Below are positions 1 through 64,000 of a DNA stretch of 64,000 bases, one piece after another. Made by a program: the position numbers and the translations under genes. Source of the stretch: a virus. The first letter of the stretch is position 1. Every line of letters begins with the position of its first letter. Location of the stretch: IMG/VR virus record IMGVR_UViG_3300025849_000010, positions 1 through 64,000 of that record; one strand, given 5' to 3'. The notes beneath the pieces were generated by a model that did no database searches, was not told the origin of the DNA, and was given only the letters and a program-made list of their open reading frames with translations.

Positions 1-200
1 GTATGCGTGTTGACGTTCCGCTGATAGTTGATGGCAGAGACGTCATGAAAGAACTTGACGAAATGCGTGATGTTCTGTTACTATTAAAGCGTGACGTAGA
101 CATGGAAGCCAAGTATCCTCGTCTTAAAGAATTAAAAGACGAGTACGAACGTGCTCTTGAAAAATATAAAACGTTTGACACACTAAAGGAATCAAAATGA
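1..200 (+). CDS. Hypothetical phage protein (probably 5'-partial)
   Basis: Open frame from the window start, ending in an ATGA overlap with the next gene; helical C-terminus. Confidence 0.6.
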   Translation, partial: MRVDVPLIVDGRDVMKELDEMRDVLLLLKRDVDMEAKYPRLKELKDEYERALEKYKTFDTLKESK

Positions 201-475
201 ACTGGTTGAAAAGAAAACTCCGTAACTGGATTAACGATTACGATAATGAAGTTAGTATGAAACTTACTCCTAGTCGTGATGTAGAGGCACAGGTATGCGA
301 TGCTGAACCTATCCTAAACTTCCGTGTGTTCAGTGCTGTAGGCGGACAGGTTGTAGAGTTTAGACGCTATGATCGTAAAACTGATCGCAATGATACAACT
401 ACATACATCGTTACTAAGGATCAAGACTTTGGTGATAAGATTAGTAAAATCGCAAATATGGAAATGCTTAAATGA
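197..475 (+). CDS. Hypothetical phage protein
   Basis: 92 aa; AAGGGA SD; overlaps neighbours at both ends. Confidence 0.7.
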   Translation: MNWLKRKLRNWINDYDNEVSMKLTPSRDVEAQVCDAEPILNFRVFSAVGGQVVEFRRYDRKTDRNDTTTYIVTKDQDFGDKISKIANMEMLK

Positions 476-660
476 GTATGAACCACGATGCAAAACCCAA
501 AGACGAAGAACTAGAACGCATGAAGGCAGAGTTTCTTGCTAAAGGCGGAGAAGTTACTGTAGGCAAAACAAAGCCTATGCCAAGCGAACTTGGTATTAGT
601 AACAATACTTGGAATAACAAACTAACCAAAGCAGAAAAGGATTCGAAGGCAGGCAAATGA
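472..660 (+). CDS. Small protein with a SutA-like RNA-polymerase-binding motif
   Basis: ELERMKAEFLAKGGEV resembles the EEFLxRGGKV helix-GG core of Pseudomonas SutA; coupled to flanking genes. Confidence 0.5.
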   Translation: MSMNHDAKPKDEELERMKAEFLAKGGEVTVGKTKPMPSELGISNNTWNNKLTKAEKDSKAGK

Positions 661-1220
661 TTAAGAAACATTATTACACTTGGCAAGACGTAGAAAAAAT
701 GTGTGTACAGATTGTTACACAGATGTATGCCGATAACTGGCGTCCTGATTACATTGTAGGTCTTACTCGCGGCGGAAACATTCCTGCTACTATTATTAGT
801 AACATGCTCAACGTTCGTTGCGAAGCACTTAAAGTAAGTTTGCGTGATGACGGCAGTGACATGGGTCCTGAAAGTAACTGCTGGATGGCCGAGGATGCAT
901 TTGGATATAACTATCCAGAAGAATCTGGTGTTACTGGTACACGATGGGATATTATGCAACGCAAGAACATCTTGATTGTAGACGATATCAACGATACTGG
1001 TGCTACGTTTAACTGGATCAAACAAGACTGGCGTAGTGGATGCTTACCTAACGAAGATAATGCCTGGGCAAGTGTATGGGCTAACAATGTTCGCTTTGCT
1101 ACACTAACAAACAATGATGCAAGTAAGTTTGACGATGTGCGTTATACTTGTCACGAAATTAACAAAGCAGAAGAAGATGTTTGGTTAGTTTACCCATGGG
1201 AGAACGTCGGTGAATATTGA
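657..1220 (+). CDS. Type I phosphoribosyltransferase (purine/xanthine PRT-like)
   Basis: IVGLTRGG loop, PRPP-binding motif ILIVDDINDTGATF, C-terminal WLVYPWE. Confidence 0.9.
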   Translation: MIKKHYYTWQDVEKMCVQIVTQMYADNWRPDYIVGLTRGGNIPATIISNMLNVRCEALKVSLRDDGSDMGPESNCWMAEDAFGYNYPEESGVTGTRWDIMQRKNILIVDDINDTGATFNWIKQDWRSGCLPNEDNAWASVWANNVRFATLTNNDASKFDDVRYTCHEINKAEEDVWLVYPWENVGEY

Positions 1221-1584
1221 TACCCTAGAACTTGCTCGAACAGAAGGACGAGCACCTTGGTCTAACGTAATGTATGATACACGCGACTTTGTAGTCTTTG
1301 AAGATGCGTATCCTGTTACAGAAGGTCATACTTTAGTTGTGCCTAAAACTAACACACAAGAAGAATTGCTCAAATGTTTCAAGTTTGCTACAGCAATGGG
1401 TAACGAAAACGTACAAGCAGAAAATAATATTACAGGCTATAACATTGGTCTAAACATTGGGGAGAGTGCAGGCCAGACTTGCATGTACCCACATGTACAC
1501 TTAATATTTCGTCGCGACAAGGACTGTCCGGATCCTGTTGGCGGAGTTCGTAACGTAATCCCGGGCAAAGGAAACTATAGGTAA
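1210..1584 (+). CDS. HIT family nucleotide hydrolase
   Basis: DAYPVTEGHTLVVPK and NIGESAGQTCMYPHVHLI; the first His of the triad is Tyr, the middle (catalytic) His is kept. Confidence 0.88.
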   Translation: MNIDTLELARTEGRAPWSNVMYDTRDFVVFEDAYPVTEGHTLVVPKTNTQEELLKCFKFATAMGNENVQAENNITGYNIGLNIGESAGQTCMYPHVHLIFRRDKDCPDPVGGVRNVIPGKGNYR

Positions 1585-1592
1585 AAGGACTT

Positions 1593-1799
1593 ATGAAATT
1601 GAAAGAACAATTAGTAAAAGCAGCACGTATGCACGCCGAAGGTGAATTAGAACGTGCCAAAACAAACATTATGGTATACATGAACAATGCTACAGGTATT
1701 GGTGAGCACAGTGATATTGTAGAAGCTATTCAAGAAGAACTTGATAAAATGGCTGCTGCAAATGACCGCATGGAAATGTTAGAAAAATATTTTTCTTAA
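1593..1799 (+). CDS. Small hypothetical phage protein
   Basis: 68 aa; AAGGA SD; helical hairpin around GIGEHSD. Confidence 0.75.
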   Translation: MKLKEQLVKAARMHAEGELERAKTNIMVYMNNATGIGEHSDIVEAIQEELDKMAAANDRMEMLEKYFS

Positions 1800-1802
1800 C
1801 AC

Positions 1803-1831
1803 TTGACAAAACCTAAATAAACGTGTATACT
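1803..1831 (+). promoter_or_regulatory. Sigma70-type promoter upstream of folE
   Basis: TTGACA (1803-1808), 17 nt, TATACT (1826-1831); CTAAATA lies in the spacer. Confidence 0.8.
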
Positions 1832-1847
1832 TAACAGTATAATGAAT

Positions 1848-1873
1848 GGCAATCCTCTGCCTTAACATCGGAG
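1848..1873 (+). promoter_or_regulatory. Candidate cis-regulatory hairpin/pseudoknot in the folE leader
   Basis: GGCA-ATCCTC-TGCC stem-loop whose loop TCC can pair with GGA of the SD (GGAG 1870-1873). Confidence 0.4.
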
Positions 1874-1881
1874 TAACATAT

Positions 1882-2565
1882 ATGAGTAAACAAGAAGAAA
1901 TTAAAGCTCGCCTAGTCCAGGCAAAGCAACGCTACTGGGCTGGCGACAATATTAGTAGTGTGCTACAAGATGGTGACAAAGAAACACTCATCGACGAAGC
2001 AACTACAGCATTTGAAAGTGTACTTGATGCACTTATCATTGATCGATATAACGATCCTAACAGTCAAGGTACAGCACGGCGTCTTGCTAAAATGTACTTT
2101 AATGAGATCATGGCAGGACGTTATGATCCTATGCCAAGTGCAACTGCATTTCCTAATGACAGTGACGATCGCTATGAAGGTATGCTTGTAGTGCGTTCAG
2201 AACTAAAGAGCATGTGTAGTCATCATCACCAGCCAGTAAGCGGAGTTGCATATATTGGTATTATTGCAGCAGACAAACTAATCGGTCTAAGCAAGTATAC
2301 ACGCATTGCACAGTGGTGCGCTCGGCGTGGCACACTACAAGAAGAACTTGCAAACGATATTGCACGTGAGATTGCAAGTGCAACTGGTGCAGAAAACTTA
2401 GGTGTTTATATTCAAGCAACACACGGATGCTGTGAGAATCGCGGCATTATGGCACATAGTTCACTTACACAAACAACTGTATTGCGTGGGTCTTTTAAAG
2501 ATGATGCAGGTACAAAGAAAGAGTTCTTTGACAACATTAAGCTACAACAGGAGTTTGCACGATGA
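1882..2565 (+). CDS. folE: GTP cyclohydrolase I
   Basis: SMCSHHH Zn motif, IGLSKYTRI, LQEELA, HGCCENRG; start moved to ATG 1882 after GGAG. Confidence 0.95.
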   Translation: MSKQEEIKARLVQAKQRYWAGDNISSVLQDGDKETLIDEATTAFESVLDALIIDRYNDPNSQGTARRLAKMYFNEIMAGRYDPMPSATAFPNDSDDRYEGMLVVRSELKSMCSHHHQPVSGVAYIGIIAADKLIGLSKYTRIAQWCARRGTLQEELANDIAREIASATGAENLGVYIQATHGCCENRGIMAHSSLTQTTVLRGSFKDDAGTKKEFFDNIKLQQEFAR

Positions 2566-2696
2566 TTGAGAAGTTAATTTATGGCGCTGCTGCAATTATT
2601 TTTATTGCAGGCATGGCATATTATTTAAACCATATATGGAGTGATTGTTTGGAAGAAAACAGTTTCTTCACTTGTGCAAGGATGTTAAACAAATGA
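2562..2696 (+). CDS. Small single-TM protein, 44 aa (not in ORF track)
   Basis: MIEKLIYGAAAIIFIAGMAYYLNHIWSDCLEENSFFTCARMLNK; ATGA overlaps with folE and queE; AGGAG SD. Confidence 0.65.
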   Translation: MIEKLIYGAAAIIFIAGMAYYLNHIWSDCLEENSFFTCARMLNK

Positions 2697-3652
2697 TAGC
2701 ACCAGTATTTGAAAAAGGATATCCGTCACATGAAGCAGTTAACAGAAAGCCAGCTATGAAACTACGTTATTCAGAAGCATTTTATTCAGTACAAGGCGAA
2801 GGTAAGTTTGTAGGAGTACCCAGTGTATTCCTACGCACCTTCGGTTGTAACTTCCGTTGTATGAACTTTGGCCTTGGCAAGGATGAACCTAGTCGTGCAG
2901 AAAAGCATGAAGCAGGACAACGATACAATGCAGAAGTAAAAGCATTGTTAGATGATGGTATTGTTGCTAAAACAGAAAAGTTTACAGACTTGCCAATTAT
3001 TCACACAGGGTGCGACACTTATGCAAGTATCTATCCTGAGTTTAAGGACTTTAATAAACTTGCAGAAGTCGACGAAGTAGTTGAGCATCTGTTATCGCTT
3101 ACCCCAGAAGGTAAGTGGACTATGGATAATGGTCAAGATATCCATTTGATTATGACAGGTGGTGAGCCGTTGTTAGCGTGGCAGCGGCTTTACGTAGAGC
3201 TGTTCGAACACCCACGTATGCAGGATTTAAAAAATGTCACATTTGAAACAAACACTACACAACACTTACACGACGACCTCTACAACTATCTCAACGATAG
3301 CGACAGAATTACAGTCACATGGAGTTGCAGCCCTAAGCTCTCCGTTTCAGGCGAATCTTGGGAAGATGCTATTCGTCCTGACGTTGCTCTTAATTATTCC
3401 ACTGTTGCTGGTAGTGACATTTATCTTAAATTTGTTGTTGCTGATCGTGCAGACATTGAAGAAGCTGGTAGAGCTGTGCAAGCATATCGTGACGTCGGCG
3501 TTGAGTGTCCAGTATATTGTATGCCGCTTGGCGGACGCTCGGAAGAGTATGTTCTCAATGTTCAAGAAGTTGCGCAAGTCTGCATGGAAAAAGGATGGCG
3601 CTTCACCCCCAGACTCCATATATCCTTATTCGGAAATGCGTGGGGTACGTGA
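2693..3652 (+). CDS. queE: 7-carboxy-7-deazaguanine synthase (radical SAM)
   Basis: FYSVQGEG, VFLRTFGCNFRC...GCDT, TGGEP, FETN, CSPKL, RFTPRLH; beside folE. Start at 2693 or 2756. Confidence 0.9.
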   Translation: MIAPVFEKGYPSHEAVNRKPAMKLRYSEAFYSVQGEGKFVGVPSVFLRTFGCNFRCMNFGLGKDEPSRAEKHEAGQRYNAEVKALLDDGIVAKTEKFTDLPIIHTGCDTYASIYPEFKDFNKLAEVDEVVEHLLSLTPEGKWTMDNGQDIHLIMTGGEPLLAWQRLYVELFEHPRMQDLKNVTFETNTTQHLHDDLYNYLNDSDRITVTWSCSPKLSVSGESWEDAIRPDVALNYSTVAGSDIYLKFVVADRADIEEAGRAVQAYRDVGVECPVYCMPLGGRSEEYVLNVQEVAQVCMEKGWRFTPRLHISLFGNAWGT

Positions 3653-3749
3653 TGCATACAAAAACGAACAACATGAACGGGCTATGAAAGCACCGATTAA
3701 AGTGTATGAAGACTTAGATGAACGATTAAGAAAAAAAGGATTGCTATAA
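3636..3749 (+). CDS. Small hypothetical protein, 37 aa
   Basis: MRGVRDAYKNEQHERAMKAP... fills the gap between queE and the next gene; TAATG overlap with the next start. Confidence 0.45.
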   Translation: MRGVRDAYKNEQHERAMKAPIKVYEDLDERLRKKGLL

Positions 3750-4126
3750 TGGGATGGTGGAATAAACTCGTAAGAGATAAAAAGGCAGCAGAAGTCGAAA
3801 AGACTCCGGAAGACTTGCGCCGTGCAGCTCTTCAGAAAGAAAAAGACATTGCTACTAAAGCCGGAAAAGCATGGGTTGCTGTACTTGACACACAAGTAAA
3901 TCCTAACAATATTAAAAACGGATTCTTCGAGCTCGACTGGAATAATCAGTTCATTGAAGAACTGTTAGACGCAGGCTATGCTGGCGAAACTAACGAGCAA
4001 ATCGTTGATGCTTGGTTTAAGACCTTAGCAAGGCAAATGCTCGAAGAAGAAGGTGTTACGTCAGATAGAGATATGGGGCATATTAAAATTGTTCCGATTG
4101 AACAAGGCAAGAGTGAAGTAAGCTGA
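3749..4126 (+). CDS. Hypothetical phage protein
   Basis: 125 aa; coupled at both ends; GFFELDWN core. Confidence 0.75.
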   Translation: MGWWNKLVRDKKAAEVEKTPEDLRRAALQKEKDIATKAGKAWVAVLDTQVNPNNIKNGFFELDWNNQFIEELLDAGYAGETNEQIVDAWFKTLARQMLEEEGVTSDRDMGHIKIVPIEQGKSEVS

Positions 4127-4836
4127 TGGCTTCTATAGAATACTTTGGGGTATTTGCTACTCCGTTGATAAAAGGAATTCCGTTCGAACTAGAGCATCTT
4201 ATTACCGAACCTGTTCCTGCATTGTCATATCTTAGAGATAAGCACGGACCACTAGATTCGTTTAAATGTCCAGCATTAATCACACACCTTAAAAATACGT
4301 ATTATATTACTAGTCCAATCGACTTTACGTTAACTAAAGTTGGCGAGAATTTTTGGAAGTTATCTAATACTAAAGGAAAGACTAAAAGTTTAAATCCTTA
4401 CTTAGATGTACAAGTTCCTGAATCTAAACTGATAGACAACAGCGTATGTTTAAATATTGGGTTACAATATTACTTTGTAAATAACGGAGACGATGTCATT
4501 ATGGAAGTAATAGACCCGCCTCTTGTCCAAATGCCATTGACAAACATGCCAGGAGAGTTTAATATTAGTAAGTGGTATAGGCCAACTAACTTTACATTCT
4601 TTATCGATTCGTCGCTAAATGAAGTTAAGTTTAAAAGAGGAGATCCGTTGTATGCAGTTAGATTTAGGGCAAATAACAAGACCGTTAAGCTATCAAAGAT
4701 CGAAGACTTTAGTTTTCGAGAAGCAATCTTGACAGAACAAATGAGAGCTACTACAATAAAAGACTATTACCCCGGACTTAAACTAGAAGAAATGTATGAA
4801 CTATTCAAAAGTTCAGTAAAAAGGATATTTAAATGA
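4126..4836 (+). CDS. Hypothetical protein, possibly DUF6065/dUTPase-like beta-clip fold
   Basis: 236 aa; KCPA...SPID and FKRGDPL motifs; the fold call is tentative. Confidence 0.55.
   Translation: MASIEYFGVFATPLIKGIPFELEHLITEPVPALSYLRDKHGPLDSFKCPALITHLKNTYYITSPIDFTLTKVGENFWKLSNTKGKTKSLNPYLDVQVPESKLIDNSVCLNIGLQYYFVNNGDDVIMEVIDPPLVQMPLTNMPGEFNISKWYRPTNFTFFIDSSLNEVKFKRGDPLYAVRFRANNKTVKLSKIEDFSFREAILTEQMRATTIKDYYPGLKLEEMYELFKSSVKRIFK
4729..4757 (+). promoter_or_regulatory. Internal sigma70-type promoter for the exonuclease gene
   Basis: TTGACA, 17 nt, TACAAT, ending 75 nt before the 4833 start. Confidence 0.6.
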
Positions 4837-5819
4837 GCACCTATGTACTAGTAGACACTGCTAACACCTTCTTTAGAGCTAGGCATGTTGTGCGTGGCGA
4901 TATTGATACTAAAGTAGGTATGGCTTTGCATATCACACTTAATAGTATTAAGAAGGCATGGCATGACTTTAATGCCGATCATGTTGTAATCTGCTTAGAA
5001 GGACGTAGCTGGCGTAAAGACTTTTACGAGCCTTACAAGCGTAATAGGCAAGTTGCTCGCGACAAGCTAACTGTACAAGAGAGTGAAGAAGATACAGCGT
5101 TTTGGGAAATCTTTGACGAGTTTAAGAACTTCATGACTGAGAAGACTAACTGTACTGTTATTCAACACAAGCAACTAGAAGCAGATGATCTTATTGCTGG
5201 TTGGGTACAAGCACACCCTGATGACAATCATATTATTATCAGCACAGATGGCGACTTTGCACAACTTATTGCACCCAATGTAAAGCAGTATAACGGTGTT
5301 AGCAATACTATCATTACACACGAAGGTTACTTTGACGACAAGAAACTAGAGCCAGTAATTGATAAGAAAACTAAAGAGCCTAAGCCTGCTCCAGAGCCCG
5401 ACTTTATGTTGTTTGAAAAGTGTATGCGTGGCGACACTAGTGATAATGTGTTTAGTGCATACCCCGGTGTGCGTAAGAAAGGCACTAAGAACAAAGTCGG
5501 TCTGCTTGAAGCGTTCGAAGATAAGAATACAAAAGGCTTTAACTGGAACAACATGATGCTACAACGCTGGACTGATCATGAAGGCGTAGAACATCGTGTA
5601 CTAGACGACTACAATCGCAATGTTGTATTGTGCGACTTAACTGCACAGCCTGAAGACATTAGAGAGATAATTAATAACACTATTGCGGCAGTAGAGCCTA
5701 AAGAAATTACGCAAGTAGGTATGCGACTTATGAAGTTCTGCGCTAAGTGGGACATGCAACGAGTTGCAGATCAAGCAGAACAATTTTCTAAACCATTAGC
5801 AGCGAGGTACCCTAAATGA
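4833..5819 (+). CDS. rnh: T4 RNase H-like 5'-3' exonuclease (flap endonuclease family)
   Basis: VLVD, SWRKDFYEPYKRNR, EADD, STDGDFAQL and GDTSDNV acidic motifs. Confidence 0.9.
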   Translation: MSTYVLVDTANTFFRARHVVRGDIDTKVGMALHITLNSIKKAWHDFNADHVVICLEGRSWRKDFYEPYKRNRQVARDKLTVQESEEDTAFWEIFDEFKNFMTEKTNCTVIQHKQLEADDLIAGWVQAHPDDNHIIISTDGDFAQLIAPNVKQYNGVSNTIITHEGYFDDKKLEPVIDKKTKEPKPAPEPDFMLFEKCMRGDTSDNVFSAYPGVRKKGTKNKVGLLEAFEDKNTKGFNWNNMMLQRWTDHEGVEHRVLDDYNRNVVLCDLTAQPEDIREIINNTIAAVEPKEITQVGMRLMKFCAKWDMQRVADQAEQFSKPLAARYPK

Positions 5820-6283
5820 CTGTAAAAGCAAAACCTATCCTAGACGGCAAATTTTGGATTCTTGAAGACCAAGGTAATCGAGTAGGAACATTACGTATTG
5901 ACGAAAACAACAAATATATTGTTAGCAATGCAAGAGGCGTTAGTAGTTTTAACAGCCGTGGATCATTAACAAAGACGTTCGGCAAAGACTTCTTTGAAGC
6001 AAAAGCATCTATTAGTGCAGCAATTTCAAATCGAGATATCAACGGATATCCAACAAGTACAGATCCATTTAACACAATGTATGATGTTAAACGCAACTTA
6101 CCGTTGTTTACTAAGAGCGAAAAATCTAAAAGTTTGTATTGTGCTGGATACTATATTATTAAATTTGACAAAGGTTGGGTTAAAAGTTTTTGTCCTAAGT
6201 TAATTACCGTAGAGCGTTATACATATAATGGTCCGTACAAAACAGAAATTGAAATGCGTCAGGAGTTAAGTCGTGTCAAATGA
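5816..6283 (+). CDS. Hypothetical phage protein
   Basis: 155 aa; ATGA overlap; GAGG SD. Confidence 0.75.
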   Translation: MTVKAKPILDGKFWILEDQGNRVGTLRIDENNKYIVSNARGVSSFNSRGSLTKTFGKDFFEAKASISAAISNRDINGYPTSTDPFNTMYDVKRNLPLFTKSEKSKSLYCAGYYIIKFDKGWVKSFCPKLITVERYTYNGPYKTEIEMRQELSRVK

Positions 6284-6527
6284 GCCAATTAATACAATAG
6301 CTATTCAGCAATTTATTAAAACTGTTGATCAGCTAGATAAAGCAAATCAAAAAGAAGTAAAAATGAATATGGCTACTGCTAAAATTCTAGCTAATACTCT
6401 TGGGATTGTAATGACGCAACTTGCTGGAAATTACGAAAATTTATTACGTAATTCTTCTCAGCAACAAAGCACTGATCAGAATATTACTGTAGAACTAGAC
6501 GGTGGCAGTGGCTGGGGTAAGACCTAA
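6273..6527 (+). CDS. Hypothetical phage protein
   Basis: 84 aa; GTG start after AGGAG. Confidence 0.65.
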   Translation: MSNEPINTIAIQQFIKTVDQLDKANQKEVKMNMATAKILANTLGIVMTQLAGNYENLLRNSSQQQSTDQNITVELDGGSGWGKT

Positions 6528-6532
6528 AAGAG

Positions 6533-6569
6533 ATAAATATATGCGTATATAACTAAAGGATACGCATAT
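6533..6569 (+). promoter_or_regulatory. Late-type promoter (ATAAATA) overlapping an RBS-occluding hairpin
   Basis: ATAAATA at 6533-6539; perfect 10-bp inverted repeat ATATGCGTAT (6539-6548)/ATACGCATAT (6560-6569) covering the SD end and start codon. Confidence 0.65.
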
Positions 6570-6861
6570 GAGTAGGCCCAAGCCAAAGATTTTATTAGAA
6601 GACATTAATAAAAAAACATACAAAGTAGAGCAAGTTTTAGATTCTGAAGCTATATGGGCAGTCTTTTATCAAAGCAAAGCCTTTAATCTAAAAAGCTCTA
6701 ATATGTTAACTAGCTATCCTGGACCTAAATATAAAAAAACTAGTTTTAGTAATCCAGGACATGCACACAATCTAGCAAAAAAACTTAATAATTTATTCGA
6801 CACAGATGAATTTGCTGTATATAGACTTACAGAAGGTACATTAGAAATTGAAAACGAATAA
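6568..6861 (+). CDS. Hypothetical phage protein
   Basis: 97 aa; AAGGA SD; MSRPKP start and PGPKYKKTSFSNPGHA. Confidence 0.8.
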   Translation: MSRPKPKILLEDINKKTYKVEQVLDSEAIWAVFYQSKAFNLKSSNMLTSYPGPKYKKTSFSNPGHAHNLAKKLNNLFDTDEFAVYRLTEGTLEIENE

Positions 6862-7231
6862 AGAATCCCTTACTAAGGTCTTTTTAAGAACAGCAAATAT
6901 ATCAATTAATGAAGTTACTGTATCGCAGTATCTTTCAGACTGGTGGCAAAATACTAGAATAGAGGGCGGACTAAGACTAACCGATGAAGGACTAATGTTT
7001 ATTACCGACACATTACAACTTCAGACTTATGAAATACCGTTTCCTAAAGACTTTAAATTAACCAGTCAAATTATTATCTTTTTAGATAGACTAATTGACT
7101 GTCCATATTGGCTAGGATTGCATGGCTTGATTGTTACAGACGAGCGCAAAGCCGTCGAACTTCATTTATTTTCAGGTGACATACGAAAGTATGGGTTAAC
7201 TAAGGCCATGAATAGACAAGATAACACTTAA
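6848..7231 (+). CDS. Hypothetical phage protein
   Basis: 127 aa; overlaps the previous gene; GLRLTDEG motif. Confidence 0.7.
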   Translation: MKTNKESLTKVFLRTANISINEVTVSQYLSDWWQNTRIEGGLRLTDEGLMFITDTLQLQTYEIPFPKDFKLTSQIIIFLDRLIDCPYWLGLHGLIVTDERKAVELHLFSGDIRKYGLTKAMNRQDNT

Positions 7232-7233
7232 CA

Positions 7234-7935
7234 ATGTTAAAAAGATTAGACACAAACCAGCTACCTAGAGATTGCAATAACTTAGATACTAGCTGCAAAG
7301 TATTATTATGTGCAGACAGTTGGGGTGTTCCGAATAACAAACAAGGACTATCTACACACTTAGATATGTCCGTTACTGTTCAAAACGTGTCTTGCGGCGG
7401 ATATAACAATTTTGATATTTTAGATAGTATGGAAATTGCACTAGCATATCATACATATCCGTATGTTGTCTTTATACAAAGTGATTTATTAAGACACGGG
7501 CGTAATTCAAATGATGATGCATTACCTCATCATATCAATCTTAAAGGTATACTAGAATCAAGGCAGCAAAAAATACTTGACAAATTAGAAGCTATCCAAG
7601 TACAATATGACACTAAAATATTATGCCTAGGCGGACTTAGTAGAATAGACAACTATCAAGATCATAAATTAGAAGTAGTTATGCCTAGTATACTTAATTT
7701 TTTAGACCCTGCAATTGATACTGAAAAGTATAGTGTACACGACGGCAGTGGAGACCTAAAAGATATGGATAAACTAAAGCATACTGATATAAGTGTTTGG
7801 TTAGAAGCTGCTGAAAATTATGCTAACAAGTACAAGAGATTGCAAAATAAAGACATTAGTATACAAGACGGATGTCATCTAAATGCAGATGCTTTTAGCA
7901 AAGTATCAGAATTTCTACTAAAATATATAAATTAA
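7234..7935 (+). CDS. SGNH/GDSL-like hydrolase
   Basis: Block I variant ADSWG, NVSCGG, and C-terminal DGCHLN (DxxH). Confidence 0.7.
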   Translation: MLKRLDTNQLPRDCNNLDTSCKVLLCADSWGVPNNKQGLSTHLDMSVTVQNVSCGGYNNFDILDSMEIALAYHTYPYVVFIQSDLLRHGRNSNDDALPHHINLKGILESRQQKILDKLEAIQVQYDTKILCLGGLSRIDNYQDHKLEVVMPSILNFLDPAIDTEKYSVHDGSGDLKDMDKLKHTDISVWLEAAENYANKYKRLQNKDISIQDGCHLNADAFSKVSEFLLKYIN

Positions 7936-7938
7936 CAC

Positions 7939-7967
7939 TTGACAAGTTCCTATCTTACTGCTACAAT
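7939..7967 (+). promoter_or_regulatory. Sigma70-type promoter
   Basis: TTGACA, 17 nt, TACAAT with extended TG; GAGGA SD downstream. Confidence 0.8.
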
Positions 7968-7993
7968 TATTACATACAAAAGAGGATAATAAC

Positions 7994-8533
7994 ATGGCTA
8001 GAGATATTTGGGTAATCAGTGATACACACTTTGATCACGCTAACATCTTGACGTTCTCAGATAGAGAAGGTCGGCCAACTCGTGGCGATCGTTTCACTGA
8101 CGTTGAAGATATGAACGAGCAGATGATCGCTAACTGGAACTCAGTAGTCAAGCCAGGTGACAAAGTGTACCACTTGGGAGATGTGTTGTTTGGCACTCGC
8201 AAGCAAGAGTGGATGGACACTAACTTTCCTCGCTTGAACGGACAGAAGCGTTTGGTTGTTGGCAACCACGACAACATCAAGTTCCACGCTGCCGGAGGCT
8301 GGTGGGGCAAGATTGACTTGTGGAGAATGTTTCCTGAGTTTGGATTGTTGTTGACTCACGTTCCTGTACACAACAGTACATTGGGCGAGAGTCACAGATT
8401 TGGCGATGGTCCTATGACAAACGTACACGGACACATTCACCAGAATCCAAGCCCAACTGAGTTTCACAGATGCGTAAGTGTTGAGCAAATCAACTACACT
8501 CCTATCAATATTGAGGAATTAAGGATTGTATAA
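7994..8533 (+). CDS. Calcineurin-like metallophosphoesterase
   Basis: SDTH, HLGD, GNHD, THVP, HGHIH motifs. Confidence 0.92.
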   Translation: MARDIWVISDTHFDHANILTFSDREGRPTRGDRFTDVEDMNEQMIANWNSVVKPGDKVYHLGDVLFGTRKQEWMDTNFPRLNGQKRLVVGNHDNIKFHAAGGWWGKIDLWRMFPEFGLLLTHVPVHNSTLGESHRFGDGPMTNVHGHIHQNPSPTEFHRCVSVEQINYTPINIEELRIV

Positions 8534-8685
8534 TGTCCAAAAGCATCAGACGTCCTCAAGCGCCCAAGCGGCGCAATTTTGAAGCAAAGGCGGTAAGGGA
8601 TCCACAAGGTCCCTTCCGTCCCAAAGTGATCAAAAACAAGATCAAAAAGAAACCTAAGTACAACAAGATTGATTGGGATGATTGA
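8533..8685 (+). CDS. Small highly basic protein, 50 aa (not in ORF track)
   Basis: MSKSIRRPQAPKRRNFEAKAVRDPQGPFRPKVIKNKIKKKPKYNKIDWDD; TAATG overlap; AAGGA SD. Confidence 0.65.
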   Translation: MSKSIRRPQAPKRRNFEAKAVRDPQGPFRPKVIKNKIKKKPKYNKIDWDD

Positions 8686-8896
8686 ACATCGACTTTATAG
8701 CATAGAACGTTTTGTAGAACATCCTAGAGTAAAAACTGCTGGGAGTATGGAGCAAAAGATCTTGCTCTGTACTCCTAAACATGCTACAATGTATGCATTG
8801 CAAGGATACACAGTCTTTGACTTTACCGAATCACTAGAAATGGAGCCTGAATATTATGAACACAATGGGCGATATGAAATTTACAACAGCAGGTGA
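8678..8896 (+). CDS. Hypothetical phage protein
   Basis: Fills the gap before the ligase; ATG 8678 overlaps the previous gene. Confidence 0.55.
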   Translation: MIEHRLYSIERFVEHPRVKTAGSMEQKILLCTPKHATMYALQGYTVFDFTESLEMEPEYYEHNGRYEIYNSR

Positions 8897-8900
8897 ATAC

Positions 8901-10214
8901 ATGCGTACACAACCAGAATACATTATTTCAACACTAGAAGATCACCCTAGTCGTCTTAACAAAGAAGACATTCTTCGATCAGCAATGGAAGAAGGACTAG
9001 ACGAGTTCTTTGAAGGTGTGCGTATGGCACTTGATGCTATGGTTACATTTGGTGTAAAGCAAGTACCAGAAGCAACAGAAAATGGGCAAGGTCTTGCTTG
9101 GGCAGTGTTCAAAGAACTTGCAGACAAACTTGTTGCACGTGAACTTACAGGACATGCAGCACGTGATGCTATTGAACTAGCAATGAATGTTGCTACTACA
9201 GAGCAGTGGAATATGTTCTATCGTCGTATTCTTATTAAAGATCTACGTTGCGGAGTAAGTGAAAAGACAGTAAACAAAGTTGCTAAAGAATTCCCGCAAT
9301 ATGCTGTACCTGTGTTTACTTGTCAGCTTGCACACGACAGTGCCAATCACGAAAAGAAGATGACTGGTAAAAAGCAGATTGAAATCAAACTCGACGGTGT
9401 TCGTGTTGTCACAATTATTCAAGGCAACAAAGTAGAAATGTTTAGCCGCAACGGAAAACAGTTTCATAACTTTGGACACATCATTGAAGAACTTGAAGCA
9501 GTGATTAAAGACTATCCAGTTCCGTATCCATTGGTACTAGACGGTGAAGTAATGAGTGCTAACTTCCAAGACCTTATGAAGCAACTACAGCGCAAAGAAA
9601 CTGTTCAAAATAGTGATGCTGTACTACATTTGTTTGACACTATTCCGCTGGGCTGTTTCAAAAACGGTGTATGGGAAAAGCCACAGAGTTTCCGTAGTGC
9701 TATCACTAAACATTGGGTAGAAGAACACAAGGACGTTTTAAAGCACGTACAATCACTTGAATGGGAAGAAGTAGACTTAGACACTCCAGAAGGAAACAAA
9801 CGCTTTGTAGAGCTTAATAAAGCGGCTGTAGACGGTGGTTATGAAGGCGTTATGATCAAAGATTTGGATGCGCCATATGAGTGTAAACGCAGTCATGCTT
9901 GGCTCAAAGCTAAACCATTTATTGAAGTAACATTGGAGGTTGTAGATGTTGAAGAAGGTACTGGCAGGAATGAAGGCAGACTTGGTGCTATTGTCTGCGA
10001 AGGCATCGACGACGGAAAAGACATTCGCGTTAATGTCGGTAGTGGCTTCACTGATGTTCATAGGGACGACTATTGGAATAATCGTGATGCTCTTATTGGC
10101 CATCTTGTAGAAGTACGTGCTGACGCTGTAACGCAGAATCAAGATGGAACATACAGCCTGCGCTTTCCACGCTTTAAAACATTCCGAGGATTTGCTGTTG
10201 GAGAAAAGATTTGA
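8901..10214 (+). CDS. lig: ATP-dependent DNA ligase (T4 gp30-like)
   Basis: Motif I KLDGVR, LDGE, FD, EGVMIK, WLKAK and OB-fold LRFPRF; start at 8901 (AGGTG SD) or upstream to 8856. Confidence 0.95.
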   Translation: MRTQPEYIISTLEDHPSRLNKEDILRSAMEEGLDEFFEGVRMALDAMVTFGVKQVPEATENGQGLAWAVFKELADKLVARELTGHAARDAIELAMNVATTEQWNMFYRRILIKDLRCGVSEKTVNKVAKEFPQYAVPVFTCQLAHDSANHEKKMTGKKQIEIKLDGVRVVTIIQGNKVEMFSRNGKQFHNFGHIIEELEAVIKDYPVPYPLVLDGEVMSANFQDLMKQLQRKETVQNSDAVLHLFDTIPLGCFKNGVWEKPQSFRSAITKHWVEEHKDVLKHVQSLEWEEVDLDTPEGNKRFVELNKAAVDGGYEGVMIKDLDAPYECKRSHAWLKAKPFIEVTLEVVDVEEGTGRNEGRLGAIVCEGIDDGKDIRVNVGSGFTDVHRDDYWNNRDALIGHLVEVRADAVTQNQDGTYSLRFPRFKTFRGFAVGEKI

Positions 10215-10217
10215 ACA

Positions 10218-10478
10218 ATGATCAAGGTTCCATTTGATATTCCCTACCACGGCGACAGCTTAGGATCTCATTATCTAAATCGTGCGGATTTAGAAGAGAC
10301 ACTGGACAATGCATACAAAACCATGGAGTGGTTTAAGTTCTTGTCAGACAAGGCAATACGAGTAGAAATAATTGGAACACAAAAAAACACTCACACAACT
10401 ACAACTGTAGTAGGATTTGAATTAGATCCAAAGAACGAAACTTTCTACAGACTAAAATATGAACGATACGAAAAGTAA
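10218..10478 (+). CDS. Hypothetical phage protein
   Basis: 86 aa; C-terminal TFYRLK resembles TFWSLK of the next gene. Confidence 0.65.
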   Translation: MIKVPFDIPYHGDSLGSHYLNRADLEETLDNAYKTMEWFKFLSDKAIRVEIIGTQKNTHTTTTVVGFELDPKNETFYRLKYERYEK

Positions 10479-10707
10479 GTACATACTACACGAATTTAAA
10501 ATAGGCGATGTAGATGATATTGACATCTATGTTGCTCCGCCAATATATGAATGGCAGCAAACACCTGCGGGCAAATGGTGTATGGAAAAAGCCACAGAAA
10601 TAACCTATCACACAATGTTCGATAACAGTGTATACGGACATCGGGTTGTTATCACAGGATATCTTAGTGGTAAACACGCCACATTCTGGTCTCTAAAAAA
10701 ATCTTAA
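10459..10707 (+). CDS. Hypothetical phage protein
   Basis: 82 aa; overlaps the previous gene; possible distant paralog. Confidence 0.65.
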   Translation: MNDTKSKYILHEFKIGDVDDIDIYVAPPIYEWQQTPAGKWCMEKATEITYHTMFDNSVYGHRVVITGYLSGKHATFWSLKKS

Positions 10708-10715
10708 AAAAGAAC

Positions 10716-10743
10716 TTGACATCTAGCGCAGTGATGCTATTAT
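10716..10743 (+). promoter_or_regulatory. Sigma70-type promoter
   Basis: A-tracts upstream; TTGACA, 16 nt, TATTAT with extended TG. Confidence 0.7.
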
Positions 10744-10794
10744 ATATGTATAGCGAAACAGAAATACACAACTTTGTAAAAGAGGGAATACAAA

Positions 10795-11883
10795 ATGGAA
10801 AATGTCGCAGGTCGCACTGTTACTCCGAATAGCGCAAAAGCAAGCATCAAGCATGCGCTTAAAAAGAAACGTCCAATCTTCCTGTGGGGACCTCCAGGTA
10901 TTGGCAAGTCCGACATTGTACGTCAGATTAGCGATAGCTTTACAAACTCACATCTAATTGACATTCGTTTGAGTCTTTGGGAACCTACAGACATTAAAGG
11001 TATTCCGTACTTTGATAGTAACTCAGGTACAATGGTGTGGGGTGCTCCTAGCGAACTTCCAAGCGAAGAGTTTGCGGCACAGTATGACAACATTGTATTG
11101 TTCTTAGACGAAATGAACTCGGCAGCGCCTAGTGTACAAGCGGCAGCATACCAGCTTATTCTTAACCGTCGTGTTGGTACTTACAAGCTGCCAGACAATG
11201 TTATGATTGTTGCGGCAGGCAACCGTGAAGCTGATAAAGGTGTTACATATCGTATGCCTGCTCCGTTGGCTAACCGCTTTATCCACTTGGAACTGCGTGT
11301 TGATTTTGATGATTGGTTCCAGTGGGCTGTAGACAACAAAATCCACACAGATGTTGTTGGTTATTTGACATTTGCAAAGAAAGACCTGTACGACTTTGAT
11401 CCTAAGAGTCCAAGCCGTAGCTTTGCTACTCCTCGTACATGGAGTTTTGTAAGCGAGTTGCTCGAAGACGGACTAGATGATTCTACTACTACTGATCTTT
11501 TTGCAGGTGCTGTAGGAGAAGGCCTAGCAGTCAAATTTATGGCGCACCGTAAAGTTGCTTCCAGCATGCCTAATCCTACTGACATCCTGTCAGGCAAAGT
11601 AAAAGAAATGAAGTCTAAAGAGATCAGTGCTATGTACTCTTTGACAGTGTCTTTGTGCTACGAACTTAAAGAAGCCTGCGACAAAGATGATAAGAAGTTC
11701 GATGACAAAGTAAACAACTTCCTACGCTTTGCAATGGATAACTTTGATACAGAACTAGTCGTAATGGGTATTAAACTTGCACTTACACAATATGCATTGC
11801 CAATTGATCCAGACGAAGTAGAATGCTTTGACGAGTTCCATGATCGCTTTGGCAAGTATATTAAGGCTGCACAAGGCGTATAA
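10795..11883 (+). CDS. MoxR-like AAA+ ATPase
   Basis: Walker A GPPGIGKS, Walker B LFLDEMN, AAGN, LANRF arginine finger, TPRTW. Confidence 0.92.
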   Translation: MENVAGRTVTPNSAKASIKHALKKKRPIFLWGPPGIGKSDIVRQISDSFTNSHLIDIRLSLWEPTDIKGIPYFDSNSGTMVWGAPSELPSEEFAAQYDNIVLFLDEMNSAAPSVQAAAYQLILNRRVGTYKLPDNVMIVAAGNREADKGVTYRMPAPLANRFIHLELRVDFDDWFQWAVDNKIHTDVVGYLTFAKKDLYDFDPKSPSRSFATPRTWSFVSELLEDGLDDSTTTDLFAGAVGEGLAVKFMAHRKVASSMPNPTDILSGKVKEMKSKEISAMYSLTVSLCYELKEACDKDDKKFDDKVNNFLRFAMDNFDTELVVMGIKLALTQYALPIDPDEVECFDEFHDRFGKYIKAAQGV

Positions 11884-11890
11884 TACATCG

Positions 11891-11926
11891 AAAGGATGGG
11901 TTCTTTAGAGCTCATCCTTTCTTTTG
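11891..11926 (+). terminator. Rho-independent terminator
   Basis: AAAGGATGGGTTC/GAGCTCATCCTTT stem (two G-U pairs) followed by CTTTT. Confidence 0.65.
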
Positions 11927-11940
11927 AATCAAAATTGTGG

Positions 11941-11968
11941 TTGACATATATACTATAGGTGCTATAAT
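11941..11968 (+). promoter_or_regulatory. Sigma70-type promoter
   Basis: TTGACA, 16 nt, TATAAT with extended TG. Confidence 0.85.
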
Positions 11969-11997
11969 ATATGTATAAGTTAATAAAGGGCGATACA

Positions 11998-13311
11998 ATG
12001 GCTAAAAAAGATACTGCAAGTAAACTTAAAAACTGGCAACCAGATCCAACTATTACTCCAGAACAGTTAGAGGAAATGCGTGTAGAAGTATACGATCGCA
12101 TTATTGTTGCACGAGTAGGATTGCTACTGCGTCATCCTTTCTTTGGTAACATGGCAACACGGCTTAAAATTTTAGCCGCAGACGACTGGCTTCCTACTGC
12201 CGCTGTAGACGGACGTAACTTATTTTACAATACTCAATTCTTTAATGCTATGGATAATAAAGAAATTGAGTTTGTTGTTGCACACGAAATTCTGCACATG
12301 GTATTTGATCACTTAGGTCGGCGTGAAGAACGTCACCCTATGCTTTACAACATTGCTGCCGATTATATTGTTAACAATTTGTTAGTACGTGATCGCATCG
12401 GACACAATCCTAGTATTGTAGACTGCTATCAAGATTTTAAATATGACGGATGGACTTCAGAAGAAGTGTACGAAGAACTTTTCAAAGACGCTAAAAAGAA
12501 TGGCGAAGAAGCCGTCAAGGCGCTTGGCGAAATGCTAGACGAGCACCTTGATATGGAAGGTGAAGATGGCGACGGCAGTTCAGACAGTGACGAAAGCAAA
12601 GATAGCAACGGTAACAGTGTAAGCAAAAACAAGCCTAAGTACTCTAAGTCTGAAATGCAAAAAATTAAAGACGAGATCAAAGAGAACGTGTTGAGCGCGG
12701 CACAAACAGCAGGCGCAGGCAATGTACCTGGTGAGATTGCACGTATGATCAAAGAGCTTACTGAGCCCAAGATGAATTGGCGTGAGCTACTTCGTCAGCA
12801 AATCCAAAGCACAGTTAAGAGCGATTATACATTTATTCGTCCAAGTCGCAAAGGGCAGATGAGCGGTGCTATTTTACCTGGCATGAATTTCCAGGACACA
12901 ATTGACATTGCCGTTGCACTTGATATGAGCGGTTCAATTGGCGACGAGCAAGCTAGAGAGTTTTTGAGCGAAGTAAAAGGTATTATGGAAGAATATCAGG
13001 ACTACAATATTAAATTGTGGTGCTTTGACACAAAGGTGTACAACGAACAAGACTTTAGTGCAGACGGTGGTGAGGACTTGCTAGACTATGAAATCATGGG
13101 CGGCGGTGGCACTGACTTTATGGCAAATTGGACATATATGAAAGAACAAGATTATGTTCCTAAGAAGTTTATCATGTTCACTGATGGTTATGCTTGGGAT
13201 AGTTGGGGTGATGAAGATTACTGTGATACAGTATTTGTTATTCACAGTCACCATGATAAAAACTTGCAAGCACCGTTTGGACAAACTGCACACTATGACG
13301 AGGCAGCGTGA
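11998..13311 (+). CDS. HExxH metallopeptidase-like plus VWA domain protein (MoxR partner)
   Basis: TAAVDG, HEILH, acidic linker, MIDAS DMSGS, GGGGTDF, FTDG; start placed at 11998 because ATG 11971 abuts the -10 box. Confidence 0.88.
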   Translation: MAKKDTASKLKNWQPDPTITPEQLEEMRVEVYDRIIVARVGLLLRHPFFGNMATRLKILAADDWLPTAAVDGRNLFYNTQFFNAMDNKEIEFVVAHEILHMVFDHLGRREERHPMLYNIAADYIVNNLLVRDRIGHNPSIVDCYQDFKYDGWTSEEVYEELFKDAKKNGEEAVKALGEMLDEHLDMEGEDGDGSSDSDESKDSNGNSVSKNKPKYSKSEMQKIKDEIKENVLSAAQTAGAGNVPGEIARMIKELTEPKMNWRELLRQQIQSTVKSDYTFIRPSRKGQMSGAILPGMNFQDTIDIAVALDMSGSIGDEQAREFLSEVKGIMEEYQDYNIKLWCFDTKVYNEQDFSADGGEDLLDYEIMGGGGTDFMANWTYMKEQDYVPKKFIMFTDGYAWDSWGDEDYCDTVFVIHSHHDKNLQAPFGQTAHYDEAA

Positions 13312-13589
13312 TGCCTATATATAAAGGAAAGGCTAACCCACTTGACTTATATAAATTTAGGGAATACGAATTCCCTGCAAAACATCTAGACTATGTTTTA
13401 ATTGATAACATGTCTTACAATTTAGAGTCTGCTATACGTGTCTGGATCAAAGACAACTTATCAGGTAGATTTTATATTGCAAAACAGAATAGTTTAGAAG
13501 AAGACAAGAAAGTCGTAATTAAGATTGGCTTTGAAAAGCCATCCGAGTCAAGTTATTTTCAAATAGCTTGTCCACTTTTAAAGTACTAA
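13308..13589 (+). CDS. Hypothetical phage protein
   Basis: 93 aa; overlaps the VWA gene; GAGG SD. Confidence 0.7.
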   Translation: MMPIYKGKANPLDLYKFREYEFPAKHLDYVLIDNMSYNLESAIRVWIKDNLSGRFYIAKQNSLEEDKKVVIKIGFEKPSESSYFQIACPLLKY

Positions 13590-13602
13590 CTTAACTCAAC
13601 AA

Positions 13603-13609
13603 ATAAGTA
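13603..13609 (+). promoter_or_regulatory. Late-type promoter box
   Basis: Intergenic ATAAGTA matching the RTAARTA consensus seen across the window. Confidence 0.5.
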
Positions 13610-13641
13610 CTTTACAGCAATCATTTAAAGGAGAAAGAAAA

Positions 13642-13947
13642 ATGACTGAAGAAAAAACTATTGCGCAAGCACATGACGATCAAGTGGCGGCTGCGGCTGC
13701 GCAAGCTGAAGAGCTGCAAAATGCTACCCAGGAAGCAGCAGCACAAGGCGAATCAAAAGAACTGAACATTCAAGACCTAGCAGCAATGCGTACACTAATT
13801 GACGTAGCATCTGCTCGTGGTGCATTCCGCCCAGGTGAAATGGTCACAGTAGGTACATTGTACGATAAATTAAACGGTTTCCTAAACGAGGTACAGAAGC
13901 AAGCAGAAGCAGCTAAAGCCGCGCAGGAAGCACAAGCACAAGGATAA
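13642..13947 (+). CDS. Hypothetical phage protein
   Basis: AAGGAG SD; Ala/Gln-rich ends around a IDVASARGAF core. Confidence 0.8.
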   Translation: MTEEKTIAQAHDDQVAAAAAQAEELQNATQEAAAQGESKELNIQDLAAMRTLIDVASARGAFRPGEMVTVGTLYDKLNGFLNEVQKQAEAAKAAQEAQAQG

Positions 13948-13951
13948 TAAT

Positions 13952-14575
13952 ATGGCCGATCTTAAACATGTAGGTCGACTAGTATCTAATAAGAGAAAAG
14001 TAGTGGTTGCTTTTCGGACTCTTCCAGGCGACCCTTACTCTGCTTTAGTTATTTCAACAGAAAATCTAAACGACAGAGACCACGACGCTCTTATTAAAGT
14101 AGTCGAGTCTAATGCAGGACAAACTGCATACGAACTTGCTGATGCATTAGATAGAGCCTCACTTCCGGAAACTGCTGACAATATGTTATCAACTTTCCAC
14201 AAGAGAGGAATTCTAACTAAAATTTCTACCAAGGACGTAGAAATGGTTCCGAATGCATCAACTAGTATCTTACTAAGCGATTTAAATCAAGTAATTGCTG
14301 AACAACGAGGTATTGGTCTAGAAGACTTGACTGTAAAGCCGGGCAGCAATGCTCAGGTAACAGAAGTTGCAAGCATTAACAAAACTGTTGATACTGCACC
14401 TGCTGATGCTCAACCTTCACAGTCAAATGACTCTGGTGTTCTATCTGACGAAGACTTAGCTGCCCAATATCGTTCACAAGCTGATGCGATGTACAAAGAG
14501 GCGAAAAGACTACGTGCGGAAGCCGATGAGCTTTCTCCAACTAAGAAGAAGAGCGTTGGCAAAAAAACTACCTAG
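13952..14575 (+). CDS. Hypothetical phage protein
   Basis: 207 aa; AGGA SD; C-terminal helix with basic tail. Confidence 0.8.
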   Translation: MADLKHVGRLVSNKRKVVVAFRTLPGDPYSALVISTENLNDRDHDALIKVVESNAGQTAYELADALDRASLPETADNMLSTFHKRGILTKISTKDVEMVPNASTSILLSDLNQVIAEQRGIGLEDLTVKPGSNAQVTEVASINKTVDTAPADAQPSQSNDSGVLSDEDLAAQYRSQADAMYKEAKRLRAEADELSPTKKKSVGKKTT

Positions 14576-14873
14576 AGATGTAATTGCTAGCTGGCCGGAG
14601 GTATTCGGCAACGTAACTGTTAACGCAGTTCCTGTCGAGTACCTCCAGTCAATACTAGTAACTTTCAAAGAAGGCGATGTTTGGGATATTGATATGAATT
14701 CCCAAGAACTTGTCGAAGAAGGTTACACCATTGACGAATTGCTAGGTGAACTATTAGACGAGTATGAAGACCAAATACAAACCGTAGATTTCCGTGTACA
14801 TACAGAGCGTGTAAAACGTGATATGATTAAGACAACACGTAGATTTATGAAGGGCAAATTCAAAAAGAAATAG
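14556..14873 (+). CDS. Hypothetical phage protein
   Basis: Acidic domain beginning WPEVFG; start uncertain (TTG 14556 or ATG 14526). Confidence 0.65.
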   Translation: MAKKLPRDVIASWPEVFGNVTVNAVPVEYLQSILVTFKEGDVWDIDMNSQELVEEGYTIDELLGELLDEYEDQIQTVDFRVHTERVKRDMIKTTRRFMKGKFKKK

Positions 14874-14879
14874 TTCTGG

Positions 14880-14886
14880 ATAAATA
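14880..14886 (+). promoter_or_regulatory. Late-type promoter box
   Basis: Intergenic ATAAATA. Confidence 0.55.
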
Positions 14887-14912
14887 CACTATATAAGACA
14901 TAGGATTTATTC

Positions 14913-15656
14913 ATGCAAGCAGCTGAGTTACACAAATTAAAAGACAAATTATCAAAGAGTACTTCTTTACATTTTAATGCCTTGGATCATCCTAATGGCA
15001 TTAAAATGCATTTTAGTCCTCCTGGTGATGAGTACTATAGCATTTTACAGCGTAATCTTCATGATTACGTAATAGAGTATCATACTCCTACACACATTTA
15101 TACATTAAACAATTGCTTTGAAGCGACATTAGAACTACACAATCAGTTTAGAACTATTATGTCAGCAGAAGGAATTGTTGTTCCAGTATGCGCTGCACAC
15201 GAAGAGCATAGCATGTTCGACGGTAGTTGGACGTACAATGCATGGATCAAACCAGTAAGCGATGCAAAAAGTACTTTCGAATTAGTACTGAATACTGATG
15301 TTGACAATACTGCTACATTTAACAATTTTTGTACCCATGCAGTATCAACACTAAATGTTCTAGCAAAGCAACCACAAGGTTCAAAAGTATGGCCCGAGAG
15401 TTGGGCTTCAGAATTAGGCGCATCTGCATATTATAGAAATGCTAACAATGAATGGTATTGGAAATCTCCACTAGGATATCTAAACCGTTATGGTAAAGAT
15501 ACTAACCTTTTTGCAGAAAATATGTTTAGTTGGGTAACTGACGCTAATAAACTAATTTCATTAAATCCACATATTCACAGAAATGCAGACTTTCATGTAT
15601 CATTTATTTCGCAATTAGATAGTACTGTATTTGATATTGAATCAATAATAGACTAA
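14913..15656 (+). CDS. Hypothetical protein
   Basis: 247 aa; AGGA SD; His-rich; no recognised motif. Confidence 0.7.
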   Translation: MQAAELHKLKDKLSKSTSLHFNALDHPNGIKMHFSPPGDEYYSILQRNLHDYVIEYHTPTHIYTLNNCFEATLELHNQFRTIMSAEGIVVPVCAAHEEHSMFDGSWTYNAWIKPVSDAKSTFELVLNTDVDNTATFNNFCTHAVSTLNVLAKQPQGSKVWPESWASELGASAYYRNANNEWYWKSPLGYLNRYGKDTNLFAENMFSWVTDANKLISLNPHIHRNADFHVSFISQLDSTVFDIESIID

Positions 15657-15666
15657 GGAAGATAAT

Positions 15667-15891
15667 ATGTTAAATTTAAAATCAGGTGTATATAACATTG
15701 AAAGCGAACAAGTAGAAGCATTAATAAATGTTAATGCATTGGGCTTTAACTACATTCCAGCAGTCTACAGAACCAACACAGAGTTTGCATTATGGATTAA
15801 GAATGATGTTAGTGGCGAACTAACCATTGTTACTGGCAATAAGAATATTAGAGAAATTAGAAACGCTATCACTGCACTACTAAGCAACTAA
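15667..15891 (+). CDS. Hypothetical protein
   Basis: 74 aa; AAGGA SD. Confidence 0.65.
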   Translation: MLNLKSGVYNIESEQVEALINVNALGFNYIPAVYRTNTEFALWIKNDVSGELTIVTGNKNIREIRNAITALLSN

Positions 15892-15908
15892 TAGACCGTT
15901 TTTTAAAG

Positions 15909-15944
15909 AACCGCATTTAACCTAGTTTTTAATGCGGTTTTTTT
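15909..15944 (+). terminator. Rho-independent terminator at the end of the + strand block
   Basis: AACCGCATT/AATGCGGTT 9-bp stem followed by a T-run, between convergent genes. Confidence 0.75.
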
Positions 15945-15979
15945 GTGGTTAATGCATGGTTATAGTTTTTATGGTTCTT

Positions 15980-16684
15980 TTATACCGAATCTTGGTATAT
16001 TTGTTTGGACATTTGTACAAAGTCCGCAGGGTAATTATTACTAAAACTGTTAAAGCAAAGTTGTTGTAACATGCCTAAATCTGCTACAGTGTCTACATCA
16101 ATGCCCATAGATTCCATCTTAGGAAGAAGCTCTTTGCGTCTATCTTCGCTAATATGACTGAGTACACTACGAGGAGTTATGCCAGGCTCTCGGCGGTCAT
16201 AACAGAAGAAATAGTTAATGCTTTTGAGTTTTCCGTCTACTACAAAATAACTACTAGGGTGCATACTGTATTTGTATATGCCCAAGTCTTTATGTGCTTG
16301 AGTTATTTCTAACATTTGCTCTTTCCAGTCTGGAAGTACACTATCATAATTTTCTTCTAAGCAACCTGCTTGCTCCCAAAAGTCTACACCCTGCACCTCC
16401 AAGAATACTTTTCTATGTGTATAATCTATATCAAGTATCTTTGGAATATGTTGCGGGCAATGCTCTTGCATACGCTTTAAGAAACTAACTTCACGTCTCC
16501 ATTTTTCATCCATCTTTTTAGGATCAACTACTTCGTTTTTACCTTGGTGGTATTCACTGTCATTATGATACCATTGACAGAATACTGTGTTATCCTCATT
16601 CATAAGACTTGTATAAATTAAGTTGTTTCTACACAGACCTTTGCCGGGCACGTTGTTGTAATAGTATTCATATTTTGGTTGCAT
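15980..16684 (-). CDS. Protein-kinase-like fold protein with degenerate active site
   Basis: REVSFL helix C, IPKIL, VFLE, then KYSMHPSSY in place of HxDxxxxN and INYF in place of IDFG. Confidence 0.6.
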   Translation of the reverse strand: MQPKYEYYYNNVPGKGLCRNNLIYTSLMNEDNTVFCQWYHNDSEYHQGKNEVVDPKKMDEKWRREVSFLKRMQEHCPQHIPKILDIDYTHRKVFLEVQGVDFWEQAGCLEENYDSVLPDWKEQMLEITQAHKDLGIYKYSMHPSSYFVVDGKLKSINYFFCYDRREPGITPRSVLSHISEDRRKELLPKMESMGIDVDTVADLGMLQQLCFNSFSNNYPADFVQMSKQIYQDSV

Positions 16685-16711
16685 GCATTTACTTACCTGA
16701 TAAGTATGTAT
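16685..16711. promoter_or_regulatory. Back-to-back late-type promoters, both apparently leaderless
   Basis: Minus GTAAGTA (16696-16690) + 5 nt + ATG 16684; plus ATAAGTA (16700-16706) + 5 nt + ATG 16712. Confidence 0.65.
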
Positions 16712-17521
16712 ATGATTAGAGGAATTGGCGGAAAACCGTATATTAACTTAGACCCTTACCTAGACATAGAAGGGTTTAGAAACTTGCACCCTGAAATATG
16801 CAAAGGGTTTGCACTTGCACGTGAGTATGCAAAAGAAGGAACTTGGATGTCGCCGGGTTTTAAATTCGACGACATGAGCTATATTTTAAACTGGAAACCT
16901 ATCTATCAAGCATTTGCTGAATACCAGAACTTGCCAGAGGGCCATCCTATTCGTGTACAAGGTAGTGAAATATTCCCTACAGACTTTAAAGACTACAAGC
17001 AACGTAACTTGTTTACACGCTATCTAAAAAGTGTACTAGGTGCTAATGATCCTTACAACTATTATTTTCTTTGGGAAGAAGGTTCATGGGAACAACGTAA
17101 TGCAGAACGTAAACCTACAGAAGAACAGCAATATTTTCCAGGTGTTGTTAAATGGGTTGAAAATCTCGTAGAGGAAAATATTATTGATCGTATTGGGCGA
17201 GTTATATTCTTCCACTGTGATCATAATGGACATGCTTTTGAGCATAGAGACTTAGATGGCAAGAATGGCAACGAGCAAGGATACAGTGAGCACAACAACG
17301 AGTTTATACATATTCGATATCGCACAAAAAGAGGTTTCTACATATGGGATCCGGAATCACAAAATAAGCATTACATAAATTCAAATGCTGCATTTTGGAA
17401 TGACGAAGATTGGCACGGTGGAGAACATTCTAACGAAGTTGAATACGGATTGCGCATTGACTGTACCTTTACTCCGGAGTTTAGAAAAGTTATAGGGATA
17501 AATCACCTATCCCATTACTAA
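16712..17521 (+). CDS. 2OG-Fe(II) oxygenase-like protein
   Basis: HRD...WHGG...LRID facial triad plus Arg pattern in a beta-rich C-terminal half. Confidence 0.65.
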   Translation: MIRGIGGKPYINLDPYLDIEGFRNLHPEICKGFALAREYAKEGTWMSPGFKFDDMSYILNWKPIYQAFAEYQNLPEGHPIRVQGSEIFPTDFKDYKQRNLFTRYLKSVLGANDPYNYYFLWEEGSWEQRNAERKPTEEQQYFPGVVKWVENLVEENIIDRIGRVIFFHCDHNGHAFEHRDLDGKNGNEQGYSEHNNEFIHIRYRTKRGFYIWDPESQNKHYINSNAAFWNDEDWHGGEHSNEVEYGLRIDCTFTPEFRKVIGINHLSHY

Positions 17522-17996
17522 CTTCTATACGCACAGGCAATATACTTCTGCCTTGTATTATGTCATCAATTGCATTACATATTTGATCGTCCGTAACGCT
17601 AGGTATTATTCCAGCGCCGTAGTTTGAAATACTAACTAATGCACTATTGTCCATTTCATTATGCACGTATTCTAAGAACAATTTTTGCGAAATATACTCT
17701 GGAGTATTAAATGATTGCATTAAAGACCATTCAAATTGTGTTATTAAACTTGTAAAACTAATATTAATTTTCGCTTTACTACTTCCTAACATCACACCTT
17801 GTAAATAGCCTATATGAGCTAAGTTAATAAAAACATCACAGTCAGTAGTCATTTCATTGAGTCTGTGCATAGTATCAGTATTAGTTAGATCCCAATTGGT
17901 AGATCTTGATACTGCAACTACTTCGTGACTGTCTCTTAAATGCTCTAGTACAATTTTGCCGATAGGACTAGATGCGCCTGTTAAAACTATTTTCAT
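17490..17996 (-). CDS. Minimal short-chain dehydrogenase/reductase (Rossmann fold)
   Basis: IVLTGASSPIG, VFINLA and YISQK (YxxxK); only 168 aa. Confidence 0.7.
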   Translation of the reverse strand: MKIVLTGASSPIGKIVLEHLRDSHEVVAVSRSTNWDLTNTDTMHRLNEMTTDCDVFINLAHIGYLQGVMLGSSKAKINISFTSLITQFEWSLMQSFNTPEYISQKLFLEYVHNEMDNSALVSISNYGAGIIPSVTDDQICNAIDDIIQGRSILPVRIEVSNGIGDLSL

Positions 17997-17997
17997 C

Positions 17998-18543
17998 TTA
18001 TCCCCAAATGTTAAACAAGTACTTTGGCACTAATCCTGCATTTGCGCCAGCATGCCAGCTTGTGCGACTAGGCCATTTCCAAACAGCACCCTGTGGCTGG
18101 TTGTACAAACACTTATCGGCTACAATAATAGTATGCCCAGGTTCAGGCCCACTTACATGACAATGAAATCTTTGTAATTCCTTGCCAGCATTTAGTGTTG
18201 CTTCGTCGTCAGTGATATCCCAATGCCACGGTGCTACATCGCCCGGCAGCACACGACTTATCCAAGCATTAGTGTATTCTTTCATTCCAACAAATTGCAT
18301 AAATTGAAATATTATTTCTTCATCAAAATTCTTTCCTGGTAAAAACATATCCCAGGCTGCATTACCGCCTTCTGACTTTTGTTTGTAACCTGCGTTACGT
18401 AGAGGTCCAACTACTTCTTCAACACCTGGTACATCGTGCCCTACATCGTGTCGCGGGCCTACATACGCTGCTGTTTGGGATTCGATGCTTTTAATTAATT
18501 CTTGCCAATTTACAGTATTGCATATACCAATATACTCAGCCAT
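17998..18543 (-). CDS. 2OG-Fe(II) oxygenase
   Basis: PGDVAPWHWD...WHAGAN...K (HxD...H). Confidence 0.75.
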   Translation of the reverse strand: MAEYIGICNTVNWQELIKSIESQTAAYVGPRHDVGHDVPGVEEVVGPLRNAGYKQKSEGGNAAWDMFLPGKNFDEEIIFQFMQFVGMKEYTNAWISRVLPGDVAPWHWDITDDEATLNAGKELQRFHCHVSGPEPGHTIIVADKCLYNQPQGAVWKWPSRTSWHAGANAGLVPKYLFNIWG

Positions 18544-19090
18544 TTAAAAAATCCTCCGGCCAATAGTTTGTACTATTTTCAATTGTGTAATTGTATGTTG
18601 CTACACAATCAAGATGTCCATCTACAAACTTAAATCGCTCTTTATCATTAATAATATCACCTATCATTTCTTGAGGCACTATTGTAAATTTTGTTGTGCA
18701 TCCATACAAGTCTGATATTTTAATTTTTCCGTCTTGAATAAAAAATGTATGCGGATATATGTTTATTTTGTAGATACCTTCAGATTGTAAATCTGCTAAT
18801 ATATCACGTACTTGTTTTTTATAGTCTATATCTATATTTTTGTTTTCGTATAATACATGATTTAAATTATTGCTTTCATATTTGTAAACTATTAACATAC
18901 TACTAACGTCAACATCAATCATTTCGTAACAATAACTTTTGTGCTGTAGCTCTCGATGATATTGTAGTTCTCTATCAAACCAAAATCTATCTTTAAATTG
19001 TATATACATAGCATACTCGGAATACCTAGCTTCGTATAAATCGCTAACAGGACCTAGTACTCCGTTATGATATTTCTCAAGCAGCTTCAT
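18536..19090 (-). CDS. Protein-kinase-like fold protein with degenerate active site
   Basis: FDRELQY, GIYKINIYPHTFF, KIKISDLYG; paralogous to 15980-16684. Confidence 0.6.
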   Translation of the reverse strand: MKLLEKYHNGVLGPVSDLYEARYSEYAMYIQFKDRFWFDRELQYHRELQHKSYCYEMIDVDVSSMLIVYKYESNNLNHVLYENKNIDIDYKKQVRDILADLQSEGIYKINIYPHTFFIQDGKIKISDLYGCTTKFTIVPQEMIGDIINDKERFKFVDGHLDCVATYNYTIENSTNYWPEDFLNG

Positions 19091-19752
19091 AAAATTATCT
19101 CAATCGGTAATCCGCTAGACTGAACTAAATTTTCTAACTGTTGACTTTCATTTAACTCTATATCAAAACTAATATGCAACTCATTGTGCTTATTAAAGTT
19201 TGCAATTATTCCTGCTTTTATAGATTTATTAAACCATACACTAAATGTCTGATCAAAATTATATCGTAGTCTAGGAACCGGAGTTGCTTTAAGTGAAACA
19301 CTTAACGGATTTTCTAATTTATTAAACGGTAATAACTTACGTATCACTAATTGCTTGCGAGGATAATATCCAAAATTAACTGCACTGTGTAACCGTCCGG
19401 CATCCATTTCGTATACTATATTATCAGTTCTAGTATCATGCAGTTGTCCATTTGTAAGATCAACAAGATAACTCTCAACACCATCTAATGATAAGTGATA
19501 CCTATCATCTAAATCTGCATGTTGCTGGTATGCTCTGCCTTCTTCAAGTACATTTACACGCACTTGCCCAGGAGATTCAAGCTGATTAAAAAGTACTTCT
19601 AATTCAGTACCTTTATATTCTTCATTTAATACCCAAGGGTCATAAAAAAATCTACCTGTTGGTCGTGACAGATCATGCTTGCCTGTATCTAAATCAAGCA
19701 CAAGTTCTAGAATCTTTTTTGAGTCAGCTATTATACCTGTTTTTCTTAACAT
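19087..19752 (-). CDS. Aspartyl/asparaginyl beta-hydroxylase-like 2OG-Fe(II) oxygenase
   Basis: HADLDDRYH...LHSAVNFG...RKQLV. Confidence 0.75.
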   Translation of the reverse strand: MLRKTGIIADSKKILELVLDLDTGKHDLSRPTGRFFYDPWVLNEEYKGTELEVLFNQLESPGQVRVNVLEEGRAYQQHADLDDRYHLSLDGVESYLVDLTNGQLHDTRTDNIVYEMDAGRLHSAVNFGYYPRKQLVIRKLLPFNKLENPLSVSLKATPVPRLRYNFDQTFSVWFNKSIKAGIIANFNKHNELHISFDIELNESQQLENLVQSSGLPIEIIL

Positions 19753-19806
19753 ACAAATACTTATCGCTTCTGATAAACTGCTAGTTTAATTACGGTAAAT
19801 ATTGAT
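19753..19806. promoter_or_regulatory. Divergent late-type promoters, both apparently leaderless
   Basis: Minus ATAAGTA (19764-19758) + 5 nt + ATG 19752; plus GTAAATA (19795-19801) + 5 nt + ATG 19807; no SD on either side. Confidence 0.65.
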
Positions 19807-21075
19807 ATGAAAACAAACTCTTGTACATTTTGTATGCACCCCTTTACAGGAATGGCAACTCGTGAAGATGGCGCTATTAAGGTATGTTGTCGTAGTCAGC
19901 CAGTTGGCTTTATTCAAAACGAAAGTTTGGAAGAAGCATGGAACAACGATACAATGCGTGAAGTACGTAGACAAGTACTTAATAACGAACGACCTGACGT
20001 GTGCAAACCTTGCTTTGACTTAGAAGACCAGGGTGTACAGAGCTTACGACAGCGTCATACAGCAGGGGTAATACCCGAAGCTAGGGTCAACTTGTACCCT
20101 GATGCACTAGACGCTTTAAACGACGATTATACAATGCCATTTGAGTTTCCGACTATGGAGATTAAACTAAACAACTTGTGCAATCTAAAATGTCGTATGT
20201 GCAACCCACTGGATAGTACTAGCTGGAAGGACTGGGACGTTGTTACAGAGTTTTACAAAAAAGAAGATAACTATCTTATTCCAACTATTGAAGGCCTTGT
20301 AGATAAGCCTGGGCAATATATTGGCCCATTTGATAACAGCGACAATTGGTGGGAATCATTTGAAAAACTGCTACCGTTCTTTAGACGAGTAGAGTTTGCA
20401 GGCGGCGAGCCGCTGATGGATCCGTATCATTACAAGATACTAGACAAGCTAGCACAATATGGCAATCAAATAGAATTAAAATATGCAACAAATGGAACTA
20501 CGCTAGGCATTAAAGGTGGTCGTACTATACACGACTACTGGCCTAAGTTTAAATCAATTGCTGTGAATGTAAGCATAGACGGCATACACGATGTTTATGA
20601 ATACATTAGAGGCAATGGTAAATTTAGTGAGATTGAAGAAAACATCAAAGTGTTTAAGAGTTTTCCTAATGTAACTAGAGTAGTTGGTGCATTTACTGTA
20701 CAAGCAAATAACATAATGCAAATTGACAAAGTTATTGATTACTTTATTAACAAGCTAGGTATTATATTTTATTCGCATCGTGTAAACTACCCTATGGCGC
20801 TATCTGCACAAGTACTACCTCCTAAATTAAAGCAACGAGTAGTACGCAATCTTGAAATGATGAAAGCAGACATACTAGACTATCCTCTAGTACGTGAACA
20901 CAAATTGTTAGAACAAGTTACTCTGCAACAGATACAGGACAATATTAACTTCTTAGAAGCAAAATGTATGTACGATACACATTGGAAAGACTGTGTAGAG
21001 TTTAATCGCAGACTAGATGCGACTCGCGGGCAAGACTTTCTTGCAACTAATCCGGAATTCATATCATATGTATAA
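19807..21075 (+). CDS. Radical SAM enzyme with N-terminal Twitch-like Fe-S domain
   Basis: N-terminal FCMHPF...VCC...CKPC; CNLKCRMC; AGGEP; TNG. Confidence 0.9.
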   Translation: MKTNSCTFCMHPFTGMATREDGAIKVCCRSQPVGFIQNESLEEAWNNDTMREVRRQVLNNERPDVCKPCFDLEDQGVQSLRQRHTAGVIPEARVNLYPDALDALNDDYTMPFEFPTMEIKLNNLCNLKCRMCNPLDSTSWKDWDVVTEFYKKEDNYLIPTIEGLVDKPGQYIGPFDNSDNWWESFEKLLPFFRRVEFAGGEPLMDPYHYKILDKLAQYGNQIELKYATNGTTLGIKGGRTIHDYWPKFKSIAVNVSIDGIHDVYEYIRGNGKFSEIEENIKVFKSFPNVTRVVGAFTVQANNIMQIDKVIDYFINKLGIIFYSHRVNYPMALSAQVLPPKLKQRVVRNLEMMKADILDYPLVREHKLLEQVTLQQIQDNINFLEAKCMYDTHWKDCVEFNRRLDATRGQDFLATNPEFISYV

Positions 21076-21979
21076 AGTAGAAAGTCGATGGGATCATAAA
21101 GATAGTATACACGTTGAATGGAATATCGGTAAACGATGTAATCTAGACTGTACATACTGTCCAAGCGAAATACACGATAACTTTAGTAAACACACTAATA
21201 TAAAAGTAATGCTAGATACAATCGATGCATTATACGAATTAGATCGTCCGGTACGACTTAGCTTCACAGGCGGCGAGCCATGTGTACATCCTCATATATT
21301 GGAAATTGTAGAGCATGCTGTACAAAGGCTTGATTGGGTTAATATTACAACCAACGGAACACTGCCACATAAACTGTATTCTAGACTGCCTGTAAACCAT
21401 TATGTGTTTAGCTTGCATGTAGAAGATGACGACAACTGGGAACGCTGTCTAAACAATGTGCTATACTGGGTCCAACTAAACGAGATGGAAAGAGGTATAC
21501 CATTTCAAGTTAATCTAATGGCACATCACGAACATATGGATAGAGTAAAAACTTGTGCAACGTTGTTTGACGGACATCATGTTCCTTATGTAGTAAGACG
21601 GATACGTTGGACTGAAAAACATGATTGGTTTGACGATATGAAATATAATGAAAAGGATCTACAATGGATACTTGATCAGAAGTCAACTGCAAAACCAAAC
21701 TGTGTAATAGACAACGAAGAGCTTGCACACGCTAACGATATTATTAAAGAGCAACGTAATCAATTTGAAGGATGGCGCTGTGCTGCTGGTATTCAAAGTT
21801 TAATGATTAACTGGGATGGCGATGTACATCGTGCTACTTGCAGAGTAGGTGGCAGTTTAGGTAACATTTATGACGGAAGTTTTGAAGCACCAGAAGAATG
21901 GATTACTTGTACACGCAAATGGTGTACTTGTGCTGCTGATATACCGCTAACAAAAGGACTAGTAAATGATAACGACTAG
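21068..21979 (+). CDS. Radical SAM enzyme with C-terminal SPASM/Twitch-like domain
   Basis: CNLDCTYC, TGGEP, TTNG; WRCAAG...ATC...CTRKWCTC; start at ATG 21068. Confidence 0.9.
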   Translation: MYKVESRWDHKDSIHVEWNIGKRCNLDCTYCPSEIHDNFSKHTNIKVMLDTIDALYELDRPVRLSFTGGEPCVHPHILEIVEHAVQRLDWVNITTNGTLPHKLYSRLPVNHYVFSLHVEDDDNWERCLNNVLYWVQLNEMERGIPFQVNLMAHHEHMDRVKTCATLFDGHHVPYVVRRIRWTEKHDWFDDMKYNEKDLQWILDQKSTAKPNCVIDNEELAHANDIIKEQRNQFEGWRCAAGIQSLMINWDGDVHRATCRVGGSLGNIYDGSFEAPEEWITCTRKWCTCAADIPLTKGLVNDND

Positions 21980-23027
21980 TGCTTTAAATTTAACAGGCCC
22001 AGAACGCTTAATGGTTACTTGGGACACTGGACGCAGATGTAACTTTGATTGTAGCTATTGTGAAATAAGTCGTCATGATAATAAAAGCTCTCCACACAGT
22101 TACGAAGAAATGTTGCGTACATTTGAGTTTGTAAAAGAATATACTAGCATATACACTGATCTAGTTAACATAAACTTTACAGGCGGAGAGCCCACAGTTA
22201 ATCCTGCGTTTTGGCAACTAGCAGAACATATTAAAAATACTGAAACACGTTTTAGACTTAGCTTAACTACAAACGGTGCCTGGCATCCTCGCAACACTGA
22301 TCGCATAGCAGAGATATTTGAAGGCGTTACTGTAAGTTATCATACAGAAGGTCATGCTAAACTAAAACAACAAACACTAGACAACATCAAACTGTTGCAT
22401 GCCAAAGGGTTGTGGCTGCAAGTAAATGTAATGCTGCACACAAACAACTGGTCCGAAGGTGTAGCAGTATGCGAAGAACTAAAAGTATTAGGAATTAAAC
22501 ACAATCCTCGACCTATCGGAGATGGCAATGTAGAACGCAAGGGTTGGTTCACTGACACAGATGGAAGTCAGCGCAGGACAACACACGACTATACCGACGA
22601 ACAACAAGATTGGTTTTATAGTTACACTAATGTTGCAAAGCCTAGTGAAGGAACAAAGGCAGGAACAGAATTAGGACGTAAATGTTGTGGTGGACGTTGT
22701 TTGCAGGGCAAAGTAAACGGCAAGTGGCAAGAAGTTGAACTAGTCGATACACATTTTAAAGGATGGTTTTGCAGCGTCAACAAGTACTTCTTACACATCG
22801 ATCAACACACGGGCAATGTGTATCACCATCAAACGTGTAAAGCACTACACGACGGCGATAGAGGCCCTGTAGGCACCCTTAAAGACATAGATGCTATACT
22901 TGCTTATGCTAGATTCAACAAAGACAGGACTATTATTTGTCCTAATGAACGTTGTGGTTGCGGAATGTGTGTGCCCAAGGCACGAGAACTAGCCGACTAT
23001 ACAGCTATACTCGCTAAAAACATCTAA
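21966..23027 (+). CDS. Radical SAM enzyme with C-terminal SPASM-like domain
   Basis: CNFDCSYC, TGGEP; CCGGRC, WFCSV, CPNERCGCGMC. Confidence 0.9.
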   Translation: MITTSALNLTGPERLMVTWDTGRRCNFDCSYCEISRHDNKSSPHSYEEMLRTFEFVKEYTSIYTDLVNINFTGGEPTVNPAFWQLAEHIKNTETRFRLSLTTNGAWHPRNTDRIAEIFEGVTVSYHTEGHAKLKQQTLDNIKLLHAKGLWLQVNVMLHTNNWSEGVAVCEELKVLGIKHNPRPIGDGNVERKGWFTDTDGSQRRTTHDYTDEQQDWFYSYTNVAKPSEGTKAGTELGRKCCGGRCLQGKVNGKWQEVELVDTHFKGWFCSVNKYFLHIDQHTGNVYHHQTCKALHDGDRGPVGTLKDIDAILAYARFNKDRTIICPNERCGCGMCVPKARELADYTAILAKNI

Positions 23028-24233
23028 AAATTTCTTACTACGGCGTATGTCGTATTCTTTGATAAATGATTTGAAGTCATCTAATTGTGTTTCATTAGGC
23101 TCTTTATTAAATTCAGAAATTACAAAATCAAAACGTTGAACTGTTTCGTTATTAAAATGTTTTTTAAGTTTTGTACGAGATTGCAATAGGATATAATGCC
23201 AAGACTTAGGTGCCAGGGATACATGCATAAAGCTAGGATGTCTAACATAACTTATACTCAATTTTACACGCTTATATTTTTTCTTAAGATCAACAATATC
23301 ATCAACAAAACTATCAAAGCTAGTAATACTCAATACATTGTACGCACACATTAAACTTAACTTTAATTTAGGAAGTTCAGTTAATACATAATTACAGTTT
23401 TCAATCCACTGTGCGTAGTTTAAACCGTCACGAACATACTCAGCTTTTGCTCCATAGCTTTCTCCACTAGTTGCTATTTCGATACGCTTTACACAATGTT
23501 GAACCTTTTCTAACTGTGAAATAAAATCTGCAATAACATGCTTCGGTGCACCTAGATTACTATTGATTACTAGGGTAAGTTTTTTATTAGGATTTTCTAT
23601 AATGTAATTGAGCAACTTTTTTGTATGCCGACTAAGCATAGGTTCGCCACCTGTAATACGTAAGGTGTGCAATCCATAATACATTATCGGCAGGTATTTC
23701 CAAAATGCATCAATATATGGATTAGATTCTCTATCTAGTATTTGTTTTTCGTATATGTCGTTATAGTTCTGTGATGTAGGATATGCACCGTTGTTTTCTA
23801 TTTCACTTGCCCATAAACTGCTAAACTGCGGGCCGCAGTATGCACATTTAAAGTTGCAAACATTTGAAAAACTAACTTCCAACATAGTAGGATCATATCT
23901 GTTACTAGAAATAATATCATTGTAGTACGGAAGACTGTCGAGCTTTTTACTCATTAGTACTCTGTCACTATACTTTTCTGTTTCTTCTATGCTCCAACAG
24001 TAATCGCACTCTGATGGCTTTTCGTTATTAAGCATTTGATCTCTAACACTACGTTTGTATGAACTATTATGTAATGCACTAGGATCTGCTTTAACTTCTT
24101 CAACAGGAACAGTATGCGGATTAGGATGATGACAACTGTGATTCTTTCCTATGCCTAAATGCATTGTGCTGTTGGTCCACTTTGCTAAACATAGACTTTC
24201 GCCTAGTTTATTTTTTACATACCAATTAAACAT
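22989..24233 (-). CDS. Radical SAM enzyme with N-terminal Twitch-like domain
   Basis: CLAKW...HSCHHP...CDYCW; CNFKCAYC; TGGEP. Confidence 0.9.
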   Translation of the reverse strand: MFNWYVKNKLGESLCLAKWTNSTMHLGIGKNHSCHHPNPHTVPVEEVKADPSALHNSSYKRSVRDQMLNNEKPSECDYCWSIEETEKYSDRVLMSKKLDSLPYYNDIISSNRYDPTMLEVSFSNVCNFKCAYCGPQFSSLWASEIENNGAYPTSQNYNDIYEKQILDRESNPYIDAFWKYLPIMYYGLHTLRITGGEPMLSRHTKKLLNYIIENPNKKLTLVINSNLGAPKHVIADFISQLEKVQHCVKRIEIATSGESYGAKAEYVRDGLNYAQWIENCNYVLTELPKLKLSLMCAYNVLSITSFDSFVDDIVDLKKKYKRVKLSISYVRHPSFMHVSLAPKSWHYILLQSRTKLKKHFNNETVQRFDFVISEFNKEPNETQLDDFKSFIKEYDIRRSKKFLDVFSEYSCIVG

Positions 24234-25269
24234 ACTTCAACATAATCCTATCATAGTCTTCTTTATGCTTTGCCTTGGGCGCACATATGCCGCACCAACA
24301 ACTTGACTTTTTACAAATGATTGTATTTGTTCCATCGGCTACTCGTTTTAGTATTGCCGCAGTGTCTTTTAAATTTCCGATAGGACCTACTTTGCCGTCC
24401 CAATTCATGCGACAATCTTTGTTAGTAAAAACTTCTCCAGTAGTTTGCCTAATATACAAAAACTGTTTATCAACACTACAATGCCAGCCTTTAAATTTAT
24501 TTTCAACTCGCTTAGTGCATGCTGTTTGATTTGTACACATTTCTAAGCCGCCGCAACATTCTCTGCTGCTTGCTGATAAATCAAACCCGCCTGTAACAAC
24601 TGCTTTTGCTATTTGTAAAACAGACGCAGGGGCAGAACCAGTAATATATTCTATTTGTTCTTTTGAATAATTAAATCTAAAGTCAGTCCAATGATGATCA
24701 ATTTGTCGTATATTATATTTTACATCGTTTTCCTTACACCAGTTAACCATGCTTTCGCAAGTGTCCCAGTACTTGGGATGCATTAGTATTGATACGTGAA
24801 ACTGTTTACCTAATTCTTTTATATACAAAATATTTTTACGCACTTGATCTTGTTGAGTGTACGAAGATTCTGAATGAAAACTAATTGTAAAGAAATTAAT
24901 AAACGGAACAAGACGGTGCCATACTTTATCTTTTACAACTGCATTAGTAATCGTATTGATATACAACTTCCAATCAACAGTGGTAGCAGCACGGTTGGCA
25001 TATCGTAGTATTTCAATTATTTTAGGATGTACTAAACTTTCGCCGCCTTGTATGTTGAGACTTGCTTCTTTATTTTTTCGTGTTTTCATAATCTGCGAAA
25101 CATAATTTACGATAAAGTCTACAGTGTCTAAACTTTCTGCTAACGGAGGATGCGGTTGTTTGTTATCATGCCCGTCGCCGCAGTAGCTACAATCAAGATT
25201 ACATTTAAGTGTACTCTCCCATGCAATTTGAAATACTTGCGGATTGATTGGTTCAAGGGTATCAAACAT
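24226..25269 (-). CDS. Radical SAM enzyme with C-terminal SPASM-like domain
   Basis: CNLDCSYC, QGGES; CCGGLEMC, WHCSV, CKKSSCWCGIC; paralog of 21966-23027; start 25269 after AAGGA. Confidence 0.88.
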   Translation of the reverse strand: MFDTLEPINPQVFQIAWESTLKCNLDCSYCGDGHDNKQPHPPLAESLDTVDFIVNYVSQIMKTRKNKEASLNIQGGESLVHPKIIEILRYANRAATTVDWKLYINTITNAVVKDKVWHRLVPFINFFTISFHSESSYTQQDQVRKNILYIKELGKQFHVSILMHPKYWDTCESMVNWCKENDVKYNIRQIDHHWTDFRFNYSKEQIEYITGSAPASVLQIAKAVVTGGFDLSASSRECCGGLEMCTNQTACTKRVENKFKGWHCSVDKQFLYIRQTTGEVFTNKDCRMNWDGKVGPIGNLKDTAAILKRVADGTNTIICKKSSCWCGICAPKAKHKEDYDRIMLKYV

Positions 25270-26239
25270 ATTGTTTCCTTTTATTGCATACAGTTTCTTC
25301 ATTACACCCGCATACTTGCTTTGTGCAGATTACTGGACCTATAGTTGGCATGAATGTTTTTCTAAAGTCTACGTGATTAAAATTATGTATAGTACTATCG
25401 TTGTATAATGTTTGCTGACAGTTTCCTGTTATGTTGCCATTAGGAAATATTTTAATAAAATCTACACCTATGTTACATTCCCAATCTTTAAAGTAATTTA
25501 AGTTATTTCGTGTTAACCAACTATCACTATTAGTAGTCACAACTTCGTTATTATCGTAAGTTATAGTAACTTCTCGACGTTCTTTATGAGATACTGAATG
25601 GTACCAGTCTAAGGGCGGGTATTGTTTGATGCTTTCATCAAAGTATTCTAACTGTTGATCAGTATATCTATGCAATCCGTTAAAGTGAACTACTTTTGCA
25701 ATAATTGGCCATTTGTGTGCAGCAAACTTTTTTAAATATTCTACAATGTCTACACATTGTTCGTATGCATCAGGATCCATTAACACATCTGCAGATACTA
25801 GAACATTATTTTCATAAAGTATATTGCAGACTTCTATGATATGATCTAACTTTGCAAATTCTCTATGTACACTAATACCTACATGATCAAAATACCTAGC
25901 GTTTTCTTTCCACCATTCTAAACTTCGACTGCCGTTAGAACTAATTTCAATAGTTGAGCTAAAGTTATCTTTTAAAAACTTACATAATACCGGCAACTCT
26001 TTCCATACTGTAGGCTCTCCTCCTACAATGAATATGTCGCTTTTAGTTTTTCCGTGAAGTTTGTAATGTGTTAGTAAATGTTCAAAATTATCTATTACTT
26101 GTATGACATCAGGCCAAGGATAATCACCTTCATTGCTGCCAGGGAAGCAATAATGACATTTATGATTGCAAAAATTACCTGGCATATACTCTATGCGTAA
26201 TGTATCAGTTGGTTGATTATTTTTAATCTCCTTTATCAT
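25262..26239 (-). CDS. Radical SAM enzyme with C-terminal SPASM/Twitch-like domain
   Basis: CNHKCHYC, VGGEP, SSNG; WECNIG...GNC...CTKQVCGC. Confidence 0.9.
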   Translation of the reverse strand: MIKEIKNNQPTDTLRIEYMPGNFCNHKCHYCFPGSNEGDYPWPDVIQVIDNFEHLLTHYKLHGKTKSDIFIVGGEPTVWKELPVLCKFLKDNFSSTIEISSNGSRSLEWWKENARYFDHVGISVHREFAKLDHIIEVCNILYENNVLVSADVLMDPDAYEQCVDIVEYLKKFAAHKWPIIAKVVHFNGLHRYTDQQLEYFDESIKQYPPLDWYHSVSHKERREVTITYDNNEVVTTNSDSWLTRNNLNYFKDWECNIGVDFIKIFPNGNITGNCQQTLYNDSTIHNFNHVDFRKTFMPTIGPVICTKQVCGCNEETVCNKRKQYV

Positions 26240-27624
26240 AACAAGTGCGCTAACTCCGGAAATACTGTTGCTGCATTTAAGTTACGAATTTTATCTAGTT
26301 TGTTAGTATACTCTTTGAAGCCTGGCAGTAAGTGACTGTTGTCTTGTGCATCCATGTGTTTAAGAACTGCTTCCCAGCGTTTCCATCCATACGGATTATG
26401 TTTCCAAAAATCATCATCTTGTCTGTAGTTGTTCCACAGCCAATCTTTGAAGTCCATAAAGCGTTCACGAACTTCTTGTTTGTCTTCTTTAGGTAAAATC
26501 TGTATGCTTAAAAATGTAGGAATGTATAATAGGTGCATATTAACTAAACCACCGCCCATCTGTACACCGCCCGGAACAGTTCCGCTGTTTAACTTTTTAA
26601 ATCCGCTTTCTAATTTCCACTTCATAAAGTCAGGCAAATGTTTTACGTTGAATATTTGTATTGCCGTTGCTAAACTAGTTTGTATATTGTCCGGAGTGTT
26701 GTCTAGCATATGTAAAGTTTTTTCTACCGTTGTCCAGTCTGTAGGATAACGTATATACTCGTCACGTTCGTGACTTGCATCCATGCTTACTGCAAACTTA
26801 ACTTTTTTAAACTTGCTCCACATCTCAACAAGATCGTCATCTACAAGCAAACCATTTGAGTTGTAACGCAGTAATATTTTATCTTGATACCCTTGACGCA
26901 GTATTTCCTCAATAAACATTTTATGTTCTTTAATCATTAGAGGCTCGCCTCCAGCAAAGTACACTTGTCTTAGATTAGGAATCTGAGCATACAACTCTTC
27001 CCAAAATGAATCCTTTTCGTGCCATTTATTATTAAATTCTTTTCGGTCCCATTGCATTTGTCTTTTGACTTCAGGGTCTTGTAGTACAGGAATTAGTTTC
27101 TTATGATCAGCAACCCATTTACTTGAATCATGTGGGCTACACATTACGCATTTAATATTACAAGTGTGTCCTAGCCGCAAATCTAAATATTTTAAATCTT
27201 CTGGTACTGTGCCATCTTCTTTTGTTTGGCGAATGAGTTCAGGAATATCTACACCATTGTCGTCTTGATGCCATGTTCCTGTTTCCCAGACACGCTTACT
27301 TACAATACCCTGTTTTTCTTCTTGAAAACATTTTGTGCAACTTGCAGGTATCTCGCCGTTAAGCATAGTTGTACGTACACTTTTCATATAATCGTTATTC
27401 CATGCTTCCATAGGAGTTTCACGACCGAAGTTAGCTGCTTTACCGTTTTCCATTTTGACAAGGCCAACAGTATGGTCCCCTCCTGCGCCGCTTGCATTAG
27501 CACTACAACATAGTCGCATGTCGCCATTAGGACGAGTGGCAAAGTGTATCCACGGTAATACGCAGAATGTAGGTGTACCAGCTACTTGTTCTATTTGAGC
27601 TTGATACTTTTTTAAATCAGACAT
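26236..27624 (-). CDS. Radical SAM enzyme with N-terminal Twitch-like domain
   Basis: FCVLPW...LCC...CTKC; CNIKCVMC; AGGEP. Confidence 0.9.
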   Translation of the reverse strand: MSDLKKYQAQIEQVAGTPTFCVLPWIHFATRPNGDMRLCCSANASGAGGDHTVGLVKMENGKAANFGRETPMEAWNNDYMKSVRTTMLNGEIPASCTKCFQEEKQGIVSKRVWETGTWHQDDNGVDIPELIRQTKEDGTVPEDLKYLDLRLGHTCNIKCVMCSPHDSSKWVADHKKLIPVLQDPEVKRQMQWDRKEFNNKWHEKDSFWEELYAQIPNLRQVYFAGGEPLMIKEHKMFIEEILRQGYQDKILLRYNSNGLLVDDDLVEMWSKFKKVKFAVSMDASHERDEYIRYPTDWTTVEKTLHMLDNTPDNIQTSLATAIQIFNVKHLPDFMKWKLESGFKKLNSGTVPGGVQMGGGLVNMHLLYIPTFLSIQILPKEDKQEVRERFMDFKDWLWNNYRQDDDFWKHNPYGWKRWEAVLKHMDAQDNSHLLPGFKEYTNKLDKIRNLNAATVFPELAHLL

Positions 27625-28315
27625 TATTCTTTTCCTTTGCCCAGTTGCGTTCTTGACACCAAAAACATTCGCCGCATTCAGGCACGTCTTGTCCAGGTAT
27701 ATAATTAGTATAATCTAAGTTTGTAAAGTCGCCTTCGCAACTGCGTGTAATATTTAAGAGATCTAATATATTGTTTTCAACATACTGGGCAATTACTACA
27801 TCTTTTTCTGTATATAAAAATGGATGACATACTGTAACTCCATTATGCTCTTTTATTAGTTCGTTTGGATCCTCAACTACAATATCTCTGTCGGGCATGC
27901 CTTTAGTTATTGTAGGATCGCTAGGGTTTTTAGTTTTGCCAGCATACCATGCTTGTAATTTTTCTGTAGCTGCAATCCATTCTGCATGAGCTCTTACAAT
28001 AATTTGATCACCACTGCGAGTTTGTCCGTATTCATCAATGATATATGCGCCGTTGTCGCCGTATTCTAAATCAGGTGGAATAAAGTTCTCATGTCTTACA
28101 AATTCTATATGAGGGAATCGTTTAACTAGCCAATTGTAAACATTGATGCTGTCATATCGCTGCCAAGGTCGGGTTTTCCACATACGCACATGACTTAGTA
28201 AGTGAACCTTAGTATCTATTACTTGCGAACACACTAAGTATGCAAGCAAAGCACTATCTGCGCCACCACTTAAACTAATACCAATGTTTTTCCAATCTTT
28301 GTTAAAATAAATCAT
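27617..28315 (-). CDS. QueC-like PP-loop ATPase (adenine nucleotide alpha-hydrolase)
   Basis: SLSGGADSA PP-loop; TRSC...CGECFWCQER Zn motif; substrate not established. Confidence 0.75.
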   Translation of the reverse strand: MIYFNKDWKNIGISLSGGADSALLAYLVCSQVIDTKVHLLSHVRMWKTRPWQRYDSINVYNWLVKRFPHIEFVRHENFIPPDLEYGDNGAYIIDEYGQTRSGDQIIVRAHAEWIAATEKLQAWYAGKTKNPSDPTITKGMPDRDIVVEDPNELIKEHNGVTVCHPFLYTEKDVVIAQYVENNILDLLNITRSCEGDFTNLDYTNYIPGQDVPECGECFWCQERNWAKEKNNV

Positions 28316-29379
28316 AGTTCAGTTTTCTCTATAAACTGATCCTTAGGCTTGCTAAGTTTGTTTACTCCGCAAGTTCTAGCGCAAGTAATTAGTTTCTGCG
28401 TATTCCAATATTTGTTCCACACTGTTTGCCAGGCATCGGTGCTAACAATTTCCTTTATAGATGATTTAAGTGCATTTGTATCGCCTAGGTCAGTGATAAG
28501 AGCTTTATACTGAGTTTCAATTTCATGTTTGATCTCTCGTGCAACATCTGTTGGTGCTGAATAATTGTAAGGAATACTTGCTAAAAAGCAACAAGGCATT
28601 ACATTCTTGTATGCATCTATATAAAGTTCTTTAGTATGCGTAATATAGCAGTCAATTTCACTTGCATCTACAATATCTTTATAGTTGTCAATTATATCTT
28701 GTGTAACGAGTGTAATTTTACTACCAGTGGGAGGTTCTAAATAACGTACTGTATTGCCATCTTGATCATAGACTGGAAACTTTTCAGTAGCAACAAATCT
28801 TGCACTGTCTTTATATGTAAATCTAGCAAAGCCGTGCGTTTTCGCCAATGCTTCTGCTGCTTCTTGTTGATGTTCATTGTGTTTAAACTTAATAAACGCC
28901 CATTCTGCTGTTCCGCCAGCATTAATAAATGCTTTAGCGTTGTCTAGTACTTTATTAAAGTCAGTGCCAGACCTATATAAGCTATGTGTATCTGCTAAAC
29001 CGTCAATCGCAAAAATAACATTATGCGCAGGAGGCATTGCTTTTGCAAGTTTTTTCCACCAATCCGTAGATCGGGCGCCACCATTAGTGTGTATTCTAAT
29101 GTACAAGTTAGGATTTGTGTCTTTACTGTATTGGCACATATCTATTAGGTCATTATTAATAATAGGATCGCCAAAATTACCACAAAAGTAGAAACCTTCA
29201 AGGTGCTGTAACACTTCAGGTGTAAGTATTTTTTTAAAATCGTCAGTTGTCCAGTCTTGATTACTAATTAGAGGATTAATCATGCCGCCGTGAAAGTTCC
29301 TGCTACACATTGCACAGCTTGCTTGACACCTATTTGTAATTTCTAAGTGTAATTGTTTTAATTTGTCAAATTCAAACAT
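28312..29379 (-). CDS. Radical SAM enzyme with C-terminal Twitch-like domain
   Basis: CQASCAMC, CGNFGDP, HTNG; IDCY...MPCC...CARTC. Confidence 0.88.
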   Translation of the reverse strand: MFEFDKLKQLHLEITNRCQASCAMCSRNFHGGMINPLISNQDWTTDDFKKILTPEVLQHLEGFYFCGNFGDPIINNDLIDMCQYSKDTNPNLYIRIHTNGGARSTDWWKKLAKAMPPAHNVIFAIDGLADTHSLYRSGTDFNKVLDNAKAFINAGGTAEWAFIKFKHNEHQQEAAEALAKTHGFARFTYKDSARFVATEKFPVYDQDGNTVRYLEPPTGSKITLVTQDIIDNYKDIVDASEIDCYITHTKELYIDAYKNVMPCCFLASIPYNYSAPTDVAREIKHEIETQYKALITDLGDTNALKSSIKEIVSTDAWQTVWNKYWNTQKLITCARTCGVNKLSKPKDQFIEKTEL

Positions 29380-29974
29380 TTTTATATCCGAGTAACATAA
29401 AACGATTGTACTTAGGCAACGGCAATACGCCCGCCCATAATGAAGTTATATTACTCATACGACTAAAGTCACTAACGTCTACTGCACATCTAACGTGTTC
29501 GTCGTGATCAAAGTAATCATTACTTTGTAAAACGATCAATGCATCATCTGGCTGATTAGATAACCACTGATCGTATTGTTCTTGCGTAATATGTTCACAA
29601 CTTGTGTTGATAACAATGTCGGCAGGTTCTGTGTATTCGCACATATCTGCGGTTACTGCTGTAAATCTTCCTGCTATTTCATAGTTTTTATTAACTGTGT
29701 ATGCAGTTTCTTGACAATCTTCATCAATATCAACACTTGTAATGTGTTCTATACTAATGTTGCTGTTAAATAATATACTAGCTAGAACGCCGTTCCATCC
29801 ACCGTATATTACAATACGAGCATCGTCGTCAACGTAGTTTACACGTAGTGCATCAGCAAGCCATATCTTGCTGTTGACTTGTCCTTTCCAGAAGCTTTCA
29901 AGTGTGCGGCATTTGTCATCGCTGTTGCGAATTGCATCCATCCAGAATAGTACGTCTTGTATGTTAACTTTCAT
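29372..29974 (-). CDS. Class I SAM-dependent methyltransferase-like protein
   Basis: IVIYGGWNG, SVDID, TADM, VINTSCEH. Confidence 0.75.
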   Translation of the reverse strand: MKVNIQDVLFWMDAIRNSDDKCRTLESFWKGQVNSKIWLADALRVNYVDDDARIVIYGGWNGVLASILFNSNISIEHITSVDIDEDCQETAYTVNKNYEIAGRFTAVTADMCEYTEPADIVINTSCEHITQEQYDQWLSNQPDDALIVLQSNDYFDHDEHVRCAVDVSDFSRMSNITSLWAGVLPLPKYNRFMLLGYKNV

Positions 29975-30974
29975 ATTTCACCTTTGGTAGTTTACTATCT
30001 GCGCTACTTACGCAACTAGGAGTAATGCACTTAGCTGGTGCTTTAAACAGCTCAAATCCGCCGTCTAACGTGCCTAAGGGTTCATCATGGCAACTATAGC
30101 TGCGCTTAACTTCGTTCTCACGTATAACGCATCCTTGATAGCCTGCATTGCAAGTCCAACCTTTAAACTTATTAAATCCAAATGCGTTAAAACGCTCTGC
30201 TTGATCTATATTATACGTTTGGCCTTTACTGTCTTCAAGTTCAACTTGATATAACGGTACTAGCTTTTTATACTTGTCTGGGATTCGTTGGACGAATCCT
30301 GTTTGCATTGTGTGTACTTGTTCAGGTGTGTACCCATGTACCACGTGAGAGGCGGTTGGATCGGACTGGGGCTTGAGAGTGACATTAATACCTCTGGCGG
30401 CAAATCGCTCCAAGCGTCCGTAAAGCTCTTCGAACATTTCCGGAACCATAACTTGATTGATCGTAACATAAACACCTGCTTTCATTAGTTGAAGACATTT
30501 GTCTCCGAACTCTTGTTCATTAGCAAACTCTGCGTGATAGCTTGCTGTTATACTTCTTCGTTCTAACCCACTAGTTGCATCTAACCATCTATTCCACCAC
30601 TTGCTTCCGGGACTTAGATTTGTAGTCATATGTATACTCTGGTATTCGGGTGTTGCATCACTGCAATAATGCTCTATGAGCTCCCCAAAGTATTTATAGG
30701 CAGTAGGCTCGCCGCCACTAAAACTAAAGTGGAAGTTCTTGAAACCGTTAGAACGTGCTTGAAGTTTTATTGAATCAATAGTTTGTTTATAGCAATCTAA
30801 TTCAAGGTAGTCAGGAGTGCTGCTGCGAGCATAAGGCCAACAATAGCTGCAATTATAGTTGCAAAATCTTCCAAGGATCCAGCTCACTGTAAATAGGTCG
30901 CCGTTAAGTAATGTGCGTTGTCCACATTTTACAATGTCGTCAAAGGGAATTTTGTTAAATGTACCTTCAGTCAT
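29964..30974 (-). CDS. Radical SAM enzyme with C-terminal SPASM/Twitch-like domain
   Basis: CNYNCSYC, SGGEP, TTN; WTCNAG...YSC...CITPSC. Confidence 0.9.
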   Translation of the reverse strand: MTEGTFNKIPFDDIVKCGQRTLLNGDLFTVSWILGRFCNYNCSYCWPYARSSTPDYLELDCYKQTIDSIKLQARSNGFKNFHFSFSGGEPTAYKYFGELIEHYCSDATPEYQSIHMTTNLSPGSKWWNRWLDATSGLERRSITASYHAEFANEQEFGDKCLQLMKAGVYVTINQVMVPEMFEELYGRLERFAARGINVTLKPQSDPTASHVVHGYTPEQVHTMQTGFVQRIPDKYKKLVPLYQVELEDSKGQTYNIDQAERFNAFGFNKFKGWTCNAGYQGCVIRENEVKRSYSCHDEPLGTLDGGFELFKAPAKCITPSCVSSADSKLPKVKYES

Positions 30975-30980
30975 TGTACT

Positions 30981-31009
30981 ATTATAGCACCATTTTTGCT
31001 GTATGTCTA
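30981..31009 (-). promoter_or_regulatory. Sigma70-type promoter giving a probably leaderless transcript
   Basis: TAGACA (31009-31004), 17 nt, TATAAT (30986-30981) with extended TG; ATG 30974 follows after 6 nt. Confidence 0.65.
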
Positions 31010-32226
31010 GTATTTCCGTACTGTATTACTTTACTTGCATTAGAAACAAACTTGCGCCAAGGATCAACTACTACACTGTTTGCAGGAATTACACAATACA
31101 ATCTATCAGTTCCATCGCCCTCTTCTTGCATGTACTTGTAGGTTGTACTTGCAGAGTGTGCTAATAGTATTACGCAAGGTTCGAGCGGTTCGTTGTTGTC
31201 GCCTGTTAACGGATCGATGTACGTAGGCGCAAAACCATGCTTGTCACAATAATTGCCTACAAGTAAACTATAACTGCCGTCGCAATATTCTACGCCTGGC
31301 TTATATGCTTTGCCGTGTATGTAAATTGGATAATTGTATTCATTTGCTAAATCAACAAGTTTAAGTGCAAGATTCTCTGCTTGAATTTCTCGAGCATTCA
31401 TAATAGCATCAAACATATCATAACCTAATCCAAGCTCTTGTGCTAGAAATCGCAATGCAATGTTATCACGTGGATGGCATGCGCCGCCATCTCCCATACC
31501 AGCAGTCATATACTGTGGGCCCATAATACGTTTAGTACTTTGCGCTAATGCATCAGTAACTATATCAACATTAATATTGCCCTGACGTTCTGCTACATCC
31601 TGTATCATATTTACTAGACCAATTTTAGCACTAATAAACGTATTATAGAAAACTTTGATACATTCACATTCGTCCCACGTACCGATTACATATCTAGGAT
31701 CATTTTCCATGATTGTTTTATAGAAGTCTACAAGCTCTTTGGCATCGCCTGTTTCACTTCCATCTTCTGTTCCAATCATAACCATCTCTGGATTAACCAT
31801 ATCCCAGGCTACACTGCCCATTGCAATTAAATACGGATTGTAAACAAATCGAGTATTAGGAACAAGATTAACAAATTGGTTGCGTGTTGTGCCTGGTAAT
31901 ACTGTGCTAATAAGTACAAGCAATTGATCCGTTGTCATGTGCTTGTTTGCTTCTACTAGTACTTCTTTTACGATATCGTAATTAAAGTCTTTTGGTTCTA
32001 AATGTGCAGTAGGCGCCCTGCCATCATAATTTGGATCGTGCGGAGTAGGTACTGCAACAAATACAATGTCTCTGCCTTGTACTGCACCTTTGATAGTTGG
32101 AAACATTTTTACCTGATAGCTACTATGCTTTGCAACATCGTACCCTGTAACATCGTGTCCTTTTGAAGCAATTGCTTCTGCACAAGGCATACCTAATTTG
32201 CCTGTGCCTATAAATCCAATATTCAT
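30982..32226 (-). CDS. ugd: UDP-glucose/GDP-mannose dehydrogenase family protein
   Basis: GTGKLG, VAVPTP, STVLPGT, catalytic GGACHPRD, GKAYKP; exact nucleotide-sugar substrate uncertain. Confidence 0.9.
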   Translation of the reverse strand: MNIGFIGTGKLGMPCAEAIASKGHDVTGYDVAKHSSYQVKMFPTIKGAVQGRDIVFVAVPTPHDPNYDGRAPTAHLEPKDFNYDIVKEVLVEANKHMTTDQLLVLISTVLPGTTRNQFVNLVPNTRFVYNPYLIAMGSVAWDMVNPEMVMIGTEDGSETGDAKELVDFYKTIMENDPRYVIGTWDECECIKVFYNTFISAKIGLVNMIQDVAERQGNINVDIVTDALAQSTKRIMGPQYMTAGMGDGGACHPRDNIALRFLAQELGLGYDMFDAIMNAREIQAENLALKLVDLANEYNYPIYIHGKAYKPGVEYCDGSYSLLVGNYCDKHGFAPTYIDPLTGDNNEPLEPCVILLAHSASTTYKYMQEEGDGTDRLYCVIPANSVVVDPWRKFVSNASKVIQYGNTRHTAKMVL

Positions 32227-32228
32227 GT

Positions 32229-32276
32229 CTACTATTCCATATTAAGTGCGCATATAAATATATTTATGAATAGTAG
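32229..32276. promoter_or_regulatory. Palindromic pair of late-type boxes lying between the arms of a 9-bp inverted repeat
   Basis: ATAAATA-TATTTAT palindrome at 32254-32267; CTACTATTC (32229-32237)/GAATAGTAG (32268-32276). Confidence 0.6.
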
Positions 32277-32303
32277 CGATTGCAAACAGGAGTACTGAAT
32301 TTC

Positions 32304-33536
32304 ATGAAATATTTTAAAGAATGGCTATCGAATGATAGATATATTCGAGAATGTGTTAGCGAAATCGGTTGCTTCCATCATTACAAAAAACATCTTGCTA
32401 GACCTGAAAGGAAACAGTACGATAGTCAATATGTAATATTTGCGCATTACTCATACAAAAGCGGAATATACAGCGACAGTGATTTGTTTAAAGATATCAA
32501 GCCAGAGTTTTTAAATAAACTTCGTGCAAGAGAATGTGTTTTTGTATTAGACGGAACTCACGAAGGATGGGCACCTGAGCATCACAACGTTGCGGTTGCA
32601 TTATATAATAGTGCAATAAAACACAATATTGATCCAGCTGGTGTAACATTCCTAAGTGGCAATTTAAGAGAAAAAAGTAACTTTAGAATTTTCTATAATG
32701 GCACTAACCAAACTAGTAACCCAATTAATGTTATTGAAATAATGCACTGGGACACAAATGTTAAACAGTGGGGAAGTAACGAGTCGGTTAGAAATAACAG
32801 ATATACAGAACTTGATAAAAAGTATGACGGTACATTTTTCTTAAATTTAAATAGGCGTAATAGATTCTGGAGAAGTTATTGTGTGTACAAACTTCAAGAA
32901 TCAGGACTGAGTAAATATGGAGCAATCAGTCACGACGAATTATCTCCCAATGAATATAGAGGCAACAAATACTTTAGTAGCGCAATGCAGAAAACGCTAG
33001 TAACTAATACGCCAATGATAGTCGACACTACTGACTTTCAAACTAACTGGGCAAACAATTTAGGCAGTGACTTGCAGAACAAAGTATTATTCAATTTGAC
33101 AAACGAAACTATGCAGAGCGATTGGTGTGAAACTAGTTTGTTTTATAGCGAAAAGACTTTCAAACCAATATTGCATAAAGTACCTGTAATCATTTGGGGA
33201 CAGACTGGGCAAAATTACAATCTACAAAGACTTGGATACAAACTATATACGGACTGGTTTAACTATGACTTTGATTTCGAAACTGACATTGTAAAACGAT
33301 GGGACAAACTGCAAGCAGAATTAATACGAGTATGCAACCACTTAGAGAAGATGTCTCGCAGTCAGCAGATCGAATGGTCTATGCAGAACAAGGAAGTGCT
33401 TGACTACAATGCTAACAGAATGCAGTACAACGAATATACTATAAATGAATTTTTAAGATTTACTGAAAATTGTAATAGATTTATTACTAGACAAAGTCCG
33501 GTAGACGACTCATACCAATCAAAAAATGTTTTCTAG
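32304..33536 (+). CDS. Hypothetical protein, possible GT-B-type glycosyltransferase
   Basis: FLNLNRR, NET...FYSEKTFKPI, LGYKLY; CAGGAG SD before ATG 32304; the function call is tentative. Confidence 0.55.
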   Translation: MKYFKEWLSNDRYIRECVSEIGCFHHYKKHLARPERKQYDSQYVIFAHYSYKSGIYSDSDLFKDIKPEFLNKLRARECVFVLDGTHEGWAPEHHNVAVALYNSAIKHNIDPAGVTFLSGNLREKSNFRIFYNGTNQTSNPINVIEIMHWDTNVKQWGSNESVRNNRYTELDKKYDGTFFLNLNRRNRFWRSYCVYKLQESGLSKYGAISHDELSPNEYRGNKYFSSAMQKTLVTNTPMIVDTTDFQTNWANNLGSDLQNKVLFNLTNETMQSDWCETSLFYSEKTFKPILHKVPVIIWGQTGQNYNLQRLGYKLYTDWFNYDFDFETDIVKRWDKLQAELIRVCNHLEKMSRSQQIEWSMQNKEVLDYNANRMQYNEYTINEFLRFTENCNRFITRQSPVDDSYQSKNVF

Positions 33537-34907
33537 TTCAGGAAACGTTTCTGCAAAATTTGTTCCCCGGCGGCGATCGTGTTCTTTAAACCAAGCAACA
33601 AAATCCTTGCGGCCTATTTCTAATTTGTCTTGACTGTACTCAGTAGTGCGCATGTAGTCTACAACACGACGAAACTTTTCATATTCAAGTTTAGAAAACT
33701 TATTAACATCATATTCATCTAGATTACTTTGGATAAAAGCTAAATGACTTTCCATATAACTCATAAAGTGCTTAGGCAAAATATTCATATCATACTGGAT
33801 CGGTTCTTTTAAATACGGAGTGTCAAAGCGGATACGAGTTGTATCATTTTGATAATGCGCTCTCCATTCTAAAAACTTTTCAAGTAATGATTGAAATGTC
33901 GTTACACTTAGTATGTTAAATGTAACCATAAATGTAATAGGCTGATCAGTTTTTGTCATCCAAGTGTCAAAATTCTTTTCCCATACATTTAGATCTAAGT
34001 TAGTTCTAATGTACTCTGCAGGTTTACCCCAGGTATCTAAACTAGTAAACAATTTAAACTTTTTAATTTTCTTTTCTTCTATTAGCTTGTTTACTCTTTC
34101 AGCAAGTCTTACTACTAAAATATTTTTTACTGCTAGGTTAGAATTTATGTTTATTTCAAGATGCGGCTTCGGATCTCTATCTAGTTCATCTAGCAATCTC
34201 CACATACTCTGCTGCAACAATGGTTCCCCGCCTGTGATGCGTAAAATGTTTAATGTTTTACTAACTTCGGGCCACCATTCCCACCATGCTGCTACATAAG
34301 GGTTTTCTTCTTCCTTTTTGTAAATGTTTAATTTGTTTATATGCTGGGTATGATTTTTAACCATATTATATGGGCCAAATTGTTCTATTTCTTTATAGTA
34401 ACTACTACTAGCCTTAGGATGACAATATCCGCATTTTAGATTACACTCGTTACCAAACGACACTTCGATGTATTCAGGATTAATATTAAAGTCCCAGTCG
34501 TTATTAATAATTTCAGCAAGTCGATGTTTATTGTAAATACCCGAATTTCGTTCATGCCTGTCACTGACATAATCTTTGCCCATACATTCAATGTTCCAGC
34601 AGTACTGACATCCACTAGGTTTTTCACCTTGCAACATTAGCTTACGCTGTTCTTTCTTTTCTTGGGTGTTATGTAACGCACTAGGATTTTCTTTTATTTC
34701 GTGTAACGGAATCTTATGTGGAGCAGGGTGATAACAACTGTGTGTTTCTCCTGTTTGTAAATAGATAGTTGTGTGGTGCCACTTTGCTAAACAAAATGTT
34801 GGAGACACTTTATCTGTAATTTGTTTTACTTCTGCCATTCGATCAATTGGATCTTTTACAATCTTCAGTCGCCGAGCAAGTTTTTTAACTAGCTTATTCA
34901 ATGTCAA
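33519..34907 (-). CDS. Radical SAM enzyme with N-terminal Twitch-like domain
   Basis: FCLAKW...HSCYHP...CQYCW; CNLKCGYC; TGGEP; paralog of 22989-24233; start uncertain. Confidence 0.9.
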   Translation of the reverse strand: MTLNKLVKKLARRLKIVKDPIDRMAEVKQITDKVSPTFCLAKWHHTTIYLQTGETHSCYHPAPHKIPLHEIKENPSALHNTQEKKEQRKLMLQGEKPSGCQYCWNIECMGKDYVSDRHERNSGIYNKHRLAEIINNDWDFNINPEYIEVSFGNECNLKCGYCHPKASSSYYKEIEQFGPYNMVKNHTQHINKLNIYKKEEENPYVAAWWEWWPEVSKTLNILRITGGEPLLQQSMWRLLDELDRDPKPHLEININSNLAVKNILVVRLAERVNKLIEEKKIKKFKLFTSLDTWGKPAEYIRTNLDLNVWEKNFDTWMTKTDQPITFMVTFNILSVTTFQSLLEKFLEWRAHYQNDTTRIRFDTPYLKEPIQYDMNILPKHFMSYMESHLAFIQSNLDEYDVNKFSKLEYEKFRRVVDYMRTTEYSQDKLEIGRKDFVAWFKEHDRRRGTNFAETFPELENIF

Positions 34908-35793
34908 TAAATCCTTGTCCTGTTCGATCAGTGTTGCTATAGCTTTGTTTAAACATTTCGCTTTGTGTCGAATTTAAAAAGTTATCTACAGGAATGTTTA
35001 ATTCACGCTGTAGTATAATACCTTGTTCATTAATAGCATCTTCAATGTTATCTTCGTTAATATTATCCCACATTGTGTTAAGATATTTAAAGTCTCTAAC
35101 ATTAACATAATCCCAATCTGATAAGTTTGTCATTATGCAGCCTTGGCGAGCTCCGTACATTGCCCATAGCCCATTGTCTACATCAGCACCTACCATTTGC
35201 CAAATCATTAATCTGTGTAGATTTTGCCAGTACACTTCCTGCGTAAATGTAGAAGGATTAAACTTCTTTCCTTGATCTAGACACATTTTAACACCTTCAC
35301 GAAAGCCTGCTCTCCAGGCTTGGTGTGCAGTTGCATTATTGTATACTTTAGAATAACAACTATTCATTTGTATATAATCTAAGTTCCAGCAAAACTCTAC
35401 TTGTGCAGCAATATTATCCGACTCGCTTGCTTCGTGTGTTTTCATGTTTAATACAACTTCTTTTGGCCAACATTTAAGGCCGCCATTACCGTATAACAAT
35501 CCATTAACAACATTATAGCCGCACCAACTAAGCACAGCGTTCTCCATATAAGGATGTTGTTTAAAGTCTATTTCTTGTTCTAGGAAATCGGCATATATTT
35601 TATTGTCGCCGTCTACTGTAATGAATCGTTCTGTTTCACTTAATTCAGCGCAAGCCTTATGTGCTGCGTCAGATCCTTCTACGCCATGTACACGTTTTGC
35701 CCAAGGTGCTTTAGTTAAAAGATCAGCATAGTTTTCTTCTGCATTAGGTTCGTCATATGACAAGTATATAATATCAATATCTTTAATCTTCAT
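34894..35793 (-). CDS. GT-A-fold glycosyltransferase-like protein
   Basis: IIYLSYDEP, RVHGVEG, TVDGD (DxD), AWRAGFREGVK. Confidence 0.65.
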   Translation of the reverse strand: MKIKDIDIIYLSYDEPNAEENYADLLTKAPWAKRVHGVEGSDAAHKACAELSETERFITVDGDNKIYADFLEQEIDFKQHPYMENAVLSWCGYNVVNGLLYGNGGLKCWPKEVVLNMKTHEASESDNIAAQVEFCWNLDYIQMNSCYSKVYNNATAHQAWRAGFREGVKMCLDQGKKFNPSTFTQEVYWQNLHRLMIWQMVGADVDNGLWAMYGARQGCIMTNLSDWDYVNVRDFKYLNTMWDNINEDNIEDAINEQGIILQRELNIPVDNFLNSTQSEMFKQSYSNTDRTGQGFIDIE

Positions 35794-37120
35794 TTTTAAA
35801 ACGTTCCCTTAACCAGTCAAAGTCGTTAATTTTCTTAAGAGCAGTAGGATCATTGACGTTTGCTTCGCCATACTCTTGTCCTTGTTTTGCTCCTCTTTGT
35901 GCGTATTCTCCATAGCGTCTGTTTGCGCCCTCATACTGCCACTGTGTTAATCTATATTCTGTTTCATCGTTATGCTGCCTGTCGATTGAACGAGCAGATA
36001 ATTTTACACATTCTCTAAATGCGCTCTTCCACGTATTAAACGGATCAGTATTAAATGCAGTAATATTAGACACAATAGGCATTGGCTTAAAATACGGACT
36101 AATACTAGTTGTCATATCAGCAGTATCAGTATCCATATTTAAAGTAAGTTTTCTCGGTAGTAATTTAATTCCGCCATATCCGTAAACTAGGTCATTAATA
36201 GGATTCTTACTACGCCAAACATGTACAAATTTTAATTCGTTATCAGGCACAGTGTAAGTAAATTTAAATTCTTCATCAATACGTGCATCGCCGTCAACTA
36301 CCCAAAACATCGGACTAGTACACAGTTCTGCGGCCTTTATGTGTGCTTGATGTATACCCTTTACTCCGTGTACTCTTTGAGCTCTTGGAAAACGAGCTTT
36401 CAATGATTGCCAATTTTCTTCTGCATTAGGTTCGTCATAACTTATGAATACAATGTCATAACGACTTGCAATATTTTCTTTAATGCTTTTACTAATACGA
36501 TGCGGGCTCTTATATACAGTTTTGTAAAATTTACTTTGTGATTCTGTGTATGGTTCATCAGAAATAGGCAACGAATCATACTCACTAGCTGCAAGGTATT
36601 TCTTAAGTGCAGCTCTTGCTCCTTTGATTGCCCATTCGCCGTGTTTAACATCATTCCCAATATTCGACCATATTAATAACTTTTTTCGATCAATACTAGA
36701 AAATGGAACATCTTTAACAAGTTTTTCAATTTCTATAAATGCTGAATTATAGGCCTGTTCAGCAGTAGTAGCATGATAAACTACTGTTCCGTATTGTGGT
36801 ATATCAAATGCATAATCTTCTCCGCCTTTCCAGTAAACCCCCGAAGATGAATACGACAAACTGTTTACTATACTAATATTGCTCCAGTGTATTGTTGAAC
36901 GCTTAACACTTTCTTCAAATATCAACGGAGTTGACATAAACGACTTAGTTAATTTTGCATCATCTGTTATTGCAAAAAAGTTCGTGTCAGGCAAGGTATC
37001 TGTTCGTACTATCCAAGGTATAGCATTTTTTGCTGCATAAAAGTTTTCTTCAGCATTAGGTGCGCCTTGATCAAAAAAGTAAAAGTCGTAGTCTGCAAGT
37101 TTTAGTTGAAAATCACTCAT
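35783..37120 (-). CDS. GT-A-fold glycosyltransferase-like protein, two tandem domains (first degenerate)
   Basis: C-terminal IVFISYDEP...VVDGD...WKSAFRECVK; N-terminal remnant APNAEEN...AYNSAFIE. Confidence 0.65.
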   Translation of the reverse strand: MSDFQLKLADYDFYFFDQGAPNAEENFYAAKNAIPWIVRTDTLPDTNFFAITDDAKLTKSFMSTPLIFEESVKRSTIHWSNISIVNSLSYSSSGVYWKGGEDYAFDIPQYGTVVYHATTAEQAYNSAFIEIEKLVKDVPFSSIDRKKLLIWSNIGNDVKHGEWAIKGARAALKKYLAASEYDSLPISDEPYTESQSKFYKTVYKSPHRISKSIKENIASRYDIVFISYDEPNAEENWQSLKARFPRAQRVHGVKGIHQAHIKAAELCTSPMFWVVDGDARIDEEFKFTYTVPDNELKFVHVWRSKNPINDLVYGYGGIKLLPRKLTLNMDTDTADMTTSISPYFKPMPIVSNITAFNTDPFNTWKSAFRECVKLSARSIDRQHNDETEYRLTQWQYEGANRRYGEYAQRGAKQGQEYGEANVNDPTALKKINDFDWLRERFKNED

Positions 37121-37634
37121 ATGCTATCCCTACGTTTTCTACGTGTGCAGGCACAAATATATCTATATCTTTAGTAAAGCACTCGTCTACGTGTATATTA
37201 ATATCATCGTCAAATAAAATTGTTTTATATAAAATATGAAAACAATTCTTTGCGCAAATGTAAAACACATTTGAATTCAAAAACTCTCCTTCAAATCGTA
37301 ACGTTTTATTTGTTGAGTTTATGTATATCATATTCTTACATGATGCTGTAGGAATTTTGTAAAAAGAATGTTCTGTTGTAATAGATATATCTGTGTTAAT
37401 TTTTTCAATTACAAAATTATCACCTAACTGCACTACAGTATAATTGTGTTTAAGTATGTCACCATTAAGAAATTTTTCCGCTAGACTCTCACTGATATTA
37501 ATAGAGTTGTCTGGAGCATCTCCCGAATGAGAAAAGACAGCCGTTATTCTATTTTCACTATCGTATGACACATAGTATTTTAATGTACGAGCTAACATCT
37601 GATGACGACGAATGTCGTCTAATATACTACTCAT
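37113..37634 (-). CDS. Hypothetical protein
   Basis: 173 aa; coupled to both neighbours. Confidence 0.65.
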   Translation of the reverse strand: MSSILDDIRRHQMLARTLKYYVSYDSENRITAVFSHSGDAPDNSINISESLAEKFLNGDILKHNYTVVQLGDNFVIEKINTDISITTEHSFYKIPTASCKNMIYINSTNKTLRFEGEFLNSNVFYICAKNCFHILYKTILFDDDINIHVDECFTKDIDIFVPAHVENVGIAYE

Positions 37635-38403
37635 TGAACAACTCCTTTACGTCTGTTGGTAAGAAATCGTCTTCAACATAATGTAATATATCATTCAACA
37701 TATACGAATCTAACATAATTTTTCCGTGAAACGTGTAAACTGGAATTCTATTAGTTACAGTATCTGACGGTGTATTCCAATCTTGCATTTTGGGTTTTAA
37801 ATGTATAAAGGTAGGCACTGTTGTATTATCAGTAGTAGCACTCTCTAGTCCTAATATTTTTATAGCAAGTGCCATGTTTAAATCAATACTTTGTCCAGAC
37901 TGGTATGTGTTCTTTAAAAACTTACTATAATAAGATTTCCAATTAAGCGTAATATCTTTCAATAGCTCAAACACTAATTTAGAAGTAGGTGTCTTTTTAA
38001 AATAATAAAATGCTGTGTATAAATTAGGCAAACTATTCTTTACAAAAGTTTTTCTATAATAGTCGCTTGTTGCAATAGTATTTCTATAGGTTAAAACATT
38101 AGTTGTAAAAAACATATCATGATGTGAAAACTTATCCCACCAATGGTCTACGTTTCGACAAAATACCATATCAGCATCAAGTACAATTGTTTCTTCATAA
38201 GGAGACATCTCATATGCTCGCCAGCGATTCTCTATTTTCCATTCACTGTCTTTTGCGTAATCGTCTTTAATGTCTTTATCAGTAATAATAGTTACGTTGT
38301 TTATGCTATTAAATTTTTTAATACTTGCTGCTAACAATTCTGCTTGTTTTACATAATCAGTCTTACCGTTGTTTTGTGCGAAAATGACATAGCCTTTACT
38401 CAT
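37627..38403 (-). CDS. GT-A glycosyltransferase (GT8-like)
   Basis: SPYEETIVLDADM (DxD), late FIHLK His motif. Confidence 0.7.
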   Translation of the reverse strand: MSKGYVIFAQNNGKTDYVKQAELLAASIKKFNSINNVTIITDKDIKDDYAKDSEWKIENRWRAYEMSPYEETIVLDADMVFCRNVDHWWDKFSHHDMFFTTNVLTYRNTIATSDYYRKTFVKNSLPNLYTAFYYFKKTPTSKLVFELLKDITLNWKSYYSKFLKNTYQSGQSIDLNMALAIKILGLESATTDNTTVPTFIHLKPKMQDWNTPSDTVTNRIPVYTFHGKIMLDSYMLNDILHYVEDDFLPTDVKELFNE

Positions 38404-39256
38404 TTACAAACTCCTTGTCGATTAGATCATTTAAGTGAAGTTTATTCATAATGTGTATATTCATACCTTCAACCGAGACTATGTTAACTTTGTCTATTCT
38501 TGATTTTTGTCCTAAAACAAACGTATACTTTCCATCTTTAATAGTTAGCAAGTCATCTTGAGGACTAGTATATAACATTTTGCCAGGTAACTGACACGGC
38601 CAATTAGTTTCTTGGTATCCGTTGAGCATATGCAATGCTATACTAAAGGCGTAATCATTTCTATAAAGTTTTAGAGGTATACGATACAATGTCCTAAAAT
38701 AATGATAATGTTCTTTAATATAATTTACTAGTTCAAATAGTTTTTTAGTTCGTTCAGTTTTCTTAAAAACTAATACAGTTGCCCACCAAAAATCAATAGC
38801 TTCATCGGATATTTTGTCAAAGCCTTTTATATTTCTTTTATATGCAATATCGCAACTATCTCTAAACATAAACAAATCTGATGGCTGATCTAATACTTTT
38901 AGGAAACTGCTATTATTGATTAAGTAATCTGTATCTATTACAATAGTAGTGTCAAATGGAGTTATGTCATAAGCACTTGCCCGATTTACATTTTTCCATT
39001 CTGCACGTATACTGTGATGTTCACCGCCGAAAAATTCTCTATTTTGAAAGTTAGATTCCCGTGGCATTTGAAAAATTACATCATCTACGTATTTTTTATA
39101 CCATGGATATGTTTTTTCAAGATAACTTACACTGTCAGTCACAATAACTACAGGCAATTTTAAATGCTGTTTTACTAGCTTTGCGTTATATATTGCTTGT
39201 TTAACATAGTCTATTGCAGTGTTGTTATATGCAAACAAGAGTACTCCTGTTGTCAT
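38396..39256 (-). CDS. GT-A glycosyltransferase (GT8-like), paralog of the neighbour
   Basis: TPFDTTIVIDTDY (DxD), RNDYAFSIA, IHIMNK. Confidence 0.7.
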   Translation of the reverse strand: MTTGVLLFAYNNTAIDYVKQAIYNAKLVKQHLKLPVVIVTDSVSYLEKTYPWYKKYVDDVIFQMPRESNFQNREFFGGEHHSIRAEWKNVNRASAYDITPFDTTIVIDTDYLINNSSFLKVLDQPSDLFMFRDSCDIAYKRNIKGFDKISDEAIDFWWATVLVFKKTERTKKLFELVNYIKEHYHYFRTLYRIPLKLYRNDYAFSIALHMLNGYQETNWPCQLPGKMLYTSPQDDLLTIKDGKYTFVLGQKSRIDKVNIVSVEGMNIHIMNKLHLNDLIDKEFVNE

Positions 39257-39597
39257 AGAGATAGCAAATCCTCTAACTTTCGAGATTTCAAAATTGCATC
39301 TTCATACTGCAAAAAATATGTCTCCGTTGCAGACTTGTATGTGTCAGTAACTAATTTTAAAAATTCTATAATATTAGTAATTTTTATAGGAATGTCGTTG
39401 TCATCTGTAATAACACTAATTTCATTTTCAAATGCTGTTTGTAAAAATGCAATTAGTTCTTTATTAGCAGTAAACTTTCCACCATTGAAGAATACAATGA
39501 TTGCTTCTTGAAACTGTTCTTTCAGTAGCCGCTTTTGATTGTTAATAGTGTCAATATGATGTATATCTTCTAATACTGTCTTTAATCGTTGATCCAT
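39253..39597 (-). CDS. Hypothetical phage protein
   Basis: 114 aa; GGAG SD; first gene behind a promoter. Confidence 0.75.
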   Translation of the reverse strand: MDQRLKTVLEDIHHIDTINNQKRLLKEQFQEAIIVFFNGGKFTANKELIAFLQTAFENEISVITDDNDIPIKITNIIEFLKLVTDTYKSATETYFLQYEDAILKSRKLEDLLSL

Positions 39598-39619
39598 TTA
39601 GACTCCGCCTTTATAGTAT

Positions 39620-39648
39620 ATATTACACTATAAAGTTAAAGTTGTCAA
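39620..39648 (-). promoter_or_regulatory. Sigma70-type promoter heading the GT block
   Basis: TTGACA (39648-39643), 17 nt, TAATAT (39625-39620); -10 flanked by the inverted repeat CTTTATAGT/ACTATAAAG. Confidence 0.65.
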
Positions 39649-39657
39649 GAGCGATTT

Positions 39658-41193
39658 TTAAGCAAATCCAGCAAAGGTTGGTTCTACTATAACAGTAGTG
39701 CTTGTAGATGCGTCTACTGAACTAACATAGCTTGTAAATTCAACGGTGTAGTCTTGAGCGGCTGCACCAGTTTTTAGCAATGTTGCTTCCCAGTTAATAT
39801 TAACGGCTGCTGAACTGTTTCCAGTAAGAATGCCACTGTTATACAATACCGTTCCCGAAGTGTTTGAACCTTGGAAAATACGTATTCGAAGTGTACCTGC
39901 AATGTCAGGACTTCCTCTAAGCAATCCAAAGAATGTCCAATTAGAAGCACCGGCTTTTGATGCGACACCTCTAACTTTTACCGACCAGTTGTCTGCAGGT
40001 ATAGTAAATGTTTTTGTCCAAGCAGTACCGTTAGTGTCTCCGGAACTAAATGGCCCAATAGTAGGTATAGCAGGACTAGATACTAGCGGCGGGATGTCTG
40101 TGATTTCTGAAACTGTCCAGGTAGGATTAGTTACATTAGTTACTGACGGATTAGCCCCAACCGTATTAAATAAAGGGTTAGTGCCAGCTGTAATTGTTTT
40201 TACAGAAACCCAAGAAGCTACTCCGGCGTTTACATTTTCATCTCGAGGATCGTCTGGCCAATTTTTTAATGATCGATCATAATCCGAACACGTTACTTTT
40301 GCTGTGATTACTGTATTAGCAGCATTACGTTTAAGTTCTACTTTAGTCTGATTCATTTCATATAATGCATCGGTTGAATCAAGTTTTAAGACAAATTGTG
40401 CATAATCAGTTCCAAGTACATTAAAAATAGAACGGTCAACTCGAAAATCTATAGGGTTAGATACATTTAAATGATTATACCACCAGTTTCTCTTGGCTTG
40501 CGTTCGAGGACTAGTATACGGAACTCCTGAACTATTAGTTAGTCTAATAGAAAAGATTAACTCTCCCCCCATATCAAAAAATCTATCTCTATTTGCAGTC
40601 GAGCTAAATGTAATAGAAAATTCTCTAGATATTCTACCCCTAGCGTTGTCGCCTGCTTGTTGATCGCCAGTTTTGCCTTCGTCAACTTCAATGTCTGATC
40701 CGCCGCCCCAGTCAGTTGGACTAACATCTCCAGCTTGGGCACTGGTAGCGGGATTAGTAAATTGATTAGCGGCGTGTACGCCTGCCATACCTTCTGCAAT
40801 TTCTAATGAAAGTTGAAGGTCATTATATCCGGTAATAGTATCTCTAGGTCCTGAAATATCTCCATTTTCATCATATACATATCCGTCACCTGCTAGAATA
40901 GCATCGCCTTCGTTGTATTCTGTAAATGATGGTTGGCTAGTGGGAAGTCCTACATCAGCGCTGCCTAGTTGATGAACTCTTAACCAATAATAGATTGCAA
41001 ATGCTTTATCAAAATGAACATTATTAAGTGTTTCGCCTGCTGTTACTGCATCAAATGATCCTTCGGCTCCTAGGTACGTATTGATCATAGTAGTACTGAC
41101 GCCGTATGTACCTGCTAGAGCTATTATTCTAGTTCGTAAATCATTGTAATGTGCTGCGGTAATCTCGTCACCGACTGATACTACTTCTCCCAT
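39658..41193 (-). CDS. Probable virion structural protein
   Basis: Ser/Thr/Gly-rich beta protein downstream of the tail fibres; AGGAG SD; paralog of 41210-42208 with an extra C-terminal beta domain. Confidence 0.65.
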   Translation of the reverse strand: MGEVVSVGDEITAAHYNDLRTRIIALAGTYGVSTTMINTYLGAEGSFDAVTAGETLNNVHFDKAFAIYYWLRVHQLGSADVGLPTSQPSFTEYNEGDAILAGDGYVYDENGDISGPRDTITGYNDLQLSLEIAEGMAGVHAANQFTNPATSAQAGDVSPTDWGGGSDIEVDEGKTGDQQAGDNARGRISREFSITFSSTANRDRFFDMGGELIFSIRLTNSSGVPYTSPRTQAKRNWWYNHLNVSNPIDFRVDRSIFNVLGTDYAQFVLKLDSTDALYEMNQTKVELKRNAANTVITAKVTCSDYDRSLKNWPDDPRDENVNAGVASWVSVKTITAGTNPLFNTVGANPSVTNVTNPTWTVSEITDIPPLVSSPAIPTIGPFSSGDTNGTAWTKTFTIPADNWSVKVRGVASKAGASNWTFFGLLRGSPDIAGTLRIRIFQGSNTSGTVLYNSGILTGNSSAAVNINWEATLLKTGAAAQDYTVEFTSYVSSVDASTSTTVIVEPTFAGFA

Positions 41194-41209
41194 ATATAAC
41201 TCCTATCTA

Positions 41210-42208
41210 TTAAAGCGTGTTGCCGTTTAGAAAAGTGATACTCGGAGAAGGTGCCGTTACGTATTCAGTATCAGCACGATACTCAGAAAGTTTAATAATT
41301 GTTCCCGGTTGCACAGTTTCGTCTACTGGAATAGGAGGAGTAAAAGACTGACCGTCTCCAACATCTGCATCTACACATGTTACTTTTAAGTAAACTATTT
41401 GCGAGTTTCCGTTACTATTTAAAACTTGGTCACACTTTGCTTGTATTGTTATATAGTTCTCTGCATATAACGAGTTTGTATTTGTGGCCCAATAACCTAC
41501 TTGCTGGTAAGAATTAGTAAGCCCTGACCATCCTTCGTTAATAAGACTAGCTGTACCAGCTGATTGACGAGCTTTTAAATAATAACTAAAGTTAGACATA
41601 ATGTCTCGCCAATGCACATTTTTAGCATCAGAAGTATCAATGTGCTGACCAGTTATTCTAAGCTCGCCGCCTGTATTCCAAAAACGTCTAGCTGCTGCCG
41701 GTGTACCGAAATCAATTTTAAATTCGCAATCAATACTTGCCGTTGTTGCAGAATTTCCCCAAACTGCCGACCTAGTTGTACTTAACTTATCGTATTCATT
41801 TCTTGACCCTAGTGCATGAAGTCCATTATTTAACGCAACTTTAGCTCTAGTAATTTCTAATTCTAAATCTTCGTATCCTGCAAGTTCGTCGTCAAGAACA
41901 ACATCTCCTAATTCATTTAATCGATATGTTGCATCGTCGCCGACAATATCTGCTGGGTCGATTTGAGAAAGTGTAGTTGGCAATGCGCCAGTTTGGTGTA
42001 CACGAGCAGCAACAATAGCATTATACAATTGCCTATGTTCTGTTGCGCCAATAACTCCGCCTCTTGCAGCAGGATTAATTATATAATTCTGCCCGTATCC
42101 ACCGAAGTTAATATTTAATTCCGGATTGCTATTAAAATCATTATTGTTAACAACATTTAATATCTGAGTACGTAATCTATTAAACGCTTCTGCCGTAATA
42201 CTCGCCAT
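41210..42208 (-). CDS. Probable virion structural protein
   Basis: Shares ITA..N.LR, RVHQ.G, RF...GGEL, LY..N and DE.V motifs with the previous gene. Confidence 0.65.
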   Translation of the reverse strand: MASITAEAFNRLRTQILNVVNNNDFNSNPELNINFGGYGQNYIINPAARGGVIGATEHRQLYNAIVAARVHQTGALPTTLSQIDPADIVGDDATYRLNELGDVVLDDELAGYEDLELEITRAKVALNNGLHALGSRNEYDKLSTTRSAVWGNSATTASIDCEFKIDFGTPAAARRFWNTGGELRITGQHIDTSDAKNVHWRDIMSNFSYYLKARQSAGTASLINEGWSGLTNSYQQVGYWATNTNSLYAENYITIQAKCDQVLNSNGNSQIVYLKVTCVDADVGDGQSFTPPIPVDETVQPGTIIKLSEYRADTEYVTAPSPSITFLNGNTL

Positions 42209-42211
42209 AAT

Positions 42212-43705
42212 TTACACCTTTAGTACACATTCAACTAGCTTTTCATCTTCGTCACTATTTGATTCTAGTGCTATCCCTACTAGTGCATTTGTTGCTGTAG
42301 TAGTACTTACGCCGTCTGTCATTGCATAAACTGCTTGACCTTTGCGCACAGCACCTTTTACTCTTACTGGAACACGCCCTTTAAGTGCAATATATTGTCC
42401 ATCTGCTTCGCTATTCATTTTAAATGCAGGATCAGTTGAAACTACTCCTACACAAAAGTCTTGTGCAGCAGCTAGATCTACTTCGTGGTCTGGATGATCA
42501 CATACTGCTACTGCTGTACCTGCTGGTAATTCTTCTGCTGTTGTATATTTCTCTGCCAAGTCAGCGTATTGTGCTTCAGTTGCAACACCTGCAAATTTTG
42601 TAGCATTAATTGTACCTTGTGCATCTCTAACCGGAATAGTTAACGGATTGTCGGCTACTGTTGCTCTTGCAAACAAGCCACTTCCCTGTCCATTATATTC
42701 AACTTCCTGTGATTGTGTAACCACACCGTCGAATGTATCAGCATACACAGTTCTAAATTTAATAGTATTTGTTCCTAAGTCGCTTGTACTATCTGTTTCT
42801 GGTCTAAAAGTATTAGCACTAACTCTAAAACGTATTGAACTACTGTCTTGGAACGCAATATCTGTTCCGCCGTTGTTATTAACTACTGCAATGTTTCCGT
42901 TATTAAATAGCTTAAACGTGTCAGCCGAACCAATTGTTAAACCACCACTTGCTCCTTCTGCACGAATATTAGTTTGTGCAAGCATTTCTGGGGAATTTTT
43001 CTGAACAAACTCTGAAGAGTCAAATACAGTTCCGTCAACAACAAGTTTTTCAGCAGCACTAGCAGTACCCCAGAACCTTGTTGGTCCTGATGTGTAGCCT
43101 GTTGAGTTTGTATTTCTTAGAGTAAGTCCTGATTTAACTTCAGTGTAGTTAGCAAGGTCTAAGTTTTCAGCTTCTGCTGTATTAATGGGGAACGATTCTT
43201 GAGAAACAGTAAAAATAACATCGCCGTTTACATAAGCTCTTACAATAGGTTTTAGGGATCCGTCATAAGATGATTTAGCAAAGCCTGTTTCTAGCTGTGT
43301 TACTTGTCCTTGTGATGTAGTCTGCGGACCTACAAGGATATATTCTGAACCAGTGTATACAAACACTTGATCGTTTGCACTATCTAACCAAAAATCGCCT
43401 GCTGTTTGGCCTTCTGGCTGGAGTGTAGATACTTCAGCACCAGAAGCTGGGCGGAAGCGTTGTCCATCGTAGAACCTAATTCTATTCTCTGTTGCATCGT
43501 ACCAAATCATACCAGTCACTTTACGTGCTGGTTCTCCTGTACCTGCAAAGTTTTCTAACAAGTGATAAAAATTTTCATTTTGTAACTCGCCGTAACCAGC
43601 ATAGTTTTTACCAATCATCTTCAATGCTGTTGATTGATTAACTGTGCCGTCCTCAATAGTGATGTCGCTGTTGACACCAGTAAAACTGTTTATTGTATAA
43701 GCCAT
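42212..43705 (-). CDS. Tail fibre/spike with C-terminal peptidase G2-like intramolecular chaperone
   Basis: Shared fibre N-terminus (IGKNYAGYG..NENF.HLLENFA); C-terminal YADLAEKY...VGVVS...LKGRVPVRV. Confidence 0.75.
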   Translation of the reverse strand: MAYTINSFTGVNSDITIEDGTVNQSTALKMIGKNYAGYGELQNENFYHLLENFAGTGEPARKVTGMIWYDATENRIRFYDGQRFRPASGAEVSTLQPEGQTAGDFWLDSANDQVFVYTGSEYILVGPQTTSQGQVTQLETGFAKSSYDGSLKPIVRAYVNGDVIFTVSQESFPINTAEAENLDLANYTEVKSGLTLRNTNSTGYTSGPTRFWGTASAAEKLVVDGTVFDSSEFVQKNSPEMLAQTNIRAEGASGGLTIGSADTFKLFNNGNIAVVNNNGGTDIAFQDSSSIRFRVSANTFRPETDSTSDLGTNTIKFRTVYADTFDGVVTQSQEVEYNGQGSGLFARATVADNPLTIPVRDAQGTINATKFAGVATEAQYADLAEKYTTAEELPAGTAVAVCDHPDHEVDLAAAQDFCVGVVSTDPAFKMNSEADGQYIALKGRVPVRVKGAVRKGQAVYAMTDGVSTTTATNALVGIALESNSDEDEKLVECVLKV

Positions 43706-43740
43706 TTCTTTCGAACCCCTAAATGTTTTGTTCTTCTATG

Positions 43741-43747
43741 TATTTAT
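43741..43747 (-). promoter_or_regulatory. Late-type promoter box
   Basis: ATAAATA overlapping the upstream stop codon, in front of a structural gene. Confidence 0.6.
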
Positions 43748-46700
43748 TTGTTTTCTAACTTTGCTAGACGAGCTTCGAGATCATCTATCTTGTTAAGTGC
43801 ATTTTGCAATGCGCCAGTAAGTAAAGGTACTAATTTACTATGATCTAGCTGCTGTGCTTTAACTCTGCCATCATCTTCAACTGCATCTTTTTCTCCGTAC
43901 ACTGCTTGTGGTACAACTTCTTGCACTTGGTGTGCTAAGAAACCGTCGTGTACATTTTCATTTTCATCTGCAATATATGTAAACTTAATTGGTTTCAGAG
44001 CTTTTACACGATCAGCAGCATCAGACATATCGCCTACAACTTCTTTTAATCTATAATCAGAAGTTGTGTTGTATGCTGTAGTTGATCCATCAGTTGTAAC
44101 AGAACCAATTGTGCCGTTGGCATTTTTAAAGCTAATTACGTCACGAAGTGCAGTAGTATTTGTACCAAACTCCATATCGCCACTAGTTGTAATCATTACA
44201 CGGTTGGCTGTAGGACTAAATGCTCCGCCGCCGATGATGAATTGACTACTGTTCATTCTCATTACTTCTGATAGACCGCTTTCAAAGTATACAGAAGCAG
44301 AGTTAGATCCACCAATATAAGTATCTGGGTTACCTTTAAATCTGCCGCCTTTGCCGGTGCCACTACCAATACCTTGGAATAATGCATCTCCGTTTGACGT
44401 ACTTTGGACTCTTGCTTCTTGGTCAGCTGTGCCTGAAATATGCAGTTCTGCAGACAATGAAGTGTTTAAACCAATGCCTAATCCGGAACTGAAATAACCA
44501 GTACGGAAATTGTTAATCTGTGAACCCACGTCATAAGTTGCATTAGTGTTAGGAAATACTGATCCACTAACATTTGCAAGTTTTGTCTGTACTCTTGCAT
44601 CAGTGTAGTACAAGTTTAGACCTTCGCCTAAGTTTGTAGTTGATTTATTTCCAAAAGCAGTGTCAAAACGTGATTGTGTATAGTATAAGTTAGTTCCTTC
44701 TGCAACAACAGTTGAGCTAATAGATTGCCAAGTAGCTGCTCCTAGTCCGTTAGTAATAAGAGCTTGGTTTGCCGATCCATCTGTTGCTGGAATTGTAAAT
44801 GCATTTGCAAATTTAGAAACGCCTGTACTTGAGTTAACACTGTATAGTTCTGTTCCGGAGTTATTAATAACTTTAAAGTATTCATTTGCACCGTTTGAAA
44901 CGTCAGTATCTAGTCGTACTGTAATGCCACCTTGTGAACGCATCTCTGAACCGTCAATAACCATAGAACTTGTATTATCACTAAATGTAACACTACCGTT
45001 CATAGCATGATTTGATGCATATGTCAAGTCGCCAAGTGTTGCCGAGCCGTTGATCTGTAGTTGTCCAGTAGCAGCATAATCAACAATGTTTGTTAAACTT
45101 CTAGCTGCGGTAATAACTTCAACACTTCCGATACCAAGGTTGCCATTAATATCTAAACGCTGCACCGGACTCTGTGTACCAAAGCCAACATTACCGTCTG
45201 CGCCGTTAACAAACACTGCATCAGGTGCGCCGTTGCCTTCAATTCGGAAGTTAACATCTGCGCCAGTCTCGTTGAACACAACTTCATTGTTACCAAACGA
45301 ATGCTCTACATAAACGTTGTTTTTGTAGTTTTCAAAAATAGTACGTGACGCTTTGGTTGATGCTGTAAAGTCTAAAATCTGTGATCTTATTCTACTAAAT
45401 GCAGTTTCGTTGCCTAAGTTGTCATTGCCAGTTAACTGTATACCACCAATAAAGTCACTATCTGCAGGGTTTGCAGAATCTCTGTACACATTAAAGTACG
45501 GACCTGCGTCAGTTGTTGATTCTGTATTTTTAATTCTAGCAACTACAAGATCTGAAACTCCATCAACATCAAGTTTATATGTTGCAGGTCTAGGAGTTGC
45601 TCCGTAAATTACAGGATCGTACCCGATACCTAGTTTTCCATTTGGAATGTAAATATCGCCTGTGCCTTGTGGCCTTAGTTCAATATCTGCATTACTATCT
45701 ATTGTACTAATTACGTTATCTCTAAAGTTAATAGTTCCGCCAATTGTTAACTCGTTAACATTAAGCGAAGCTGTATCAACTGCTAGTGCTTTAACAGTAC
45801 CGTTAACATCGAGCAATGCTTGTGCAGTTGTTTTACCAATTGCAACACGACCTTGCGTATCAGTTCCTAATGGTTGAATTGCTAAGTTACGTCCGCCTTG
45901 ACTCAATTCCTTTGCTTCAATAAATGCAAAGTCTGCGTTTGTTTCGTAACCCATACCAAGTACAAAATTAGTATTATTTGCCCCTGTAACTTTTAGTTGT
46001 GCATCTTGTGCATAGTTAACTGTATTAAGATCCTTAGCAACAGTTGCATTGCCGTCAGTATCTAGTGTGCCAGTAAGTGTTAGATTATTAAACTGTACAT
46101 TAGAAGTTGTTTCAACTGGCTGACCTATTGCGATTTGTCCGCTAGCATTATCATATGTAACACCTGTGCTGCCTGCTAAACTTAGTCTTGCTCTTGCTTC
46201 TGTAAAATATCTATTATTATTTCCTTCAGATATTTCATTTGAAGTTAGTGTAACTACTCCAGTTAAACCGTTAACACTGTCTACAGGCGAATCAATTGTG
46301 ATAATACCTGTGCCGCTGTTGTAAGTACCGTCGCCAGTTACACTAATAGCTGCTCTTGCTCTAGCATCTGTAAAGTATAAGTTTGACGTGCCTTCTGCTA
46401 AAGCGTTTGTTGTAGTACTCGATAGTGATGCTGCAAACCTAGAGTTAGTATAGTAGAAGTTAGTTATTCCTTCGCTTAGATCATCTGAATCTTTTGCACC
46501 AAATGCCGTATCAAATCTACCTTGAGTATAATATACATTAGTTGATCCTTCAGATAACGCATCAGTAGATTCTGCTATTGGAAAATATCCAGCGCCATCA
46601 TTTGTTGCTTCCCATCTGTCTGACGATTCGTTCCAGCGTATTAATACATTAGTTAATGAACCTCGTTCAACTTCAATACCTGCATTGAGTGTAGGAAGAG

Positions 46701-49659
46701 TTGTTTGGTTTGAATTGAGTGTAATAATATTATCTGCAATATTAACTGTTGTTGAATTAACTGTAGTAGTTGTGCCTGTAATAGTTAAGTCGCCTTCGAC
46801 AATCATTCCAGTTAGTACACGAACACTGCCGCCACCAAATGCATCAAGTTCTAGATCTGAACTAGAAACTGCTGTACGTATTTTGTTTCCTTCTATAAAC
46901 AATGCATCAGTAGTAAACCTTGCACTATAAATGTCAGTACCTTGTACAGGACTAAAGAAGTCAATAAAGCCACCCGGAGTTGCGCCAATTTGGATATTTC
47001 CAGGAGTATTAACTTGTGTAATTGTGTTTCCGCTGATACTAATGTCGCCAATGTCAGCTGCCGTGTTTACATCTAAGTTTTCTAATAAAGCAAGTCCTGT
47101 AGTTGTTAAACCAACAAACTGAGGCGATGCTGATTGTGCAACATCTTGACCAATTGCAATAGAACCAGTTGTATTATTATATGTTACGCCTGTGCTGCCA
47201 CTTAGTGCAGCTCTTGCTCTCGCATCTGTATAGTAAAGATTAACAACGCCTTCCGGAACACCGTCTGTTGTTCCAGTAAACACACTAGCACTACCTAACG
47301 GAGTATATGTTATACCGTTGTTTGAAAATTCCCATTGATCATTAGTTTCATTCCAACGTATACCTACGTTGTTTGCTGATCCACGTTCAACTGTAAAGTT
47401 AATATCCTGCGTTGGAGCAGCAGTTTCATCAGAATTCATTAACAATGTAAGGCCTGCATAACGCAAGTTTGTTGAGTTAATCTGTGTTGTTGAGCCGCCT
47501 AATGTTGTGTTACCTGTGGTTATTAATCCACCAAATGTAGGAATTGCTGTAGGAGCAACATCTTGACCAATTGCAATAGTACCTGTAGTATTGTTGTATG
47601 TAACACCGTTTGCACCTGTTAATGATTGTCTAGATCTTAGAGCAGTAAAGTATAAATTAACAGTACCTTCAGTTAAATCATCAGTATCAAATACTGTCAT
47701 ATCAACACGCACTTCGTTAGCTGTTGCTATAATACCATTACCAGCAGCAACGTTAATAGTAACATCTCCTGTTAGCTGTGTATTACCTGCGTCCACTAAT
47801 CCTGCACCAGCAAATACGTTTACGCCTGCGCTAATACGAGTTGCAACTTCTGCATCAACATACGCTTTGAAGTTTGGATTATTATCAATACTTGCTGCAA
47901 TTTCTGATAACGTATTCATACTAGAAATAGGAGCCGGAGTTCCAAGAATGTTATCACGAATTGTGTTTACATAGGTAGTAGTTGTGTAGTTGTTGGCTGT
48001 TAAGTACGACTGAACACGTTCGTTAGTATAGTATTTTCTATTTAAATCAGCACTTATGCCGTCTAGCCCATTAGTATAAACTGCATCTGCCCATTCAGCA
48101 CCATTCCAAAATACAGCATCGCCCTGTGTGCCTTCTGGCAATCTGTTAGAGTCAACTCGAACAGTGCCGCCCAGTCCTTGAACTGTGTTAACACCGGCGT
48201 TTGCTGCAACAAGCAAATCAACATAATTTTTAGTTGTAGCATCTGTACTAGAAGTCGGTTCAGACATGTTTTTAATTTGTACTGTTCTTACTCCAGCTTG
48301 TCCTAATAAAAGAACTCCGCTAGTTGTATCGATAGTTATTGGACTAGACGAAGCAATTGTGCTATTTTGTAAATATAACCCACTTACTGAACTAATAAGT
48401 AAGTCTTCTAAAATACCTACATTAGTTAAGTTAGAGTTTACAACACTATTACCTAAAGTGTCTGCACTCAAAATCATTTGTTTGTTAATTGAGTATTTTT
48501 TGCCGCTAGGTAGATCGAAGTCTTGATTTGATCTCCAATATCCGCTATCAGAAGAATCGTAAGTTAAGCTAGCATTAGCACCAGAAAGTGTAATGCCGCC
48601 ACCGTTTACGTCACCTGCACTAATAGCGCCACTGCCTAATGTTAGATTACTGTCTTCAACTACAACTTCCGTAGTTGAAATAGTTGTTAATTCTCCATCA
48701 ACTCTTAAATTACCTGTAATACGGGCATCGCCGCCAACATCAAGTGTATATTCTGGGGATGAAGAAAATATACCAACTGATCTGTTAGGCGTATTAATTG
48801 TAATGGCGTTTTCTCTAATGCCGTCAACACTAACACTAATTGCCATTGTTTGGTTACTTCTAGTATTAGTAATGTTGTAGCGATCAGATTCCATAGTATG
48901 TGTTACCTGACCTTGTGCGCCTAGAACAACACCGTTATTTGAGGCAACTGTTAATCTACCATTAATTGTTCCAGAAGTATAAGTTGACAAAAACTGCGAA
49001 GCATCTCTACGTACACCACTAGCGTCCAATAAGAACTTTGCAGTATCAACTGTTACGTTATTGTTAGTAAATGTCTGCGCAGTACTAGCATTAAAGCCGG
49101 TATATAAGTTGTCACCTAGTTCTGGAATTTGGCCAGCTAATGGAACAAAATTCTTTGGAGAGTACGCACCTAGCATTACACCATCTGTAAATATCTTAGT
49201 AATAGTTACCGGCTGTAGCTGATCATCTCTAATTGTTTCAGTAACAAATCCGCTTGTGTTTTGTGACTTACTGTAAATAGGTCCTGCTAATGTAAGGTCA
49301 GTTCCATCATAAAAGTACATTTGGTTTTCTTTCGAATCCATCCAAATGTCGCCTGCAACAAGTGCAGTTGGCTGTGTTTCTGAAACAATTGGGCCAGCGC
49401 CTGCTCTAAATGTACTACCATCGTAAATTTTAAGTCTATTTTCGTTTTTATCATACCACAACTGACCTTGCAACGGATTGCGCGGACTTGTAGAACTTGC
49501 AAAGTTTTCAAGCAACTTAACAAAGTTTTCGTTTAGTATCTCACCAAACCCTGCATAGTTTCTACCTATCAGTGTAATGTCGATACTATTACTGTCAATA
49601 GTACCGTCAATTACTTCTGTAATCAGCGTCCCATCTGTTCTATTGATTCTATATGCCAT
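43744..49659 (-). CDS. Long tail fibre with C-terminal peptidase S74 chaperone domain
   Basis: 1971 aa, Gly/Thr/Asn-rich; DATTKNYVD; TSDYRLK...GFLAHQVQEVVP...LVPLL followed by a terminal coiled coil. Confidence 0.88.
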   Translation of the reverse strand: MAYRINRTDGTLITEVIDGTIDSNSIDITLIGRNYAGFGEILNENFVKLLENFASSTSPRNPLQGQLWYDKNENRLKIYDGSTFRAGAGPIVSETQPTALVAGDIWMDSKENQMYFYDGTDLTLAGPIYSKSQNTSGFVTETIRDDQLQPVTITKIFTDGVMLGAYSPKNFVPLAGQIPELGDNLYTGFNASTAQTFTNNNVTVDTAKFLLDASGVRRDASQFLSTYTSGTINGRLTVASNNGVVLGAQGQVTHTMESDRYNITNTRSNQTMAISVSVDGIRENAITINTPNRSVGIFSSSPEYTLDVGGDARITGNLRVDGELTTISTTEVVVEDSNLTLGSGAISAGDVNGGGITLSGANASLTYDSSDSGYWRSNQDFDLPSGKKYSINKQMILSADTLGNSVVNSNLTNVGILEDLLISSVSGLYLQNSTIASSSPITIDTTSGVLLLGQAGVRTVQIKNMSEPTSSTDATTKNYVDLLVAANAGVNTVQGLGGTVRVDSNRLPEGTQGDAVFWNGAEWADAVYTNGLDGISADLNRKYYTNERVQSYLTANNYTTTTYVNTIRDNILGTPAPISSMNTLSEIAASIDNNPNFKAYVDAEVATRISAGVNVFAGAGLVDAGNTQLTGDVTINVAAGNGIIATANEVRVDMTVFDTDDLTEGTVNLYFTALRSRQSLTGANGVTYNNTTGTIAIGQDVAPTAIPTFGGLITTGNTTLGGSTTQINSTNLRYAGLTLLMNSDETAAPTQDINFTVERGSANNVGIRWNETNDQWEFSNNGITYTPLGSASVFTGTTDGVPEGVVNLYYTDARARAALSGSTGVTYNNTTGSIAIGQDVAQSASPQFVGLTTTGLALLENLDVNTAADIGDISISGNTITQVNTPGNIQIGATPGGFIDFFSPVQGTDIYSARFTTDALFIEGNKIRTAVSSSDLELDAFGGGSVRVLTGMIVEGDLTITGTTTTVNSTTVNIADNIITLNSNQTTLPTLNAGIEVERGSLTNVLIRWNESSDRWEATNDGAGYFPIAESTDALSEGSTNVYYTQGRFDTAFGAKDSDDLSEGITNFYYTNSRFAASLSSTTTNALAEGTSNLYFTDARARAAISVTGDGTYNSGTGIITIDSPVDSVNGLTGVVTLTSNEISEGNNNRYFTEARARLSLAGSTGVTYDNASGQIAIGQPVETTSNVQFNNLTLTGTLDTDGNATVAKDLNTVNYAQDAQLKVTGANNTNFVLGMGYETNADFAFIEAKELSQGGRNLAIQPLGTDTQGRVAIGKTTAQALLDVNGTVKALAVDTASLNVNELTIGGTINFRDNVISTIDSNADIELRPQGTGDIYIPNGKLGIGYDPVIYGATPRPATYKLDVDGVSDLVVARIKNTESTTDAGPYFNVYRDSANPADSDFIGGIQLTGNDNLGNETAFSRIRSQILDFTASTKASRTIFENYKNNVYVEHSFGNNEVVFNETGADVNFRIEGNGAPDAVFVNGADGNVGFGTQSPVQRLDINGNLGIGSVEVITAARSLTNIVDYAATGQLQINGSATLGDLTYASNHAMNGSVTFSDNTSSMVIDGSEMRSQGGITVRLDTDVSNGANEYFKVINNSGTELYSVNSSTGVSKFANAFTIPATDGSANQALITNGLGAATWQSISSTVVAEGTNLYYTQSRFDTAFGNKSTTNLGEGLNLYYTDARVQTKLANVSGSVFPNTNATYDVGSQINNFRTGYFSSGLGIGLNTSLSAELHISGTADQEARVQSTSNGDALFQGIGSGTGKGGRFKGNPDTYIGGSNSASVYFESGLSEVMRMNSSQFIIGGGAFSPTANRVMITTSGDMEFGTNTTALRDVISFKNANGTIGSVTTDGSTTAYNTTSDYRLKEVVGDMSDAADRVKALKPIKFTYIADENENVHDGFLAHQVQEVVPQAVYGEKDAVEDDGRVKAQQLDHSKLVPLLTGALQNALNKIDDLEARLAKLENK
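44580..48045 (-). repeat. Dispersed peptide repeats in the long fibre
   Basis: About 9 copies of (EG..)N.Y(Y/F)T..R and 3 of GVTY.N..G.IAIGQ; exact 25-nt DNA repeat at 47138-47162 and 47555-47579. Confidence 0.8.
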
Positions 49660-51752
49660 TATGTTATTTCCCCAGCGTAAATGATAAAGTTGAGAGACAT
49701 GTAAGGGTTAAGTACATTTAAAGGTGTGCCTGTTTGTACTTCAGTGCCATCAGGACCGACTACACTACCTGCATTTGAAGATAGTTGTCCACCGTCTGTG
49801 ACTGTTCCTGATGAAGTAATTGACATTCCGTTTCCTGTTTGCCCGTCATTGTAATCTCTGTAAGCATAGAAAGGATCACCTGTTGTGCTTTCCATGTTAT
49901 GCGAGTGTTCTGGTAGGTTGCTAGCACTTAAAGTTCTTGACTCTGCGCCGCCTGTTCTACCCACTGCCGAAGCAGCATTATTTGACACGCGGTTAGCTGC
50001 GCCGCCACCAGTGCCTTCTAAGTTATTCATACTATCTACACCAAGGACCATACGGCCTCTTAAGTCTGGTAGATAAAAATTACCAGGCTGTGGATCATCT
50101 AGCTGTGGATATAAATTGCTTGCTCCGCCGAGTACAGTATATAATTGATTAAATTTTGTTTGACTTACCTGACTTCCGTCACATAGTAGCCATCCTGCAG
50201 GTCTTGTTGCTACAACACTCCAATCACCTGCCCAAGGCGTAATACTCCCCACTGGCAAAGTTGGTACTAAACTTAATAAATCATTAACTGTGGTTTTTCT
50301 TAAAGCGTTGCCAACGTCATTGATTAAAAGTTCGTCTGCTTCTCTATTAATATCTGCTCTAGGTAATAAACTTTTATTACCAATAAGTTCTGGTCCAAGT
50401 GTAGTTTCAAATTCTTGAACAAACTGGCCTGTTCCAGCATTTGCAGTACCGTCGTATTCAACTTCGGTGCTTGTAACATCTCCTACTAATCTAAATGTAG
50501 TTGAGTTAGCAAGCGAAGTTGCACTTTCAACGTTACCTTCAATTGTTAGGTTACTACCAGTAATGGTTTCTGCATTTAATACTGTAGTATAAACTGTATT
50601 TGTATAAAGATTTCTGTACTTATTAGATGCACTACCGATGTCATGAATGCCTTGACCTTCGGTAACAAGATTTGTAGTTGTTAAGTTTCCATTAACTTTT
50701 ACAATGTCGTTAAAATAAGACTGCCCAGCAACACCAATGCCACCCGCTGTTCTTATAGAACCTGTTTGACTGTTGGTGCTTGCTTCTGTTCCTGTAACAA
50801 CTACTGCTGTTGCATTGCTATTAATGACAGTACTGTTTCCAGTTACTACTATGTTTCCAGCGTTGGATATAGTAACCGGAGTTGTTTGTATTCCAGCATT
50901 ATTAACTTGGAATTTGATGTCGGCGCCGTCAACGTTATTAGTTAAAATTCCGTCGCCGCCAGCAACTCGAACATTAAATGTACCTTCTTCGCCTAAGAAT
51001 ACGCCCGCATCTGCTTTAACACGCAAATTGCCTTGTATTGCTCCGCTAATATCATTTCTTAAAAATTTATCAGCACTAATAGTACTGCCAGCAATACTTA
51101 ACGCTTCAGCACGTTCGGCTGTTCCGTAGTATTTAAATGCTAAACCAGATGTTGCATTTTTAAGGGTAATTCCTTTGTACAATAAATCAAATCCTGGAAT
51201 TTTAGTTCTTGGTCTAATGTAAGGAATACCTGTTGATTCTTCAGCAGAGTTAATAACTGCAATTAATTCGTTTGCAATGAATACTTTAATAACAAAATAA
51301 GTGTTGTTGTTAACATCAACAACTTCTTCTGCAATAATACCTGTTTTATTGCCTTCGCTATAGTTTGGTCCTACTAAGATCCAAGCACCATTAGCAAACA
51401 AGTACAATGTTTTATTTTGCGAGTCAACCCATAGATCGCCTTCTTGTGTTTCTGCCGCTGTCGGTTTCGTATTTGATTTTTTAAGGCCGCCAATTTCAAC
51501 CCACTGTGTACTATCAAATACGTACATAACGTTTGTTGTGGTATTATACCATATTTGTCCTTCAACAGGATTATTTGGAGCATCGATATTAGCAAAGTTT
51601 TCTAATAAGTGCAAAAAGTTTTCGCCAGTTGCAACTGCATAACCGGCAGTATTTTTACCAATAAACTTTAAATCAGTTTGTTCATTAATAGTAAGATCAT
51701 CTACAACAATAGGTTCTTTAGTAGTATCACTAAATGTAATAGTATATGGCAT
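49659..51752 (-). CDS. Short tail fibre with tail-collar domain
   Basis: Shared fibre N-terminus; PVGSITPWAG...GWLLCDG...LPDLRGR collar; LPEHSH metal-binding motif; NPYMSLNFII. Confidence 0.85.
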   Translation of the reverse strand: MPYTITFSDTTKEPIVVDDLTINEQTDLKFIGKNTAGYAVATGENFLHLLENFANIDAPNNPVEGQIWYNTTTNVMYVFDSTQWVEIGGLKKSNTKPTAAETQEGDLWVDSQNKTLYLFANGAWILVGPNYSEGNKTGIIAEEVVDVNNNTYFVIKVFIANELIAVINSAEESTGIPYIRPRTKIPGFDLLYKGITLKNATSGLAFKYYGTAERAEALSIAGSTISADKFLRNDISGAIQGNLRVKADAGVFLGEEGTFNVRVAGGDGILTNNVDGADIKFQVNNAGIQTTPVTISNAGNIVVTGNSTVINSNATAVVVTGTEASTNSQTGSIRTAGGIGVAGQSYFNDIVKVNGNLTTTNLVTEGQGIHDIGSASNKYRNLYTNTVYTTVLNAETITGSNLTIEGNVESATSLANSTTFRLVGDVTSTEVEYDGTANAGTGQFVQEFETTLGPELIGNKSLLPRADINREADELLINDVGNALRKTTVNDLLSLVPTLPVGSITPWAGDWSVVATRPAGWLLCDGSQVSQTKFNQLYTVLGGASNLYPQLDDPQPGNFYLPDLRGRMVLGVDSMNNLEGTGGGAANRVSNNAASAVGRTGGAESRTLSASNLPEHSHNMESTTGDPFYAYRDYNDGQTGNGMSITSSGTVTDGGQLSSNAGSVVGPDGTEVQTGTPLNVLNPYMSLNFIIYAGEIT

Positions 51753-51754
51753 TC

Positions 51755-52366
51755 TTAGACCTCACTTCCGCCACTTAGACTTTGAATTCTAACTGTATAA
51801 TCAATTTGAATAAGTCTGTTCAGTGACTTTTGTACTGGGTGGAAAATAACATGAGTAACAAGTAAGTTATCGCCTGTAGTGCGCTTTGCTTTTAGACCAA
51901 GTTCGTCAAATACAAATAATGCTTCGGTATCGGTAGAGTTATCAAAAGCATCTTGACCTTCTGGTTCGCCGTAGTCTAGTAAACAACTTACAACAATATC
52001 AGTATAATTAACACCGGTAACATGGCGAGTTTCAATTCTGTTTCTTAGCGGGTCAGTGTTTTCAGTACTGCGATCGTCAACAACCTTACTAAATGTTTGA
52101 TTGTACAAACTTGCATTGGTTCCTGTTGAGTTAGGAGTTAAGTAAGTGATAATGCCTGTTGGGTCAACCGCAGTTCCTCCATTACCAAAGCTCATTTCAT
52201 ATATGTTACCTTGGCCAGCATTAGCAATACTTTCAGCTAACGCAATACTCATGTTCTCATAGTGAATAGCATTTCGCTTATTCACATAGACTTCCTTAGT
52301 TTCCGGATCATATATTTTAATATGCCCTTCTACGTGTATCCCACTCGGTTCATTAATTTTTGTCAT
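51755..52366 (-). CDS. Probable baseplate/tail structural protein
   Basis: 203 aa between the giant protein and the fibres; FDELGL...HPVQKS..R.IQIDYTVRI. Confidence 0.65.
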   Translation of the reverse strand: MTKINEPSGIHVEGHIKIYDPETKEVYVNKRNAIHYENMSIALAESIANAGQGNIYEMSFGNGGTAVDPTGIITYLTPNSTGTNASLYNQTFSKVVDDRSTENTDPLRNRIETRHVTGVNYTDIVVSCLLDYGEPEGQDAFDNSTDTEALFVFDELGLKAKRTTGDNLLVTHVIFHPVQKSLNRLIQIDYTVRIQSLSGGSEV

Positions 52367-52387
52367 ATTTTTCTCTCTACCATATTG

Positions 52388-52394
52388 TATTTAT
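52388..52394 (-). promoter_or_regulatory. Late-type promoter box
   Basis: ATAAATA overlapping the stop codon of the giant gene. Confidence 0.6.
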
Positions 52395-55300
52395 TTAGGA
52401 AACGAAACTGTTTGGGCACGTAAGAACTTGCCTATTGCATTTTCTGTATCTGATAAACTTTCTCCACGATTCTGCCATATTACACCCTGTTTACGCTTGA
52501 TTACTATCTTTGCGCCTACTTTTGGAGCAACTGTTAAACGCACAGACGGTGTTCCATTAACACTAAAATCTGCAGGTAACCCGCTGTCACCTAACGGACT
52601 TAGCTGGTCTTTGTCTGGGTTATATAATGTGCATGGCGCTTTGTTCATTCTCTTACCCTCTACAAAAACTTCAATATCATCTGCTTGTCCATATGTCTCA
52701 GGAATTGATGTTGCAGTTGGGTCAAATTCGTTATTTCTGTTCCAACCGTTGTTTGCTCTTACTGTAGCTGTATTTAACTTCGGAGTGTATGGAAGCGAAT
52801 ATTCTTGTGTTATTCCGTCACCGTAAAATACTTCAGTAAGCTCTGTGTCAAGATAATCAATTGTTAAACTCTTACCTTGATTTAGAACTTCTGTCGCAGC
52901 ATGATAAATTTCTTTAGTAGCAGTGCCATACGTTCCTCTTCTTAGTTGTGATAGTATATTTCCTTCTTTCTTCATGTACTCAATACGTTCTGATCCAACG
53001 AATATAATTCCTGGAACGTTTTGTCTTACAATTGGATCGTCTAATACACTAGCATCATCTACCTCAATACTGCTGTCATACCAATTTAGTAATGTAGTTA
53101 ACTTTGTTGACTTTTCAGTATTAACTGCTTTGTAATGAGTTCTATTCAAGTTATCAGTAAACTGTCTAAATGCAAAACTCTTTTCAACTGGATCATAATC
53201 AAATATAACAATACTAAATGTATCAGTGCTGTTAATATTACGAGCAATATCAACTTGTACTGCGGTGCCGCCTTCGATTAGTGTGTAATCTCTGTGAGGA
53301 GTTAACAAAGAACCGTTGATTGCAACTAGTACGTAGTTTGCATTTGAAACTGGTGTGCTTAGAAGAATAATTCCGGCATTGCCTGCAACACTACTACGGT
53401 ACCATTTGCTTGCAGGAGTTAATGTACGTCTACTTAGTACGCTCTTAGATTTATGCTGAGTGTCAAACACATCAGTGTTGTAAAAACTCATAATCATCAA
53501 GTTTGTGCCGCTCGGTAATGCAGTAGGAGTTACTAACTTTCCGTTCATCACATAGTATTGTGCATTTGTCATGATGAATACTTTTATCTCTTGACCTAAT
53601 TTAAGTTTACCAGCAATGAAAGCAATTGTGTTAGATCCAAAATCAATTTGGTAATCAACCCCTAGTTCTTTAATTATACCGTCTACATAAACTTCTGTGT
53701 GTCCTGAACTAAACTCGCCATATTCAAAGTCACTTAGGTCAACTTGAAAGTCGTCTGCGCCGTTAGCTGTAAACACCTGTGTGTATCCGCCATTTAACAT
53801 TTTGTCATCAGCAAATACTACTAAGAAGTTAGCACTTGGAGAAGCACCATACGGAGTGTCATCAAGATCAAACTGTGTTGTACTACCGTCAGCTGTTTCT
53901 AGCTGCTTTTGTATGTAACTATAATCTGGAGACTCGTCGTTATATACTGTGTATTTGATGTCAGCGTTAGTTGGCGGAGTTGGATCAAAATCTAGACCTA
54001 GTCTGTTAGATTCTTGGTAAGAATCATCTGTTACAAGCAATCTTGGCTTAACTCGTTTGCCATTAACTGTTGCAAATACTCTTAGGTCTTTAGTATATTT
54101 CAATGGAGTAATAAATTCGCTTGTACTTCCGTCGCCAGTAAATCCGTCAATTAAAATAATATCATTGCCGTTTGTACCAAATGTCATAATAGTAACAACA
54201 TCGTTTACGCTTGGTACTGTATTCAATATTATAGTTTTACCTGGATTAATCAGGTAATCATTTAACGACTGTATATTAACATCTAACTCTGCTACTTCAC
54301 TAGTTAGCAATGTTTTTTGTGGTTGCAAAGTAGATAGTTCTGTTGTATAATCACTAATAGCTATAGATAGTTGTGATTCAGTTTCTACTAGTGCAGCAAG
54401 GTCTACTGTTTCTTGACTAAACTGACTATTGTAACCCGACAACTGACCTTGCAGAACACTAATCTGGCTTAGTAAACTAGCTAGCTGACTTTCGTAAGTA
54501 GGACTCTGAGGACTAAGCGATGCAACCTGTGACTCTAATGAAGCAATTTGAGACTGTGTAAAGAGTATACTATTTTCAATTGCATCTAGTAACGACTGCT
54601 GATTGATTATTTCAACTGCAATGTCATCTAATTGTGTTTCTAATGGAGCAATTAATACCTGTAGTTCGTCAATTCTAGACGAAACTATAGTAAGCTGTTC
54701 TTCTTTAATAGCCTTGTTACTTTCGTATGCTGTTAAGAAGTCAGTGTACGCTGCAAAGTTTGGAGTATACTGATACTGGTTTGGACGCAGGATCTTATTA
54801 TTAACTTTTATTATTAGCGCATCTTTACTTTGCGGATCTGCAATATAAGCAAAACTCTTAGTGCTTCCATCTGCTACGTAACTAATGCTGTTAATCTGTG
54901 GGCCGCCACTACGTGACAAGCTATAAACAAACATGTCAATAGATTCCGAAACGTGCCCCGGAACTTGCTCTTCTAAGCCGCCGCTTGTAGTTGGTGTAAC
55001 AAATCCGTCGCCATCCATTGTGATATCTTCTGGATTATACCCAGTAGCTTGAGCATATCCTAGATCGCCGCCGTTAACAATACTATCAATATCAACGCCT
55101 ACTGGGATGAAGCTGCCATCACTTGTTGATTTTCTTAAGATAACTTGTTCTTGTCCTGCATCACCTAATATAACACTTGACAAATTCTGTAACGGAATAG
55201 TAAAGTCTGTTGTTTCTCCGTCACCTGCAATAGTTTGCATTACTGCATTTGTATTCGTTATGCCTGTTCCTACATTCCAGTTAGTATCATCAATACGAAC

Positions 55301-58300
55301 TCCGTTTACATAAACGTTCCATATGTCATCAACCGCAGGTGCAGTTGCAAATGTATAAGTTAGCTCAGTAGCATCATTGTAAAGTGTGATATCTGTAAAT
55401 GTTTCGTCACTACCTTCCCAAGTTACGTTGTCCCAACTTGTTCCGTCTGTGCCCCAACCGCCTGAAGGTTCAAATCCAAAACCTGTTACGCTTACACCGC
55501 CATAGTCTACGCCTGTCATTAACGCAGCCGGGTCTTTTGCAAGTTGTCCAACAGTTGGGTTGTAATAATAGTTAATTCTATCATAGGCCCTTAAGAACGA
55601 AATGTCTTTTTTGTATTCAATAGTTAAAGTTTCGGTTGCTTCTGCTGCTATTAATATTTCTAAATGTCCGAACAACTTAGTTAGTCCGTCGACTTTAGTA
55701 GTAGCATTTCCTAAACTATATTCGCTGTCTAGCAATTCCTCGCCATTAATTTTAACAGTAGTTAAACCTTTTCTTAAATCAGCTGGCCACTTTAGCGCAA
55801 ATGTTGTTTGCACGCCTGTGCCTAAAAATGTTTCTGTAACATCTAAATTTAGTACTTCTGATTGACCTAGTGTCCTATCAAATTTAATTGTTATGTCGTT
55901 TTTACGAATTGTATTATTATCAATGATAGCAATAAGTGTAGCAGTTTCGCCTGTATCATCAACTGAGCCGTTAATAATTACATCAGGTCTTGAGTAATAC
56001 CCAGTTCCTGAATTAGTTACCACAACATTAGTGATTTTTCCGCCACTACCGATATATGCTTTAGCTGTTGCGCCGCGGCCGCCGCCACCGCTGATTGTTA
56101 ACTCAGGTGCTGTTTGATAACCTATACCGGCATTTTGTATTTGTATATCACTTACACCGTATGTGTGGTTATCTTTCCAACTCTGATCTGGATATATATC
56201 CAACGATGTATTTCCATCTAATACTAGATCGTTATTAAACACTTTAATGTTATTTGTTGATTTTAAATCAAAGTCAGTGGTTAGTGTGCTAACTACTTCA
56301 GTTTTGTTATAGCTACTTACAAATTCCCTTACTTTAGTTCTATATGGTTTTACTTCGTTGATGTAATCTTGATAAGAAGTTAAACTATCATTTTTATATG
56401 TAATTCTCTGTTCTAGTTCTCCTACATTGTGTTTTGCCTTTACAAAACTTGTTTTAAAGATCCAGTCAACTGGTGTCTGTTCAGTTAACACATAGCGAAC
56501 ACTGTTAAAGAATAAGTTGTTAAATTCTACTTGTAAGTTATCAATAAAGATATTATTACGGATAGCATCAAGAATGATTCTTGCTTCTTGAGTCGGAATA
56601 CTATCGTAGTTTACTTCTTCATAACTAATACCGTCATATCCTAATACGTTTTGATCAAAATCATATAATGCTGAACTTAATTCTATAGTTGCCTTTTCTC
56701 TTCCAACTACAGTATAGTTTAAGTTGATATCACTTTCATTAGTTTCATTATTTCTCTTTAATAGTAACCAAGTTCCGCTACTGCCGACATTGGTAATTTT
56801 TACTATTTGTCCAGGGCGCGGCGAAATATTTAATAATTGGTATGACCCGTCAATTAAGAAATCAATCGGTGTATTTGCAGTTACGCCAGATGAATACCAA
56901 TCTCTGTAAGTCCAGTAACTTGACACATCATACGATTGTATTCTAGTTAGCTGCCAGTTCTTGTTTCTAGTATCGTAAACATATAGTCCCCACTTGTTAG
57001 TATTATTAACGTTTGTACTTAGAACTGTATATTGTCTAACTACTGCATAAGTATCGTCTATATATCCAGTACCTGGGTTAACAATAGAGACGCTGTCTAT
57101 TCTACCAAATGCATCAATAGTTGCTTCTAATACTGCATCTTTACCTTGGCCTACTACCGTGATGTCCGGTGCTTGTAAATATCCTCTACCAGGATTGTCA
57201 ATAACAACATCTGTTATGTTGCCGTTTTCAATTCTTAAACTAATATCAGCAGTAGTAAGTTTACCAGTAGCAATAAAGTTTAACTCTAAGTCATCGGATA
57301 TTTCTATGTCAAACAGTTTTGATTCTGCTGTTGGTACTAATTCTTTCTCAAAGAACGGTGATATGTCGAAGTCGTCAACAAGTATGTTTTTAGAGAATAC
57401 ATAGTTAATGTATTCAATTGCTTGTTTCATTGCTTCGATTCTATTTTTAAACATGCCCTGTCTTGGCTTATTTAAAATACCGTAGCGTTGCTTTTCTCCT
57501 AGATTTGGATTTGGCACTGGATAACCATCAGTTGTAAATCCAACTAAACTATCATACCACTTTTTAATTAATAGGTCATTAGGTATACTAATATCTAAAC
57601 CTTCAGAGATAATTTGGTATTGTCTATGTATGTTAGTATCAGTTTTGTCTGTTGTCCAGAATCTAATATTAACTGCAATGTCTGCATCATTTAGATATTG
57701 TTTGGCATTATATAGTACAAAACTATTATTACTGGTTATTGCTATGTAGCTATATCCCTGTCCGCTCGGATCTTTAATTAGATTAGCAATAGACGCAACA
57801 TCGATTGCTCTTCCGTCTTTCTGAGGCACAGTTGTTTTATTTTTAACCCAGAACATATATTTGTTTGTAAATATTTTTGCTATCGGATCGTACTCTTTAG
57901 CAATTACATAAGAAGTATCTCCGTATTTTGATGTTCCGGTAATACCTAGTGCAGGGCCTTCGTCTGATGCAGATAGCTCATCGTATACACTTGGTTTGTA
58001 CTTTGAACTTACCCATTCGTACACATCAATACTGCCATATTGGTTTAATTTACTCCAATTGTTAGCTCTATATAATGCTGAGTTTTGATGATAGTTTACA
58101 AAGCGTGAAGTTGTTAAGTCCCACCATACATCGCCTACATTAGTTGCGTCCCAGGCTCCAACTTCATCAATGTTTACACTATCGTCACCAACAGTATAAA
58201 CTGCTGGATCCCAGAATGTTTTATATTTTATTTCTTGATCAGCAGGTCCTGCAATTTTTCCTTGTAAAGGATCAATAATGTCTAGTTCTTTTACTAACAC

Positions 58301-61300
58301 ATTTGTTCTAGTATTGTACAAGAACGCACTTTTAATTTTTGATACATCAGCCGGAGCAACTGCCTGTCTACGAGTATTCCAGCTAGTAACATTACTTGTT
58401 CTATAAAAGTCGATTATTGCGCCGTTTCTGTTGTTGTAGTTAGGCACACCTGCAATTACATGATTTTTATTTGCAAGAACATTTGTTCCTAGATTAATAA
58501 CATCTCTGTCAGCTAGTACAATTGAATCTTCGTAGGTAAACTTGCCGTCATATCTGTAGTATACATCTATTTTTCCTGTATCTTTAAATATGTTTGATAA
58601 GTGGGTTGCATTAGAGTCAAAAGTTGTATTATCCGATAGTGGAGTTCGTTCAACTTGATCTCCACGACGTGAACCTATAACTAGATTATTATCTGAAATA
58701 CTTACTTTGTTTCCAAATTCTTGATTTGCAGAAGATCTAACTTCAATCGTTTGCTCAATAACAAAATTAGCAGCATTACTTGACACAGCTTCTTGATTAT
58801 TTAGAACAAAAACTTTACCAGTATCAAGTTTGTCAACGCTGTCATATTTTGGCGAGCCAATTACTAGTGTTTGTGCATCTTCAGTTAAACTAATACTGTG
58901 TCCAAACACGTCTCCGGATGCATCGTTATCGCCAAGTGTGCTTGAAGATATCGTTTGTACAAGATTGTATACATCATTTTCGTAAGTATAAACAAATACC
59001 TTTCCGTAAACACCAGTAGTATCTACTGCAATTTCTTCCCAGTTAGGAGCTGCTGGAGCAGTACCAGCACTTGCTGTTGTTAATTTTTTCCAATATAGCC
59101 CATTATACTTAACTGCTTCATTGATAGCATAAGTTGCAGTATTAATATATTCGCCTTTAAAGTTTTCAACAATTGCACTGTTTGCAAAAGGCGCATTAAC
59201 TGTGAGTATGTTGCCGTTGTCTGATAATTCAACATCGACACCAAAGTCCATTGAAGCGTTAATTACTTCAACAGTGTTACTTCCAGTAGCAGCAAGGGGT
59301 AAAGACTTAGTAGGAGCCCATTGCCATTTGCCGCCTGTGCTTAGATTCCAGTCAAACACATAAACTTTACCAATACCGTCATGTCCAGGTGCCGACACAA
59401 ACATTCTGTAGTCTAACTTTCCTACTTCTTTAATAGTAATGTTTTCGCCAAAACGCTGACCCGGCTGTGGTTCAGGAGACTGCATAATAAACAATAAGTT
59501 AAAGTTGCCGCTGCCGGTTCTTACATATACCGACACCCAGCCTTGATTTGTAATACCTGATGTAGCTGTTGATTTTCCTTCAACTTCGTTGTAACCTAAT
59601 TCAACCCAATCGCTTACTAAGTTCGGCGGTGTAGCATTTAAACCGTTAACAATTGCTTTGTAGAATTTATCTTGGTAAACAACAACATCTTCTTGAACAT
59701 AATTTGCGCCGGCATTCCATTCGCCTGTAAAATATGTAGGAACATCGCTGGCATTTGGTACACCAACTGCTAAAAACTTTGTATCCGGAGACAGTGAAAG
59801 CACTTGTCCAAAGCCGCCGTATAATGGTGATGTTTCACTTACACCATAAGCTGGACTAAACTCTGTTTTGGTTAGCGATGTAGGAAGCTCAATGGTTTGT
59901 ATTAACCTATGTTCAGTTAAATCATTTGCTCTAGCATATACATATACTGCTGCATCTGAGGTTGTAATAACCTTTTGCAATACATCAGTATCTTGATCAC
60001 GCTGTTCTATACTTGTAGTCGAATATGCAGGATCACCTACTACAAAATCTCTATTATATCTGTCAACTGCCACACTTGTGCCGTATGTGCCAGTTGTATC
60101 AAAAGTATTTGAAATTATATTTTTCTGATAAACTTTATTTTTTTCTAATACTTTCCAGTTGTTGTTTATTCCATCAACCCAGACAAGCTCGCCTTGTGAA
60201 AAGCCGTCGATAGGAGTAATAACATTTATTTCGTTAGTATCTGAAATTCTAGCATGAACAAAATTGTAAAGAATTCCTTGACTGCTATCTTCAACTGTAA
60301 CATCGTCGTCTAGTTTCTTATCACTTTCAACTGTAACATCATAACTGTTAATTGATTTAATTTTATAGAATTTATCAACATCTGGGGAAACGTTCTTAAC
60401 GCCAATTACATCTCCAACTTCTGCAACAAGCAATTCGTTAGTTCTTAAAATAATGTCTGTGCCGCTGCCTCTTTTTGCCGACAACACATTTATTTTTGCA
60501 TCTTGCATTCTTAGTACGGTCCAAGAAGCATTATAGAAACTTACCCAAACAGTTGAGCCTACATTAAAATCATCAATATTTAATGCTGCAATGTCATCTA
60601 CGTATTTTACACTAAAATCAACATCATTTTCATCTACGTTGCCTGCTGTTCTAATAAAAGAAGGTATTTTAGTAGTAGCTTTGAACGGAGCATGATTGTA
60701 ACCGTCATATGTTACATACGCTTGATCCGGAGTATATCTATAAACCAAGTCAGTTGTATTAGAATCAATAACCGATACTAGCTCAAACGGCTGTGGTTCA
60801 AGTCTAACAAATTCTTCATCAATTTTATATTCAACTTCAACAAAGCTATCTACTGCGCCATAATCGCCTGATCTGATAGCCCACTCTTCATAAAAGTTAA
60901 GACTTTCTTTATCAGCTGCGCCGAGCTTGTCAAACATTTTGTTTAGTACATTTTTTGTACCTTTGTCAAGAATCATACCTTGATAAAACTTATACTGACT
61001 CACATCGTCATTAATAATGTTTTCTAGGTATCTGCGTTTTTGGTAACCAATGGTATGCTGTGCTAACCGCTGCTGCTCTGTGTCAAAGTTGTCTGTGTCT
61101 AGATCAAAGAAATCTGTAAACTGTTCGGCTCTGTAATCAAAGTTTGGAATTAAAGTACTTTGTTGAATTCCAGATAGGCGTTTCCAATTTTCTTCGTTAA
61201 ATACTTCTCCAGAAACTATTTTATCTTCTGCACTATAATAAAACTCTTTATGTTTTACTACGTCACCAATTTGGAACTGTGTAAACGGTGTCCAAGATTT

Positions 61301-64000
61301 AACAGTAACTTCATCAAAGATAAATCCCGGAGTAGTTAATCCACCATCCCATAAAACAGTTTTGTATCCCAATACCTTTACACGATCTTGTCTGTAACCT
61401 GCCGGTTTGTCGTACAACGTATCAGCAAACACTGTTGTATTGTCTATTAAAAGTACATGTTCTGTTTGTACTAAGTGTAGTCTAGCAAAATAAATGCCGT
61501 CATCGCCTAAAGTTTCTAGTGTGAATTTATTATTTGCTCTAGTAACATCTAGATCGTTTATCGATATACGAGTTCCTGCACTATTGTATATTTCATAGTC
61601 ATAAAAGTCATTTAGTAAACTATCAACATTAGTATAGTCAACATTGATTGTAAATGTTTTTGCACCCGGGCTAAGTGCAATAACAGTGCCTTCTGACCAA
61701 TTCTGTGTTGTCCAGTATACAAACTCTTTAACCGAAGTGTCCCAGTCTTGTAGTATAGAATTTTCGTTATCATAGTTGTCAAATACAAAACCAGCTTCAG
61801 CTAGGTAAGCACCGTATCCATACATAAAGTCAACAACAGCTTGTACAGTAGGTAATATTGTACCGTAATCTAATGTGTAATATGCACTGGTATCGAAGTT
61901 GCTTCTATAAAAATAGCTGTTGCCGCCGACTGACGGTAAGGAAGGTAATTTAACAAATTTATCAGAATCAAAAGTATCACTACTAAAGTGATCTTCACGA
62001 CATCTGTAATAGATTCCGTTATACTCAACAATTTTACCTTGGATATAAGTTTTTTCACTATCCCAAGAAATAAATGACTCGCTAACTGCGCCTATTGTTA
62101 TTTGGCTGTCGTTTTGAGAAGTTATTATTCTACGATGTTGGAAGTATGGAAACTTTTGATCATATCCCTTTATTAAGAATCCGTTGGTTCTTTTTTCAAC
62201 TATAACGCCACTGTACGATAATACGTCCACAGGGCTACTTGTGTTTAACACAATTTGATAGTTTTCTTCTGGAATGAAAACATTTCCTTCATTCAAAGGA
62301 GTACGACTATCTAGTATTAATCTAAATTTAGACTTTTCTGTATATCCTGCAAGTTTTGCACCTAGCTGGTTATTTGCATTTTTTAAATTAAAAGAATAAT
62401 CAGTAACAAACGACTCGCCTGTTTGATATAGCCAATTGTTAACATAAGAAATCAAACCGCTTGCAAGTGCAGTATTAGACACTTTATCTGCAAGACCCGA
62501 AAGTGTTGGATATTCTCCCGCATATTTAATAATGCCACTGACGTCACGGGAAGTATGAGCGCGATCTAAATATACTCCAAATATTTGTGCAGGCTTAGTT
62601 AAGAACCAAGCGCACAGCAGTGAGAAGCGATAACTACTTGATCGTCTCCAAGCGTTTTCAACTGGTGATTGATCGCCAAACGCATATTCTGCACCGAACT
62701 CAGCTGATTCGTAATTTTGTGCAATATTTGCTTCAATAGGATCTCTAAGTCTTCCGTTTGCATCTACTGGAATGATATCCAATAAGCCAGGACGACTAAA
62801 GTCATTGTTAATTCTATTATTACCAGGTTCTTTAATACGGCCTACTTCTAAGTCTCTCCACATTAGTAAGTTTTCACTAGTGTACGGAGCCGGGCCGTAT
62901 TCATCTTCCCACCAACTTGGCATGATGCTGAAGCCTAGCATCTCCCAAGGCGTTAAATGAGGTCTGTCAGTATCGTACCAATAGTTGTATATGCCTCTCC
63001 AAAATCCTGGAAGCTGTTTATCTTTATACGAACCAGTCTTATAGTTATAGGTAAACTGATTACCAGTCTCGAACCAAACATTATCAGTGTAAGACACATT
63101 AAGATTTTTATGCCATTTTAAAAACAAAGGTCTTAAAATGTTATCTATTTCTTTTAGACTATATTCGCCTGTTCTATTAGCGCCTGGCTTAAAGGAATAA
63201 AAATCAACAAGGTCGTTAGTATATTCAATTTTAATATTGTTATATATTCTACGTTCTAGTTCAATGATTAAGTCATCTCTGTAATCATTAAATGCCAGTA
63301 TTACACTTCCGTCGTGTCCTTGAATTACATTCTGCGGAGTTTGTAAAGTAGTGTCTAAATATTTTTTAGGCTCATACTTAGGCAACAATCCTAATCTAGC
63401 AGGAGTAGGAGCAATATAGTTACCTACTAGTGTGCTATACTCTCGAATAACAATAACATCGTCGACTTCTTTTGCTACATTAATTTTAACAAAATTATCA
63501 TTAATGAACTCGTACTCTGATCCTAGTAACAGTTGTGTATCGTTTAGATAAACTAATATCGCTTTGTCTTGATGCTTGTATGGTTCAAAAATTTCTGTAA
63601 TACCGTAAAGTTCAAACGTTGGGTCAATTACAGTATGTCTAATTTCGTTAAATGCTCTAAAAGGAACCATGCCACTATTATAGAAGCTATCAGTCTCTTT
63701 GTTTTCTGCTGTGATACTTTCTAAAATAGTATCAACATCTATATTAGGCGTTCCTAAAATTTCGTCTGTAGAAATTTTATCTAAGAATGTCTTTTGAAAC
63801 TTGTCATAACTTTTTGCAGCATAATCAAGAGATTTAATAATGTTTGTATCCTTGTTAGTCAAGTGATACATCGCTATGTTAATCGGTCCAGAATGCTTAA
63901 CAAAGCGGCTGCCGTAAGCACTAACTGTTCCTAGGTCTCTAATATTAGAAATTCCTGGGAATGTTCCTTCAACTGCTGGTGCTGCATTAAATATAGTCTC
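52391..64000 (-). CDS. Giant virion protein, baseplate wedge-like (5'-partial, >3,860 aa)
   Basis: The frame stays open for 43 more codons from 63871 to the window end. It contains YINEVKPYRTK, GxGY-type Ig-like repeats, (G)DG.T..F repeats, a beta-propeller, CBM-like modules and a coiled-coil insert. Confidence 0.8.
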   Translation of the reverse strand, partial: ETIFNAAPAVEGTFPGISNIRDLGTVSAYGSRFVKHSGPINIAMYHLTNKDTNIIKSLDYAAKSYDKFQKTFLDKISTDEILGTPNIDVDTILESITAENKETDSFYNSGMVPFRAFNEIRHTVIDPTFELYGITEIFEPYKHQDKAILVYLNDTQLLLGSEYEFINDNFVKINVAKEVDDVIVIREYSTLVGNYIAPTPARLGLLPKYEPKKYLDTTLQTPQNVIQGHDGSVILAFNDYRDDLIIELERRIYNNIKIEYTNDLVDFYSFKPGANRTGEYSLKEIDNILRPLFLKWHKNLNVSYTDNVWFETGNQFTYNYKTGSYKDKQLPGFWRGIYNYWYDTDRPHLTPWEMLGFSIMPSWWEDEYGPAPYTSENLLMWRDLEVGRIKEPGNNRINNDFSRPGLLDIIPVDANGRLRDPIEANIAQNYESAEFGAEYAFGDQSPVENAWRRSSSYRFSLLCAWFLTKPAQIFGVYLDRAHTSRDVSGIIKYAGEYPTLSGLADKVSNTALASGLISYVNNWLYQTGESFVTDYSFNLKNANNQLGAKLAGYTEKSKFRLILDSRTPLNEGNVFIPEENYQIVLNTSSPVDVLSYSGVIVEKRTNGFLIKGYDQKFPYFQHRRIITSQNDSQITIGAVSESFISWDSEKTYIQGKIVEYNGIYYRCREDHFSSDTFDSDKFVKLPSLPSVGGNSYFYRSNFDTSAYYTLDYGTILPTVQAVVDFMYGYGAYLAEAGFVFDNYDNENSILQDWDTSVKEFVYWTTQNWSEGTVIALSPGAKTFTINVDYTNVDSLLNDFYDYEIYNSAGTRISINDLDVTRANNKFTLETLGDDGIYFARLHLVQTEHVLLIDNTTVFADTLYDKPAGYRQDRVKVLGYKTVLWDGGLTTPGFIFDEVTVKSWTPFTQFQIGDVVKHKEFYYSAEDKIVSGEVFNEENWKRLSGIQQSTLIPNFDYRAEQFTDFFDLDTDNFDTEQQRLAQHTIGYQKRRYLENIINDDVSQYKFYQGMILDKGTKNVLNKMFDKLGAADKESLNFYEEWAIRSGDYGAVDSFVEVEYKIDEEFVRLEPQPFELVSVIDSNTTDLVYRYTPDQAYVTYDGYNHAPFKATTKIPSFIRTAGNVDENDVDFSVKYVDDIAALNIDDFNVGSTVWVSFYNASWTVLRMQDAKINVLSAKRGSGTDIILRTNELLVAEVGDVIGVKNVSPDVDKFYKIKSINSYDVTVESDKKLDDDVTVEDSSQGILYNFVHARISDTNEINVITPIDGFSQGELVWVDGINNNWKVLEKNKVYQKNIISNTFDTTGTYGTSVAVDRYNRDFVVGDPAYSTTSIEQRDQDTDVLQKVITTSDAAVYVYARANDLTEHRLIQTIELPTSLTKTEFSPAYGVSETSPLYGGFGQVLSLSPDTKFLAVGVPNASDVPTYFTGEWNAGANYVQEDVVVYQDKFYKAIVNGLNATPPNLVSDWVELGYNEVEGKSTATSGITNQGWVSVYVRTGSGNFNLLFIMQSPEPQPGQRFGENITIKEVGKLDYRMFVSAPGHDGIGKVYVFDWNLSTGGKWQWAPTKSLPLAATGSNTVEVINASMDFGVDVELSDNGNILTVNAPFANSAIVENFKGEYINTATYAINEAVKYNGLYWKKLTTASAGTAPAAPNWEEIAVDTTGVYGKVFVYTYENDVYNLVQTISSSTLGDNDASGDVFGHSISLTEDAQTLVIGSPKYDSVDKLDTGKVFVLNNQEAVSSNAANFVIEQTIEVRSSANQEFGNKVSISDNNLVIGSRRGDQVERTPLSDNTTFDSNATHLSNIFKDTGKIDVYYRYDGKFTYEDSIVLADRDVINLGTNVLANKNHVIAGVPNYNNRNGAIIDFYRTSNVTSWNTRRQAVAPADVSKIKSAFLYNTRTNVLVKELDIIDPLQGKIAGPADQEIKYKTFWDPAVYTVGDDSVNIDEVGAWDATNVGDVWWDLTTSRFVNYHQNSALYRANNWSKLNQYGSIDVYEWVSSKYKPSVYDELSASDEGPALGITGTSKYGDTSYVIAKEYDPIAKIFTNKYMFWVKNKTTVPQKDGRAIDVASIANLIKDPSGQGYSYIAITSNNSFVLYNAKQYLNDADIAVNIRFWTTDKTDTNIHRQYQIISEGLDISIPNDLLIKKWYDSLVGFTTDGYPVPNPNLGEKQRYGILNKPRQGMFKNRIEAMKQAIEYINYVFSKNILVDDFDISPFFEKELVPTAESKLFDIEISDDLELNFIATGKLTTADISLRIENGNITDVVIDNPGRGYLQAPDITVVGQGKDAVLEATIDAFGRIDSVSIVNPGTGYIDDTYAVVRQYTVLSTNVNNTNKWGLYVYDTRNKNWQLTRIQSYDVSSYWTYRDWYSSGVTANTPIDFLIDGSYQLLNISPRPGQIVKITNVGSSGTWLLLKRNNETNESDINLNYTVVGREKATIELSSALYDFDQNVLGYDGISYEEVNYDSIPTQEARIILDAIRNNIFIDNLQVEFNNLFFNSVRYVLTEQTPVDWIFKTSFVKAKHNVGELEQRITYKNDSLTSYQDYINEVKPYRTKVREFVSSYNKTEVVSTLTTDFDLKSTNNIKVFNNDLVLDGNTSLDIYPDQSWKDNHTYGVSDIQIQNAGIGYQTAPELTISGGGGRGATAKAYIGSGGKITNVVVTNSGTGYYSRPDVIINGSVDDTGETATLIAIIDNNTIRKNDITIKFDRTLGQSEVLNLDVTETFLGTGVQTTFALKWPADLRKGLTTVKINGEELLDSEYSLGNATTKVDGLTKLFGHLEILIAAEATETLTIEYKKDISFLRAYDRINYYYNPTVGQLAKDPAALMTGVDYGGVSVTGFGFEPSGGWGTDGTSWDNVTWEGSDETFTDITLYNDATELTYTFATAPAVDDIWNVYVNGVRIDDTNWNVGTGITNTNAVMQTIAGDGETTDFTIPLQNLSSVILGDAGQEQVILRKSTSDGSFIPVGVDIDSIVNGGDLGYAQATGYNPEDITMDGDGFVTPTTSGGLEEQVPGHVSESIDMFVYSLSRSGGPQINSISYVADGSTKSFAYIADPQSKDALIIKVNNKILRPNQYQYTPNFAAYTDFLTAYESNKAIKEEQLTIVSSRIDELQVLIAPLETQLDDIAVEIINQQSLLDAIENSILFTQSQIASLESQVASLSPQSPTYESQLASLLSQISVLQGQLSGYNSQFSQETVDLAALVETESQLSIAISDYTTELSTLQPQKTLLTSEVAELDVNIQSLNDYLINPGKTIILNTVPSVNDVVTIMTFGTNGNDIILIDGFTGDGSTSEFITPLKYTKDLRVFATVNGKRVKPRLLVTDDSYQESNRLGLDFDPTPPTNADIKYTVYNDESPDYSYIQKQLETADGSTTQFDLDDTPYGASPSANFLVVFADDKMLNGGYTQVFTANGADDFQVDLSDFEYGEFSSGHTEVYVDGIIKELGVDYQIDFGSNTIAFIAGKLKLGQEIKVFIMTNAQYYVMNGKLVTPTALPSGTNLMIMSFYNTDVFDTQHKSKSVLSRRTLTPASKWYRSSVAGNAGIILLSTPVSNANYVLVAINGSLLTPHRDYTLIEGGTAVQVDIARNINSTDTFSIVIFDYDPVEKSFAFRQFTDNLNRTHYKAVNTEKSTKLTTLLNWYDSSIEVDDASVLDDPIVRQNVPGIIFVGSERIEYMKKEGNILSQLRRGTYGTATKEIYHAATEVLNQGKSLTIDYLDTELTEVFYGDGITQEYSLPYTPKLNTATVRANNGWNRNNEFDPTATSIPETYGQADDIEVFVEGKRMNKAPCTLYNPDKDQLSPLGDSGLPADFSVNGTPSVRLTVAPKVGAKIVIKRKQGVIWQNRGESLSDTENAIGKFLRAQTVSFPK

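Follow-up and report, generated by a model that had tools for sequence, protein, structure and literature searches.

The island at 15980-39597 of the window (the whole 64,000-nucleotide stretch that was analysed) belongs to an uncultured marine T4-like phage, and its 23.6 kb and 26 ORFs are read here, by a modest balance of probability, as a module of this myovirus that is linked to the fibre genes, builds a glycan, and tailors it by radical chemistry. The module most likely builds and edits an unusual sugar decoration, and the virion's own fibres are put forward, rather tentatively, as its acceptor. Islands of this kind have been mentioned in passing (Zaragoza-Solas 2020; Nishimura 2017).

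Organization and Boundaries of the Island

The island encodes ten radical SAM proteins, five glycosyltransferase-like proteins, an NDP-sugar dehydrogenase, a QueC-like PP-loop ATPase, and a Cpz10/AspH-like hydroxylase, together with two more HxD..H proteins, two kinase-fold proteins, one methyltransferase-like protein, and one short SDR. These genes are tightly packed, with intergenic gaps of at most 60 bp and frequent overlaps of 4-8 bp, in keeping with the sequence-only reading, which had counted about 25 contiguous genes, nearly all of the tailoring type. None of the 26 proteins has a membrane segment, which points to soluble enzymes. The boundaries and the flanking genes are as follows:

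15905-15945, plus strand: left boundary, a 13-bp hairpin with a U-run after it, resembling an intrinsic terminator (-15.1 kcal/mol, z -2.67)
32253-32260, plus strand: TATAAATA, late -10 consensus of the T4 type, 5' of g19 in a gap of 53 bp
39620-39648, minus strand: right boundary, sigma-70-like TTGACA-17-TAATAT (10/12 consensus matches)
39658-64000, minus strand: fibre-like proteins of 511, 332, 497, 1971, and 697 aa, a baseplate protein of 203 aa, and a giant protein (PHROG tail-fibre/structural matches, baseplate homologs)

The hairpin, which stands 3' of a rightward gene block, substantiates the terminator that had been placed at 15909; it was missed by a consensus terminator scan because its loop has 13 nt. 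The promoter claimed at 39648 fared less well: a sigma-70-like site does lie there, in the 60 bp that separate g26 from the last fibre gene, but such sites are not commoner in the region than in shuffles. The related claim of late-type promoters is weakly based, as TATAAATA, with AGGAG and the ATG at 32304 downstream, is the single T4-type site in an island gap, and one of two such matches in the window, where 8.8 are expected.

The giant protein has 4637 aa in the full record, ending at 66304. The virion genes next door, described earlier as Ser/Thr-rich, are genuine fibre genes, but across 39658-66304 their Ser+Thr content is raised modestly (15-20% vs 14% genome-wide). Genes g20-g26 lie directly downstream of the fibre genes on the shared strand, and a baseplate gene is found 19-26 kb from g13 in all three related contigs.

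Radical SAM Enzymes

The CxxxCxxC motif is present in ten proteins of the island, which form three groups, i.e., four with an N-terminal Twitch domain (class A, NF033640), five class B paralogs, and one singleton:

19807-21075, plus strand: g07, 422 aa, N-terminal-Twitch, core gene (NF033640 325 bits)
21017-21979, plus strand: g08, 320 aa, class B, core gene (PF04055 47 bits, paralogy, invariant Cys)
21966-23027, plus strand: g09, 353 aa, class B, variable cassette (family match, paralogy, invariant Cys)
22989-24233, minus strand: g10, 414 aa, N-terminal-Twitch, variable cassette (NF033640 293 bits)
24226-25302, minus strand: g11, 358 aa, class B, variable cassette (family match, paralogy, invariant Cys)
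25262-26239, minus strand: g12, 325 aa, class B (family match, paralogy, invariant Cys)
26236-27624, minus strand: g13, 462 aa, N-terminal-Twitch (NF033640 400 bits)
28312-29379, minus strand: g15, 355 aa, singleton, CQASCAMC (five further invariant Cys)
29964-30974, minus strand: g17, 336 aa, class B, core gene (family match)
33519-34907, minus strand: g20, 462 aa, N-terminal-Twitch, g10/g20 subclade (NF033640 324 bits)

The Pfam PF04055 cut-off is passed by eight of the ten, and g10 and g20, which fall below it, exceed the NCBIfam NF033640 cut-off of 170 bits, against which the class A proteins of the island score 293-400 bits. All ten have extra conserved Cys, so that the earlier count of ten radical SAM proteins with additional cysteines is upheld; these residues form a single auxiliary cluster of the Twitch type, not a seven-Cys SPASM. 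In class A, the 4-Cys Twitch is itself the N-terminal extension, and class B begins directly at the radical SAM motif and carries one C-terminal auxiliary cluster (4-Cys). The closest solved structure is MoaA (E 2.5e-7). Peptide chemistry of the SPASM type (AlbA, PqqE) is not indicated, given the Twitch-like auxiliary domains and that no RRE-like domain was noticed. Together with RsoM2USA_349 of a Ralstonia phage (35% identical to g20) and bacterial members, g10 and g20 form a subclade with an SH-aLRT of 100. A second island on this genome encodes nine further CxxxCxxC proteins.

Sugar-Nucleotide Enzymes and Glycosyltransferases

17490-17996, minus strand: g03, 168 aa, short Rossmann/SDR-like protein (RmlD_sub_bind E 6e-4, Epimerase E 1e-3, PRK07578 SDR E 6e-7)
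30982-32226, minus strand: g18, 414 aa, divergent NDP-sugar 6-dehydrogenase of the UDP-Glc/GDP-Man DH family (PF03721 64 bits, PF00984 61 bits)
32280-33536, plus strand: g19, 418 aa, GT-B-fold-like glycosyltransferase candidate, likely start ATG 32304 (AF2 model, pLDDT 56)
34894-35793, minus strand: g21, 299 aa, GT-A (GT2-like) glycosyltransferase (AF2 pLDDT 79; motifs SYDEPNAEEN, VDGD, YGNGG)
35783-37120, minus strand: g22, 445 aa, core gene, the g21-type GT-A twice, as a degenerate N-terminal and a catalytic C-terminal copy
37627-38403, minus strand: g24, 258 aa, GT8/Mannosyl_trans3-like retaining GT-A, LDADM (PF11051 22.1 bits, cut-off 22)
38396-39256, minus strand: g25, 286 aa, GT8-like paralog of g24, IDTDY (paralogy)

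The UDP-sugar dehydrogenase that had been claimed is recovered as g18, which has the motif GGAC250HPRD and reaches 147.5 bits with TIGR03026, below the cut-off of 189.8. The four to five glycosyltransferase-like proteins expected from the letters are five, of which g19 has a weak model: its best structural matches are GT-B enzymes (T4 BGT, Z 9.8; T4 AGT, 9.4; PimB', 9.1; WaaG, 8.2), and an atlas lead to GT10 scores only 0.80. For g21, the atlas clusters are named GT2-like (score 0.99), with matches to viral glycosyltransferases, and the Foldseek matches to PBCV-1 A64R, TarP, RmlT, and SunS are modest (E 4e-4 to 7e-4, TM 0.3-0.44). The homologs of g22 in relatives range from 224 to 1057 aa, with variable N-terminal repeats. 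The SDR claim stands for the fold of g03, but only as a 168-aa piece, whose matches are limited to the N-terminal 60 residues; one relative encodes a full 306-aa NDP-sugar 4,6-dehydratase/epimerase, two genes past g14 and adjoining its g06 homolog.

Further Genes of the Island

15980-16684, minus strand: g01, 234 aa, small protein-kinase-fold protein, paralog of g05
16679-17521, plus strand: g02, 280 aa, candidate metal triad (invariant H189-x-D191 and a later His)
17998-18543, minus strand: g04, 181 aa, cupin-like candidate oxygenase (invariant H107, D109, H164)
18536-19090, minus strand: g05, 184 aa, small protein-kinase-fold protein (paralog of g01, family profile)
19087-19752, minus strand: g06, 221 aa, Fe(II)/2-oxoglutarate beta-hydroxylase of the AspH/Cpz10 type, core gene (profile vs PDB 7v4f, Cpz10, E 1.8e-13)
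27617-28315, minus strand: g14, 232 aa, QueC-like PP-loop ATPase, SGGADS (C-x20-CxxCxxC, i.e., C193, C214, C217, C220)
29372-29974, minus strand: g16, 200 aa, class-I methyltransferase-like Rossmann protein, core gene (motifs IYGGWNG, SVDID)
37113-37634, minus strand: g23, 173 aa, no family match
39253-39597, minus strand: g26, 114 aa, small protein, first after the fibre genes (homolog RsoM2USA_354 in the same position)

Three HxD...H oxygenases had been proposed. The assignment is firm for g06, with invariant H78, D80, H122, and R132; g04, which has 2-4 paralogous copies in relatives, and g02 keep the invariant HxD..H but match no family, with no Pfam or NCBIfam match for g02 and no PDB sequence match for either. 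The two kinase-fold proteins are confirmed by a g01/g05 family profile that matches the TTK, Snf1, and Bud32 kinases (best E 1.2e-7), g01 having Asn in place of the DFG-like Asp of g05. The QueC-like ATPase is retained on its SGGADS and Cys motifs, but g14 scores under the Pfam QueC cut-off; it overlaps g15 by 4 bp and is fused to it in the relative L055, and the two genes are coupled. The methyltransferase claim holds for g16 by its motifs, but finds no Pfam or PDB sequence match. Homologs of g16 are found in RsoM2USA and in the Pelagibacter phage Mosig, where the copy is annotated "putative methyltransferase", and the gene either adjoins g13 or stands one gene away, with g15 and/or g14 between.

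Conservation and Mosaicism

All 26 genes are collinear with the island in a 94-kb relative, and at least 233 viral contigs share the island core. The order of the core genes, g22-g15-g17-g16-g13-g12 / g08-g07-g14 / g06-g04/05, is kept in the 14 long loci mapped, with core genes individually present in up to 80 loci, and every gene tested has a dN/dS of 0.00-0.25 (against three comparison loci, in which g01 and g24-g26 have no ortholog), which indicates purifying selection. These results support the proposal that the genes make up one linked system. The most conserved gene is g13 (dN/dS 0.011-0.07; 2876 homologs), with relatives in at least 233 viral stretches, the best 80 of which are 85-100% identical; g07 has 81-90% identity across relatives. 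The region is also mosaic, as extra radical SAM cassettes were gained or lost among relatives, and alleles of g16 and g07 have been replaced locally relative to a contig that is otherwise 98-100% identical.

Proposed Function and Alternative Explanations

We infer all of the enzyme activities in the pathway proposed here. Nucleotide sugars would be made or altered by g18, g03, and g14, the last of which may activate a carboxylate, e.g., that of a uronic acid, for amidation through its putative ATP-pyrophosphatase activity. The glycan would be assembled by g21, g22, g24, g25, and g19, and its sugar units edited at unactivated C-H positions by the ten Twitch-type radical SAM enzymes, with epimerisation, deoxygenation, oxidation, and C-C or C-methyl bond formation as candidate reactions. 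Three Fe/2OG-type proteins, the methyltransferase-like protein, and the two kinase-fold proteins may act as helpers, and the N-terminal-Twitch enzymes of the g10/g20 type may cooperate with the GT-A domains of the g21/g22 type. The fibre linkage, the shared strand, and the absent membrane proteins are circumstantial indications in favour of a virion target. Counting against the module are the modest fold matches (TM 0.3-0.44 for g21, pLDDT 56 for g19) and the scores of g18 and g14 below cut-offs; as for the fibre acceptor, gene adjacency alone is no proof, and a subtilase fusion partner weakens the sugar link.

An unlikely alternative is that the altered sugar is moved onto the LPS, capsule, or S-layer glycan of the host during infection, which would block superinfection or the re-adsorption of progeny to lysing cells. 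The resemblance of g24 and g25 to GT8/mannosyltransferase families for which LPS is a frequent acceptor fits this scheme, as does the polysaccharide-type locus of the Bdellovibrionales homologs, and the glycosyltransferase-rich host-recognition clusters of pelagimyophages have been read as changing the host O-chain (PMC7029224). The island, however, lacks a flippase, a polymerase, an initiating phosphoglycosyl transferase, and any other membrane protein, and a host-specific surface polymer is an unexpected acceptor because the module trails fibre genes in phages that are as far apart as this marine one and a soil Ralstonia jumbo phage; nor was any sign of lysogeny noticed on the phage fragment. 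Hypermodification of the phage DNA, with a bulky, possibly glycosylated base that evades restriction, is quite improbable. Kinase-fold proteins, oxygenases, radical SAM enzymes, and glycosyltransferases would build such a base, and radical SAM enzymes and kinases reportedly occur in thymidine hypermodification clusters. The left flank, which codes for FolE, a QueE-like radical SAM protein, a phosphoribosyltransferase, and a HIT protein, and the QueC-like g14 also suit this reading, but the score of g14 falls short of the QueC cut-off and g15 does not resemble QueE. At the top of the structural matches of g19 stand the T4 DNA beta- and alpha-glucosyltransferases, although within 1 Z unit of ordinary GT-B enzymes and from a poor model. 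The module travels with fibre genes, not replication genes, and the bacterial array lies among polysaccharide genes; the lack of TGT/DpdA, QueC, QueD, and a thymidylate-synthase-like hydroxymethylase in the 160-kb record is weak evidence, since this record is incomplete.

It is distinctly unlikely that the target is not a glycan, but the side chains of virion proteins or a RiPP-like peptide, or a nucleoside- or aminoglycoside-like metabolite, with the glycosyltransferases as accessories. The Twitch enzymes BtrN and AprD4 belong to aminoglycoside pathways, the genome has the second island of CxxxCxxC proteins, a subtilase piece, in place of a glycosyltransferase, is the fusion partner of one N-terminal-Twitch protein, and the nearest solved relative of g06 acts in nucleoside-antibiotic synthesis (PMC9814697). 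On the other hand, no RRE/PqqD-like domain was noticed beside the Twitch of class A or ahead of the radical SAM motif of class B, the gaps of the island are too small for a precursor gene, it has no transporter or resistance gene, and two independent fusions join radical SAM enzymes to GT-A domains. If unrelated accessory genes ("morons") without a common function had accumulated by chance in a hypervariable region, the varying cassettes and the allele replacements in g16 and g07 would be accounted for, but this reading is close to refuted by the core order kept in the mapped loci, the collinear mini-module of RsoM2USA, the fusion of component genes to one another, the tight overlaps that suggest translational coupling, and the uniform purifying selection.

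Comparison with Known Systems

That the island probably deals with sugars is supported by its five glycosyltransferase-like proteins and NDP-sugar dehydrogenase, and by gene fusions and a similar gene mix elsewhere, as the sequence-only reading had supposed. In the fusion protein P0265, a g22-type GT-A (54% identical) is joined to a radical SAM enzyme of the g10/g20 type (41%), and in P0317, whose contig also carries a second GT-A and a UDP-Glc/GDP-Man dehydrogenase, the partner of such an enzyme is a Glyco_transf_7C GT-A (Pfam, E 2.6e-10). Two of the three bacterial contexts examined were uninformative; in the third, a Bdellovibrionales chromosome, eight such radical SAM genes, ending in a g17 homolog (44-49% identical), abut an AsnB-type amidotransferase, GT2, a UDP-sugar dehydrogenase, and PMT_2. 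In the Pelagibacter phage Mosig, the g16 homolog lies amid three radical SAM genes next to VrlC, at a locus that also has an ArnB-like sugar aminotransferase, a carbamoyltransferase, and an epimerase. Finally, the Ralstonia phage RsoM2USA has a collinear mini-module (ORF347-355) behind a gene with the fibre N-terminal motif, in the order g26, g25 (34% identical to RsoM2USA_353), g24 (31% to RsoM2USA_352), an unmatched ORF, g21, the N-terminal-Twitch radical SAM enzyme, the C-domain of g22, and g16, and this mini-module adjoins structural proteins that were confirmed by mass spectrometry.

Genomic setting of the island

The region is best read as a fibre-linked glycan island of marine T4-like phages, built round a large family of radical SAM proteins. 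It lies within the opening 64 kb of a linear IMG/VR viral record of 159.6 kb, a genome fragment (CheckV 44%) in which a T4-type Gp23 major capsid gene was found (E 7.6e-84), and it comprises 26 ORFs (g01 to g26) in positions 15980-39597, with intergenic gaps of no more than 60 bp and many overlaps of 4-8 bp. No membrane segment was predicted in any of the 26 proteins, and no tRNA genes were found in the 64-kb window. A Rak2/Atu_ph07-like jumbo phage, first suggested by one baseplate gene and the CheckV value, was dropped in favor of a T4-like phage given the Gp23 gene and the contigs of the relatives, which reach 198 kb.

To the right of the island are tail-fibre and baseplate genes and a giant gene, while the left flank carries replication and repair genes together with a small group of nucleotide-metabolism-type genes, as follows:

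657-1220, plus strand: phosphoribosyltransferase
1210-1584, plus strand: HIT protein
1846-2565, plus strand: GTP cyclohydrolase I (FolE)
2645-3652, plus strand: QueE-like radical SAM protein, found by profile
15905-15945: left boundary, 13-bp hairpin and U-run
39648-39620, minus strand: right boundary, TTGACA-17-TAATAT
52391-64000, continuing to 66304, minus strand: giant structural gene, 4637 aa in the full record

The four clustered genes in 657-3749 (plus strand) form a deazapurine-type set, which could make a 7-deazapurine nucleotide, or else have its partner genes in the missing part of the genome. The 160-kb record yielded no canonical QueC, QueD or TGT/DpdA, no thymidylate-synthase-like gene and no A-type Fe-S carrier; as it is incomplete, these absences are no proof. 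At the other flank, the product of the giant gene is 70% identical to its counterpart in a 94-kb relative, and the 203-aa baseplate protein beside it is 99% identical to that of the same relative, the remaining region being 45-90% identical.

The sequence-only reading had placed the island between a terminator and a promoter. The terminator is borne out by the hairpin and U-run, whereas sites of the TTGACA-17-TAATAT type are no more frequent in the region than in shuffled sequence. Of the late-type promoters that it had also proposed, one copy of the T4 late consensus TATAAATA does occupy the gap upstream of g19, the true start of which is probably the ATG at 32304, behind an AGGAG, but this consensus is under-represented in the whole window, with 2 matches against 8.8 expected. 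The fibre genes adjoin the island as described, although the Ser/Thr richness ascribed to them is modest (15-20% Ser+Thr, against 14% genome-wide).

Conservation and selection across related viruses

For the class A radical SAM protein g13, 2876 homologs were retrieved, and a relative is encoded in 233 IMG/VR stretches, the best 80 of which are 85-100% identical. The core that accompanies it in these best 80 loci consists of g07, g08, g13, g16, g17, g06 and genes resembling g12, g15, g14, g04/g05 and g22, and the core order is fixed in the 14 long loci that were mapped, while the radical SAM cassettes g09, g10, g11 and g20 come and go among the relatives. The 94-kb relative is collinear with positions 657-66304 and keeps all 26 genes, and the distance from a conserved baseplate gene to g13 is 19-26 kb in three of three related contigs, as it is here. 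This synteny agrees with the proposal that the island is one biosynthetic system. A megablast search with the island as query returned no match among 50,697 phage records.

A lack of purifying selection had been named as a result that would count against a single system, and the opposite was found, given that dN/dS was 0.00-0.25, at low and high divergence, for each gene with an ortholog in three comparison loci (g01 and g24-g26, which have none there, fall outside this set). Two genes stand out in one of these comparisons. Gene g16 (29372-29974 in the window) is 81% identical to its counterpart in the related contig L002, with a pS of 0.45 against 0.01-0.09 in its neighbours, and g07 (19807-21075 in the window) is 95% identical, with a pS of 0.19, although the other proteins of this contig show 98-100% identity. 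These differences mark short stretches of recombination, by which single alleles were exchanged within the island. The region is thus mosaic but constrained, since g16 and g07 were exchanged amid 98-100% identity and dN/dS remains at 0.00-0.25.

Another relative (L104:19066-19644, related to the left flank of the island) carries extra genes at the island edge, namely an alternative oxidase (PTOX-like, PF01786), more 2OG oxygenases and a full-length NDP-sugar 4,6-dehydratase/epimerase. This relative is widespread, with its g13 ortholog in 194 indexed blocks of the collection.

Two families of Twitch-type radical SAM proteins

The count of ten radical SAM genes held, as the CxxxCxxC motif is present in all ten proteins, which make up two families of paralogs plus a singleton. 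Eight exceed the 29.5-bit cut-off of Pfam PF04055, and g10 (25.7) and g20 (23.3), despite falling below it, pass NF033640 (N_Twi_rSAM, twitch domain-containing radical SAM protein), a model with a curated cut-off of 170 bits.

Class A (g07, g10, g13 and g20) consists of proteins of 414-462 aa in which some 120-150 residues precede the radical SAM motif and which cover model positions 1-398 of NF033640 with 399.8 (g13), 325.1 (g07), 324.2 (g20) and 293.2 bits (g10). Their invariant cysteines, in g13 numbering, are C21, C40, C96 and C99, followed by C155, C159 and C162, and Pfam SPASM matches at residues 9-69 and 21-99 mark the N-terminal, Cys-rich domain that precedes CxxxCxxC. Class B (g08, g09, g11, g12 and g17) has 320-358 aa, with the motif right at the protein start and four invariant C-terminal cysteines only (C269, C291, C325 and C330). 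As four cysteines suffice for one auxiliary cluster, class B is assigned as Twitch-like rather than SPASM. The seven-Cys C-terminal SPASM arrangement with two auxiliary clusters (AlbA/PqqE/anSME type) was found in neither class, and the SPASM/Twitch type that had been proposed is therefore narrowed to its Twitch half.

The singleton, g15, has five further invariant cysteines; a QueE-like identity for it was considered and rejected. All of the island radical SAM proteins score far under the cut-offs of the named maturase and enzyme models, and the nearest solved structure to class A is MoaA (E 2.5e-7). The literature search found no paper on the chemistry of NF033640.

The full record holds at least 19 CxxxCxxC proteins, in addition to the QueE-like protein detected by profile alone. 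A second island, outside the window at 112630-122655 of the full record, contains nine CxxxCxxC proteins in two convergent runs, none of which belongs to NF033640. In an exhaustive profile search, the class A family was represented by 5,423 cluster representatives at E<=1e-30. Many N-terminal-Twitch proteins (P0241-P0255 of this search) consist of two or three complete modules in series, such as P0241, with three modules in 1203 aa, and in P0279 a piece of subtilase S8 precedes the N-terminal-Twitch module. A quick maximum-likelihood tree of the N-Twitch proteins, which has long branches and serves for the coarse split only, united g10, g20, a gene of the Ralstonia phage RsoM2USA and a number of bacterial genes in a clade with strong support, and grouped g07 and g13 with arrays from Bdellovibrionales, viral and bacterial rows being interleaved. 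Four distant N-Twitch-like radical SAM genes (22-25% identity) also stand in a row in two isolated Vibrio phages of 255 kb, K566 and K567:

L116 (K566 locus), 161548-168284: run of N-Twitch-like radical SAM genes

Other enzymes of the island

The gene inventory of the sequence-only reading proved essentially right when checked by HMM and structure prediction. Gene g18 matches PF03721 (64.3 bits) and PF00984 (61.5 bits) above the Pfam cut-offs and has the catalytic motif GGAC250HPRD; given that it reaches only 147.5 bits against TIGR03026 (cut-off 189.8) and that its C-terminal UDP-binding domain was not detected, it is read as a divergent NDP-sugar 6-dehydrogenase. The QueC-like PP-loop ATPase g14 has SGGADS at residue 16 and a C-x20-CxxCxxC arrangement (C193, C214, C217 and C220, all invariant); its match to QueC PF06508 reaches 16.2 bits against a cut-off of 22, over the C-terminal 73 residues alone, and some homologs at 53-56% identity carry PF06508. 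Genes g14 and g15 overlap by 4 bp here and form a single 624-aa ORF in a relative (L055:8104-9978, plus strand); a complex prediction for the two proteins (score 0.01) counts neither for nor against their association.

Three HxD..H oxygenases had been proposed. One of them, g06, has a profile match to PDB 7v4f (Cpz10, E 1.8e-13) with H78, D80, H122 and R132 invariant, and is a predicted AspH/Cpz10-type Fe(II)/2-oxoglutarate beta-hydroxylase, while the other two, g04 and g02, keep the invariant HxD..H and match nothing else. A small protein-kinase fold was found in g01 and g05 (E 1e-7), of which g01 may be inactive because Asn replaces the DFG-like Asp of g05. From its motifs, g16 looks like a class-I methyltransferase, and g03 is a 168-aa Rossmann fragment.

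The glycosyltransferase (GT) candidates rest largely on structural models. The structural matches of the g21 model (pLDDT 79) are GT-A enzymes, with TM 0.3-0.44 and E values no better than 4e-4, the best being the PBCV-1 capsid GT A64R (top in the PDB), TarP, RmlT and SunS (E about 4e-4), with the Che8 GT among the viral fold matches. Given the VDGD conserved in g21 and g22, neither of which matches a Pfam family, both are predicted to have a GT-A fold (GT2-like) with a DxD motif, g22 being a degenerate plus a catalytic copy of the g21-type domain. Genes g24 and g25 are GT8/Mannosyl_trans3-like. The model of g19 is poor (pLDDT 56), and its top seven matches are all GT-B (Z 8.4-9.8, 255-294 residues aligned), which makes it a tentative GT-B glycosyltransferase. 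In the PHROG, Pfam and NCBIfam searches, no family was assigned to g23 or g26, and g01, g02, g04, g05, g16, g19, g21, g22 and g25 likewise returned no match; sequence and profile searches of the PDB had none for g02, g04, g14, g16 and g21.

Among the relatives, the g22-type gene ranges from 224 to 1057 aa through a varying number of N-terminal repeats of about 100 aa that lack the DxD, with long or variable forms at:

L024:4224-7397
L027:1590-4136
L007:5159-7369
L078:3820-5754

For the large g22-like proteins, of up to 1057 aa, a chain of several active GT domains was considered and rejected, because VDGD and YGxGG are kept in the last domain only. A near-cut-off match to T4_gp9_10_C in one g22-like protein was treated as spurious, and the N-terminal part has no fibre-like composition.

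Links to sugar chemistry

The claim that the system handles sugars is supported by four independent lines, one of gene fusions and three of recurring gene context. In P0265, one of the top hits of the class A profile search, a g22-type GT-A domain (54% identical) is fused to a g10/g20-type radical SAM domain, and in P0317, another top hit, a Pfam-recognised GT-A domain (Glyco_transf_7C, E 2.6e-10) is likewise fused to a g10/g20-type radical SAM domain, on a contig that also encodes a separate GT-A and a UDP-Glc/GDP-Man dehydrogenase.

A 1.9-Mb Bdellovibrionales chromosome carries an array of seven class A genes and a g17-like gene, which directly adjoins an AsnB-type amidotransferase, an ulvan-lyase-like gene, a GT2, a UDP-sugar dehydrogenase and PMT_2. 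A sugar 6-dehydrogenase is thereby paired with a carboxylate-activating PP-loop-type enzyme, as g18 is with g14 in the phage. Two further bacterial contexts, in which N-Twitch genes occur singly or in arrays, gave no information.

In the Ralstonia jumbo phage RsoM2USA, ORF347-355 follow the gene order of the window, starting from a gene with a fibre N-terminal motif and continuing with g26, g25, g24, an unmatched ORF, g21, a class A radical SAM gene (35-37% to g20/g10), the g22 C-domain and g16, beside structural proteins confirmed by mass spectrometry. Finally, in the Pelagibacter phage Mosig, a g16 homolog lies in a group of genes that abuts VrlC and comprises three radical SAM genes annotated as MoaA together with those for an ArnB-like sugar aminotransferase, a carbamoyltransferase, an epimerase and an Asp_Arg_Hydrox protein.

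Proposed pathway and its acceptor

In the proposed pathway, g18, g03 and g14 would make or alter nucleotide sugars, which the five GTs would assemble, while the Twitch-type radical SAM enzymes would edit the sugars at unactivated carbons and other enzymes would hydroxylate, methylate and perhaps phosphorylate them; the g10/g20-type radical SAM proteins may act jointly with the g21/g22-type GT-A domains. The virion is the favoured candidate acceptor, because the module lies immediately downstream of the fibre genes and shares their strand in two phages as far apart as a T4-like one from the sea and a jumbo one from soil, and because the enzyme set is all soluble and the lipid-carrier machinery absent. 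The observation behind the sequence-only reading is confirmed and its interpretation partly supported.

Remodelling of the host envelope, suggested in print for islands of this kind (PMC7029224), is a less probable alternative. Hypermodification of DNA would make the viral genome the target, and is less probable still; neither TGT/DpdA nor a thymidylate-synthase-like hydroxymethylase was found in the 160-kb record, itself a fragment (CheckV 44%). A peptide or small molecule is also a less likely target; as regards RiPP-type features, the island has no gap above 60 bp and its proteins no N-terminal extension besides the Twitch domain.

With the virion as the acceptor, a bolder reading is that the N-Twitch radical SAM proteins may be a large class of glycan-editing enzymes with GT-A partners, sometimes fused to them, and that fast-changing phage arrays may write unprecedented radical-derived modifications into the glycan coat of their own fibres. 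This is possible, if on the unlikely side, and it would imply an enzymatic diversifying or shielding of the host-recognition apparatus, common to phages and predatory Bdellovibrio-type bacteria.

Significance

Radical SAM enzymes carry out some of the hardest reactions in biology, and their number on one phage fragment is large: at least 19 CxxxCxxC proteins and a QueE-like one, with ten in the island, the core of which recurs in hundreds of viral contigs from the ocean. At its centre stands NF033640, a family whose diverse members number in the thousands; its fusions, and the UDP-sugar dehydrogenases and carboxylate-activating enzymes found near it time and again, provide a testable hypothesis of radical sugar editing. 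The minimal module of RsoM2USA (ORF347-355), which is culturable, offers a model system, and K566/K567 another culturable entry point. If the product is on the fibres, it bears on host recognition and on the escape from host and grazer defences in abundant marine phages, and radical chemistry would join the repertoire of virus-encoded glycosylation. New here are the size of the NF033640 family, its tandem arrays, multi-module chains and GT-A fusions, as well as the g15::g14 fusion, the per-gene selection figures and the assignment of class B to Twitch rather than SPASM.

Comparison with known systems

The closest published counterpart is the host recognition cluster (HRC) of pelagimyophages and cyanomyophages, for which Zaragoza-Solas et al. 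(2020; PMC7029224) list genes only and propose a change of the host O-chain. Both the HRC and the island belong to T4-like phages, sit among tail-fibre genes next to a giant gene and contain GTs, a UDP-sugar dehydrogenase and radical SAM-related cassettes that vary among relatives; the defining features of the HRC, namely Gp23, adjoining fibre and giant genes, GT/LPS-type genes and variability, were found here. The same kind of island adjoins VrlC in the isolated pelagiphage Mosig. The present island differs in its ten radical SAM genes, and the two Twitch-type families, the core order, the GT::radical SAM fusions and the RsoM2USA and Bdellovibrionales homologs are absent from PMC7029224.

Nishimura et al. 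(2017; PMC5332604) reported 12 radical SAM genes alongside Fe-S assembly genes in TARA_ERS488813_N000010, and treated them as Fe-S cluster users, without locus structure or function. That phage, with its dozen radical SAM genes, is marine and T4-like, as is the present one, whereas no A-type carrier was found in this 160-kb fragment. Neither of the two papers analysed the enzymes. The class A proteins g07, g10, g13 and g20 share with NF033640 the full model length, the N-terminal four-Cys domain and CxxxCxxC, and this curated sequence model has nothing nearer in the PDB than MoaA.

Virus-encoded glycosylation of virions, a subject also cited in PMC12619734, includes the GTs of the mycobacteriophage Che8 type, A64R of the chlorovirus PBCV-1 and the fibril glycans of mimivirus. 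These systems and the island are alike in that soluble virus-encoded GTs adjoin structural genes, while the fold matches to the Che8/PBCV-1 type are weak (TM 0.3-0.44). None of the Che8, PBCV-1 or mimivirus systems is known to use radical SAM enzymes.

Finally, BtrN, AprD4 and MoaA are Twitch-domain radical SAM enzymes, whose substrates are carbohydrates or nucleotides rather than peptides, and in which a short Cys-rich domain holds one auxiliary [4Fe-4S] cluster. Class A resembles them in sequence only within the radical SAM core (E 1e-7 or worse), and the Twitch-like domain is N-terminal in class A and C-terminal in the three known enzymes, yet the island enzymes share with them the short Cys-rich domain for a single auxiliary cluster.
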